A DNA stretch of 63,027 nucleotides, the filler included, from Octopus bimaculoides (lineage: Eukaryota): assembly GCF_001194135.2 (NCBI RefSeq). It is 4 parts of 4 records of this genome, joined end to end, with 100 filler letters (N's around TTAATTAATTAA, not from the genome) between each part and the next. Parts side by side here need not be neighbours in the genome. Positions count along the whole stretch, not along the records: positions 1 to 11,514 come from NC_068988.1; positions 11,615 to 33,606 come from NC_068991.1; positions 33,707 to 58,198 come from NC_068986.1; 1 more part is not named here. One strand, 5' to 3'. Made by a program: the position numbers and the translations under genes. The stretch's first letter is position 1. Every line of letters begins with the position of its first letter. Positions 1 through 63,027 of this stretch are shown here, one piece after another. Under the pieces are notes generated by a model. It was not told the origin of the DNA, did no database searches, and was given only the letters and a program-made list of their open reading frames with translations.

Positions 1-55
<55 letters not shown>

Positions 56-56
56 T
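1..56. repeat. (TAT)n microsatellite
   Basis: Pure TAT array, directly visible. Confidence 0.98.
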
Positions 57-240
57 AAAGCTAGTTTAATTCAGTGCCATGCAGCATAAAGTTCTGTAGG
101 CTTGTCACTAGAACCTAGCTTTTCAGGCTCAGGCTTTCCTGTGATGAGCTTGTTGCATGAAGTTGAATCAAGCTGAATCAACCAAATGTGTTGAGTGCCT
201 CCTTCTTTCATTTGTTTACTCACACCTATATATAGCTGTG

Positions 241-280
<40 letters not shown>

Positions 281-281
281 C

Positions 282-323
<42 letters not shown>

Positions 324-362
324 GTATCAATGTATATATTTCATCATCATCATCATCATCAT
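241..362. repeat. (CA)n plus (CAT)n microsatellites
   Basis: Directly visible. These explain the HTHT/CVCV pseudo-ORFs here. Confidence 0.95.
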
Positions 363-714
363 GCCCACTTAGCAGATGACACTGAATTTCCATGCTTTTC
401 CCTTTCCAGACTACTGCTTTAGTTATTGTCATATTGACTGTCCCTCTTTGGATCTTGCTTTCAGAATTAGTCATTTTTCTGTTCCCAGCATAGAAAAGTT
501 TTCATTCACAAGAAACCAATTCCACAACACATGTTTATGTATTCAAGAATTACTAAAATAAGTTAAAGGAATTAATATAATAAAAAATGCCAAGCCATTT
601 CAACCAGTGTTCTCCAGTCAAATTACTGTTCTTAAATATTATGGTCACAAGGCCACACAGCTTTAAGGGGTATGAGGCACAGTAATTAAATTGGTCCCTT
701 ATATATAACAAGGT

Positions 715-1405
715 ACAAACCATATATATAAAAGATACAAAATGGGACAAGAACGCAAAACACCCAGACAGTTAGGTAATACAAGAAAGGGACAACAAAA
801 CATCCAGATAGACGATACAAGGAAAACAAGGCCAGGTCATTCGGAGTTTTCTTTCNNNNNNNNNNATACAAGTAACAGGACATAACAACAGGTGTCTTTC
901 GACTAAAGATGAATTAAATTAAGCAGGCATGTGTGGAAGTAAAGCCTTATGACAGAAATACAAGATTTCACCGGCACAGGGAAGAATATAGATGTTGCAC
1001 AGACAGCGGCCAAACCTAGAAAGAATGGTCAGGCTTGGCCGAACACTGGTCATGTGGAGAGAGAAGAGAGAGAGGTAGAGGTGAGGGACAGAAGAAATAA
1101 GGTGGGGTGAGAAAAAATGACCAGGACACAGTGAAATGAAAAGAGGAGGGAAAGTGAGCATGAAGGGAAGGCAATGAAATGTGAGAGACGGGGAATGAAA
1201 GAATGAAGAGTGGAATGAATGAAGTAAGTGTGAAAGGGCTGACAGAAAGAAGGAAAGAATAAAAGAATAGAGTCATGGAATGAACAAAGTAAGAGTGAAA
1301 AGGCTGATAGAAAGAAGGAAAGAAGGAAAGAATTAAATAATAGAGTCATACAAGATTTAGATAAACATATACTTACATATAAGAGACCAAAGTGTACGTA
1401 CACCG

Positions 1406-1412
<7 letters not shown>
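715..1412. mobile_element. Unclassified dispersed repeat unit of about 700 bp, copy 1
   Basis: 760-960 matches 10790-11130 directly. 1020-1410 matches 11190-11510 as reverse complement. Confidence 0.7.
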
Positions 1413-1441
<29 letters not shown>

Positions 1442-2159
1442 NNNNNNNNNNNNNNNNNNNNNNNNNNNNNNNNNNNNNNNNNNNNNNNNNNNNNNNNNNN
1501 NNNNNNNNNNNNNNNNNNNNNNNNNNNNNNNNNNNNNNNNNNNNNNNNNNNNNNNNNNNNNNNNNNNNNNNNNNNNNNNNNNNNNNNNNNNNNNNNNNNN
1601 NNNNNNNNNNNNNNNNNNNNNNNNNNNNNNNNNNNNNNNNNNNNNNNNNNNNNNNNNNNNNNNNNNNNNNNNNNNNNNNNNNNNNNNNNNNNNNNNNNNN
1701 NNNNNNNNNNNNNNNNNNNNNNNNNNNNNNNNNNNNATATATATATATATATATATACATATTTATATATATAGCAGTGTATGTACACTTTGGTCTCTTA
1801 TATGTAAGGTACCTACCATCTTGGCTTTCATACTCAAAAATATATCCACCAAACCTTCTTCAAATCGCATCCTACTGTCATAAAAAGAAGGATGTACTGA
1901 TTATTTGTTATATCATATCTGCAAAAATATGGCAGAACTGCCAGGGCTGGAGTCCGAATGATCATAAGTTTTTTTCGATCTGTATCAACCCAGAGAAACA
2001 AAAAGAAGTTGTATTTATCCCTTCTGGCATGACTGCATGACAAAGTTAATACCAAAATTTGAATTATCAAGAATTATCAAGCTGAATTTGAATGAGATCA
2101 GCTACTATTTTTAGCAGGTAAACCATCTATGTAGTGGCACCTTTGCTATTTTTTGCTGA

Positions 2160-2350
2160 GGTCTCTGATGGCAGAATCAGGTGAGTGTTGAGCAAAATTA
2201 TTTAGTTTATGTCCTTAATGTTCTGAGTTCAAATCCCACTGAGATCAACTCTGCTGTTCATTTTTCTGTGATAGATGAAATATGTACCAGACACATATTT
2301 GAGTTGACTTAACTGGCTAATCCTTTCCCTAAATTTGTGACCTTTACTAG
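2160..2350 (+). mobile_element. Degenerate tRNA-derived SINE, family 1
   Basis: GTTCTGAGTTCAAATCCCACTGAGATCAACT B-box region and downstream blocks align with the younger copies at 50302 and 55101. Confidence 0.6.
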
Positions 2351-5175
2351 TATTAGCAGCAGCAACAATAGTAATTGTAGTTGTAGGAGCAGCAGCTGTT
2401 GTCACAACAGTAACATTTATATAACCAATGAAGTAATCACAGAACATAAACCTACTTCATGCAACGTGCAAAGTATTTTAACACTTGCTCAAATAAACAA
2501 ATAAATAAACAGATGAATAAATATAAAAAAGCTAAAAAGAAAAAAAGCAATAAGAAATAACCAAACAGTCACAGAAATGAATTAAAATTTTGTTATTTAT
2601 TCAGAAAGTTCTGGAAAGTTCTCAAGATTTAATAGAAATTCTGTTATTCATTTTTCATTTTTTTCATTCTTGTTGCTTTCATTTATGTTGTTGTTTTCCT
2701 TCTTTAGCTTCTGTTATTGTATGCACTTTAAGTTGTCAATGATAGAAGAAATATTGCAGGAGCAGCAAAGATGTCACTGTTTTGAAATACTGTCATACAC
2801 AGTGACGTTCAGTTATGTACTATTTGTCATTAAAGCTCTCCTGTACTTGTAAAACAAGGTGTGATATAGGAAAACATACATTCTGTGAAATATATTTCTT
2901 CCTCCTTTATTTCTCATTTTTTCTGATTTTAGAAAATTGAAAAATTTACAGTAAGCAAACAGACATAAACAGACATATGTACATGGACCCCCATCTCTCT
3001 CACTCTCTCTCACATATATACACACAAAGAAAGTGATAAACAGAAAATGAAATTTAATACAAGATTAAAGGTAACAATTTATTTATTAAAATCATATACA
3101 TGCTAGCATTATCCTCTTCACCATCACCACTATCATCATTCTCATCATCATCAATATTAACACCACCACTACCATCATCGTGATTATGTACATCAACTCC
3201 TACCACTACGACCATCACTGATGCAACCACCATCATCATCTTCATCATCATCACCACCACTACCACCACCATCATTTTCCCCAGTAACCTCCATTATCAT
3301 CATCATCATCATCATTATTATCACAGTCCCCATCTCTCACAAACTTACTTCTACTATGGATATTCTTATCTCTACCCCTTTTTTCTGATGAATCTTGTTC
3401 AAATCTCAGTCAAGCATCTTTACAAAGAAAGAATAAAAACACATATCAGAGAAGTAGTTTTGAATCTTTTTGACTACATCAAACACAAGAGATCAAATAT
3501 TGGTGGGACATTTAATTACTGGTACACATCTTTGGAAAGATTTATAGTTACTGATATACAGTACATGGAAAGTTAATACATACTGGTATACATTATATGG
3601 ATATTTGAAAACAATGTTTAAAATTTACAAAAAATATATAAAAGTGTATTTTGTTTATTGTTTGGTTGGAAGAGAGAGCAGTGCCTATTACTTCCAAGAA
3701 TGGTTTATAGGGTAAGATATCCTCAAATTAGAGACCTGGTCTGATTGTTTGCAGCAGAGTGGACTCCACTAAAGGTCATTCAAGATGCCAGGTGGTGTGT
3801 CTTAACACATGGGATGGGTTAAGTCTACTGCTCAAGTAGGTCATGCTGGGATTTGAACTCAGAATGTAAAGAGCCTAAATAAATACTGCAAGGCTTGTGA
3901 TCCAACATTCTTGAAAGGCAAAATTGGTCTAGGCACTCATCCCAGTGCCACTCTGTGTGTTTGTGGAGGATCACTGAGACAAACGGTGAGGTTTATGTAG
4001 TTCAGGGCTATATTCATGAATAATGGGAATCAGGAGGCTGAGCTGAATGCTAGAATTGCAAGTATTAATCATATTGATGTATAACAAAATAATAATGTTT
4101 TATTTTATGTTTTTCAAGAATTATGTGTATGTTCTAAAGCTTTAGACTGTATTTTATCAAAACCAAGTCACACTCAGGTACCCATAGTGATAATGCTTCA
4201 GTGCAGTGGAGTGCAATGTTTAAGAACCACTACATTAGATATTGTACAGATAATTACCTGTGCTTAAATAAACATAATATTATGGTGACAGGGATGTCTT
4301 TGATCCTCTTTCTACTCAAACAGGACTGACCTGATGTTAAACAGCACTCTTACTACCCACCACACCAGCATACCAGTGATGTCCATTCACTTCCTATTAT
4401 TTTAATCTTTGGTTGAAGTTACTTACCACTTCTTTAGTTCTTTTCTTTGTTGTTATTGTTGCTGTTGTTTAGCTTCTGGTCAATCTGCATCAAGCAGACC
4501 TATGATTCAAGCTGTGGTTTCTCCTTTGTGATTTGAGGTAGATTTGGCTGCTGTTTTTAGATGCCTGAGTGACAATGAGACAAACTCTTTTTCTCAAGCA
4601 AGAGAAAGTGTATAATAACAGGTGTTTGAAGGGAATTGCCGCAAAGAAGATGACAATGGTGACACGGAGGAACTGGAGAGCTGCTTGAGAAAACAGAGGC
4701 CAACAGAGTTGAGAAGTGAATGAAAAGGGAGGAATCCGATATTCAGACCGTTTGGGATCCCAAAACCTCATGGCAAAAAATGAGCATTGTGAAATAAAGG
4801 AATCAGCCAATTGATCAACAAGAACAAACTACTATGACTGCAAGAGCAAAAGCAACAGAAAAGGAGAAACAAGAACAAGATCTAAAGCAGTAAGATAATA
4901 AATAGTAATAGGTATCTATAACTACCACTAAAATAGTAGAAGGCACAGTAACAAAAAAAACAAAACAAAAACATGACAACAGTAATTCTAACAATGGCAA
5001 CAACAACAATTTCTCTCAGCAATTTTACTGTTACTCAGAAGGACAACAGTGTCAATGGAAATTATATGAAGAAACAACAAGATAACAGGTGTAGAAAACA
5101 AAACATTCAATTAAATGGAAAAACTTTTTATTTTGTAAGAACATTTAAATATAAAGAAACAGGAAAGAAGATTAT

Positions 5176-5328
5176 ATCAACCGCAGTATGCAACTGGTAC
5201 TTAATTTATCGACCCTGAAAGAATGAAAGGCAAAGTTGACCTTGGTGGAATTTGAACTCAGAACATAAAGACAGACGAAATACTGCTAAGCATTTCGCCC
5301 GGCGTGTTAACGTTTCTGCCAGCTTGCC
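5176..5328 (-). mobile_element. tRNA-derived SINE family 1, 3'-truncated
   Basis: The minus strand reads GGCAAGCTGGCAGAAACGTTAACACGCCGGGCGAAATGCTTAG...GTTCTGAGTTCAAATTCCACC...GCCTTTCATTCTTTCAGGGTCGATAAATTAAGTACCAG, with an A/B-box-like head. Confidence 0.9.
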
Positions 5329-5744
5329 ACATTAACATTGATAGTAATAATAATAATAATAACTGTAGCAACTTTTACATGAAATCAAATTTGGCAGTCT
5401 GTCATGCAGCTGTGTGTAAGCAGACATTCCCTCAACACTAAATGAACACAGAATTTTTGAAACCTATCACAATTACAATAAAAAAATTATATGGAAGAAT
5501 TTTGTGAAACCCAACTGTCATAAAAGCTATGGCACTGTTTGCTGTACATTTGAAACTAAAAATACGGCCAAGATAATAGAGTGGAATTGTCTGATACACC
5601 TCCGACTATACAACTGTGCCACAGTATATGAGTCAAAGAAACACAAGAAGAGTAATTGCAATAAGAGACACTGGAAATTGTGTTGCCCGAATGGAATATG
5701 ATCAAACAAGCTTAATGAAAGGTGACCTGTGATGATGACAACAA

Positions 5745-5886
5745 TACATGTTTCAATTCCAGTATCCTTCAAACTCTTAGGTAACTCTCTGGGAGTTGTG
5801 CCAAGTGCACCAATTATAACAGGAACAATTGTCGCACTACTTTCTATAATCTCTTTACCTCTCAGGCTATTTCTCAATTTTCTCAT
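5745..5886 (-). pseudogene. C-terminal fragment of an RLE-type non-LTR retrotransposon ORF (R4/Dong-like)
   Basis: Translates as KEIIESSATIVPVIIGALGTTPRELPKSLKDTGIETCIV, matching the 'VIPIVIGALGTIPK' motif at the end of restriction-like-endonuclease LINE proteins. Confidence 0.75.
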
Positions 5887-6128
5887 TTATCAATATAATT
5901 ATTAAAATTAATATTATCGCTGTTGCTGATGTTATTATTACTATTATTATCATTATTATTGTTATAAGAATTGTTACTTAATTTTTATGACTATATTTCT
6001 AATCCTATTTTCCTTGTTGTTGAATTTGTTATATGAAAATTAATTGAACATTGAAATGTCTACATTTTAGTTTTTTAAATGCACTCTCAGCAAAATTATC
6101 AAAATGAAAATAAGAAAACATGATAAAG

Positions 6129-6148
6129 AACGTGTGTGTGTGTGTGTG

Positions 6149-6192
<44 letters not shown>

Positions 6193-6410
6193 TATATATA
6201 CACACACATACATATATATACACACACATACATATATATACACACACATACATATATATATACACCCCCCCACACATATATATGTATAAATATACTTATA
6301 CATTATATACATGTATGTATGTTTCTCTATGAATACATGCATACATACATACATACATACAGAAAAATAGATAGATAGATAGTTAGATAGATAGATAGAT
6401 AGATAGATTT
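6129..6410. repeat. Compound (TG)/(CA)/(TACA)/(GATA) microsatellite
   Basis: Directly visible. Confidence 0.95.
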
Positions 6411-6768
6411 GTGTGAATATATGTGTATGTATCTAAATGGTAAAATATTTGAAACTTCAAATTGGTAATTTAAAGTTATGCTATCTATACTGAATTTTCC
6501 ATGTCAAAATTTAATCAGAAAAATATGTCAGTCTTCCTGTAGTTTTACAGATTATGTTACCACACAATACATTATTCATTGTTTCAATTACATAATTGTA
6601 TCAATGGAATTGGTCTGATGTCTTGTGTTGAGACTAAGACAATGGCACAGCAGTGCTTATTGTAGTCATTATAAAGACAGAGAGAATCTTGGTTTCATTG
6701 TAATATTGTTTTGAAATAGTGAAGTATATTTCAATATGTATGTAGGTATGAATGGATGGATACATACA

Positions 6769-6802
<34 letters not shown>

Positions 6803-6969
6803 CATGCATGCATACATACATACATACAGTTGAAATTTACAGAAAAACAAAAGACGAAAACAGGTGTATGAACAACAAGCAGGTGTATTAGTTTGATGCT
6901 CGGGAAAGTGAGTAAGTCTTTTACGTTTCAAGCCTACCCTCTTCAACAGAAAGGAATAATAGAAAATAA

Positions 6970-8046
6970 AGAGGTAGGCCCAGGAAGACCTGGGCTGAGG
7001 TGGTGAGGCAAGACCTTCGAACATTGGGCCTCACCGAGGTGATGACNNNNNNNNNNNNNNNNNNNNNNNNNNNNNNNNNNNNNNNNNNNNNNNNNNNNNN
7101 NNNNNNNNNNNNNNNNNNNNNNNNNNNNNNNNNNNNNNNNNNNNNNNNNNNNNNNNNNNNNNNNNNNNNNNNNNNNNNNNNNNNNNNNNNNNNNNNNNNN
7201 NNNNNNNNNNNNNNNNNNNNNNNNNNNNNNNNNNNNNNNNNNNNNNNNNNNNNNNNNNNNNNNNNNNNNNNNNNNNNNNNNNNNNNNNNNNNNNNNNNNN
7301 NNNNNNNNNNNNNNNNNNNNNNNNNNNNNNNNNNNNNNNNNNNNNNNNNNNNNNNNNNNNNNNNNNNNNNNNNNNNNNNNNNNNNNNNNNNNNNNNNNNN
7401 NNNNNNNNNNNNNNNNNNNNNNNNNNNNNNNNNNNNNNNNNNNNNNNNNNNNNNNNNNNNNNNNNNNNNNNNNNNNNNNNNNNNNNNNNNNNNNNNNNNN
7501 NNNNNNNNNNNNNNNNNNNNNNNNNNNNNNNNNNNNNNNNNNNNNNNNNNNNNNNNNNNNNNNNNNNNNNNNNNNNNNNNNNNNNNNNNNNNNNNNNNNN
7601 NNNNNNNNNNNNNNNNNNNNNNNNNNNNNNNNNNNNNNNNNNNNNNNNNNNNNNNNNNNNNNNNNNNNNNNNNNNNNNNNNNNNNNNNNNNNNNNNNNNN
7701 NNNNNNNNNNNNNNNNNNNNNNNNNNNNNNNNNNNNNNNNNNNNNNNNNNNGGCCTTTGTAGGGTTTTCGAGCGAGATCGTTGCCAGTGCCCCTGAACTG
7801 GCTCTTGTGCGGGTGGCACATAAAAGACACCATTTCGAGCGTGGCCGTTTTCGTGCGGGTGACACGTAAAAGCACGCACTACACTCTCTGAGTGGTTGGC
7901 GTTAGGAAGGGCATCCAGCTGTAGAAACTTTGCCAAATTAGATTGGAGCCTGGTGTTGCCATCCGGTTTCACCAGTCCTCAGTCAAATCGTCCAACCCAT
8001 GCTAGCATGGAAAGCGGACGTTAAACGATAATGATGATGATGATGA
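6970..8046 (+). mobile_element. 5'-truncated RTE-clade LINE 3' end (ORF C-terminus, 3' UTR and (GAT)n tail), interrupted by an N gap
   Basis: 6970-7046 translates as RGRPRKTWAEVVRQDLRTLGLTEVMT, a typical RTE C-terminus. The element ends AACCCATGCTAGCATGGAAAGCGGACGTTAAACGAT(AAT)(GAT)n. Continuity across the 7047-7751 gap is assumed. Confidence 0.8.
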
Positions 8047-8148
8047 AACTGAGAGAGAACAAAAAAACATGGATTTAGCGATCAAGCATGGCAGCTGATT
8101 GTATATGTGTGTATGTGTTTTTGTGTGTCAGTGTATTATTGGGAGTGA

Positions 8149-8371
8149 CCCTGGACTGGCTCATGTGCGGGTGACACATGAAATCTTTCGAGCGAGAGCG
8201 TTGCCGGTGCCCCTGGGCTGGCTCATGTGCGGGTGACACATGAGGTTTTTCAAGCGAGATCGTTGCCGGTGCCCCTCGACTAGCTCATATGCGGGCGACA
8301 CATGTAATCTTTCGAGCGGGATGGTTGCCAGTGCCCCTGGACTGGCTCATGTGCGGGCGACACATGAAACC
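8149..8371 (+). repeat. 62-bp tandem repeat (at least 3.5 units), homologous to the RTE 3' UTR
   Basis: The CCCT anchor recurs at 8149, 8211, 8273 and 8335. The unit matches 7765-7830. Confidence 0.9.
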
Positions 8372-8904
8372 NNNNNNNNNNNNNNNNNNNNNNNNNNNNN
8401 NNNNNNNNNNNNNNNNNNNNNNNNNNNNNNNNNNNNNNNNNNNNNNNNNNNNNNNNNNNNNNNNNNNNNNNNNNNNNNNNNNNNNNNNNNNNNNNNNNNN
8501 NNNNNNNNNNNNNNNNNNNNNNNNNNNNNNNNNNNNNNNNNNNNNNNNNNNNNNNNNNNNNNNNNNNNNNNNNNNNNNNNNNNNNNNNNNNNNNNNNNNN
8601 NNNNNNNNNNNNNNNNNNNNNNNNNNNNNNNNNNNNNNNNNNNNNNNNNNNNNNNNNNNNNNNNNNNNNNNNNNNNNNNNNNNNNNNNNNNNNNNNNNNN
8701 NNNNNNNNNNNNNNNNNNNNNNNNNNNNNNNNNNNNNNNNNNNNNNNNNNNNNNNNNNNNNNNNNNNNNNNNNNNNNNNNNNNNNNNNNNNNNNNNNNNN
8801 NNNNNNNNNNNNNNNNNNNNNNNNNNNNNNNNNNNNNNNNNATATATGTGTGTGTGTTTATATATACATACATATGTATATATGCGTATTTATGAGTATA
8901 TATC

Positions 8905-9180
8905 CTGGTTGGTCCTCATAGAGGCAATAACTAATAATTTAGACCCTCAGCAATAAGCCGTGCTTGAGAAGACCTGTCAAGTGAATTCATAAATGTAGTC
9001 ATTGTTGGCGTCATGTAACTGGCACTCATGCCAGTGGCACATAAAAAGCACCTTTCAAGTGTTGGGCCTCAAGGAGGCAATGTGGCCAATTCTGGTTGGG
9101 TCTCATGGAGTCAATGACAAATGACATGCTTAGGAAGAACACTCATCAAGCCAAGTGAAATCATAGTTGTGGCAGATATT
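8905..9180 (+). mobile_element. Older RTE 3'-end remnants
   Basis: Translates as LVLIEAITNNLDP..AVLEKTCQ, resembling the RTE terminal 'GLTEEMT.DRDLWRYAVLEKT'. It is followed by GGCACATAAAAAGCACC, as at 7815. Confidence 0.6.
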
Positions 9181-9547
9181 GGAGTCAACTGAGCAGCAGC
9201 TGTTGTCGCAACAGTAACATTTATATAATCAATGAAATAATCACAGAACATAAACCTACTATATTGTTCTATCCACTCACTCACAACCCACTTCTATCTT
9301 GATGTCTGTCTTTCTCACTCTAAATGCCCATGTGAGCCTTTTACACTTAATCCATTACTTCAACATGAATGCATCATTCAAAATAGTGCCCAGGTTTACT
9401 TGGGATTATACCTAAGGGCCTATACCTTAATGGAAGTACGGACCAACCTCAATACCCTCTAAAAAGAAATTAACTGTGAACTTTATTCTCCTGTTTTATT
9501 CTTTATAAACTGCAAATTTCCCTGTCTGAAACTTTCATATATACCTT

Positions 9548-9623
9548 GTCTCTGATGATGGAATACCCACTGTATGGACATGCTAGGCTATCACTTGGGA
9601 TATCTCAGAAACAACTGTATGTC
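9548..9623 (+). ncRNA. Degenerate Type I hammerhead-like motif with a long stem II
   Basis: CTGATGA 9552-9558; partial stem II TGGAATACCCA/TGGGATATCTCA; GAAAC 9608-9612; near-palindromic ACAACTGT; GTA triplet 9617-9619. Stem I pairs only 2 of 4. Confidence 0.45.
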
Positions 9624-9874
9624 TTCAAATTCACCTTACTCTAAATTATTATAAATGACTTGAGATACTCATCCTGCCTTGATTTTTGTTGTCCTTTTCC
9701 TCTAATATATACCTGCTAACATGGAAGCCTGATAGAGATCCCTAGCTCAAACCTCAGCTGTAAACTTGGAACCTAACGGATGACCAATTATAGCACTTAA
9801 TCAGCATACTTATTCATTTAGATCACCAGTGTATTAAATCCCTGGGTGGAGGTGATTATCTCCCCTGCTTGAAA

Positions 9875-10045
9875 ACTTAAGGACACAGGACGCTTGTGTC
9901 ATGTAGCCAACTAGAAACGGTGTTTCTTGGGGCTAAATAGCAGTAGCATTCTTCCCTTTCCTGGGACTGCAACATTAAGTTGGCAACAAACTATCACTTT
10001 ATCATGCTGCTACTGCATAACTCTCTCTGAGAGATTTAGAAATGC
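9875..10045 (+). mobile_element. Fragment of the family C repeat tail
   Basis: TAGCCAACTAGAAACGGTGTTTCTTGGGGCTAAATAGCAGTAGCA...GAGAGATTTAGAAATG matches 24010-24107 and 23760-23800. Confidence 0.75.
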
Positions 10046-10367
10046 AATATTTCTAATTTTATATATATATATATATATATCTGTTTGTCTCTCTGTCTGT
10101 CTCATGTGTGTATTCCCTCCCTGCCTGAGGTTACAGGGTTCTTTTCTGTAGGCTTTTCTTTCCACGGATAAACCTAATTTTGCTTCTTACATTTTAAAAA
10201 TTTCTTCAGTGATAAATGATCCCTTTTGATTGCTGGTTTTTTTTTCCCGACCCTTTTGATCTGAATTTTACTTTTTTTTCCCTTTCTCTTTTTCATTTTT
10301 GAAAAGAAAAGCTCTACATTTGTATTTGTTCCCTCTGTGTTCAGCCCTGTGTGGCCAATAAAGAAAG

Positions 10368-10410
<43 letters not shown>

Positions 10411-10618
10411 CCTACCTACCTACCAACCTACNNNNNNNNNNNNNNNNNNNNNNNNNNNNNNNNNNNNNNNNNNNNNNNNNNNNNNNNNNNNNNNNNNNNN
10501 NNNNNNNNNNNNNNNNNNNNNNNNNNNNNNNNNNNNNNNNNNNNNNNNNNNNNNNNNNNNNNNNNNNNNNNNNNNNNNNNNNNNNNNNNNNNNNNNNNNN
10601 NNNNNNNNNNNNNNNNNN

Positions 10619-10781
10619 CTCGTGTGTTTACGTCCTCGTAACTTAGCGGTTTGGCAAAAAAGACAGATAGGATAAGTACTAGGCTTACAAAGAATAAGTC
10701 ATGGGGTCGATTTGTTCGACTAAAGGCGGTGCTCCAGCATGGCCACAGTCAAATGACTGAAACAAGTAAAAGAGTAAAAGA
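10619..10781 (+). mobile_element. SINE family 2, 3' half
   Basis: GTGTTTACGTCCTCGTAACTTAGCGGTTTGGC...GGTGCTCCAGCATGGCCACAGTCAAATGACTGAAACAAGTAAAAGAGTAAAAG, with multiple copies in the window. Confidence 0.9.
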
Positions 10782-11514
10782 ATTAGGTGAAACGAAAAAG
10801 GGACAACAAAATATCCACAGACAATACAAGGACAGATCATTCGGAGTTTTCTATCCTCAGTCGAGTTCCAGATTATCTTTGCAATTTCTGCTGGTTATAC
10901 TCGAGATTGCGCCAATCTGGCCAGCCCCAAGGAAAAAAATAAGCTAAGAACATTAGATTCCTTGGAAGAAAGCAGTGAATGTATACGAAAACAAGGACGA
11001 AAAAAAAAGAGCAGAGAAATGTTACACAAATACAAATGCAATTAACAGGAAATAACAACAGGTGTATTTCGACTAAGGATGAATTAAATTAAGCTGGCAT
11101 GTGTGGAAGTAAAGCCTTACAGCAGGGACATAAGATTTAACTGTCTGGATGTTTTGTGTTCTTGTCCCATTTCTGTAATTTTTTATATATAAAATATAGC
11201 GGTGTGCGTATACTTTGGTCTCTTATATGTAAGTATATATATATCTAAATTTTGTACGACTCTATTATTCTTTGTATTCTTTCCTTCTTTCTATCAGCCC
11301 TTTCATACTTCGTTCATTCCACCCTTCGTTCTTTCGTTCCCTCTCTCACATTTCCTGGCTTTCTCTTCATGCTCACTTTCCCTCTTTCACTTCACTGTAT
11401 CTGTTTCATTTTTTCTCACCCCTACTTAATTCTGCTATCCCACTTCCTCTACCTCTCTCTCTTCTCTCCTCATGTGACCGGTGTTTGGCCAGACCTGACC
11501 TTTCTTTCTTGGTT
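10782..11514. mobile_element. Copy 2 of the 700-bp repeat unit, with an internal inversion near 11140
   Basis: 10790-11130 is a direct match to 760-960. 11140-11510 is the reverse complement of 740-775 joined to 1020-1410. Confidence 0.7.
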
Positions 11515-11558
11515 NNNNNNNNNNNNNNNNNNNNNNNNNNNNNNNNNNNNNNNNNNNN

Positions 11559-11570
11559 TTAATTAATTAA
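11559..11570. other. Assembly linker TTAATTAATTAA inside an N gap
   Basis: The identical 12-mer is embedded in N runs at three places and has stop codons in all frames. Confidence 0.9.
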
Positions 11571-11614
11571 NNNNNNNNNNNNNNNNNNNNNNNNNNNNNN
11601 NNNNNNNNNNNNNN

Positions 11615-11974
11615 GATACATCAATTAGAAAGCATTTTTTTTTTCATGATCTTTGACAACTATATCTGGTCTATTTGCCTTAATTTCTCTATCTGTGTGT
11701 ATTGGCATATCCCAGAGTATGGTTGCTTTCTCGTTTTCTGTGACCTTTTCTGGCGTGTGTTTATACCATCTTTTTTCTGTTGTTATTCCATAGTGTTGGC
11801 ATAGCTTCCAGTGTATATAGGTCCAAGTTCTGTCGTGTCTGTGAATATATTCCTTCTTAGCCAGGACTGGGCAGCCAGAGATAATATGATTTATTGTTTC
11901 TTGTCCATCTCCACATATTCTACAGTTACTTGTTATGTTTCTTTTCCTTATATGTTTTTGGTAATTTCTGGTAT
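11615..11974 (-). pseudogene. RLE-type non-LTR retrotransposon fragment: CCHC zinc finger and the start of the restriction-like endonuclease
   Basis: Translates as TRNYQKHI..CRICGDGQETINHIISGCPVLAKKEYIHRHD..IHWKLCQHYG..WYKHTPEKV.ENEKATILWDMPIHTDREIKANRPDIVVKDHE. A slip in an A-run precedes CFLIDV. Confidence 0.9.
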
Positions 11975-12007
11975 TAATATTACTGTTATTATTATTATTA
12001 TTATTAT

Positions 12008-12258
12008 TCTTTTATTCTTATATTTTTTCAGTCATTTGACAGCGACCATGCTGGAGCATCGCCTTTAGTTGAACAAATGAACCCCAGGACTTATTCTTTG
12101 TAAGCCTAGTACTTATCTCATCGGTCTCTTTTGCCAAACCGCTAAGTTACAGGAACCTAAACACACCAACATTGGTTGTGAAGCGATGGTGGTGGGAACA
12201 AACACAGACACACAAATATATACATACATACATACATACATACATGTATATATACGTC
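12008..12258 (-). mobile_element. SINE family 2, 3' half with an internal (TATG)n tract
   Basis: Reverse complement of the 10619 and 44506 copies. Confidence 0.88.
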
Positions 12259-12269
12259 TAGATAGAATA

Positions 12270-12490
12270 GAGACAGCTGATGAAGGGATATTCCAAGTGG
12301 CTTTCCGTTTTCCTATGTGTTCGTTCCGTTGTCTGTAGTTTATTGTTCTAACGTCCTGTACCCTGATATGCATGTATATACACATGTAGATGTAAGTATG
12401 TACATATATGTGTGTATACCTGTATATATATTCTTTGTATTATTACATTATTGAACGCACACGTCCTTTTTTGCAAGTAAGTCTACTATT
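12270..12490 (+). mobile_element. Unclassified dispersed repeat of the 'GCTGATGAAGG...ACGTCCTGTACC' family
   Basis: Homologous blocks at 16670-16870, 32600-32790 and, on the minus strand, 26225-26380. Confidence 0.65.
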
Positions 12491-12511
12491 ATTCTGATGT
12501 GACTCTATCTT

Positions 12512-12542
<31 letters not shown>

Positions 12543-13407
12543 GTCTATCTATCTATCTATCTATCTTTCTATCTATTTATCTATCTGTCTTCCTCTATCG
12601 TTCTATCTATCCCTCTGTCCTGGCCTCTATTTCACTGCTATACCCTTCTGTCCCTTCCTCCTTGTNNNNNNNNNNNNNNNNNNNNNNNNNNNNNNNNNNN
12701 NNNNNNNNNNNNNNNNNNNNNNNNNNNNNNNNNNNNNNNNNNNNNNNNNNNNNNNNNNNNNNNNNNNNNNNNNNNNNNNNNNNNNNNNNNNNNNNNNNNN
12801 NNNNNNNNNNNNNNNNNNNNNNNNNNNNNNNNNNNNNNNNNNNNNNNNNNNNNNNNNNNNNNNNNNNNNNNNNNNNNNNNNNNNNNNNNNNNNNNNNNNN
12901 NNNNNNNNNNNNNNNNNNNNNNNNNNNNNNNNNNNNNNNNNNNNNNNNNNNNNNNNNNNNNNNNNNNNNNNNNNNNNNNNNNNNNNNNNNNNNNNNNNNN
13001 NNNNNNNNNNNNNNNNNNNNNNNNNNNNNNNNNNNNNNNNNNNNNNNNNNNNNNNNNNNNNNNNNNNNNNNNNNNNNNNNNNNNNNNNNNNNNNNNNNNN
13101 NNNNNNNNNNNNNNNNNNNNNNNNNNNNNNNNNNNNNNNNNNNNNNNNNNNNNNNNNNNNNNNNNNNNNNNNNNNNNNNNNNNNNNNNNNNNNNNNNNNN
13201 NNNNNNNNNNNNNNNNNNNNNNNNNNNNNNNNNNNNNNNNNNNNNNNNNNNNNNNNNNNNNNNNNNNNNNNNNNNNNNNNNNNNNNNNNNNNNNNNNNNN
13301 NNNNNNNNNNNNNNNNNNNNNNNNNNNNNNNNNNNNNNNNNNNNNNNNNNNNNNNNNNNNNNNNNNNNNNNTACTCTCCCAGTAATATCTCCTCCCCATC
13401 ACCCTCA

Positions 13408-13426
13408 TAATAATAATAATAATAAT

Positions 13427-13459
<33 letters not shown>

Positions 13460-13560
13460 AAGAAGAAGAAGAAGAAGAAGAAGAAGAAGAAGAAGAAGAA
13501 GAAGAAGAAGAAGGACAATTATTACTATTATTATTATTATATATTTATTTATTTATTTAT
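13408..13560. repeat. (AAT)n-(AGA)n-(TAT)n compound microsatellite
   Basis: Directly visible. Confidence 0.95.
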
Positions 13561-13841
13561 TTACTGCTTCAATTCAGTGTCCCATGTTTTACTGCCCTTT
13601 AGGGTATTCATTCAGACGCAGACGCCAGTGTAAAAGACCGTTAATAGCGCATTAATTAACAATAGCGTGTAAATTGCCTGTACAATATGGCCGATGCTCA
13701 TTTCCTTCAGCGGTTTATTTCATTGTTATATTTCTCTTGACATCATGACCGTCATTATTATTGTCATTATCCTTTCTGTATTATTACCATCATTATCATC
13801 ATCAACATCATTATCACTACCGTCATTATTTTTAGCATTAC

Positions 13842-13912
<71 letters not shown>

Positions 13913-14520
13913 GTGATGATGGTGTTGTTGTTATAGTTGTTACTAGCCATGGATGTACGCGTTTACACAACTCAGCTCAGCAAATGATTCCTTGCAGTAT
14001 TACTTGAATCGTATCAGTGAATACGACAACCGTACAAAAAATAGAATTAAATAGAGACAGAAGTACACACGGTTACAATTTGTGATGCACAAAAGAATAA
14101 CGTTACGGAAACAAAATTCAAACGATAACGATATAAACATCACATATAATAACAGTAACTCATCTTTTGGAAGTGTTACAAAACATAAAGTTGCATTAGG
14201 TGTGTTTCGTGGTAAATATAAAAGGAATATAAAAGAGATATATCACAAAATAATTGCCTTCTTGCTCGAAAAATTTACCAAGGGAAGATAATGGAGAAAA
14301 GTAGCATAACTCTGCTTTTGAAAACACGGACACGAAAATTTATATGTCCCCTTGAAGGAGAATAGAACGACGCCCTTGGTGATGTTTAATAGAGGCAGGG
14401 CATCGAGAAAGATGGTTCTAGAAGGCTTTACAGCCCGTGTAAGTTACACGCCTACTCATGAGATGATGGGACCCACTCATTGGTGCTGATCCCTGGACAC
14501 CTCCGGGTATTCTCGGACAT

Positions 14521-15680
14521 TTATTCTATAACCTGGACGATTAGCAGAGCAGAAAATCTAACTAATGCATATGTGACAGTTCCAACCATATCAGTACTTA
14601 TTTCCCAAATAAGAAATACGGAAAAAGTCCAGGGCAGGGTCTCCTCCCTCCGTCCCTCCAGCTTCTTTACGAAGCTCTGTATCACCCCTCCCTTATGAAA
14701 GAAGATCACAAAATCATCCGTCATCGCTCTGGAAGAGGGCCACCGTTTCCTCCGTCGGTGACAATCCCCACCGACGAGATTTCAGGACATGCCGGCATTA
14801 CACTACCAACCGCCGGCAATGTCCCATTCTTTGCTTTTTTTTTTCCACCTTTGTGCTACGGGCGGGTGTGGTACCTCCACTTTATCCGGAAGATCTTCCC
14901 TCCCTCCCGCAGCTTTAGGGTCCTTCGGTGGGAAACCATTGTTGCCCACCTTTCTTTTCTTCCTTTTTTCGAGGTCTCCACCTCCTCGACTGCCTCTATC
15001 TCTCCCTCCAAAGGAGGAGCGGGGGCGCTACTTTTATTAACTACTCCAGGACCCTACTATGGTCCTGGGGGGTTTTCTTCTTAATATGGCCCGGTTCCAA
15101 GTACATGTGACACTGGGGGGGGGCGTCCCTCAAGAATCACCGGATACCTAGAATCGGCCATTTTAAGAAAATCTGGAAGCACCAGATACTTGGCTGATTG
15201 GATCCACAGGGTCAAAACTGCTTTTGACCCCTCCCAATCAGCCGCAGGAACCAATTTTGACATTGAGGAGCTTGGCTCCGCTGCCACCCAGATCACGGTG
15301 GATAGTGTCTTCTATCCACTCGGGTTCTATCCCGGGTGGCAAACCGCAGACCCAAGCACTTGTCAACTTCTTCCGACAATACGTGGGAAGAAACAATATT
15401 TCTTCGCCCTCTAAGGGCTGACTTGCAAAATTGCGAGCCTCTTCATGGGTGTCAAAAAGCAACTACCCCGTCGCATATTTGACACCCCTGGAAATAAATT
15501 TTATAGTTGGCATATATTCCGCCAACTCTCTCTCTCTCTGTCGATCTTTTTAAAGAGGGCGATGGTGTCCAGCGACTTGACGTACGCTCGCAGCACCACC
15601 GTCCTCTCCTCAAGACATTTTATCCACTGTTTGGGTGGGGCAATTTCCCACTCCAACACCTTATCATCTTTCTTTGCCAT
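14521..15680 (-). pseudogene. Frameshifted ORF1/gag-like gene (RRM-like region and degenerate CCHC knuckle) of a retroelement
   Basis: Consecutive minus-strand frames give MAKKDDKVLEWEIAPPKQW..., LFDTHEEARNFASQPL...SAWVCGLPPGIEPEWIEDTI..., LPDFLKMADSRYPVILEGRPP, then after a +1 slip QCHMYLEPGHIKKKTP (a decayed CX2CX4HX4C). A possible C-terminal segment lies at 14521-14724. The surrounding 14330-16170 is GC-richer than its flanks. Confidence 0.65.
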
Positions 15681-16863
15681 GTTTGAGAGCAGAAAAGTTA
15701 AAACCAAAGTTCAAAAAAAGTTCGAAGACAAAATAAACAAAAAAGTCAGAAGAAAGAAGGAAGACATTTCAAAACACAGTTGAATAAAGCACAATTCCGG
15801 CCGACAGTATTCCTGGCCTAGGGTAATCCACCAGCAGGAACAGAGCTCCACAAATTGGTACAAATTTCACAAACTTTTGGTAAGATTTACAAATTTTGGT
15901 AAAATTCCACAACTTTTTTTGGAGGTGAAACACGCCCCAAAAACAACAATTTTCAGAGCTCAGTGAGTCACTTAGCGCGACTGCAGGCAGGCAAATGTCC
16001 AGGACTCTGCGAGGATTTCTTATTTGCAAAAAGAAAAACAATATCAAATAACAAACCCCGCTAAATCCGTCCAAAAAACAGATGCCCACCTTACAGTCGC
16101 GCCCTCAACGTAATTCACTTCAAGACCGCTGTGAAAGCACGTCTTGACAGCATTCAGTGCAAAAACAACACTGACTCACGCACGCGCAGTAAGCAAGCTA
16201 CTTACACACTGCCACTTCTACGCCTATATGGAAAAGTATATATATATATACATATGTATGTATGTATGTATGTATGCCTCTCCCCTTCACTACTATATCT
16301 CTCTTTCTTCCTCCCTGTCTCTCGTTGCTCGCCTATATTGTACTTCCTCCCCTTTTTTCTCCCTCTACCATTCTTCCTCCTTATCCATCGCTGGTCACAT
16401 GTGTCCGGCTACTACTTCCTTTCCTATCTTGGCCACTGTCAAGCTCGCACGAACTTTCTTCTGTCTTCCTTCCAGTTCGCCATATCACAGCGTTCAGTAT
16501 ATATTTTTTTCACGTCTGGCCTTATAGTCAGTCCTTCTTGTTTATTTTCACTGTTCCTTTTTCCTGTCTTGTTTTCTGTTCGCCACTACATTCCTCCGCG
16601 TTAAAAATTTAATTTGTTTCCGCGGGAAGAGCATCCTGCCCTAACTATTCGAAACGCTTAGTTTTAGAATGGTGGCAGCTGATGAAGGAAATGTCCTCTT
16701 TGTGGCCTGTGTGTTTTCTGTGCTCTGTTTATGGTCTGTTTCTCATTTTGTCCACGCTTTTTTTTTTGTAACGTCCTGTACCCAGATATGCATCTATATA
16801 TACATGTAGATGTAGGTATGTACATATATGTACGTATATATGCATATACTCATATATTATTTG

Positions 16864-16923
<60 letters not shown>

Positions 16924-17038
16924 GTGTACAAACAATTTACGTATTTATACACGTATTATACATGCTAGAAATGACAGTTAAAGCTCACACCACAAGAGCA
17001 ATTTCAAAGGCAATGAAAATAAAAAATAATATTTTTAT

Positions 17039-17290
17039 ATTCTGTTCTGTCTGGGTAGAGCCATTTTCTTATCGTGCCTTAAAATTTAACACACTCACCG
17101 TTAAAACGGACAGAGTCAAGACTATCGAAAAGGTTGCAAGCTCAACGAAAATTTTAGGAAAATAAAAATAATAAGTGAGCGTGTTAAATTTTAAGGCACG
17201 ATAAGAAAATGACTCTACCCAGATACAACAGAATATGCTTCAACACACGAAATCACATAAAAAATCTTGCAAACCAAATCCAAAAACGAG
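17039..17290. mobile_element. 252-bp insertion with a roughly 58-bp internal inverted repeat and a 10-bp direct-repeat flank
   Basis: ATATTTTTAT occurs at 17029-17038 and 17291-17300. The inverted repeat is about 17040-17098 versus 17175-17235. Confidence 0.65.
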
Positions 17291-17305
17291 ATATTTTTAT
17301 AGCTA

Positions 17306-17376
17306 CCCTCAAACTCGAGTTTTTGTATCAATGTGCAAAATAGATTAATTTGCCATCCGTACTTCTTCAGTGGGGG
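17306..17376 (-). ncRNA. Type I hammerhead motif, family B (G12 mutated to A)
   Basis: The minus strand reads CCCCCA-CTGAAGA-AGTA...TACA-AAAAC-TCGA-GTT-TGAGGG, with a perfect palindromic helix III ACTCGAGT. Confidence 0.65.
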
Positions 17377-17780
17377 CGCTAAAATGAATGCATATTTATG
17401 CAGCAAATAGCACCGAAAATATACGTGCTACATACTTATACATTATAATTTTCAAATCCACAGCGCAATCGCAGTTACATTCGGCAGCGAATAATAATAA
17501 AAAATTAAAACTGCGTACCAGAAAGGCTTCGAAACTACGATAATTTTACTGTGAAAATAATAAGGGTAGAAAACTTAGAAAAATGTTCATACCGGTGGCC
17601 GGCATGCGTAATAAAGTCAATAGACAACATATTTTCATATGTAATAGTCTATAAACAATTTACGTATTTATACATGAAAGAGGTGACCTTAAAAGATGGA
17701 GTTGAAAATTATAATATATAAGTATATAGCACGTGTATTTTCGGTGCTATTTGCTGCATAAATATGCATTCATTTTAGCG

Positions 17781-17851
17781 CCCTCACTGAAGAATTACGG
17801 ATGGCAAATTAATTTATTTTGCACATTGATACAGAAACTCGAATCTGAGGG
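17781..17851 (+). ncRNA. Type I hammerhead motif, family B (core intact, helix III mismatch)
   Basis: CCCTCA 17781-17786 / TGAGGG 17846-17851 form a 6-bp stem I; CTGAAGA 17787-17793; GAAAC 17834-17838; TCGA; ATC triplet. Confidence 0.7.
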
Positions 17852-18099
17852 TAACTCCAAAAATATTTTTTTAGTTTTTATTTTCATTGCCTTTGAAATT
17901 GCACTTATTCGTGGTTTGGGCTTTAACTGTCCTTTCTAACATGTAAAGTGTCCTGTTAAAGGTTACTTCTTTCGTGTATAAATACGTAAGTTGTTTGTAC
18001 ACTATTATATATGAAAATCTGTTGTCTATTGACTTTATTACACATGCTAGCCACCGGTATGAAAACTTTTCTAAATTTTCTACCCTTATTATTTTCACA

Positions 18100-18138
<39 letters not shown>

Positions 18139-19237
18139 CACACACTTATTGGTCCTCTTATTTGTCTATGATTCTATCAATCTTAAGTATTTGTCTATAT
18201 ATCATCAATCGATATATCTATCTACAGTCTTTCTGTCTATTCACCTCTATTTTTTCTATTCAACTATCCTGTGTCTTCAACTTTATCTGTCGAAATGTTA
18301 GTATGCTATGTCTATCTATCTGTCTATATATTCATATTTTACTGTCTCTGTAAATCTGTGCATATATGCGTGTGTGCGCGCGCGTGTGTATGTATTTCTG
18401 AGTGTATGTGTGATTATGTTTGTAGGTGTGTGTTCATGTATTTATATCATTATGCGTGTTTATCCCCTACTCTCTTTACGCGTTTTCATTTTTCATCAAT
18501 CTATGTGCCCACGTGTATATAGGTCTACACATACAGACATACACACACATATACAAATACGCACACATACGAATATGTGTGCATAAGTGTGTGAGCGAGC
18601 GTGTGTGTGTCTGTGTTTGTGTGTGTCTGTCAGTGAGTACTACAACATAGCACTTCAGGGAAAACAAATTAGACTGCTATTGTTGAAGGCCAGCTCTCTG
18701 TGTCATCTCGTCTCTTCTCGTCTTGTCTCATCTCGTGATAAGCCATTTAACAACAGAATGAAACAACCTAATGTATACGGTCCTTCACTTAAACTCATTG
18801 CATCACACAAACACCCACCGCCATCATACAATTCTTCTTTCTTCCTTTCTGTTTCCCTCTCTTTTGCATGCACGCACACGCGCACGCACACACACACACA
18901 CACACACACGCACACACACGCACGCGCGCACACGCACACGCACACACACACACACACACACATCCTCCTTCTCTCTCGCAACCACCGATTCTTGATCTGT
19001 TCGAATCCCAGTGACTTCAACTTCCGCCTCCAACTACGATACATCCTCGGGGCCTCTTGTGACCACTTGATCGCCCCGCTGTCCCTTATGTACCAACGCC
19101 ATATTCGTTCTCCTTTCCTATAAATCTTTTCTTTCAAGAACTAATATAATTTTCCCCAAACTGAGTCAAGTTATATTTTCTTACATTTTTGGCCTAATTT
19201 ATATATTTTTACATTTTGGGGTTTCTTATATTATTAC

Positions 19238-19282
<45 letters not shown>

Positions 19283-19444
19283 CATTATTATTGTTTTTAT
19301 TATTATTATTATTATTATTTGACGAGATGGCTTTCTTTATATTGTCACGTAAGAAAGAGTCATTCGTAGTGAAGACATTATAAAAGAATGAACATGGTTT
19401 GCGATTAGAATTCAGAGTTGCTCTATATATCTGTGTGTGTGTGT

Positions 19445-19486
<42 letters not shown>

Positions 19487-19629
19487 TTCTCTCTCTCTCT
19501 CTCTCTCTCTCTTGTTCACTCACTTGCATATACATAAATATTTATATATACATACACTTATATGTTGTGTACATATGTATATAATATATAAATGTATGTA
19601 TATATATAAATATATATTGATAGAAAAGG

Positions 19630-19980
19630 TAAGACGACAAGAGAAAGAAAGAGACCTCAATATTATGTAAATAGAGGAATTTATCCGTAAATAATATGTG
19701 ACAATTATTTGGTAGCCATGATAAAACTCCGAGTTTCGGATGGCGGGGCGGAAACTCACGCCTTCAGTTATCTGGCCATCGAAAAAAATGCTATGAAAAT
19801 GACCGTTAAACAAAGGGAAATTACGGTCAATCACAAAGTAATTACCCTTTGTTTAACGGTCATTTTCATAGCATTATTTCGATGGCCAGATAACTGAAGA
19901 GATGGCGACGTGTGTTTCCGCCCCGACATCCGAAACTCAGAGTCTTATCATGGCTACCGAATAATTGTCACATATTATCT
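19630..19980. mobile_element. Family A fold-back: two outward-facing hammerhead-bearing units
   Basis: Arms of about 19693-19824 and 19838-19978 are reverse complements around a 13-nt spacer. Confidence 0.9.
19883..19956 (+). ncRNA. Type I hammerhead ribozyme, family A, apparently intact (predicted cut after C19944)
   Basis: Stem I TGGCCAGATAA / TTATC(A)TGGCTA (11 bp, one bulge); CTGAAGA 19894-19900; stem II GATG/CATC plus one extra C; GAAAC 19932-19936; helix III ACT-CAG-AGT; GTC 19942-19944. Confidence 0.8.
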
Positions 19981-20369
19981 ACACACACNNNNNNNNNNNN
20001 NNNNNNNNNNNNNNNNNNNNNNNNNNNNNNNNNNNNNNNNNNNNNNNNNNNNNNNNNNNNNNNNNNNNNNNNNNNNNNNNNNNNNNNNNNNNNNNNNNNN
20101 NNNNNNNNNNNNNNNNNNNNNNNNNNNNNNNNNNNNNNNNNNNNNNNNNNNNNNNNNNNNNNNNNNNNNNNNNNNNNNNNNNNNNNNNNNNNNNNNNNNN
20201 NNNNNNNNNNNNNNNNNNNNNNNNNNNNNNNNNNNNNNNNNNNNNNNCCTTTTTGAAGGCTGGGTAGGTAGTAGCAGATCTGAAGAAGTAGCGTTTATGG
20301 GTGCAGAGAAATGTTTGGTTCTGAAGTTTGATGGTTTAAGCAGCAGCAGCCGAGGAAGGAGACGGCGAA

Positions 20370-20430
20370 GAAGAAGAAGAAGAAGAAGAAGAAGAAGAAG
20401 AAGAAGAAGAAGAAGAAGAAGAAGAAGAAG

Positions 20431-20474
<44 letters not shown>

Positions 20475-20475
20475 G
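20370..20475. repeat. (AAG)n-(AAC)n microsatellite
   Basis: Directly visible. Confidence 0.95.
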
Positions 20476-20829
20476 ACGGGAATGATATGACCCAGTAGTA
20501 GAGTTGTCCCTGGTATCTTTAATGGTCAAGTGGACTAAAAGTGACCTATTGTGCTTGTAGCAATAGTGGTAGGAATTGTTCTAAATAAATTCATGAGTAG
20601 CGACTGTTCTTAATATATCTATCGTTTTTAATATTTGCGTGTATTATTCTAAGATCCTTATAGTAGTGTAACCTGTGGTGGAGGCATTCAAAAGAGGTTT
20701 ATATTTTTGCGATAAAATATGATTTAGTAAAGGTTAGTACCGATTTCAGTCATTTCGACTTTTTCAACTAAGTGTAAAACAAAGGTGGGTATTAATTAAG
20801 AAAAAAAAACAATTAAATTGACAAAAATG

Positions 20830-21095
20830 TGCTGATTATAGGTTGCATTGTCCCCGAACTTATAGAGGGGAAAAATTCTAAAGTTTGATTGTCTATTAGT
20901 TGCGCAAATGCCAATGCGTTCAGTTAATGCTATTTTTCTGTATTCCCGTATTTTCATCTGGAATCTATGTACGGTCATCCTCTGGCGTAGACTGTTTTTT
21001 GTTTGACCAATGTATTGCTCTCGACACCCTGAGCAAGTTAACGCATATATTAGGTTTCCGAAGCACATGTGAAGTTGTTTTCCACCGTAAAACGT
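20830..21095 (-). pseudogene. Penelope-like GIY-YIG endonuclease fragment
   Basis: Translates as FTVENNFTCAS / NLIYALTCSGCREQYIGQTKNSLRQRMTVHR...FRIFPLYKF, with the GIY-YIG equivalents LIY and YIG and the catalytic R. Confidence 0.85.
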
Positions 21096-21295
21096 TTACC
21101 ATTATAAAGAGCAAAAGACAACTCAAATCAATGAAAAGTCTTCTAACACAAGCCCAAGTACACTTGTCAACAACATCAAAACCGACTGCAAAAAAATGCT
21201 GAAGACCTAACTGTGGTATATGCGTCGACCTAATTGAGGGATAGGTGTTCTCCTTCAAACAGGGTCAACGTTTTACAGTGAAAAGAGAAAATGAT
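21096..21295 (+). pseudogene. Inverted upstream linker segment of the same Penelope-like ORF
   Basis: Translates as TIIKSKRQLKSMKSLLTQA...AKKC*RPNCGICVDLIEG*VFSFKQGQRFTVK, the CxxxxCxxC linker that precedes GIY-YIG in Penelope-like elements. Confidence 0.75.
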
Positions 21296-23096
21296 AAGTA
21301 ACCCCAGAAACTGACAGCTATTATTAAAGAAAACTATACTATAGTTGTGTTCAAATGTAAGAGGTCTATGAGATGAATTTTATTATGAAAACGTCGTCAA
21401 AGACTATTAGGTACATAAACAATTGTGTAGCTTTTAAGTGATCAAAAAAGTGAGGATTTTAACAAATGAAAATATTTTTGTCATTTTGTCATTTTAACAT
21501 ATTTAGCGTTATAAAAATATGGTATCTGTTTTAATGGGTCGCTTAGCTTTGTAGTACAGAGCAGTTAACCGGTGTTTGAGGAGCAAGGGGTACAATTCTC
21601 TGTAGCAACCTGCTAATCACATTTCCGTTTTCTAAGGGTATTAGTCGATCTTTTAAGCTATTTCCACTGCTATTCTGCGTTCGAGATTTCCTTTATTTTT
21701 GGTAAAGTACCAACTGACTCGGCCCGTCAAAGTAATTCGTAACATAAAATTTTAGTTGTTCGCCAGATCTTCTAGGCTTCATCACTAATTCAGTTCACAG
21801 CCAATTTGAATGCTATATCTTTATCATTCACTCAGGAATATCAACTAACAACGACTGGAGAAAATGATTAGAGACAAGGCAATTACTCTATGCAGTATGA
21901 TTGAGATGATCAGTCTACCCGTAATCATCACGTCATTTATGAGCATACTGTAACTCGGATTAAATTATCCAACATATATTACAGATGCGATTTGGGGGAA
22001 GATTTGGCTGCTATTTCTAGCGGATTGAGCTACAATGTAGAAGCTCTCTTGTTGGTTCGAATGAGAATGATTTTAAATAACTTAGTTTGTTTTAACTATC
22101 AGAGCCAAGGCCGTGCTGGAGTGTTGCCTTCAAGCGTGAAGACATTTTTTTGTCATCACCATAATTATCATCGTTTTCGTCGTCGTTGTCCCCATCGACA
22201 TCATCACAACCACCATCACAACCACCATCATCAACATCGTGACCCATGTCGTCATTGTCTTCATTCGTTAGTAGTGTCAGTAGTGTAATGACACCGACTA
22301 CATTTTAATAAATAATAAATAAATAACTGAATGAATAAATGAAGGAATGAAAGAAGGAAGGTGGGAAGGAAAGAATAAATAGGTTAATAGAAAGAGAGAG
22401 AGAAATGGGGAAGAAACGTAACGAAGTGAGAGAGAGGAAGGCGAGGAGTGAGTGAAAAGAATTCATGAAGATGTTAACAAGAAGAATGTATACATATGTG
22501 TGTGTGTATGTGTGTGCGGGGGTGGTGGGAGAAGAAGAAGAAGAAGAAGAAGAAGAAGAAGAAGAAGAAGAAGAAGAAGAAGAAGAAGAAGAATCAACGA
22601 AGTCAGTGTCAAAATGCAAACTCCAATAGTCACGTGACAGAACCATTGATATTTGATTGAATTGTCTTTCAAGAATTCCTGTGTTTCCTGTAGCCACGAG
22701 GTTCCTAGTAAATTTAGTCTTATTAAAATTCTTTATCACGTCGAATAATGCCGCATCAAACCTCTCTCACATACTCCAGTTCTCTTCTCCTTCATGTATG
22801 TATTCTACCAAGATGTCTTATTTGAAATATGTATATCACCATTAGCACAACAACATTTGTGAAATAGTCCCTCTGTTTATTGTATACCCGAATATTAAAC
22901 TAAATGAAGGAATGAAAGAAGGAAGATAGGAAGGAAATATATGCAAGACAATGAGAGAGATTACTCACTTTGCTGGACAGAGCAGCTAAATTCGTTTCAA
23001 ATTACAATTTACCGTCTTCATTAATAAAAAGGAAAATAATAGGAAGAAAAAACTGAATTATGCGATCTTAGATACACTAATGCAGAAAACAAGAGT

Positions 23097-23148
<52 letters not shown>

Positions 23149-23180
23149 NNNNNNNNNNNNNNNNNNNNNNNNNNNNNNNN

Positions 23181-23223
<43 letters not shown>

Positions 23224-23430
23224 ATTATAATTTCTAAATCTCTCAAGGAGAGATATTCAGTAACAGCTCTTTAAAGTAAAGATCATTTGCCAACATAATA
23301 TGACTGTCCTGGATAGAACGATTGTTACAGTTGTTTAGCCCCAGGAAACATCGTTCCAGCTCGGTATGCGGCACAATATCTGTGTCCTTATATTTTCAAA
23401 CAGGGAATCCAGCAACTACATCCAGCACAA

Positions 23431-23489
23431 AGCAAAATCTGTGGACCGGTTCCTGGGTTATTGCTCTTTATCAGTATAGAATAGCTGCT
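23431..23489 (-). ncRNA. Type I hammerhead-like motif, family C, degenerate
   Basis: The minus strand reads TCTATA-CTGATAA-AGAGCAATAACCCA-GGAAC-CG-GTC-CACAGA. Confidence 0.5.
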
Positions 23490-23888
23490 TGGCTAGGTGG
23501 TGTCGCTGAATTCGCATATAATTTTCATAGTGACACATAGTTACTGGTCTAATAAATGGAAACATTATCATTTCTAAATCTCTCACAGAAAGCTGTTCAG
23601 TAACAGTTCTTAAAGTAAAGATTATTAGCCAACGTAATATAGCTGTCCTGGATAGGACGATTGTTACTGTTATTTAACTCCAGGAAACATCGTTTGCAGC
23701 TGGCTATACTACACAATATCTGTATCCTTATATTTGAAAATCATATATTACTTTAAAGAAATGTTACTGTATATCTCTCTTTGAGAAATTTAGAAATAAT
23801 AATGTTTCCATTTATTAGCTCAGTGATTGTGTGTCACTTAGAAAATTATATATTTTCGAACGGGAATTCAGCGACGCCACCTGACCAA

Positions 23889-23945
23889 GCAACTATTCTG
23901 TGCTGGTAAAGCGCAATAACCCAGAAACCGGTCCACAGATGTTGC
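23889..23945 (+). ncRNA. Type I hammerhead-like motif, family C
   Basis: Stem I GCAAC..TCTGTG / CACAGA.GTTGC; core CTGGTAA (two changes from CTGATGA); GAAAC 23924-23928; palindromic helix III ACCGGT; GTC 23931-23933. Confidence 0.6.
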
Positions 23946-24454
23946 TTTCTGCTGAATGGGGTTGCTGGACTTCCTGTTCGAAAATATAAAGAGACACAGA
24001 TATTGTAACGTATAGCCAGCTAGAAACGATGTTTCCTGGGGCTAAACAACAGTAGCAATCGTCCTATCCAGGACAGCTATATTATGTTGGCAAACAATCT
24101 TTACTTTATATACATATATATATATATATACTCACACACACACACGAGTGTAGTAAGCGTTAACACTCATATACAAAATGTGTGTTTGCTTGTTCAATGG
24201 TCGGCTACGATTCAGGAGCAATAGATATCAATGTTTCACCATTTTTGTGGCTTATCAACACCACGTACTTGAAGGTAATTTTATAGTTAGAGGTATATAT
24301 AAAGTTATGGAAATTTGTATATATGCAAGTACGCACGTATACATATACACACATACACATGTATCCATACGTCCGTATATATACACGCAGACACATGCAT
24401 ATACCTACACATATACATACATCCACACGCGCACACATATCCGCACATACATGT

Positions 24455-24486
<32 letters not shown>

Positions 24487-24499
24487 AATAGTCATGGTA

Positions 24500-24945
24500 T
24501 GACAACAAAAGAATGAATGAGACCTCGATATTATCTGTAATTTATCTGTAATATAATATGTGACAATTATTCGGTTGCCATAATAACACTCCGAGTTTTG
24601 GATGTAGGGGCGGAAATTTGCTCCGGCATCTCGTCAATTATTAAGGCAATCAAAAAATTTAGAAATGTGTAGGCATGTACATCGGCGCGTACGCGATTTC
24701 TATGAGCATTTTTACATTTTTACTTTTTTACTTTCTCCCCTTCGGTTTTTTCCCCTTATTTAACGGTCATTCTAATAGCTCTTTTGTCTTAATAACGGTC
24801 AATCACAAAGTAATCTCCCTTGTTTAACGGTCATTTTCATAGCATTTTTTGATTATCTCGATAGCTGAAGAGATGCCAGTGCAGATTTCCGCCCCGACAT
24901 CCGAAACTCGGAGCTTTATTATGGCAACCGAATAATTGTTACATA
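24500..24945. mobile_element. Family A divergent pair; both hammerhead cores mutated
   Basis: Minus copy 24500-24650 has TTGACGA...CATCCAAAAC..GTG. Plus copy 24740-24945 has CTGAAGA 24865-24871, GAAAC 24903-24907 and triplet GCT. Confidence 0.85.
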
Positions 24946-25639
24946 TATTACAGATATATATATTTACATGCGCAAATACATGAATACGTATGCACACCCA
25001 CACATACATATATATAGATGCGTTTACTCCTTTTATCTACCACCCCTTAGAAGAAGTGAATACAGATCCGTATAGTTCGATTCATTCCGATTGGTTAATG
25101 AAATTTTGAATTATTTTGTTTACTTTATAGCGTTTCAAGGAAAGTATATTTGTTTTGAACGGTTTTGCAAACTTTTGGTGTCTGGATGTGCATATCAAAG
25201 TAACTGACATTTAGATACGCATGTGTACAAGCGTACATAAATTTAATCAGAGATATACATATACGCATACATACGCCTATACATACATAAACACACACAT
25301 AGAGGCACATACTTACGCCTGAACAGACGCACACATATGTACGCATACACTCAGACACATACACGTGTACTTATATACATATATATACACAAATACGGAT
25401 ATATATATATATATANNNNNNNNNNNNNNNNNNNNNNNNNNNNNNNNNNNNNNNNNNNNNNNNNNNNNNNNNNNNNNNNNNNNNNNNNNNNNNNNNNNNN
25501 NNNNNNNNNNNNNNNNNNNNNNNNNNNNNNNNNNNNNNNNNNNNNNNNNNNNNNNNNNNNNNNNNNNNNNNNNNNNNNNNNNNNNNNNNNNNNNNNNNNN
25601 NNNNNNNNNNNNNNNNNNNNNNNNNNNNNNNNNNNNNNN

Positions 25640-25675
<36 letters not shown>

Positions 25676-27490
25676 ATATGCATATACGTACTTTTATATA
25701 CATATATACATATATACACAGATGCACATACATACATCCGCATACATGCATGTCCAAATACATATGAACACACATATACGCACATGCGTATATATCACAC
25801 CTGACATATATACATATATACACACATGTTCCCTTGTACACATACATACATAGGCACACATTCACCCCTAAACATACATATGTGGCTTTACATGCTTACA
25901 GATACATACAGAGATACGTAAGATATGTGGATAGATATGTCTACATATATGTGCACATATACACCCATGTACATGCATGTCTCAGTATACATACACACAC
26001 AATGGATATATATATATATATGCATATATACATACGCACACACATATACGCAGGAGTACATGTATGCATTCCCACGCACTCATGTTTTGGTTACATTTGG
26101 TCGTATTTATATACACATACATACATACATATACATGCATATAAACATATATATACATATATACATATAAACATATATAACAAGCATACACATGCATATA
26201 TATGTATACATATACACACACATATATATGCATATATGAGTACAGGACGTCACCAACAGATGAAATACGAAAACAAATGAGTTAAATACGCAAACAATGA
26301 GAGAAAATATGAAGAACAGGACAAGTAACACAAAGAACGACCCTTGTTGGCTGTCTATCTACTCCTCATTTCGAGCATGTATATATATATATATATATAT
26401 ATNNNNNNNNNNNNNNNNNNNNNNNNNNNNNNNNNNNNNNNNNNNNNNNNNNNNNNNNNNNNNNNNNNNTACATACATACAGACATAAACCTGCATATAG
26501 GTAAGTTAGCGGTTGTAATGACCATCTAAGGGATAATATTATCCATACTTACTATCAGTATCAGTTACCTATGCTATTCTTGGGCATGGGTATGCAGGCA
26601 CACTATGCTGATAGGGTGCAGGTAACAACAGAATGTTTAAAAAGTGTATCAGTAATCAAATTTGAATAATCAGAAAATGGAGAAAACTTTTGATCAACAA
26701 ACAAACAAATTGACCAACTTCGGTTGATTATTTTTTAATACAAAAATTGACATAACATCTCTTACGGCCGTTTCTGCTTCCAATGTTAGTCGGTACTTCC
26801 GACAGAAATTCCGAAAATAATATTCATCTTCATTGCTCATTCGATCTAGTTTTATCAGAGTGAATACAAATGCAAATAATAAAATAAACGAAAGGAAGTG
26901 GAGAGATGAAAGAGCAGGGCCTTGAGATGACGCCGGAAGGCTCAATATATTAGAATCATACCATCTTGCAGAGTGGAGCTTGAAGACTATAGCTTGAAGA
27001 CTATATGTAAAAGAGTGATCTAACAGTGATTTAGAGAAATATTTATGGGTTATTTCTATATAAAGAGGAACCAGGGTGTGTGAGTAGTTGTGAAATGAAG
27101 AAGCGGAAATGGCCGTAAGAAATGTTAAATCATGTTTTGTATTAAAATATAATCAACCGATGTTGGCCAATGTGGTTGTTTGTTGATCAAAGGTTTTCTC
27201 CATTTTCTGATTATTTAAATTTTATACCTGCATATATATACACAGACACACACCTGCATAAACAATGATATATGTATATCGTTACACACACGTGCATGTG
27301 CTCTTACCCGCACATGCACACATGCACATATATACATATACAGACATACGTTCATATGCATATATACACAATGATGAATGTGTCTGTTCATACACACACA
27401 TGTGTGCACACAGATACGCATCTACATACATACACGTTTAAAATATGTATCATAACTAATTAAGTGTGTATGCGTACATCTACGTAGGTA
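25640..27490 (+). repeat. Left arm of a long low-complexity inverted repeat, interrupted at about 26240-27225
   Basis: 25830-25985 is the reverse complement of 29950-30105. 27300-27480 is the reverse complement of 29462-29660. Confidence 0.75.
26658..27222. mobile_element. Fold-back or MITE-like element with inverted repeats of about 120 bp
   Basis: 26658-26780 and 27100-27222 are reverse complements with scattered mismatches. Confidence 0.85.
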
Positions 27491-27744
27491 TAAAGGAAAG
27501 GAAAATATTTTATTCAGTTGTATGTAAAAACTATTATAAGGCGGGAGAGAATTATTTTAGTGGAAATAATTTCTAAGAATGCATAAGGTGTGTACATAAA
27601 TAGGCACATATTAGTTTAAATTGTATATATACACATATATATGCATATACATACTCACATAAATATATGCACGTACATGCGCACGCATGCACACACATAT
27701 ATACACCCGCATACACTTATGTACATATATATCTATACATATAC

Positions 27745-27779
<35 letters not shown>

Positions 27780-27782
27780 TAT

Positions 27783-27831
<49 letters not shown>

Positions 27832-28370
27832 TACACACACATACATAGACACACGTACCTATGCATATACACGTACAATCACATACCATACACAAGTATG
27901 TTGGTTCAATTTTGTTGAGTTGTGTTTGAAAAAATTATTAAGGAGGGGAGAGATTCATGTAAGTCTAAGAAAAATGTTGAAGTATACAAAAGTTGTTTGT
28001 ATATATAAAAAAGTTAAATAAACAAATAAGTAAATAGGCACCTATTAACTTAAATTGCATATACGTATATAAACACAAGTATAAATAAACAAATAAATAA
28101 ATAGGCGCATATTGATTTAAATCGTATGTACATGTATATATATATATACACACATGTACATATATACACACGCACATACACATACATACACATACATATA
28201 TATACATATATATACACATATACTCATGCATACATATTTGTATATACACACATATACATACATATACATACACACATATACATACACACATACATATATA
28301 CATATACACATATATACATACATATACATATAATACATATATCTGGGTGGGTGTGTGTGTGTGTGTGTGT

Positions 28371-28402
<32 letters not shown>

Positions 28403-28839
28403 TCAAAGAGTATTAAGAAGATGTTGTTAAGGACGTGTAAATATGGTTATTAATGTAAGGCAAAGAGGTAAGCAATAGTCAAATAGTTATTAATGTTATC
28501 AAGTGTGTATTTTCAAATGTTAGTAAATGGTTACTAAGAATATGTAAAGGTGGTTATTTATATGAGGTATTGGGTACAATAATAATTTTAGATGTAATGG
28601 TTATTGTCATTATTATTAGTAGTAGTATAGTTAAGTAAAAGTTTGGGAGGAAGGGAATTATATTAGTGGAGTTAAAGAATTAAAGGCATTATACAATTTT
28701 TCCCGTGAGAGGCATTTTTTAATGTCAAACAGTTATTAATGTTATATATTATATTATTATACTATTGTTATGTTATATTATATAGTATAGTTATACTATA
28801 CGATAGTTTAATCATATATTAATTAATTACTTACATTTG

Positions 28840-29448
28840 GAGAACATATATTTTCCCGCATGAATATAAGTAATATTTTTCTCTTTTGGTAAGTTAAGTA
28901 GTGTATTCCTGGAAGTAAGAATATAGAAGGTCTCTGTGATGCATAGATTACATTTCTTGTTATTGGTTTTATAAGCCGTTACAGAAGCAATGATATCTCA
29001 TTTAATTTCAAATTCAATGTCATTATCTTTTAATTCCCATATGAATTTGATTAATCCGGTGGAGTTGATTTTCTGATTATTTTTAAAATATTGGAGATGG
29101 TTAGCCATGCGAGTCTTAACTTTATTTTCGGTAGAGCCAATGTAATTTTTTTTTCCCGGAGCTTCAACTGTGCATTGATAGACTACATTTCTTCTCTTAC
29201 ATGAATACTTAAATTTACTAAATTTACAGTCACGATTTTCATAAATGTGCGTATTTATTAGAAGAATTGATATGAATGGAGTTAATATGGGTAATTACGG
29301 TTCCATAATTGGGAATTATGTGGCCGTTATTATTAGAGTTTGTGGGGTTTGGGAGATATGGTTTAAGTTTAGGAGAATTAGTAGAATTGTTGTCATGGCA
29401 ATTTTTATTGGTGTAAAATTCATTTAATTTTCTGTTGTTAATTGACAA
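28840..29448 (-). pseudogene. Penelope-like GIY-YIG endonuclease domain, decayed
   Basis: Translates as RNVVYQCTVEAPGKKNYIGSTENKVKTRMANH...STGLIKFIWELKDNDIEFEIK*DII...KCNLCITETFYIL...LLN. Confidence 0.88.
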
Positions 29449-29454
29449 TATATA

Positions 29455-30267
29455 CTTAAGTAGATGTATGCATACGAATACACGCGTAATTAATTATGAT
29501 ATACGAAGATACATATTTTAAACGTGCATGTAGGTAGATGTATATCTAAGTACACACACCTGTGTGTATGAATAGACGCATACGTCTGTGTGTACATGCG
29601 TATGAACGTATGTCTGTATATGTATATATGTGCATGCATAAATGTGCGGGTATGACCACATGCACGTGAGTGTGCAGATATACATATATCTGTATTTATA
29701 CAGGTGTGTGTGTGTGTGTGTATATATATATATGCAGGTATATGTGTGTATGTAAGTGTATGTATGCATATATATGTGTGTGTGTGCGTGTACATATATA
29801 TGTATGCATGTGTATGCGTGTATATACATATTTATATGTATATATGTGTGTGTGTATGTATATACGAGCAAATGTATACAACCATAAGTGCGTGCGAATG
29901 TATACATGTACACCTGCGTATGTGTGTAAAAATATATGTGTGTATGTATGCTGAGACATACATGTGAATGGATATATATGCGTACATATATGTAGACATA
30001 TCTATCTACATGTCTTATGTATCTCTGTATGTGTCTGAATTGCATGTATAGCCACATATGTATGTTTAGGGGTGAATGTGTGCCTCTGTATGTATGTGCA
30101 TGAGGGAACGTGTGAGTATATATGTATATATGTAAGCTGTGATATATATGTATGTACGTATATGCGCGTTCATATATATATATATAGACATGCATGTATG
30201 CGAATGTATGTATGTGCATCTGTGTATATATGTATATAAATGTATGTATATGCATATATACATGTGT

Positions 30268-30300
<33 letters not shown>
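29455..30300 (-). repeat. Right arm of the long low-complexity inverted repeat
   Basis: Reverse complement of the 25640-26240 and 27230-27490 blocks. Confidence 0.75.
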
Positions 30301-30347
<47 letters not shown>

Positions 30348-30872
30348 NNNNNNNNNNNNNNNNNNNNNNNNNNNNNNNNNNNNNNNNNNNNNNNNNNNNN
30401 NNNNNNNNNNNNNNNNNNNNNNNNNNNNNNNNNNNNNNNNNNNNNNNNNNNNNNNNNNNNNNNNNNNNNNNNNNNNNNNNNNNNNNNNNNNNNNNNNNNN
30501 NNNNNNNNNNNNNNNNNNNNNNNNNNNNNNNNNNNNNNNNNNNNNNNNNNNNNNNNNNNNNNNNNNNNNNNNNNNNNNNNNNNNNNNNNNNNNNNNNNNN
30601 NNNNNNNNNNNNNNNNNNNNNNNNNNNNNNNNNNNNNNNNNNNNNNNNNNNNNNNNNNNNNNNNNNNNNNNNNNNNNNNNNNNNNNNNNNNNNNNNNNNN
30701 NNNNNNNNNNNNNNNNNNNNNNNNNNNNNNNNNNNNNNNNNNNNNNNNNNNNNNNNNNNNNNNNNNNNNNNNNNNNNNNNNNNNNNNNNNNNNNNNNNNN
30801 NNNNNNNNNNNNNNNNNNNNNNNNNNNNNNNNNNNNNNNNNNNNNNNNNNNNNNNNNNNNNNNNNNNNNNNN

Positions 30873-30873
30873 T

Positions 30874-30966
<93 letters not shown>

Positions 30967-31027
30967 CAGATAGATAGATAGATAGATAGATATATAGATA
31001 GATAGACAGATAGATAGATAGATAGAT
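30873..31027. repeat. (GATA)n microsatellite
   Basis: Directly visible. Confidence 0.97.
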
Positions 31028-31249
31028 AATACATTTCTAAATCTCTCAGAGAGATTTATGCAATAGTGATACGGGTATGTATATATATATATATGTATAT
31101 ATTTTGGGCGAATGTGTGGGTGAGCATGTGTGTGTTTCAAGTGAGGGTGGATGAGTATATATATATATAGGCACATGTACGTGGGTGTGCGGGCGCGCAT
31201 GTGTATGTATGGATATGCGTGATTACGCGATTACTATGAATATTTTTAC

Positions 31250-31530
31250 TCCCTTACCTTTACTTCCTCCCCTTACTTAGCGGTCATTCTAATAGCTCTT
31301 TTGTCTTAATAACGGTCAATCACACAGTAATTTCCTTTTGTTTAACGGTCATGATCATAGCACTCTTTTGATGGCCCGATAACTGAAGAGATGCCGACGT
31401 GGATCTCCGCTCCGACATCCGAAACTCGGAGTTTTATCATGGCTACCGAATAATTGTCACATATTATATTTACAGATAAATTCCTCTATTTACATAATAT
31501 CGAGGTCTCTTTCATTCTTTTGTTGTCTTA
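31250..31530 (+). mobile_element. Family A unit, single copy
   Basis: Colinear with 24740-24945. It ends GAGGTCTCTTTCATTCTTTTGTTGTC, the same end seen inverted at 19630, 24500 and 37490. Confidence 0.88.
31372..31445 (+). ncRNA. Type I hammerhead ribozyme, family A, core intact (GUU triplet)
   Basis: GATAA/TTATC stem I; CTGAAGA 31383-31389; GATG/CATC; GAAAC 31421-31425; ACTCGGAGT; GTT 31431-31433. Confidence 0.75.
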
Positions 31531-32791
31531 ACACTTCTATCAGTATATATATTTATGCGAGCTGGCAGAAACGTTAGCACGCCGGGCNNNNNNNNNNNNN
31601 NNNNNNNNNNNNNNNNNNNNNNNNNNNNNNNNNNNNNNNNNNNNNNNNNNNNNNNNNNNNNNNNNNNNNNNNNNNNNNNNNNNNNNNNNNNNNNNNNNNN
31701 NNNNNNNNNNNNNNNNNNNNNNNNNNNNNNNNNNNNNNNNNNNNNNNNNNNNNNNNNNNNNNNNNNNNNNNNNNNNNNNNNNNNNNNNNNNNNNNNNNNN
31801 NNNNNNNNNNNNNNNNNNNNNNNNNNNNNNNNNNNNNNNNNNNNNNNNNNNNNNNNNNNNNNNNNNNNNNNNNNNNNNNNNNNNNNNNNNNNNNNNNNNN
31901 NNNNNNNNNNNNNNNNNNNNNNNNNNNNNNNNNNNNNNNNNNNNNNNNNNNNNNNNNNNNNNNNNNNNNNNNNNNNNNNNNNNNNNNNNNNNNNNNNNNN
32001 NNNNNNNNNNNNNNNNNNNNNNNNNNNNNNNNNNNNNNNNNNNNNNNNNNNNNNNNNNNNNNNNNNNNNNNNNNNNNNNNNNNNNNNNNNNNNNNNNNNN
32101 NNNNNNNNNNNNNNNNNNNNNNNNNNNNNNNNNNNNNNNNNNNNNNNNNNNNNNNNNNNNNNNNNNNNNNNNNNNNNNNNNNNNNNNNNNNNNNNNNNNN
32201 NNNNNNNNNNNNNNNNNNNNNNNNNNNNNNNNNNNNNNNNNNNNNNNNNNNNNNNNNNNNNNNNNNNNNNNNNNNNNNNNNNNNNNNNNNNNNNNNNNNN
32301 NNNNNNNNNNNNNNNNNNNNNNNNNNNNNNNNNNNNNNNNNNNNNNNNNNNNNNNNNNNNNNNNNNNNNNNNNNNNNNNNNNNNNNNNNNNNNNNNNNNN
32401 NNNNNNNNNNNNNNNNNNNNNNNNNNNNNNNNNNNNNNNNNNNNNNNNNNNNNNNNATATATATATATATATAAAGAGAGAGAGACAGACAGAGCGCGCA
32501 ATAAACATAAACACGCACGCAAACGAATATAGAGAGAGATGTACAAACATACATACAAACATACATGCATGCATGCCATACATACACACATACATACAAA
32601 CATACTTCGAAACGCCGGTGTTAAAACGGAGGTAGCTGATGAAGTAGAATGTTCTCTATGTGGCTTGTGTTTTTTCTCGTCTCTGTTTTGTTTGCAATGT
32701 CCTGTACCCAGATATGCACCTATACATACAAGTGGATGTCGGTATGCACATACCTGTACGTATATATGCATATACTCATTTACTATTTGTT

Positions 32792-32823
<32 letters not shown>

Positions 32824-32897
32824 CATACACACATACATACATACATACATACATAAATACACACATACATACATACATGCATACATACATACATACA

Positions 32898-32932
<35 letters not shown>

Positions 32933-33272
32933 TATCTCTGTGAATGCGAGTGGAATGAATCTTAAGAAGCTGTGCATATTTGTAGACAAGTGTTTGTGTC
33001 AATGTGTTACCATTTGTGTGTACCTATGTACCTATGAGTCTGAAATAAGCTCCAGCACCATGTCATCTTTTCCCCTCCGCGCAAAGAATAAATGAAATGA
33101 AAACAACAGAGATTGTTTGCGAAGATCGCATTTCTATTCACCCCATACATGTGTATAGGTATATATATGCATGCATGTGAGTATGTTTTTGTATATGTGC
33201 ATGTATATGTATATCAGTTTATGTGGATATATGAGCGTATGTGTGCGTGTGTGTGTCTGTCTGTCTGTCTGT

Positions 33273-33320
<48 letters not shown>

Positions 33321-33424
33321 CACAGAATTTAGAATATTTGTGGTTGTGTTAGCGAAGTATGTCTTTTTGCTTTAAGCTAATAAGGGTATCCGATAATACA
33401 CACTCATACACACACACTCAAATG

Positions 33425-33425
33425 C

Positions 33426-33508
<83 letters not shown>

Positions 33509-33541
33509 AAAGCAGGCAGACAGACAGACAGACAGACAGGC

Positions 33542-33606
<65 letters not shown>
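33425..33606. repeat. (GATA)n/(GACA)n microsatellite
   Basis: Directly visible. Confidence 0.97.
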
Positions 33607-33650
33607 NNNNNNNNNNNNNNNNNNNNNNNNNNNNNNNNNNNNNNNNNNNN

Positions 33651-33662
33651 TTAATTAATTAA
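33651..33662. other. Assembly linker TTAATTAATTAA
   Basis: Embedded in an N gap. Confidence 0.9.
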
Positions 33663-33723
33663 NNNNNNNNNNNNNNNNNNNNNNNNNNNNNNNNNNNNNN
33701 NNNNNNACCACCACCACCATCAC

Positions 33724-33772
<49 letters not shown>

Positions 33773-35760
33773 AGCAGCAGAACCACCACCACCATCACTA
33801 CACACGCACCACCACCACCACTACACATACACCACCACCACTACCACCTCAACCATAACAACAACGGCGACGACGACCACTACCATGGCCGCTTCTAGCA
33901 TTAACACCATCACTACCACTACTGTCATGACCAGCACTAACCTGACCTCACGACCCCGACCATCATCATTATCACGATCACCACCATCACCATCAACGTC
34001 GTACTAATCTCATGTAGTACAAATATTTATGCATATATTTACAAATGTTTACATCGTTGCTTCATTATGTTAAATATTTCGAATAATGTATTTGATAGTT
34101 TAGTGTAACACCCGAACATATGTCATGACAAGCGAAATATAGATAATTACATTGTAATAATAAAGATATTTACACTTTCATTCTTTCTTTTAATGTGAAT
34201 TAATAACTAGCCAGGATAGGTTTTTTTTTTTTTTTTACTTTTCACCCTTCAGAGTCAATAAAATACACATGCAATTCATATATTGAAGGGAATTGAATCG
34301 TCTATTCTCTCTCCGCCTCCATTTGTAGGCTTATAAGAAATCACTATTGATTATTTAGCTCTCAATGTGATTCAAAATATCAGAAGCTAATCCATTCAAA
34401 AATATTGACTTTTGTGAGCACACATGCACAAAGTCTGGGGTTACTTTTCCATTCTTTTCCGCGAAGGAACATAGTACTGTACACGCATTTCCCATGAATA
34501 AACGGGATACAAGAAATAAAATGATNNNNNNNNNNNNNNNNNNNNNNNNNNNNNNNNNNNNNNNNNNNNNNNNNNNNNNNNNNNNNNNNNNNNNNNNNNN
34601 NNNNNNNNNNNNNNNNNNNNNNNNNNNNNNNNNNNNNNNNNNNNNNNNNNNNNNNNNNNNNNNNNNNNNNNNNNNNNNNNNNNNNNNNNNNNNNNNNNNN
34701 NNNNNNNNNNNNNNNNNNNNNNNNNNNNNNNNNNNNNNNNNNNNNNNNNNNNNNNNNNNNNNNNNNNNNNNNNNNNNNNNNNNNNNNNNNNNNNNNNNNN
34801 NNNNNNNNNNNNNNNNNNNNNNNNNNNNNNNNNNNNNNNNNNNNNNNNNNNNNNNNNNNNNNNNNNNNNNNNNNNNNNNNNNNNNNNNNNNNNNNNNNNN
34901 NNNNNNNNNNNNNNNNNNNNNNNNNNNNNNNNNNNNNNNNNNNNNNNNNNNNNNNNNNNNNNNNNNNNNNNNNNNNNNNNNNNNNNNNNNNNNNNNNNNN
35001 NNNNNNNNNNNNNNNNNNNNNNNNNNNNNNNNNNNNNNNNNNNNNNNNNNNNNNNNNNNNNNNNNNNNNNNNNNNNNNNNNNNNNNNNNNNNNNNNNNNN
35101 NNNNNNNNNNNNNNNNNNNNNNNNNNNNNNNNNNNNNNNNNNNNNNNNNNNNNNNNNNNNNNNNNNNNNNNNNNNNNNNNNNNNNNNNNNNNNNNNNNNN
35201 NNNNNNNNNNNNNNNNNNNNNNNNNNNNNNNNNNNNNNNNNNNNNNNNNNNNNNNNNNNNNNNNNNNNNNNNNNNNNNNNNNNNNNNNNNNNNNNNNNNN
35301 NNNNNNNNNNNNNNNNNNNNNNNNNNNNNNNNNNNNNNNNNNNNNNNNNNNNNNNNNNNNNNNNNNNNNNNNNNNNNNNNNNNNNNNNNNNNNNNNNNAA
35401 AAAAGAAAGAGATGCATGGACTTATAAGATCGCTGGCTCTACTCAAATCTGAATAACAAATGAAATTATTATTAACAAGTGAAGTGTCATACCATTGAAG
35501 ATTCGGTTTTTATCATATTTCTGACAACAACAACCGGTTATTCTTGAATATGAAGAATATTCCATAAAATGAAGAAGACATTTCAATTAAGAATGATGAG
35601 TTGATTCAACCAATCAAACAAACGGATTTGCTGATGATAATATAGAACCTGGAGAATTTTATTTTATATATAATACTGAAACTTTAGTTGTGCATCCAGA
35701 GCAGAAACAAGCCTGAAATGGGGCCTCTGACTGGAATGAGTTCATTTGAGTAACGCTTAC

Positions 35761-35856
35761 TCCTTCACTGGGCAGAGTTCGGTGCATGAAGAGGCAGGTC
35801 GAAATCACATGATCTGGTGGTCTTAGCACTGGCGCTGACGGGGATTTATCTCCCCG
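35761..35856 (-). CDS. Candidate 96-nt internal exon of an unknown host gene
   Basis: Bounded by ...TCGCTAG and GTAAGC. A single open frame reads RGDKSPSAPVLRPPDHVISTCLFMHRTLPSEG. No homology recognised. Confidence 0.25.
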
Positions 35857-37489
35857 CTAGCGATATAAACAAGAGTGCATTTTGCACCAAAAGCCAATAT
35901 GAGAGTTTCTCATGGTAATTACTGCACTATAGTCTGTTCTAACAGAACATCCACGTTTAAATGGGAATAGATATTACATCGCGGTATCAATACTGCTTCT
36001 GTCGCTAATATGCACTTTTTGGCATAAAGAATTTACTAATGGGCGATGAAGAAGGCACAAACGAACAATCTACCATGATTAAAATATTTTCAATAAAGTG
36101 AGGATTATCAGCAAAATTTGTCTAGAATCTTTGTATTCAAATGAGAACGACGATCTTTACCTTAAGACTTCTAAATCTAGGTTTAATTCTGAGAGCCGGT
36201 ACCTCGCTATTGTGCTTCATGGCATGAAAGAAATGCGAGTTAACTTGCTTCTTAGTCCGTACAGGTAACATTTTCCGATGATCCAATTTCTTATTTACGA
36301 CAGCTAAGTGAAAACTAAGGAGATATAGAACAAAATGTTCAGACACGTCGAAAGGCCTGATCAGATTCGAATTAATACAACGGAAGCTAGTCATCCATAT
36401 TAATTTGAGTCATTCATGTCTACATATTCTATTACCAATGAAGAAAATTGGACGATACAAAGGTTAAAAATATACACAGTTGAAATATTTGGAAGAGACA
36501 ACAATTGATTAGCATTAAAAGTTTGGTTTTGTAACTAATAATACTAACACAATACATTGATCAACATAGTTTCCCCAAGATACTAAATAAGACAACAGCT
36601 CTGCTGATACCGAACGATAATTCTTCACTAAATAACTCAAGTAATGTAATGCGTTGTCAAGACACACAAATTAGTTGCTGACCTCATGTCTTTGCGCACA
36701 AAGAAAAATTTTGCAACTACATAAAATCCTTTAGCTAGATTAATTTCACGGCTGATTACGAAACTACCACCTCGAGGTGATGAACGAGGAAAGAAAGTCT
36801 ACCACTTGTCCTTATCGGTACATCTGATGAAGTCACAAAAATGCATACACACAATCATGCATGCATGTATGCATTCAATTTGTGTTTAGACAACTGAAAA
36901 ACAGAGAAGAAAAAGAGATACAGACATACAAACACTACTAAACGCATGCCTTATACAGCATGAGAAGTGACGAGCATCGTATTTGCTTTAAGGGAAAATG
37001 TTGCAAATTCAAGTAGATTGTGAAATAGAGTAATTGAATGTTTTAAATAGTTCTCTTTTGAATTATGAGTCAGAAACAGAAACGGAGAAGATGGATTTTG
37101 AATTTAATTCTGAGTTTCGACTCTAGAATTCGCTTACAAAGACTATGCCCATCTTTCAATAATTGGCTCATCTACTCCACTCACTTTACTTTCTCACTCA
37201 CTTTCTGACTTAGGTTCAAAGCCAGCTATATTGTAGGGAGGGGATTGGTCGATACTATTCATCCAACATCAGCATTATTAACAACAACAACAACAACAAC
37301 AACAACAATAATAATAATAATAATAATAATCCTTTTGTCTTGAAACTTTGGGGGAGGGGGGGGAGCAAGTCGATTACATCGCCCCAGTGCATAACTGGTA
37401 ATTATTTCACATCGACCCCTATGCTACTTGTCCCGTTTTCCGTTTGTTATGCATATATATATATGCGTATATATGTATATATTTGACAG

Positions 37490-38326
37490 GAAGGACAACA
37501 AAAGAAAGAAAGAGACCTCGATATTATGCAAATAGAGGAATTTATCTATAAAAATATGTGATACTTATTCAGTAGCCATGATAAAACTTCGAGTTTCGGA
37601 TGCCAGGGTGGGAGCTCACGCCAACATCTCTTCAGTTAGCCGGCCAATTGAAAATTCCTGTAAAAAATGACCGTTAAAAACAAAGGGTAAATTACTGTGT
37701 AGTGACAAGGTCAAAACGCGTCTAAAACTACGTATATTATCGCATGCACGCATATATCCATATACGCACGCACATATCTCTATATACACATGCATATATC
37801 TACATACGCACGCATCCACGCGCACACTCACAAGCGCGCACATATAAAGTTCCTTGTACGTGTCTATAAGCGTACAGGAAAAGAGTTTGGAGGGGAGAAA
37901 ACAGAAAAATGTGTGGAAAAATACAAAAACATTAACCCTATAATTATGTAAAAAAACATGAAAATAATTAAAAAATATAAAAATATAAAAATATAAAATC
38001 CAGGTAAAAAAGTGAAAAGCTTATACATAGACACAATATAGAAACCTATCAGTACAGTCCCATCAGCAGGGCCTATCAGTAAAAATATTAAAAAATATTA
38101 AGAAATATATAAGAAATGTAAGTAATAATTATAGAGAGATAAAAAGCTTAGGGATAGACACAAAAATAGAAAGCAAGTCCAATCAGTAAACCCAGGGGGA
38201 CCAAAAACGTAGCAAATATTTGGCCACATGTGGACATGATCCGAAAAGTTCAGTCTTTGAATTTAGACATGTGGTGGGGTCTAAGCTGCCTTTCCAGATG
38301 AGCTATCTTTCCATATTACATAGACC
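37490..38326 (-). mobile_element. Penelope-like element 3' end: endonuclease C-terminus, 3' region and family A hammerhead unit
   Basis: 38195-38310 translates as ER*LIWKGSLDPTTCLNSKTELFGSCPHVAKYLLRFW (the LN..xEL..C.H..K.LL terminal motif of these elements). A family A unit lies on the same strand at 37490-37700. Confidence 0.7.
37573..37646 (-). ncRNA. Type I hammerhead ribozyme, family A, core intact with weakened stem I
   Basis: The minus strand reads CTAA-CTGAAGA-GATGTTGG...CTGGCATC-C-GAAAC-TCGAA-GTT-TTATCATGGCT, with an 8-bp stem II including G-U pairs. Confidence 0.7.
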
Positions 38327-38372
38327 NNNNNNNNNNNNNNNNNNNNNNNNNNNNNNNNNNNNNNNNNNNNNN

Positions 38373-38407
<35 letters not shown>

Positions 38408-38431
38408 CATATATATATACATACACACACC

Positions 38432-38569
38432 TATACGACAAGTTTCTTTCAGTTTCTGTTTGCTGAATCCACTATAGTAGAAACTTGCCCAAGGTATCAC
38501 GCAGTGGGACTGAACCAGGAATCATCTGTTTGGGAAGCAAGCTTCTTACCTCACAGCCACGTCTGTGCC
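38432..38569 (-). mobile_element. SINE family 2, 5' tRNA-like head with an internal deletion
   Basis: The minus strand reads GTGGCTGTGAGGTAAGAAGCTTGCTTCCCAA...GGTTCAGTCCCACTGCGTGATACCTTGGGCAAG. Confidence 0.8.
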
Positions 38570-39129
38570 GATACCCATTTATTTTTCATATATATGTATA
38601 TATGCGCAAATAATTATACGTACATGTATATTATACATACATGTACGTAACATATGTTTATTTAACACACATATATTGACCATATATTTACATGCATATG
38701 TAAACAAAAATATGCAAATATATATCCTCAGCTGTTTTTAATCAGATTATAGATATAAATTTATGCATCGTTTGTAACTTCCCATTGTTGTTCTCTGTGA
38801 TTTTACATATACATGTGTCTATAAATGTGTATATCTGCATGTATGTGAGTGTGTATTCAGGATATTTGGAATAAATTCGACAATTTTATATGTCTCCTTT
38901 TTGTTGTTCAAGAACAGCTTGATGTATTGGTAAACAATCAACAGCTTGGCGTAGGTACATCTCAGAATGAGTCGATTGGGCGTTGTTGTTTAGACGCTGA
39001 TGATTTTGCACGGCTGACAGGACATTTAGCTTGTTTTGGGAACAGTACGTTTTTCTCTACAAACATCAATAACAACAAGTGATGATTTGTAGATCTAAGA
39101 TCTGCTGTTGTTTTTACTGCTGCTGTTTC

Positions 39130-39782
39130 TGTTTTGTTTATTATTTACCGTTTGGGCAGAAAGCTACCAAGTATCCTTTATTGCCGCATTTGTAATAACT
39201 GAGCATGTCTCATTGGTCTGCTCTCTTCTCGCTTCTATCTCAATGGGATACCGCTCAAGTCTTTAGTGTGAAGAGGTAATCCAGGACCTGATTATCTATA
39301 CGCACTTCACTCAACTGTATCTTGTTGCTAGCTACCTTCACATGGCGAGTTTTGCATAACTGTGCAACAGAGGTGATGACCACCCAAAGTTCAACGTCAC
39401 TACTAATACTCTTGACGTTGACCATTATATTTCTTTTTCCTTGGGTACTGCCGTACGAGCTGTGGACAAGTCTGTGGCACATCAGCTATGTCTTTCTCCT
39501 CAACTCATCCCTAGATTTAAAAGCCTGACACAAGCTTCCACATCAGACGATGAAGCGCACATCATTTCACACACCAGTCAGAGCTTCTAGCTTCTTTCTT
39601 TTCTTGCAAGAGTAGCTGTAAGCCTGCCCACCATTTTTGTTTCTGTTTCGCTTTTGAGAAAACAAGCATGCTACACTTCTTTTTACTCCTTTATAGGATA
39701 AATCAATCGAGAAAGGAGGCACTGCTTTTTGTAACGCACTTCTACCACTTTTCTTCCTTTGGATGTAGATAACCGATGTCAA
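39130..39782 (-). pseudogene. Older, heavily decayed ORF1/gag-like homolog with a CCHC knuckle
   Basis: Mixed frames give PDYL..YPIEIEARR followed by YYKCGNKGYLVAFCP, which parallels LPDFL..YPVILEGRPP-CCHC at 15100. Confidence 0.45.
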
Positions 39783-41259
39783 GTATCTCCTTTTGCCTTA
39801 CGATATTTGTAAATCATGATTTGATATTGTAACTGTTGTTTGTACTTTTATTTGTGTAATTTACGTTGGCATTTTCGCTCTGAAGATCGAGATGGTCATT
39901 GTAATTGAGTTTCTTTCATTGCTATTGTTCTTTATGTTTGTATTTTTCAAAAATCCGTTACGACGTCTTCAAAAATCATGGGTGCGTATTTGCTGCTATC
40001 ATCTTTGTGGTTAGTATCTCTTGGTGCTATTTCAGAGGTAATCAAACTGAACTACGATTAAACACACCAGAAAGGATGTTTTCGAAAATATGAGTATACA
40101 ATGGAAATGTTTTAGGATAATTCTTCTTTTCTACCCGAAGGAAATGGGGGAACACGTTCAGAAATTCTCAAAAAGAATTTTTCATACGGTAATCCTGAAA
40201 GAAAATAGATTCTAAACGAAGCTCAGTAAAATCGTGTGCATCCATGACCAACAACAATGTTAATAATAATAATAATAATAATAATCATAATAATAATAAT
40301 AATAATAATGATAATAATAATAATAATAAAAGAAGAAAAGAAAAGAAGAATGGAAATGAGAAGGTATGGTAGAAGAGCAATGGCAACGAGAAAAATACGC
40401 ACACACACACACACGCACACGCACGCACGCACGCACGCACGCACGCNNNNNNNNNNNNNNNNNNNNNNNNNNNNNNNNNNNNNNNNNNNNNNNNNNNNNN
40501 NNNNNNNNNNNNNNNNNNNNNNNNNNNNNNNNNNNNNNNNNNNNNNNNNNNNNNNNNNNNNNNNNNNNNNNNNNNNNNNNNNNNNNNNNNNNNNNNNNNN
40601 NNNNNNNNNNNNNNNNNNNNNNNNNNNNNNNNNNNNNNNNNNNNNNNNNNNNNNNNNNNNNNNNNNNNNNNNNNNNNNNNNNNNNNNNNNNNNNNNNNNN
40701 NNNNNNNNNNNNNNNNNNNNNNNNNNNNNNNNNNNNNNNNNNNNNNNNNNNNNNNNNNNNNNNNNNNNNNNNNNNNNNNNNNNNNNNNNNNNNNNNNNNN
40801 NNNNNNNNNNNNNNNNNNNNNNNNNNNNNNNNNNNNNNNNNNNNNNNNNNNNNNNNNNNNNNNNNNNNNNNNNNNNNNNNNNNNNNNNNNNNNNNNNNNN
40901 NNNNNNNNNNNNNNNNNNNNNNNNNNNNNNNNNNNNNNNNNNNNNNNNNNNNNNNNNNNNNNNNNNNNNNNNNNNNNNNNNNNNNNNNNNNNNNNNNNNN
41001 NNNNNNNNNNNNNNNNNNNNNNNNNNNNNNNNNNNNNNNNNNNNNNNNNNNNNNNNNNNNNNNNNNNNNNNNNNNNNNNNNNNNNNNNNNNNNNNNNNNN
41101 NNNNNNNNNNNNNNNNNNNNNNNNNNNNNNNNNNNNNNNNNNNNNNNNNNNNNNNNNNNNNNNNNNNNNNNNNNNNNNNNNNNNNNNNNNNNNNNNNNNN
41201 NNNNNNNNNNNNNNNNNNNNNNNNNNNNNNNNNNNNNNNNNNNNNNNNNNNNNNNNNNN

Positions 41260-41310
<51 letters not shown>

Positions 41311-41326
41311 CATAGTAATAGTACCT

Positions 41327-41359
<33 letters not shown>

Positions 41360-41625
41360 TTAATAGTAGTAGTCGTAACGATGGTGACGTTGTTACTATT
41401 AAGTAGGATGTGGGTGGTGTTGCTGTTGTTGCTTGCTCCTAGGTCAGCCCCGACCAAAAGACATTCCAGCCACGACCATCCCATCGATTTTAGGACTTTC
41501 TAGCAATAATACATAATCTAATATGACCTTAGCACTTGTTTTTCAATGTCTGTTGCGTATGTAATTTGAGGGCAGTTTGACTGTTACTTCTAGTAGGCCG
41601 AGCTTCCACACTGATGCTCTCACAT

Positions 41626-41656
<31 letters not shown>

Positions 41657-42696
41657 AATAATGATGATGATAATGATGATGATGATGATAATTACAGTCG
41701 TGTTGTAGTAGCAAGAGTATTAGTGGTAGTAACTTGTAAGTGGAAGTAGTAAAAACGAAAGCGGCACTTCGTCCGTCTTTNNNNNNNNNNNNNNNNNNNN
41801 NNNNNNNNNNNNNNNNNNNNNNNNNNNNNNNNNNNNNNNNNNNNNNNNNNNNNNNNNNNNNNNNNNNNNNNNNNNNNNNNNNNNNNNNNNNNNNNNNNNN
41901 NNNNNNNNNNNNNNNNNNNNNNNNNNNNNNNNNNNNNNNNNNNNNNNNNNNNNNNNNNNNNNNNNNNNNNNNNNNNNNNNNNNNNNNNNNNNNNNNNNNN
42001 NNNNNNNNNNNNNNNNNNNNNNNNNNNNNNNNNNNNNNNNNNNNNNNNNNNNNNNNNNNNNNNNNNNNNNNNNNNNNNNNNNNNNNNNNNNNNNNNNNNN
42101 NNNNNNNNNNNNNNNNNNNNNNNNNNNNNNNNNNNNNNNNNNNNNNNNNNNNNNNNNNNNNNNNNNNNNNNNNNNNNNNNNNNNNNNNNNNNNNNNNNNN
42201 NNNNNNNNNNNNNNNNNNNNNNNNNNNNNNNNNNNNNNNNNNNNNNNNNNNNNNNNNNNNNNNNNNNNNNNNNNNNNNNNNNNNNNNNNNNNNNNNNNNN
42301 NNNNNNNNNNNNNNNNNNNNNNNNNNNNNNNNNNNNNNNNNNNNNNNNNNNNNNNNNNNNNNNNNNNNNNNNNNNNNNNNNNNNNNNNNNNNNNNNNNNN
42401 NNNNNNNNNNNNNNNNNNNNNNNNNNNNNNNNNNNNNNNNNNNNNNNNNNNNNNNNNNNNNNNNNNNNNNNNNNNNNNNNNNNNNNNNNNNNNNNNNNNN
42501 NNNNNNNNNNNNNNNNNNNNNNNNNNNNNNNNNNNNNNNNNNNNNNNNNNNNNNNNNNNNNNNNNNNNNNNNNNNNNNNNNNNNNNNNNNNNNNNNNNNN
42601 NNNNNNNNNNNNNNNNNNNNNNNNNNNNNNNNNNNNNNNNNNNNNNNNNNNNNNNNNNNNNNNNNGTGCGTGTGCAAGAGGTTGAGTGTATATGCG

Positions 42697-42729
<33 letters not shown>

Positions 42730-42891
42730 TCTTGTCTATGTGTGTCTGTATATATATATGCGTATGTGTGCCCGTGTGTGTATGTATATATATATATATA
42801 TATTTTTTTTTTTTAATTTATGTGTTTCAGCCAAGTGGCTGCGGTCATGCTATATATATATATATATATATATATATGCGTGTGTGTGCCC

Positions 42892-42929
<38 letters not shown>

Positions 42930-43316
42930 GCATATATTTAAGAATCTGTGGTTGGGTACGTGTCTATATATATATGTGTATTGTGAGCATGTATGTGTGT
43001 ATGTGTGTGTGTGTGCATATGTCAGTGCGTATGTGCTGGTTTACTTTCATGTGTCGGTAAGTAGGCTAGTGAAACCGAAAGTGAAAGAGACAGAGGGAGA
43101 AAAAGACAACAGAGAAAGCATGTGTACAAAGAGAGATACAGAGCGATAAATATACAGACAGCTAAATAGCTAGAGACATAGATGGAGAGAACGGTAACTG
43201 TGTAGAGAAAATATGCATGGCCGAGTGTACTTGATAGCAAAATTGACAAAGAAAAGGACAAGTGTGAGCAATATAAGAAACATATATGTATATAAATTTC
43301 CCTTTATATATATGTG

Positions 43317-43348
<32 letters not shown>

Positions 43349-43450
43349 TGCGTGCGTACGCGCTTGCATATGTGCAAGTGTGTATACATACAACCATACA
43401 TACGTATATACACGCACAAACACACAAATATCACACGCCATCACACATGC

Positions 43451-43496
<46 letters not shown>

Positions 43497-43569
43497 ATGT
43501 ATGTATGCACGCACGCATCTGTGTGTGCGTGTGTGTGTATGTACTGGCATTTACACCGCTCAAGGCATC

Positions 43570-43718
43570 TCGCATTTGTGTCTCGTAACATTAGCGATTC
43601 GACAAATAGTAGTCGATAAAATAAGCGCGAGGTCGATATGATCGACTAAATTCTTTGGAGGTGGTGCTCCAGTATGGCCGCAGCCCAGTGACTGAAACCA
43701 ACAGAAGACTGAAACAAG
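43570..43718 (+). mobile_element. Degenerate SINE family 2, 3' part
   Basis: GGTGCTCCAGTATGGCCGCAG...TGACTGAAAC. Confidence 0.65.
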
Positions 43719-43769
43719 CTGTATCTCTCTCCTGTCTGTCAGTCAATCTGTCAGTCCCCTCCCTCCTTC

Positions 43770-43893
43770 TCTCTCTGTCTCTCTCTCTGTCTCTCTCTCT
43801 GTCTCTCTCTCTGTCTCTCTCTCTGTCTCTCTCTCTGTCTCTCTCTCTCTGTCTCTCTCTCTCTCTGTCTCTCTCTCTGTCTCTCTCTCTCTA
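43770..43893. repeat. (CT)n with periodic G
   Basis: Directly visible. Confidence 0.95.
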
Positions 43894-44416
43894 TGTATAT
43901 ATATATATATATAGGTATACATGCACACATATATATATATACANNNNNNNNNNNNNNNNNNNNNNNNNNNNNNNNNNNNNNNNNNNNNNNNNNNNNNNNN
44001 NNNNNNNNNNNNNNNNNNNNNNNNNNNNNNNNNNNNNNNNNNNNNNNNNNNNNNNNNNNNNNNNNNNNNNNNNNNNNNNNNNNNNNNNNNNNNNNNNNNN
44101 NNNNNNNNNNNNNNNNNNNNNNNNNNNNNNNNNNNNNNNNNNNNNNNNNNNNNNNNNNNNNNNNNNNNNNNNNNNNNNNNNNNNNNNNNNNNNNNNNNNN
44201 NNNNNNNNNNNNNNNNNNNNNNNNNNNNNNNNNNNNNNNNNNNNNNNNNNNNNNNNNNNNNNNNNNNNNNNNNNNNNNNNNNNNNNNNNNNNNNNNNNNN
44301 NNNNNNNNNNNNNNNNNNNNNNNNNNNNNNNNNNNNNNNNNNNNNNNNNNNNNNNNNNNNNNNNNNNNNNNNNNNNNNNNNNNNNNNNNNNNNNNNNNNN
44401 NNNNNNNNNNNNNNNN

Positions 44417-44498
<82 letters not shown>

Positions 44499-44505
44499 TA
44501 TGTGT

Positions 44506-44682
44506 GTGTTTGTCCCCCCAATATCGCTTGACAACCGATGCTGGTGCGTTTACATCCTCGTAGCGTAGCGGTTCGGCAAAACAGACCGATAGCATAAGTA
44601 CTGGGCTTACAAAGAATAATTCCTGCGTTGCTCCAGCATGGCCGTAGTCAAATGACTGAAACAAGTAAAAGAGTAAAAGAGT
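44506..44682 (+). mobile_element. SINE family 2, 3' half
   Basis: Matches the 10619 copy and follows a (TG)n tract. Confidence 0.9.
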
Positions 44683-44755
44683 TATAGCCAAAGGCGATTC
44701 GTCTGTTCCCATCCATTTTTTTTAACGGTATGTAGAACTACATTCCTCTTAGTTA

Positions 44756-45005
44756 TTTTACTCTTTTACTTGTTTCAGTCATTTGACTGCGACCATGCTG
44801 GAGCACCGCCTTTAGTCGAGCAGATCGACCCCAGGACTTATTCTTTGTAAGCCTAGTTCTTATTCTATCGGTCTCTTTTGCCGAGCTGCTAAGTTACGGG
44901 GACGTAAACACACCACCATCGGTTGTCAAGCGAAGTTGGGGGGACAAACACAGACACACAAACATATACACACACATACATACATACATATATACAACGG
45001 GCTTA
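44756..45005 (-). mobile_element. SINE family 2, 3' half, inverted relative to the 44506 copy
   Basis: Reverse-complement match. It includes the internal microsatellite and AAGCCCGTTGTATA. Confidence 0.9.
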
Positions 45006-45689
45006 GCCTGAATTTATTTATTTATTCGTTTATTTATTTATTCATTCATTCATTTAAGAGGGCTGGGTGGTAATTTAAACGAGATTTGGTTCTTATGTCT
45101 AGTATGTCGATGGTCCACATGATGCATTCCCCATTGGCTTGGTGTGTGTATATATATAGCAGAGTATTGTGTTTGTATATATGTGTGTGTGTGTGTGTGT
45201 GTTCAAGAAAGAAAGACACAAGAAGACAAGAGAGAGGGAGAGAGAAAGAGAGAGAGAGACAGAGATAGCATGTGTGTGGATGTGAGTGTTTGTGTGTGTG
45301 TGTCTGTGTGTAAGTGTGAAAAAGCATTTGTGAGGAAGTGAGTATGCGCGTGTTTATGAGCTTATATGTATGTGTATGAGAACAGAGAGCGTGAGAGAGA
45401 GAGAGGAAGTAGAGAAGAAGAGAAGGGAGGGTGTTTGATGTAAACGAAAAGTAGCCTTGCACGTGCCGTCGAGCTCCCCTTCGCTCCACTCCCCACATTG
45501 TATGCAATGCAATCATTATATTTTATGTTTAATTAATTGATCAGCTATCGTAGCAGATAAGAGCAGCGTGTGTGAGTGTGCGTGCGTGTGTGCGTGCGTG
45601 CGTGTGTGTGTATGTGTGTGTGTGATGGCTATTTGTTGTGCGTGTTTGTGTGTCAGGGAAAGAGAGAAGAGAAGAGGAGAGACCATGAC

Positions 45690-46330
45690 GACGTCATTGG
45701 AAGATGAAGACGAATGAGGGGAGGCGATAGAGGGAGGTAGGAGTGAGAGAGGAAGAGGAAGAAGGGAAGAAGGGAAGAGGGGGGAGATAAGGTAGATGAG
45801 GGTTGGGAGGAGGAGGAGGAGGAGGAGGGGAAGAAGAGGAAGGAGTAAGCGGAAGAAGGAAGGAAGAAAGAAAGATGGAGGAGTAAAAGGGCGAGGAGGA
45901 GGGAAGAAAAGAAGAAGGAAATTGATGGAAAAGGAGGAAAAAGAAAAAATGAGAGAAGTTAGGACAGAAAGAAGGAAAGAGAAGGAAGGAAGGAAAAAGA
46001 ACAAAAAGAAGGAAAAAGAATGACGGAAGAAGAGGCAGGAAAAAACAAAGAGGTTGAGGAGGATGGATGAAAGGAAGAGCTAGTAGTAGTAGTAGTAGTA
46101 GTAGTAGATGAGAAGTTGAAGAAAAAGAAGAAAGTTGAAGAAGAAGGTGAAGGAAGAAGAGGAAAAGAAGATTGGAGGAGAAGAAGGAGGAGGGGAAAAA
46201 GGAGAAGAAGGAGAAGAAGAAAAAGAAGGCGAAGAAAGAAGAATACGAAGAAGTGCTAGTAGTAGTAGTAATAGTAGTAGTAGTAGATGAGAAGTTGAAG
46301 AAGAAGAAGAAGAAAGGAGAAATGTGCACT
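45690..46330. repeat. Purine-rich low-complexity tract (GAA/GGA/GTA)
   Basis: Almost all purines on the plus strand. Confidence 0.9.
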
Positions 46331-47171
46331 AAGAATAAGGAGAAAGGAAAACTTACTAATTGCTTTTATAACAAGTTGATGCAGGTAGTTTATCCTGTCC
46401 CTCTCCGACTTCTAGTTCATGCAATTGAAAAAAAACCGCATTATTTATGGGATGACCCGATATTTTGTCTGTGTACTAATACATATAAAGTGTGTGTGTA
46501 TACATGCATACATTTATATTTGTGTATATATATAAACAAAGACACACCGCGCACGCACACACACACATACACACGCGCGTGTTCATGAATTTATGTTACA
46601 AGATTCCTGATGTGAAATCCTGTCTTGAAACAAATATTGTTGTAGTTCGTCATGGTCATTTTTCTTCCTTTTTTTGCCAAAGAAACACACGCATTATACA
46701 TTCGTTCTTCACTCGTTTATTACTGTTCAATATTAATCAATCATTTTCATAATACTTAGAAAAACAGAAATACATTTTTACACTAAAAAATAATAGGTTA
46801 TCTAATCCTAGTTTATTTTTAAAATTTCAAAGCATCAATAATAAAGAAATAAAACAAAAACAAATCAATTCTAAAAAATTTACAAAAAAAGAAAACGGTT
46901 ATATATATTCCTTTATATAAAAATATCATCTTACTAATAAGGATACACATCATAGAAGAACAGAATGGAGTAAGCGGAGCAGGAGCACATACGAGGACGA
47001 AAAGTGTCGCTGAAGAGGTCACAGATGTGTGACAAAAGATTTTGGACAATGGACATGAGTTAAAAGAACAGTAATAAACGGGTAAAGACCGAATATATAG
47101 TGCGTGTGTTTATATGACAAAAAAAAGGGACCAGCCCAAAATACAGAATTATATACATACATACATACATG

Positions 47172-47217
<46 letters not shown>

Positions 47218-48069
47218 NNNNNNNNNNNNNNNNNNNNNNNNNNNNNNNNNNNNNNNNNNNNNNNNNNNNNNNNNNNNNNNNNNNNNNNNNNNNNNNNNNN
47301 NNNNNNNNNNNNNNNNNNNNNNNNNNNNNNNNNNNNNNNNNNNNNNNNNNNNNNNNNNNNNNNNNNNNNNNNNNNNNNNNNNNNNNNNNNNNNNNNNNNN
47401 NNNNNNNNNNNNNNNNNNNNNNNNNNNNNNNNNNNNNNNNNNNNNNNNNNNNNNNNNNNNNNNNNNNNNNNNNNNNNNNNNNNNNNNNNNNNNNNNNNNN
47501 NNNNNNNNNNNNNNNNNNNNNNNNNNNNNNNNNNNNNNNNNNNNNNNNNNNNNNNNNNNNNNNNNNNNNNNNNNNNNNNNNNNNNNNNNNNNNNNNNNNN
47601 NNNNNNNNNNNNNNNNNNNNNNNNNNNNNNNNNNNNNNNNNNNNNNNNNNNNNNNNNNNNNNNNNNNNNNNNNNNNNNNNNNNNNNNNNNNNNNNNNNNN
47701 NNNNNNNNNNNNNNNNNNNNNNNNNNNNNNNNNNAAGCCATAGCTAAAAGAAAAAGTACTCAATACATTATAAATGTATGGTCTACCTTTGTGGAAGTAC
47801 ATTTATTGAAACAACTTTAACGTTGTCAGGTTTTTATCTCGTAAATAAAAAATTATACACACATACATACACATAAACACACTCACTCTCTCACTCAAAC
47901 ACTTACATACACATACATATATCAATAAAAAATAAATGTTTGATGTTTAATAAAGTTAAAATTGATATCAGTCTATATACAATATGTTAAAAGTCCAGTC
48001 ATTAATGTACATACATCTATATGTAAGTATGTGTGTGTATATATATGTATATACATACATACATCTATC

Positions 48070-48104
<35 letters not shown>

Positions 48105-48404
48105 GCATATGTATGTATATTAATGTGAAGGCTTTTAAACCATATAGATTTACATTAATTTTAACTTTTCGTATTGGGTTCTTTACCACAACGTTTCAAC
48201 AGTTTTTAATATAAATTTATGCTAAAAACATAGGCATAAATTTTCATACGTGTGTATTTGTAAGTGTGTATGTGTATGTGTGTGTATTTGTATGTGCGTG
48301 CGTGCGCGTGTGGTAGCAGAACTGGTGTCTTCAATTGATGTTCACTTACATCCAGATCAATTTCGACTAATACGATTCCACCTTACATAACTGATAAAAT
48401 AAAT

Positions 48405-48620
48405 ATTCTTTTCTATTCTTTTGTTTTCTAATCTAAGCACAAGGCCCGAAATTTTTGGGGAGGAGACCAGTCGATTAGATCGACCTCAGTATGCAACTGG
48501 TACTTAATTTTTCGACCCCGAAAGGATGAAAGGCAAAGTCGACCTCGGCGGAATTTGAGCTCAGAACATAAAGACAGACGAAATACCGTTAAGCATTTCG
48601 CCCGGCGTGCTAACGTTTCT
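48405..48620 (-). mobile_element. tRNA-derived SINE family 1, near full length
   Basis: High similarity to 50302-50513. Confidence 0.92.
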
Positions 48621-49587
48621 TATTTCTTTACTGTCCACAAGGGGCNNNNNNNNNNNNNNNNNNNNNNNNNNNNNNNNNNNNNNNNNNNNNNNNNNNNNNN
48701 NNNNNNNNNNNNNNNNNNNNNNNNNNNNNNNNNNNNNNNNNNNNNNNNNNNNNNNNNNNNNNNNNNNNNNNNNNNNNNNNNNNNNNNNNNNNNNNNNNNN
48801 NNNNNNNNNNNNNNNNNNNNNNNNNNNNNNNNNNNNNNNNNNNNNNNNNNNNNNNNNNNNNNNNNNNNNNNNNNNNNNNNNNNNNNNNNNNNNNNNNNNN
48901 NNNNNNNNNNNNNNNNNNNNNNNNNNNNNNNNNNNNNNNNNNNNNNNNNNNNNNNNNNNNNNNNNNNNNNNNNNNNNNNNNNNNNNNNNNNNNNNNNNNN
49001 NNNNNNNNNNNNNNNNNNNNNNNNNNNNNNNNNNNNNNNNNNNNNNNNNNNNNNNNNNNNNNNNNNNNNNNNNNNNNNNNNNNNNNNNNNNNNNNNNNNN
49101 NNNNNNNNNNNNNNNNNNNNNNNNNNNNNNNNNNNNNNNNNNNNNNNNNNNNNNNNNNNNNNNNNNNNNNNNNNNNNNNNNNNNNNNNNNNNNNNNNNNN
49201 NNNNNNNNNNNNNNNNNNNNNNNNNNNNNNNNNNNNNNNNNNNNNNNNNNNNNNNNNNNNNNNNNNNNNNNNNNNNNNNNNNNNNNNNNNNNNNNNNNNN
49301 NNNNNNNNNNNNNNNNNNNNNNNNNNNNNNNNNNNNNNNNNNNNNNNNNNNNNNNNNNNNNNNNNNNNNNNNNNNNNNNNNNNNNNNNNNNNNNNNNNNN
49401 NNNNNNNNNNNNNNNNNNNNNNNNNNNNNNNNNNNNNNNNNNNNNNNNNNNNNNNNNNNNNNNNNNNNNNNNNNNNNNNNNNNNNNNNNNNNNNNNNNNN
49501 NNNNNNNNNNNNNNNNNNNNNNNNNNNNNNNNNNNNNNNNNNNNNNNNNNNNNNNNNNNNNNNNNNNNNNNNNNNNNNNNNNNNNNN

Positions 49588-49895
49588 CTTTCTCTTTCTC
49601 TCTCTCCCTTTCTCTTTCTCTCTCTCCCTTTCTCTTTCTCTCTCTCCCTTTCTCTTTCTCTCTCTCTCACTTTCTCTTTCTCTCTCTCTCCCTTTTTCTT
49701 TCTCTCTCTCACTTTCTCTCTTTCTCTCTCTCTCACTTTCTCTTTCTCTCTCTCTCTCACTTTCTCTTTCTCTCTCTCTCACTTTCTCTTTCTCTCTCTC
49801 TCACTTTCTCTTTCACTCTCTCTCTCTCACTTTCTCTTTCTCTCTCTTTCACTTTCACTTTCTCTCTCTCTCACTTTCTCCCCCCCCCTCTCTCT
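49588..49895. repeat. CT-rich imperfect tandem repeat
   Basis: Directly visible CTTTCTCTTTCTCTCTCT-type units. Confidence 0.93.
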
Positions 49896-50301
49896 TACTA
49901 TATACCATTTCCAGTAGATTCTATATTTGTAGCTTTGTTGTTTTCTCTTGGTGTTACAATCAATATTGCTGCTTATTATTATTGCTTCTGTTGTTGCTGT
50001 TAAATCAAATGGTTATCTATATTTTCTTTACCTTCTGCTCAAAGATGCAAGAAAGCCAGCCTTTAACTACCACTCTAGAAAGATCTTCCCGTTGCTTTCT
50101 TCACAACGATTTATTAAATTTGTTTTCTTGTGCCTTGTTTGGTAAACGAACCTTTAGGTTAAATATCTCTATCTAGAAGGGAGATATTGCGAAGAGACTA
50201 CAATTCTTATATACAAAAATTGATGGCAAAATAAAGTAACCACAAAGCGTTTTCGTTTTATAAGTAACCTGAACATTAAATCGTTGTACTGTCTAAATAT
50301 T

Positions 50302-50513
50302 CTTTTCTATTCTAGGCACAAGGCCCGAAATTTTAGGGGAGGGGACCACTCGATTAAATCGACTCCAGTACACAACTGGTACTTAATTTATCGACCCCGA
50401 AAGAATGAAAGGCAAAGTCGACCTCGGCGGAATTTGAACCCAGAACATAAAGACAGAGGAAATACTGCTAAGCATTTCGCCCGGCGTGCTAACGATTCTG
50501 CCAGCTCGCCGCC
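50302..50513 (-). mobile_element. Full-length tRNA-derived SINE family 1 with an 18-bp target-site duplication
   Basis: TTGTACTGTCTAAATATT occurs at 50284-50301 and 50514-50531. Confidence 0.95.
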
Positions 50514-50569
50514 TTGTACTGTCTAAATATTAGAATGACATATTGAATATTGTAGCCCTGTATACATGA

Positions 50570-50925
50570 TCTTTTACTTGTTTCGTTCATTAGACTGCGG
50601 CCACGCTGGGGCACATCTACCGGTCACTTTTGCTAGTAAATACACTAGCACCGATTGTCAAGCGGTGGTGGCGGACAGACACAGACACAAAGACACAAAT
50701 ACGCTCGCCTGCCCGTTCACCCACTCGCGCGCACACAATCTCACACACACACACACACACGCACAAATGTATGCGATAGGTTCCTTTCAGTTTTCGTCTA
50801 CCAAATCCACTCACAAGGCTTTGGGTCAGCTCGAGGCTGTAGCAGAAGACATTTGCCAAAGGTGCCACGTCGTGGGACTGAACCCGGAACCATGTAGTTG
50901 GGAAGCAAACATTTCACCACACAGC
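50570..50925 (-). mobile_element. Near full-length SINE family 2 (tRNA head, internal (TG)n, 3' body)
   Basis: The minus strand reads GCTGTGTGGTGAAATG...GGTTCCGGGTTCAGTCCCAC...(TG)n...CAGTCTAATGAACGAAACAAGTAAAAGA. Confidence 0.88.
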
Positions 50926-51350
50926 TGTTGAGATCTGAGGTAAAAAAAAACATAGGATTGTCACGGCTGGACGCTTTGATCATAATTCTGCTCGATGAAC
51001 AACATGTAAACGGGGTTTAGGATCATCGTCTACACTGCGTTGTTCATCGCTCATGTGTTGTCTAGGTCAGTCCTGATTGAGTGCAGAAGTTGGTTCAGAC
51101 GACTGCAACAACACTAGCAGCAGAAGCAACAACAATTGCAACAATAACAATAGCAATTGATTCTTGTACAGGCGCAAGTGTTGACAATCGGTATAATAAC
51201 TTTGTCCCAGTAGTTGAATGATAATTTCTTCTATTGACCACACAAAAATGTTCATTCCAGCAGGATTTGAACTCGGAACAAAACAAATACCACGAGGAAT
51301 TTTTTTTTTGTCCGAACTTTATATGATTCCGCAGAAACATTGTTCTAAAC

Positions 51351-52205
51351 AACGACAGTAACATACAATGACCGTAAGATACAATGACTGTAAGATACAA
51401 TGAACGTAACATACAATGATCGTAACATACAGTGACCGTAACATACAACGACTGTAACATACAATGACCGTAACGTACAATGACAGTAACATACAATGAC
51501 CGTAACATACAATGACCGTAACATACAATGACTGGAACATACAATGACCGTAACATACAATGACCGTAACATACAACGACAGTAACATACAACGACAGTA
51601 ACATACAATGACCGTAACATACAATGACCATAACATACAATGACTGTAACATACATTGACCGTAACATACAACGACCGTAACATACAACGACAGTAACAT
51701 ACAATGACCGTAACATACAATGACAGTAACATACATTGACCGTAACATACAACGACCGTAACATACAACGACAGTAACATACAATGACCGTAACATACAA
51801 TGACCACAACATACAACGACAGTAACATACAATGACCGTAACATACAATGACAGTAACATACAACGACAATAACATACAATGACCGTAACATNNNNNNNN
51901 NNNNNNNNNNNNNNNNNNNNNNNNNNNNNNNNNNNNNNNNNNNNNNNNNNNNNNNNNNNNNNNNNNNNNNNNNNNNNTAACATACATTGACCGTAACATA
52001 CAACGACAGTAACATACAATGACCGTAACATACATTGACCGTAACATACAACGACAGTAACATACAATGACCGTAACATACAATGACCGTAACATACAAC
52101 GACAGTAACATACAATGACCGTAACATACATTGACCGTAACATACAACGACCGTAACATACAACGACAGTAACATACAATGACCGTAACATACAACGATC
52201 ATAAC
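51351..52205. repeat. 16-bp minisatellite (ACATACAATGACCGTA)n, about 50 units including a gap
   Basis: The translations show a 16-aa (48-nt) period. Units are contiguous with no spacers. Confidence 0.97.
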
Positions 52206-52434
52206 AAATGTTTCTAATTTAGCCCCAGGGTCAGCATGTTTTAGTTGAACAGGTATAACTCGATTACATAGAATCCAGTGCTTGAGTGGCATTTTGTTTT
52301 ATCGATCTCGAAAAAATGAAGAGCAAGGTTAATATTGGCAGGATTCGAACACAGAAACTAAAGAACCAGAAATCTTTCCCGACATTCTAATGTATCCGCG
52401 AACATACTGCTCTGAACGTCAGCAGCATTAATCC

Positions 52435-52562
52435 ATTCTACTATAAGCACAAGGCCTGAAATTTTGAGGGAGGTGCCCAGTTGATTATATCGACCCCAGT
52501 ACGCAACTGGTACTTAATTTATCGATCCCGAAAGGATGAAAGGCAAAGTCGACCTCGGCGGA
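52435..52562 (-). mobile_element. SINE family 1, 5'-truncated
   Basis: Matches the 3' 130 nt of the 50302 copy. Confidence 0.9.
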
Positions 52563-53878
52563 GTCAGTAGCAATAATAACAACACTAAAAGCAATGATTT
52601 ACTTTCACGAAAAATGGTGACATGTCTGACACGTGACTAAAAAGGAAAGAATTCTCATCGATGTCACGGTATTTCAGGTTCAATATTACCTTGGCATAAA
52701 TTTATAAAAAGAACACGAATTACCGAAGAGATAAACTAATAAGCTAACAAACTAACAAAAGATATAAACAACCAGGTCTACAACCTTGGCATCCGTCCTT
52801 TGTCAAACTCCCGTTTAAATGTCTTACGTTACTCCAATTAATTTTGGTAGATTTATATCGCTTGTTGCACTCATGCACCTCGTACATATCTACACACACA
52901 CACACACACATATGCATACATGTATGGATATATATATATATATGTGCGTGCGTATGTGTGTATGTGTGTGTATGGATAAACATATACACATGTGTATATA
53001 TAAACATAAAAATTGTACATATATACACACATACACATCACTCATTGACTGTCCTTATTTTTTCAATCAATTTCAGTAGATTTATATCCACCGTTACAAA
53101 CACACACCTACCCCCAGCTCTCTCTCTCTCTCNNNNNNNNNNNNNNNNNNNNNNNNNNNNNNNNNNNNNNNNNNNNNNNNNNNNNNNNNNNNNNNNNNNN
53201 NNNNNNNNNNNNNNNNNNNNNNNNNNNNNNNNNNNNNNNNNNNNNNNNNNNNNNNNNNNNNNNNNNNNNNNNNNNNNNNNNNNNNNNNNNNNNNNNNNNN
53301 NNNNNNNNNNNNNNNNNNNNNNNNNNNNNNNNNNNNNNNNNNNNNNNNNNNNNNNNNNNNNNNNNNNNNNNNNNNNNNNNNNNNNNNNNNNNNNNNNNNN
53401 NNNNNNNNNNNNNNNNNNNNNNNNNNNNNNNNNNNNNNNNNNNNNNNNNNNNNNNNNNNNNNNNNNNNNNNNNNNNNNNNNNNNNNNNNNNNNNNNNNNN
53501 NNNNNNNNNNNNNNNNNNNNNNNNNNNNNNNNNNNNNNNNNNNNNNNNNNNNNNNNNNNNNNNNNNNNNNNNNNNNNNNNNNNNNNNNNNNNNNNNNNNN
53601 NNNNNNNNNNNNNNNNNNNNNNNNNNNNNNNNNNNNNNNNNNNNNNNNNNNNNNNNNNNNNNNNNNNNNNNNNNNNNNNNNNNNNNNNNNNNNNNNNNNN
53701 NNNNNNNNNNNNNNNCACACTTATATATAGCGTATCTTTCGCAAAGGGCAGCATTATATCATGTTTCATTTTCAAAAATCTGACAGTCATAAATATTTGA
53801 AGGCAAACTCACACACCTACGCAAACGTATATGTATATATGTGCATATGTGTGTGAGTGTGTGTGTCGATGTGTTTAT

Positions 53879-53915
<37 letters not shown>

Positions 53916-54063
53916 TGTGCATATGTATCTATTCATACATATAGTACCTATGTATATATATATAAAGCTGAATACATACATATACACCTACACACACATA
54001 CACGTACATATAAATGTACATAGATATGAGTGTGCATGTGTGTTTGAGTGAATGTGTGAGTGT

Positions 54064-54103
<40 letters not shown>

Positions 54104-54218
54104 ATGAATATTTACGAGTGTTAGGTTTTTGAAAATCAAACATGATAAAATGATGCTCTTTTCGAAGAACACAGCATATGTATATGTGTGCTTATATATA
54201 TATGTACTTATGTATATG

Positions 54219-54274
<56 letters not shown>

Positions 54275-54475
54275 NNNNNNNNNNCGATTACTAGAATGAA
54301 TCTAGATTTCGTTCATCAGCACAATATTGTCCCAAATATATATATAAATAAACAGAATTCTCACCTCACCAAAAACGAACAACTACGTATCCGACAGGGT
54401 AAAGGGAATGAAGTTTATCTGTATATATCTTCATCAAAGAAGCGGGAAATACTTCCGGGTTGTTTTTGAGTACCC

Positions 54476-54542
<67 letters not shown>

Positions 54543-55100
54543 GCTAGCTAGCTAGCTAGCTATCGATCTGTCTGCCTGTCTGTCTGTATTTATATGTACA
54601 CACACATAAATATATGAATTATTTAAATATGAATTTAAAAAATTAAACACTGTAAGTTATCTAAAAAGGAATCAAAAGAAATCAAAACAGATGTGATGGA
54701 TGATGTTAAGGAGATAAAAAAAAATGCTTTCGTCCATCATCGGCTCTTCAGACACGTAGCATAAGCCAATTTTTTCTACGTACCGCGTCGGAGTATCTAC
54801 ATAAACAACAAATTAAGCATCCAACTGTTAGGAATGTACGATAAACAGAATATTTAGACGTCTGTGCCAATGGAAAATTCAAAATACATTCTTTTTTCGA
54901 AATATAGAAAGAAAATGAAGAATTATGCAAAGCCAAAAGGCAATATTTATAAAGATCTTCAATCCGAAACTAAACCGGAAATACAACTGCTACCGAAAAT
55001 AATATAGCACTAATGATAAGAAGCATGAACATTCTTGTTTATACCACGCGTGTAGACTATTGAAAGTGCTTACATAAAAAGCTTCATCATAACTGAATAA

Positions 55101-55316
55101 CATTCTTTTCTATTCTAGGTACAAGGCCCGACGTTTTGGGGGAGGGGGCCAGTCGATTAGATCGACCCTAGTACGCAACTGGTACTTAATTTATCGACCC
55201 TGAAAGGATGAAATGCAAAGTCGACCCCGGTGGAATTTGAACTCAGGATGTAAAGACAGACGAAATACCGCGAAGCATTTCGCCCAGCGTGCTAACGTTT
55301 CTGCCAGCTCGCCACC
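55101..55316 (-). mobile_element. Full-length SINE family 1 with an imperfect 12-bp TSD
   Basis: TCATAACTGAAT 55087-55098 versus TCATAACTTAAT 55318-55329. Confidence 0.92.
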
Positions 55317-56149
55317 TTCATAACTTAATGATATCATATAGGGAAGTGTGCAGACAAAATAGGTGGAAAATAAAATAAAAGCGACAGTTATGTAGTTTGA
55401 TGAGTGAAGTGAGTTTGTGAAGGAGAGAAGTATTTCTGTGTTCATCTGTGGTGTTTGACCTTGGAAATCAAAACTAGAACAGAGGGTGAGTGATAAATTG
55501 TAAAATTGTAAATTGCACGGTCGAATGTTCATGTTCGCTTAGACTACACACGTTTTGACGAAGTTTCAAGATCATAAAAATTGCCGAAGATCTGCTTTCA
55601 AACTAATATTCTCTAGTCTACATGAAAGACGTTGTAACTACAACAAGTTATCTATGAACATTTATTAATATAAGAACAGTAAATAAAATAATAAAGAAAT
55701 ATTATAAGATTTTGATTGCCGGCAATTACAAGATTTTTACGTAATGAAAATTCATTTACTAATATCGAAGACCAATCTTTCAAGAATATTTGGCCGGTGG
55801 TTGGAAGTCTTATAGATTCTATTATTTTTATATCAGTTTCAGAAGCTGCGGCTATAATGTGGCACCACCGTTAGCATTAATGCTTGTTATTTTTAACTCA
55901 CTTCCCGGTCTTGTCACTGGAATCTCTCCTAAGTTGGACAAAGCTGCTCCTCATTGCGTTCCTTGCCGTGTTGTGAGTTCATTTGATAAATCAGATAAAA
56001 ATTTATAGAACTGTTCTTTGAAAACATCCACAGCTACACCTCATAGATCTCCAAGGATTTTTGGCAATATATTGAAAAGTTGCGGGCCCTTGAACCCCAA
56101 GCTGCTACGATATTGGGTTCTTTCTGTGGCAGGATATGACAGGTAATAA

Positions 56150-56270
56150 TAATTATTTCTACAATAGGCATAAGGCCACAAAATTTGGTGGAGGGGCAAG
56201 TCGATTAAATCGATTCTAGCGCTCGATTGATACTTACTTTATCGATCCCTGAAGGATAAAAGGATATGAA
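56150..56270 (-). mobile_element. Degenerate SINE family 1, 3' part
   Basis: GGCATAAGGCCACAAAATTTGGTGGAGGGGCAAGTCGATT...TTTATCGATCCCTGAAGGAT. Confidence 0.7.
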
Positions 56271-56956
56271 ATAATCTTTCATAGGATATATCACCGATAA
56301 AATCGACTGGTTTCAAAATTTAGAGTAACATCTCAATGTTTATCTTACAAAGATTACTATCCACAGTGACTTTTAAGCTTAAATCCTTGAAGAATATGAT
56401 ACGACCTTTTCCAAACAGATTAATCGATATATCAATTCTTCTATTACTTTATCGACAATAGAAAAAAATGAATAAAAAAAGAAACAAAGTCAAACTTGGC
56501 AAACTTTGGACGCAGGACATAACGAACAATCCCCCACCCATCAGCTTTAAATATACTTCAGCCGCTCACTGACGAGTGCACACGTTTACGAAATCGGAGA
56601 GCTCACACTCACGGTTCCAGAAATAATGTTTATATGGGTGTGAATATTTTAGGTATTAATTGCACACTTATTGAATAATGTCCTGTATATGTATCAAATT
56701 TATCTATCTATCTATCTATCTATCTATACACACATATACATACACGAATATATTTATATGCAAATATATGAATGTGTATGTGTGTGTATGTGTGCATGTA
56801 TGTGCGTATGTATTTTTATCAGTGTTCATTTCCATTCAGTTAACGCTATATTACTATGCCCTAAATTTTCCTTGTATACACATACTTTCTCTGTCTCTCC
56901 ATTCCTTTATCACCTTCTCTCCTTCTCTCTCTCTCTCTACATACACACATACATAG

Positions 56957-56996
<40 letters not shown>

Positions 56997-57666
56997 ATGA
57001 GTGTGTGCATCTCTGTGCTTACGTAGCGGCGTGTCAACCACTTCATTCCCTGTAGTTAAGAACTATGTAAACACCACGAATATCAACAATAAGAACAAGA
57101 TTCAATAATGCAAAAATGATGTAATTTCTTCTCCAGCCGCTAATCTGTGTTATGATTTTGCTAACATCTAAAAAAAAAAAAAGAGAGAAATAATTTAAAT
57201 ACGTCTTGTTTGACAAGATTAAATATGTCCCATACAAAAACGCTGTTTCTAAAAACAAAATGGAGTCATTCTTGATCAATAATTACGGCTCGAGTGTTCC
57301 ATATATAAATACGAAACCATAGAGTTTTAGCGCTTTAGAGAACGTGCGACGCTTATGTCTTCTTTTACTATTCTTTTCTATTTTGTTGTTGTTGTTGTTG
57401 TTGCTTTTGTTTGTTTGTTTGTTTTGCAAGGAAGTTGTCGACGGAAGCTTACTTAAATGGTTTCAGGAATTTTGAACGTATTGAATATATACAACATTGA
57501 CTCACAGTTTCGGTACGTCGATAAAAACAACCTCTACTCCATTTCGTGTTTTATAATAACCCCACCTAACACTACCTTTACTGCCTCTATTACCTCTGTA
57601 ATGACAAAGCCAATATAAGCACCACCACCACCACCACCACAACCACCACTACTAACACCACCACCA

Positions 57667-57706
<40 letters not shown>

Positions 57707-57769
57707 CAGCGAGACTAAGTGGTGCAATAGAATGAACAGCCGTTGGTAAAATTGAAGAATAAACTAAGA

Positions 57770-57863
57770 CCTCGATAGAATTGAACTCGGAACCTAAAGA
57801 GTGGGAAGAAATGTTGCTAAGCATTTTGTCCGGCTTGCTTAATATTCTACCTGCTCGCTGCCC
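57770..57863 (-). mobile_element. Degenerate SINE family 1 head
   Basis: GAATTGAACTCGGAAC...GCTAAGCATTTTGTCCGGC...CTGCTCGCTGCC. Confidence 0.65.
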
Positions 57864-58109
57864 TTTTCACCCCCGGGTAGGTTGAGCTGACTCCAGCCAT
57901 GAGTTTATAATCGGAGTTTCAGTGGAAATAACAGGTCACAAGTAGTTCCCGGTCACATACCTACGTACTTTGCGATTCTGTGATCCGTAGCAGCTCATCT
58001 TGACGTCGGTTGTCGACCGTCGCAGAAGATTCCCCAACCAAGTCACCGCCGATTAGGAGAGCTGTCAGAGCCTGCTGCTGCTGCTGCTACTGCTACTACT
58101 ACTACTTCT

Positions 58110-58145
<36 letters not shown>

Positions 58146-58242
58146 CTTTTCATTAGAACTTATCTGACAGCCTAATTACCATTCAACATAGTTTCACCNN
58201 NNNNNNNNNNNNNNNNNNNNNNNNNNNNNNNNNNNNNNNNNN

Positions 58243-58254
58243 TTAATTAATTAA
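58243..58254. other. Assembly linker TTAATTAATTAA
   Basis: Embedded in an N gap. Confidence 0.9.
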
Positions 58255-58298
58255 NNNNNNNNNNNNNNNNNNNNNNNNNNNNNNNNNNNNNNNNNNNN

Positions 58299-58345
<47 letters not shown>

Positions 58346-59200
58346 GTGTCTGCATGCATGTGTGTTGGTGTTGTACATATGAATGTACATTCACAAGTAT
58401 ATACGATATATACACAAGTATATATCCGTGTGTGTCTGTTGGAGGATGTTGTACGTATACATTCACAAAACAACAATGGGGGAAAAAAACAAGCAAACAT
58501 AGAAAAAAAACACGCATGAAAGCTCATCACCTCTGGGGTTTCCTTATGATTAACTGCTTTCCACAGCAATAATAATAAAGAAAGCAAGCAACAAGCAACG
58601 ATCGTGTTACGTCTCTGTATACTTTACATATGGTCATTGCAGGTTTAACTTGGTTGCGTTATATACTGGTACATTCTGATTGTTTGTTTGGGGTTGTATT
58701 TTCTTTAGTTTTGATATACTTATATTTCTTACATAAAATTGTTTGTGCTCTGCCTTGTCTTGTTTTGCATATATTTCAATTTTTTTTTATGCTGTTTCAT
58801 TATTTTCTATTTTTTCCTTTAAGTTCTTTCTTTCTATTGTTCGGTCTTACGGTCTACAGTTACTGTGATGAAGACATGATAGATATGTTGTATGTTTGCA
58901 TAGATGCATAGTGCTATATATATATAATAAATAAATAAATAAATATATATANNNNNNNNNNNNNNNNNNNNNNNNNNNNNNNNNNNNNNNNNNNNNNNNN
59001 NNNNNNNNNNNNNNNNNNNNNNNNNNNNNNNNNNNNNNNNNNNNNNNNNNNNNNNNNNNNNNNNNNNNNNNNNNNNNNNNNNNNNNNNNNNNNNNNNNNN
59101 NNNNNNNNNNNNNNNNNNNNNNNNNNNNNNNNNNNNNNNNNNNNNNNNNNNNNNNNNNNNNNNNNNNNNNNNNNNNNNNNNNNNNNNNNNNNNNNNNNNN

Positions 59201-59240
<40 letters not shown>

Positions 59241-59698
59241 CATACATACATACATACATACATACATACATAAAATAGAGCTGTGTGGGTGTATTCACTT
59301 TTCACACAAAAACGGCTCCGCGAATTGGTTTCATGCTTGGGATGCATGTATAATTTGACCTCGGATACATAGTAGGGTCTCCGTTTCTTTTTTATTAAAA
59401 ATATTTAAATAATATCACTTTATATAAGATTAACTTCTTTAAAAAAAAAAGGTTTTTCGATGTCAACTTCCGGTACTGACGTAGCAACCGCAGCTAGCTA
59501 AACACACACACACATGTATGTCTGACATAGCAACTGTGACTATCTATCTAGCTAGCTATGTGTGTGTTCGCTTTTCCTCGCGAAAATGGCTGCACGAACT
59601 AGTACTCTATTTGGAAGGCACGTTCTCTATCTAACTTCTCACTGTACTTCCTCTCTCACTCCATCATCTGTCAACCATTCTGTGTAGCGTTTACCGTT

Positions 59699-59940
59699 GT
59701 ACCAAAAAGATTATTACGGCTACTTTCATTGTTTACAATCTTCTGTACTTGTGTATTTGTGTACACCAACACACAAACAAAATGTTAGAAAGGCTGCAGC
59801 GTCAAACAAAAACGCTGCACCGGTGTATTTGTGTATCATTATATAACCATGTTGTAACGATTTTGGGTACCAAAAAAACTATTAAAGCTACTTTCATTGT
59901 TTACAATCTTCTCTACCGGTGTATTTGTATATCAGTACAT
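59699..59940. repeat. Direct repeat of about 65 bp with a 168-bp period
   Basis: GTACCAAAAA...GCTACTTTCATTGTTTACAATCTTCT...GTGTATTTGT at 59699 and 59867. Confidence 0.8.
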
Positions 59941-60851
59941 AACCATGGGTAAATATTTCATAAATATTTCGTAAAGGACCCGTTTGTACCTCGGTGTGAA
60001 ATTGTTTTTTACCACATTTTTTTTCAAGTGCATTCAACGTATCTGACCTCTAAACCCGGCGCAAGCCACTTTTTTCCGGAAAAGAAAGGGTAGAAAGGTG
60101 AAGAAATTATTTCAAATCGAAATATCGCCAGGTCCTTTATCGCAAATAGCTGTTACGTGGTATCAGGGCGTGCTAGAAATAGCAGCCAAATGTTTCCTTT
60201 TCTGGGGAAAGTAGCCGTTGACGCGTGATTTCGATGTCACATTCGTTGAAAGTATGCGAAATAACCTGGGGAAAAAAAGAAACAAAAACCCGTGAAACAA
60301 AACTCCGTTGGTGGGGAAACTCCACGCCCACCCCCTCTCCCTTTCTTTTCCAGAAAAAAGTGGCTTGCAGCGAGTTTNNNNNNNNNNNNNNNNNNNNNNN
60401 NNNNNNNNNNNNNNNNNNNNNNNNNNNNNNNNNNNNNNNNNNNNNNNNNNNNNNNNNNNNNNNNNNNNNNNNNNNNNNNNNNNNNNNNNNNNNNNNNNNN
60501 NNNNNNNNNNNNNNNNNNNNNNNNNNNNNNNNNNNNNNNNNNNNNNNNNNNNNNNNNNNNNNNNNNNNNNNNNNNNNNNNNNNNNNNNNNNNNNNNNNNN
60601 NNNNNNNNNNNNNNNNNNNNNNNNNNNNNNNNNNNNNNNNNNNNNNNNNNNNNNNNNNNNNNNNNNNNNNNNNNNNNNNNNNNNNNNNNNNNNNNNNNNN
60701 NNNNNNNNNNNNNNNNNNNNNNNNNNNNNNNNNNNNNNNNNNNNNNNNNNNNNNNNNNNNNNNNNNNNNNNNNNNNNNNNNNNNNNNNNNNNNNNNNNNN
60801 NNNNNNNNTATATTTATATATCAATATGTATGTATATATATATATATAATT

Positions 60852-61191
60852 ATCACAAAATTACTTCCCAATGTCATTGAAGCAACGATTATGACCGTCG
60901 GTGGTAAAGGTCAAGACGTCTTCATACCGCGAATTCCCCTTCTGCCTTCGGCTGCTGACCTACCGTTCACATTTCGCAGAGTGCCAGTTTCCGATTAGAC
61001 TCAGTTACGCCATGTCCATTAATAAATCCCAGGGGCAGTCGCTGTCTGTCGTTGGACTTTACTTAGCCGAACCATGCTTTTCACACGGTCAACTGTACGT
61101 TGGCTGCTCAAGAATGGGTTGTAGGAACATTTTACATGCCTTCATAACCCAGGGGGAAACTAAAAATGTTGTTTATAAGGAAGTTTTGTAG
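60852..61191 (+). pseudogene. Helitron PIF1-like helicase C-terminus, one frameshift near 60983
   Basis: Translates as ITKLLPNVIEATIMT..GKGQDVFIPRIPLLPS..DLPFTFRR / QFPIRLSYAMSINKSQGQSLSVVGLYLAEPCFSHGQLYVGCSR...TKNVVYKEVL*. Confidence 0.95.
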
Positions 61192-61437
61192 ACTTGCCGT
61201 ACTGGCGCCATATTTCGGTCCTACGTTATTGCTATTATAATTTTTGTTGCTTTACTTTTTCACTTAATTGTTGTAATATTACACGTGCGATTCCCTTTAA
61301 AAGTTACTTAGGTGCTAGTCTTGCCATAAAGCGTGAAAGGTGTTTAAGGGAGAGGGTGTTAATCGCTTTATTAGTTTCAAAGCCTTTTCGAACTAACGAA
61401 CCCGAGGAACGCCGGGTACGCCGGGTACGCCTGCTAG
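60852..61437 (+). mobile_element. Helitron 3' end with a subterminal hairpin and CTAG terminus
   Basis: CCCG-AGGAACGC-CGGG hairpin at 61401-61416; CTAG at 61434-61437 followed by T. Confidence 0.85.
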
Positions 61438-61562
61438 TATATATGTAAAATTGTAGCCAGTCATTACTGTAAGAAATATGAGTTGGAGGCCAACAGCCTG
61501 TATGGCGGGGAAAGTTTCGCTGTCCACGAATTATAAATATATATTGATGAATAAGGAGAAAT

Positions 61563-61755
61563 CGTGGACTTTACTTAGCCGAACTATACTTTTCACACGG
61601 TCAACTGTACGTTGGCTGCTCAAGAGTGGGTTGTAGGAACAGTTTACATGCCTTCATCCCCCAGGGGAAAACTCAAAATGTTGTCTATAGGGACGTTTTG
61701 TAGACTTGCCGAACTGGCGCCATATTTCAGTCCTACGTTATTGCTATTATAAATT
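61563..61755 (+). mobile_element. Second partial Helitron copy
   Basis: Duplicates about 61052-61245 with substitutions. Confidence 0.9.
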
Positions 61756-61819
61756 TTGCTGTCAGTTTGTTACCACTGTTGGCTCTATATCTGGTGGATT
61801 AATAAGATCGAAGGTTCCA

Positions 61820-61895
61820 TTGAAATTATGCAGCAGAAACTTATTCCAGTGACGACACTTACTTATTAACTCGTTCCTTCTCGCTAAATAACTGC
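61820..61895 (-). pseudogene. Penelope-like ORF extreme C-terminus
   Basis: Translates as LARRNELISKCRHWNKFLLHNF (the LN.R.EL.SKCRH.NKFLL motif). Confidence 0.75.
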
Positions 61896-62375
61896 AAAGT
61901 ATTTGTGTATACCAACATTGTGTATACCAATATTCAAGCACAATCACACAAACATATACATACATAAATATATACATACACATATATATGTGTATATGTA
62001 TAATTTAACGTACAGTATTCAAAACAAGCGCTACTAATAGTTTCTTGTCTTTAAATGCACGTGGTTAGGTAGGTTTGTACAACATGACATATATCTCCAA
62101 GCAATCTACAAGCTCTGAGCACATAGTTTGTTTGATTCAAAAACCAAAATACTGGTCCACATGTATGTATAAATAGGGGGGGCTGAGTGTGTGCGTGTGT
62201 ATATAAATATACGCATATAAATAAATATATATATATATATACGTATATATATATATATATGTATAATGATAATAATATTAGGGATAAAAATCCAAATTTA
62301 CAGGTAAAAACCTCAATTAATTTCAATTTATCAAAACTTAAAATTAAACTAAGTTTGACAGTATATAATATATAA

Positions 62376-62504
62376 ATATATAATTTAGAGAAAAGAACCA
62401 AAGTTGATGAATTCATCCATGAAAATCCAGAGTCCTATATAGAAAAATTAATAAGTAAAAACACGATAAATAAGTATAATATAATACAAAGTAAAAATCA
62501 TAAA

Positions 62505-62558
<54 letters not shown>

Positions 62559-62684
62559 TATTATTTTATGATTTTTACTTTGTATTATATTATACTTATT
62601 TATCGTGTATTTACTAATTAATTTTTTCTATATGTGACTGGATTTTCATGGATGAACTTTGGTTCTTTTCTCTAAATTATATAT
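62376..62684. mobile_element. Fold-back or MITE-like element with arms of about 130 bp around an (AAT)n spacer
   Basis: 62376-62510 and 62558-62684 are reverse complements, with a 6-nt indel. The flanks are TA-rich. Confidence 0.85.
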
Positions 62685-62878
62685 ATATCTTAATTAACAC
62701 CTGCGTGACACAAATATCAACAGGAATACCACCAACCCCTAACCTCTCATCGCTCCGTCGAACACTAAATCCTAATTTCAATAATTGCCGGAATCGACAT
62801 GTCAGTTTGTCTGAAAATAACAATGTATACGTTTATATGTATATATATACATACATACATACAAACTTACATTCAAAC

Positions 62879-62937
<59 letters not shown>

Positions 62938-63027
62938 CGTATATGCAAACAGACGCTCTTCCTTGTATACATATAAACATAGAATAAATATATATATATT
63001 TATTCTATGTTTATATATATATATATA

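Follow-up and report, generated by a model that had tools for sequence, protein, structure and literature searches.

The window, that is, the whole 63,027-nucleotide stretch of DNA analysed here with its filler, contains several families of hammerhead-bearing repeats, which are very likely decayed copies inserted by a Penelope-like element (PLE) reverse transcriptase-endonuclease. Some of these (element E) would be truncated ends of coding PLEs, and others (families B and C, and probably A) short units without an open reading frame (ORF). This reading draws on the motifs and their defects, on inverted pairs, tails, tandem units and TA flanks, on an endonuclease remnant and on high copy number.

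Hammerhead motifs and their defects

All ten motifs that an earlier note had assigned to families A, B and C are present at the positions and on the strands it gave, with a quality below what it implied, since two are free of defects and eight are damaged. The CUGANGA, GAAA and UH core is complete in type I order in four of the ten, as well as in a further hammerhead, E. Both defect-free copies belong to family A (19894 plus and 31383 plus). Two more keep all conserved core bases but have a helix mismatch (A 37635 minus and B 17787 plus, the latter with a helix III that reads ACTCGAAT), and core damage is found in the other six (A 19767 minus, A 24865 plus, A 24637 minus, B 17370 minus, C 23474 minus and C 23903 plus). 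The family A hammerheads are:

19720-19772, minus: A9 and helix II hit by an 8-nt deletion; lies in left arm 19827-19618, whose long 3′ end is followed by a TA-rich tract
19889-19949, plus: defect-free; C3 is 19894 and the cut is predicted after 19944; lies in right arm 19819-19982, which has the short 3′ end
24582-24642, minus: C3>U, G12>A and H17=G; lies in left arm 24655-24488, which has the long end with (TA)n after it
24860-24920, plus: U16.1>C; right arm about 24690-24959, short end
31378-31438, plus: defect-free, with U as H17; the element spans at least 31268-31545 and has the long end
37580-37640, minus: undamaged core with mismatches in helix I and helix III; the element, 37700-37480, has the long end

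At A U16.1, family-wide material has T in 212 of 246 RNA reads and in 99% and 98% of DNA depth, and C3 of family A is also restored by family-wide letters (62 of 62 RNA reads; 97% and 86% of DNA depth). In family C, the copy at 23474 (minus) carries G8>A and A13>G, and the copy at 23903 (plus) carries A6>G and G8>A. Family-wide letters restore A6 (97 of 103 RNA reads; 92% and 93% of DNA depth) and likewise helix I, and both copies have an A at position 8, opposite C3.

Helices I and II are able to pair in A, B and E, and in C the pairing of helix II is weak at best. For family A, 85% of helix cells are paired, compared with 26-52% in slid controls. In most families here, helix II and GAAA are separated by one extra base. 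The undamaged palindromes of A, B and C give self-duplexes of −7.4 to −10.7 kcal/mol, compatible with dimers; helix III of family A adds no stability to the monomer (+0.4 kcal/mol) and forms a self-duplex of −7.4 to −9.7 kcal/mol. For the monomer, folding as a hammerhead costs 5-14 kcal/mol relative to the minimum-energy structure.

A strict descriptor gives 2 matches, and 20 dinucleotide shuffles give 0 each. With at most one defect, a PLE-type descriptor that was tuned after the motifs were seen gives 7 matches from only 3 independent families (mean 0.40 and maximum 3 in 95 shuffles); with two defects it gives 14, which is within chance (mean 6.3, maximum 16). Nothing in the window reaches the gathering score of Rfam Hammerhead_1 (RF00163), for which the 31.4-kb A copy scores 13.3 bits (E 1.5) against a cut-off of 34, and covariation across the six family A copies, which are few and decayed, amounts to 2 double changes versus 1.9 in shuffles. 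Rfam scans contain no hammerhead among the best 150 of 226 matches, nor among another 33 of 33. Their matches on microsatellites are microRNA-like and were set aside. Pattern scans of metagenome, genome and viral contig collections found no hammerhead; a 17-nt viral match (L001) has no 5′ core and was taken as chance.

Two weaker singletons had also been proposed. The one at 9.55 kb is unconfirmed because the helix I partner is absent, and the one at 26.8 kb is a 3′ half only, with an inverted partner at 27.1 kb. The latter two make up family F, in which the recognisable parts are the GAAA-palindrome-UH halves, and form a fifth outward pair.

9552-9620, plus: singleton that has the two core boxes and a long helix II
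26655-27225, both strands: the two inverted arms of family F, at 26655-26780 (minus) and 27100-27225 (plus)

Tandem units, coding remnants and insertion anatomy

Families B and C consist of units that have no ORF and are partly repeated in tandem, as in non-autonomous PLEs akin to non-LTR retrozymes. The non-autonomy suggested earlier is supported for B and C by these units, and A is without such support. The B unit repeats head to tail with a period of about 490 nt, just over the published retrozyme size range, and has a tail of about 90 nt; its arms lie head to head, with the right-arm head 3 nt from the left-arm head. In C the period is 339 nt, over about 1.5 units, and a tail is present in the left arm, the 9.9-kb copy and the 31.0-kb fragment and absent from the right arm.

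16915-17693, minus: B left arm, an ORF-less unit of about 490 nt plus the start of the next, with hammerhead 17376-17306 (G12>A)
17037-17236: palindromic insertion interrupting the B left arm
17697-18100, plus: B right arm, with hammerhead 17781-17851 (helix III mismatch) and (TA)n at its end
23220-23735, minus: C left arm, made of a 120-nt 3′ piece, one full 339-nt unit and a tail of ~55 nt, then (TA)n; hammerhead 23480-23438
23728-24108, plus: C right arm, one tailless unit, then (TA)n; hammerhead 23897-23939
9863-10058, plus: 5′-truncated C copy, unit end plus a tail of the left-arm type, then (TA)n; hammerhead gone
31032-31066, minus: C tail fragment

Coding remnants of PLEs are found beside hammerhead E, which the earlier note had missed, and at two other places:

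20734-20771, minus: hammerhead E, with a U3-A8 core, 4-bp helices I and II, and helix III ATCGGT
20799-21095, minus: broken C-terminal GIY-YIG endonuclease of a PLE (Pfam PF01541 E 1.7e-4; phmmer best E 7.4e-18)
21098-21295, plus: piece from upstream in that PLE frame, inverted and joined to it head to head; a reverse transcriptase-endonuclease linker that contains the cysteine motif
28890-29240, minus: second broken PLE-type GIY-YIG remnant (Pfam E 9.9e-4; tblastn)
54767-54981, plus: third remnant of a PLE endonuclease; a degenerate hammerhead-like motif at 54751 (minus) lies head to head with it

The core of hammerhead E is complete and sits 32 nt behind the GIY-YIG frame, and the inverted piece matches residues 578-642 of P0017 (tblastn, E 1e-8). 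Ten long relatives of the remnant, retrieved by HMMER search (two word-based protein searches gave none), were tested: RVT_1 is present in 6, GIY-YIG in 8 and both in 5. A search of the window found no reverse transcriptase remnant, and no PLE coding sequence is joined to A, B or C. Inverted copies were not found for the 3′ end of E after 21.3 kb or for the 54.75-kb arm after 54.94 kb.

The outward orientation of the four inverted pairs described earlier was verified, and with family F there are five pairs of head-to-head partners, in addition to the inversion in E. A one-sided tail of about 50-70 nt is found in both A pairs and the C pair; the 3′ ends of family A are of two kinds (4 long, 2 short), with one of each in either A pair. 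Eleven of 13 3′ ends, which were chosen by eye and include arms of one pair that are not independent, adjoin (TA)4, against 3.0% of unmasked positions. Target-site duplications are not readable within (TA)n. Every family in the window has one hammerhead per arm, and none has two in tandem. The PLE origin put forward in the earlier note is backed by the tails, the (TA)n targets, the head-to-head pairs and the adjoining GIY-YIG remnant.

The probable pathway begins with a PLE protein that would nick both strands of a (TA)n tract, after which element RNA would be copied from each nick. Copying would begin at one of two sites ~50-70 nt apart and end after 130-520 nt, and the two short cDNAs would be joined at their truncated 5′ heads. 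The product would be two inverted arms that point outward, only one of which has a tail. The hammerhead would be carried inside the terminal repeat, and an intact tandem transcript would cleave only as a dimer via the palindromic helix III, probably with assistance from protein. The copies here are now decayed, and most of them would not cut.

Copy number, RNA reads and rival explanations

The 1.7-kb stretch 23221-24950 aligns to 8,321 and 9,752 contigs from two organisms, 78% and 72% of which are <95% alike to it. A cluster local to the window, as in the earlier note, is not supported: copies of A and C are abundant in two organisms, and the families repeat genome-wide. RNA reads ≥95% alike to the 23221-24950 locus number 21 of 1,753 and 24 of 1,616. 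Reads cover A and C on both strands about equally, and 82-87% continue into sequence that differs, which is how passengers of host transcripts would look. Two RNA-seq runs have no pile-up of read ends at the predicted cut sites 23444, 23933, 24587 and 24915, and the sole read end among those listed is 23610. This is a weak test, as the libraries consist of fragmented cDNA with no record of strandedness. No back-joint occurs among the 15 of 360 RNA joints listed, and the junction of a C circle would align jointless on the tandem left arm. An RNA-only joint, 23248/23782, was rejected as a fold-back, since it lies ≤3 nt from the C-arm inverted homology and is read as an alignment switch.

Could B and C (and A) be active non-LTR retrozymes, their tandem transcripts cut by a pair of hammerheads into 340-490-nt monomers, which are circularised and reinserted by rolling reverse transcription? 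We regard this as quite unlikely, even though the units of 339 and about 490 nt are in or near the published range of 150-450 bp (PMC7229834), copies exceed one unit, and RNA reads of both strands fall on A and C. No arm within the window has the two tandem hammerheads that serve as the criterion in a 2026 preprint (bioRxiv 10.64898/2026.07.22.740005), both C cores are damaged, and the reads behave as host-transcript passengers, with no ends at the predicted cut sites in the weak test above. The same preprint makes the case for retrozymes as non-autonomous derivatives of PLEs, so this explanation overlaps with the insertion by PLE machinery that we favour. Activity of these families as ribozymes or retrozymes is not upheld, on these grounds and because the copies are mostly damaged and covariation does not rise above shuffles.

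The density of at least 11 hammerhead-like motifs within 28 kb might suggest a special locus, where hammerheads are kept to process a long host transcript. This is highly improbable, as 8 of the 10 copies are damaged relative to family-wide letters, few RNA reads match the locus at ≥95%, and the families are highly repeated elsewhere. More improbable still are MITE-like DNA transposons that match a hammerhead by chance: arm ends are unequal and junctions variable, single arms occur at 31.4, 37.6 and 9.9 kb, tails are in tandem, descriptor matches exceed shuffles (7 vs 0.4), and the core order is common to different families with different helices. Such transposons would nevertheless resemble the outward inverted arms in TA context, and they would agree with the lack of an Rfam match and of a covariation signal.

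Relation to known elements

The PLE hammerhead class, the dimer model, the opposite-strand pairs and the link to retrozymes are already published, so the gain here is one of cataloguing. Hammerheads in this arrangement are on record from many other animals. Lunse et al. 2017 reportedly deals with type I hammerheads in the pseudo-LTRs of metazoan PLEs. Cervera and de la Pena 2014 (PMC4209133) describe such pseudo-LTR hammerheads, including min-HHR pairs on opposite strands that are separated by 100-700 bp. The families here share with them the type I order, a short helix I, a long or bulged helix II, G10.1-C11.1, a palindromic helix III for dimers and the U3-A8 variant (in E), as well as the mostly single or opposite-strand paired arrangement and many divergent families per genome. 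They differ in the extra base before GAAA, found in most families here and as AGAAA in 1 of 56 published rows (PMC4209133), and family A differs further in being without the usual extra base after A9 and in its 9-nt near-palindrome. The searchable supplement of that paper contains no cephalopod name.

Insertions of endonuclease-positive PLEs of the Neptune/Nematis type (PMC3846280, PMC8557442, PMC11167929) likewise have 5′ truncation, a head-to-head partner with a tail on one side (PMC3846280; PMC8557442), AT-rich or microsatellite targets and, as in element E, a C-terminal GIY-YIG after a cysteine linker. Their tails are 30-40 nt, compared with ~50-70 nt here (~90 in B), and A, B and C have no ORF in the window. 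Two reverse transcription start sites and cleavage of both strands have been described (PMC11167929), and in the active Anolis PLE of that study read ends do not pile up at the cut site either. Short non-coding units, partial head-to-tail tandems, low GC and a type I hammerhead in the unit are features shared with non-LTR retrozymes (PMC7229834; bioRxiv 10.64898/2026.07.22.740005) and with non-autonomous PLEs such as MRC1, which belongs to the Chlamys group (PMC8557442). Unlike non-LTR retrozymes, the families here have one hammerhead per arm, of PLE type and not canonical, and circles are not part of the evidence; Chlamys elements, unlike these families, are mostly without hammerheads.

A literature search found no description of hammerhead-bearing PLE families in this animal group. 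What may be new is small: the families themselves, the additional base before GAAA and possibly a fixed C3-A8 mismatch in C. The catalogue gains hammerhead-bearing PLE families, two of them short ORF-less units, and short inverted repeats liable to be mislabelled as MITEs are now explained. Families with intact and with mismatched cores could serve the open question of whether cleavage matters for PLE mobility. A bolder reading, to which we give a small but real chance, is that a lineage-specific hammerhead variant (the extra base between helix II and GAAA in A, B, C, E and F) exists together with at least one ORF-less 340-nt mini-PLE (C) that spread in the genomes of two species with a fixed C3-A8 core mismatch. 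If true, such a mini-PLE would show that in nature a hammerhead fold can outlast its catalytic activity because it gives the PLE protein a handle. Whether transposition depends on cutting by PLE hammerheads could then be tested directly. The neighbouring SINEs presumably agree with the cephalopod label of the sequence.

Hammerhead motifs and their preservation

The hammerhead motifs in the window very likely belong to decayed insertions of the Penelope-like element (PLE) type carrying type I hammerheads, an ordinary thing correctly caught by an earlier note. The surrounding DNA is AT-rich, microsatellite-dense and animal, and contains 10,520 N letters. All ten motifs previously assigned to the short repeat families A, B and C were recovered in place by pattern scans. 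As for the two singletons also claimed, the one at 9.55 kb (+) is without helix I and remains a candidate, and the one at 26.8 kb stands as a 3′ half whose inverted partner is at 27.1 kb. Two of the ten family copies are free of defects (A 19894+ and A 31383+, named by family, C3 position and strand), two keep all core bases with mismatched helices (A 37635- and B 17787+), and the core is damaged in the other six.

A strict descriptor gave 2 matches in the window versus 0 in each of 20 shuffles. With a PLE-type descriptor, which was tuned after the motifs had been seen, 2 matches were obtained at zero defects (95 shuffles: mean 0.01, maximum 1), 7 at one defect or fewer (mean 0.40, maximum 3) and 14 at two defects (mean 6.3, maximum 16), and this comparison indicates that the hammerhead signal is real up to one defect and gone at two. 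The seven matches comprise five family A copies, one B copy and a further hammerhead, E, which was absent from the earlier list. An Rfam scan of the window returned no match at gathering score; Hammerhead_1 gave only 13.3 bits on the 31.4-kb family A copy, a score below that model's threshold. Two hammerhead-like motifs were also seen on the minus strand:

6918-6953 (minus), minimal motif with U replacing A6; the repeat-like tail after it runs out in (TATG)n
54285-54330 (minus), motif without helix II, CTGATGA and GAAA being just 2 nt apart, followed by the palindrome ATCTAGAT

Sequencing runs allowed us to view the family-wide letters, 4 of 24 having been aligned on 23221-24950 at 80% likeness. 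Contigs, in part TA-rich filler, numbered 8,321 (organism A) and 9,752 (organism B), with 78% and 72% of them below 95% likeness. The A and C arms were covered at depths, not to be taken as copy numbers, of thousands to hundreds of thousands, versus about 30 for a single exact contig. Among 40 of the 371 difference rows, the majority letter restores C3 of A (24637; RNA 62/62, DNA depth 97% and 86%), U16.1 of A (24914; RNA 212/246, DNA depth 99% and 98%), A6 of C (23906; RNA 97/103, DNA depth 92% and 93%) and the C helix I positions 23475 and 23477 (26/26 each). Among 12 of the 14 indel rows, none takes away the extra base that precedes GAAA in families A and C. RNA reads on the same interval (1,753 and 1,616; 98-99% under 95% alike) cover both strands about equally, and most continue into unlike sequence, as expected of passengers in host transcripts. 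Read ends show no listed accumulation at the predicted cut sites, a weak test on fragmented cDNA.

In family A, 85% of cells are paired versus 26-52% in slid controls, with covariation no higher than in shuffles. Closing helix III within one molecule gains no computed stability, and for monomers the hammerhead folds are 5-14 kcal/mol less stable than the minimum-energy ones. Palindrome self-pairing is worth -7.4 to -9.7 kcal/mol for family A and -8.3 kcal/mol for family C, in agreement with a dimer model in which cleavage itself is predicted only.

Arm anatomy and probable mode of insertion

The families form head-to-head inverted pairs of arms, some with an extra 3′ stretch, or tail, on one arm. 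The six arms of family A use two defined 3′ ends: four extend to the long one, the other two terminate about 50-70 nt short of it, and every pair combines a long with a short arm. In family C the unit is non-coding and measures 339 nt; the arms are arranged as follows:

Left arm: 120-nt 3′ piece, then a complete unit, then a tail (about 55 nt)
Right arm: single unit, no tail

The tail is the beginning of the next unit; it is also found at the end of the truncated 9.9-kb copy, and a fragment of it remains at 31.0 kb. Since it equals the sequence one period upstream, the 339-nt unit is likely the entire element rather than the terminus of a longer one. Family B has the same build, its unit measuring about 490 nt and its arm heads lying 3 nt apart. 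Its left arm carries a palindromic insertion (17037-17236, arms about 60 nt), either MITE-like or another inverted pair. Eleven of 13 arm ends, picked by eye and not independent within a pair, adjoin (TA)4, versus 3.0% of unmasked positions.

Arm anatomy, together with work on an Anolis PLE protein, most likely points to a two-nick mechanism. The PLE protein would nick a (TA)n tract on both strands, reverse transcription of element RNA would begin at each nick at either of two start sites close together, and the short cDNAs would then be joined at their 5′ heads. Such a route would account for arms that point outward, for a tail on one side only and for the flanking TA. With the Anolis protein, AT-rich DNA is cut on both strands, two start sites bound the tail, and insertion in vitro does not need hammerhead cleavage (PMC11167929). 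Self-priming on an antisense template has also been proposed for head-to-head junctions (PMC3846280).

PLE remnants and known systems

A Pfam scan of 77 frames gave two GIY-YIG matches, both below the curated cut-off. The PLE remnants are:

20799-21095, GIY-YIG match, Pfam E 1.7e-4
21098-21295, inverted upstream linker of that frame, with a broken cysteine motif
29001-29207, GIY-YIG match, Pfam E 9.9e-4
54767-54981, third PLE endonuclease remnant

The first frame has 539 relatives at E <= 0.001. In ten long relatives tested, RVT_1 occurs in 6, GIY-YIG in 8 and both in 5, the nuclease being C-terminal. Hammerhead E (C3 at 20767, U3-A8 core) follows this frame at a distance of 32 nt, and the cysteine motif resembles the one reported in Neptune and Nematis PLEs (PMC8557442). 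No RT remnant was found in the window, nor any ORF adjoining family A, B or C. Nested inverted repeats (25823-26104 with 29864-30114, and 27254-27492 with 29451-29703) surround the GIY-YIG remnant at 28.9-29.2 kb, and 25823-30114 is probably a single PLE insertion together with an inverted copy of its 3′ part.

The hammerhead repeats here probably work like a PLE terminal repeat. Cervera and de la Pena (2014) describe PLE hammerheads with a palindromic helix III, a U3-A8 variant, low dimeric activity and opposite-strand pairs 100-700 bp apart (PMC4209133). Craig et al. (2021) report PLE copies that have inverted partners, tails on one side only and (TA)n as their target, as well as non-autonomous PLEs arranged head to tail (PMC8557442). 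Retrozymes are likewise already described (PMC7229834), and a 2026 preprint traces their origin to PLE repeats (bioRxiv 10.64898/2026.07.22.740005); by the two-hammerhead criterion, no active retrozyme was found within the window. Rfam hammerhead matches in the giant squid genome number 235 (PMC6962438), and the abundant repeats of coleoid genomes include Penelope elements (PMC8967140). Literature searches turned up no published account of octopus hammerhead families; those seen here may already be listed by Lunse et al. (2017). The remaining interest lies in the extra base before GAAA, found in five families, and in the core mismatch of family C at position 8 of the core, carried at 23469 and 23908 and possibly fixed in the family. 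AGAAA occurs in 1 of 56 rows of PMC4209133 (the Cotesia row by our own count, columns being lost in extraction), and core variants including a 10.1-11.1 mismatch can be active (PMC3088659).

Other repeats in the window

A fourth family, D (12255-12400+, 16640-16800+, 32600-32780+ and 26225-26385-), joins a CTGATGA core box to a matching helix I with an ACGT palindrome across 45-90 pyrimidine-rich nt. It has no GAAA between the boxes, GAAACG lying about 30 nt upstream in two copies, and is possibly a split or dead hammerhead of another PLE-type repeat. Another repeat occurs as two rearranged copies (723-1406 and 10780-11514), neither with a convincing hammerhead; the latter has a CTGAGGA box at 10860 (minus). 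Further features are:

8145-8369, tandem array of 62-nt units
51349-52206, tandem array of 16-nt units
11628-11969 (minus), fragment from the C terminus of a non-LTR retrotransposon (zf-RVT in Pfam, E 5e-5)
60895-61188 and 61565-61761 (plus), a helicase C-terminal fragment present twice, matching UvrD_C_2 weakly

We take the non-LTR fragment to be of the restriction-like nuclease type and the helicase fragments to be Helitron-like. SINEs at 7.8-8.0 kb and 48-55 kb are presumably in keeping with a cephalopod origin.
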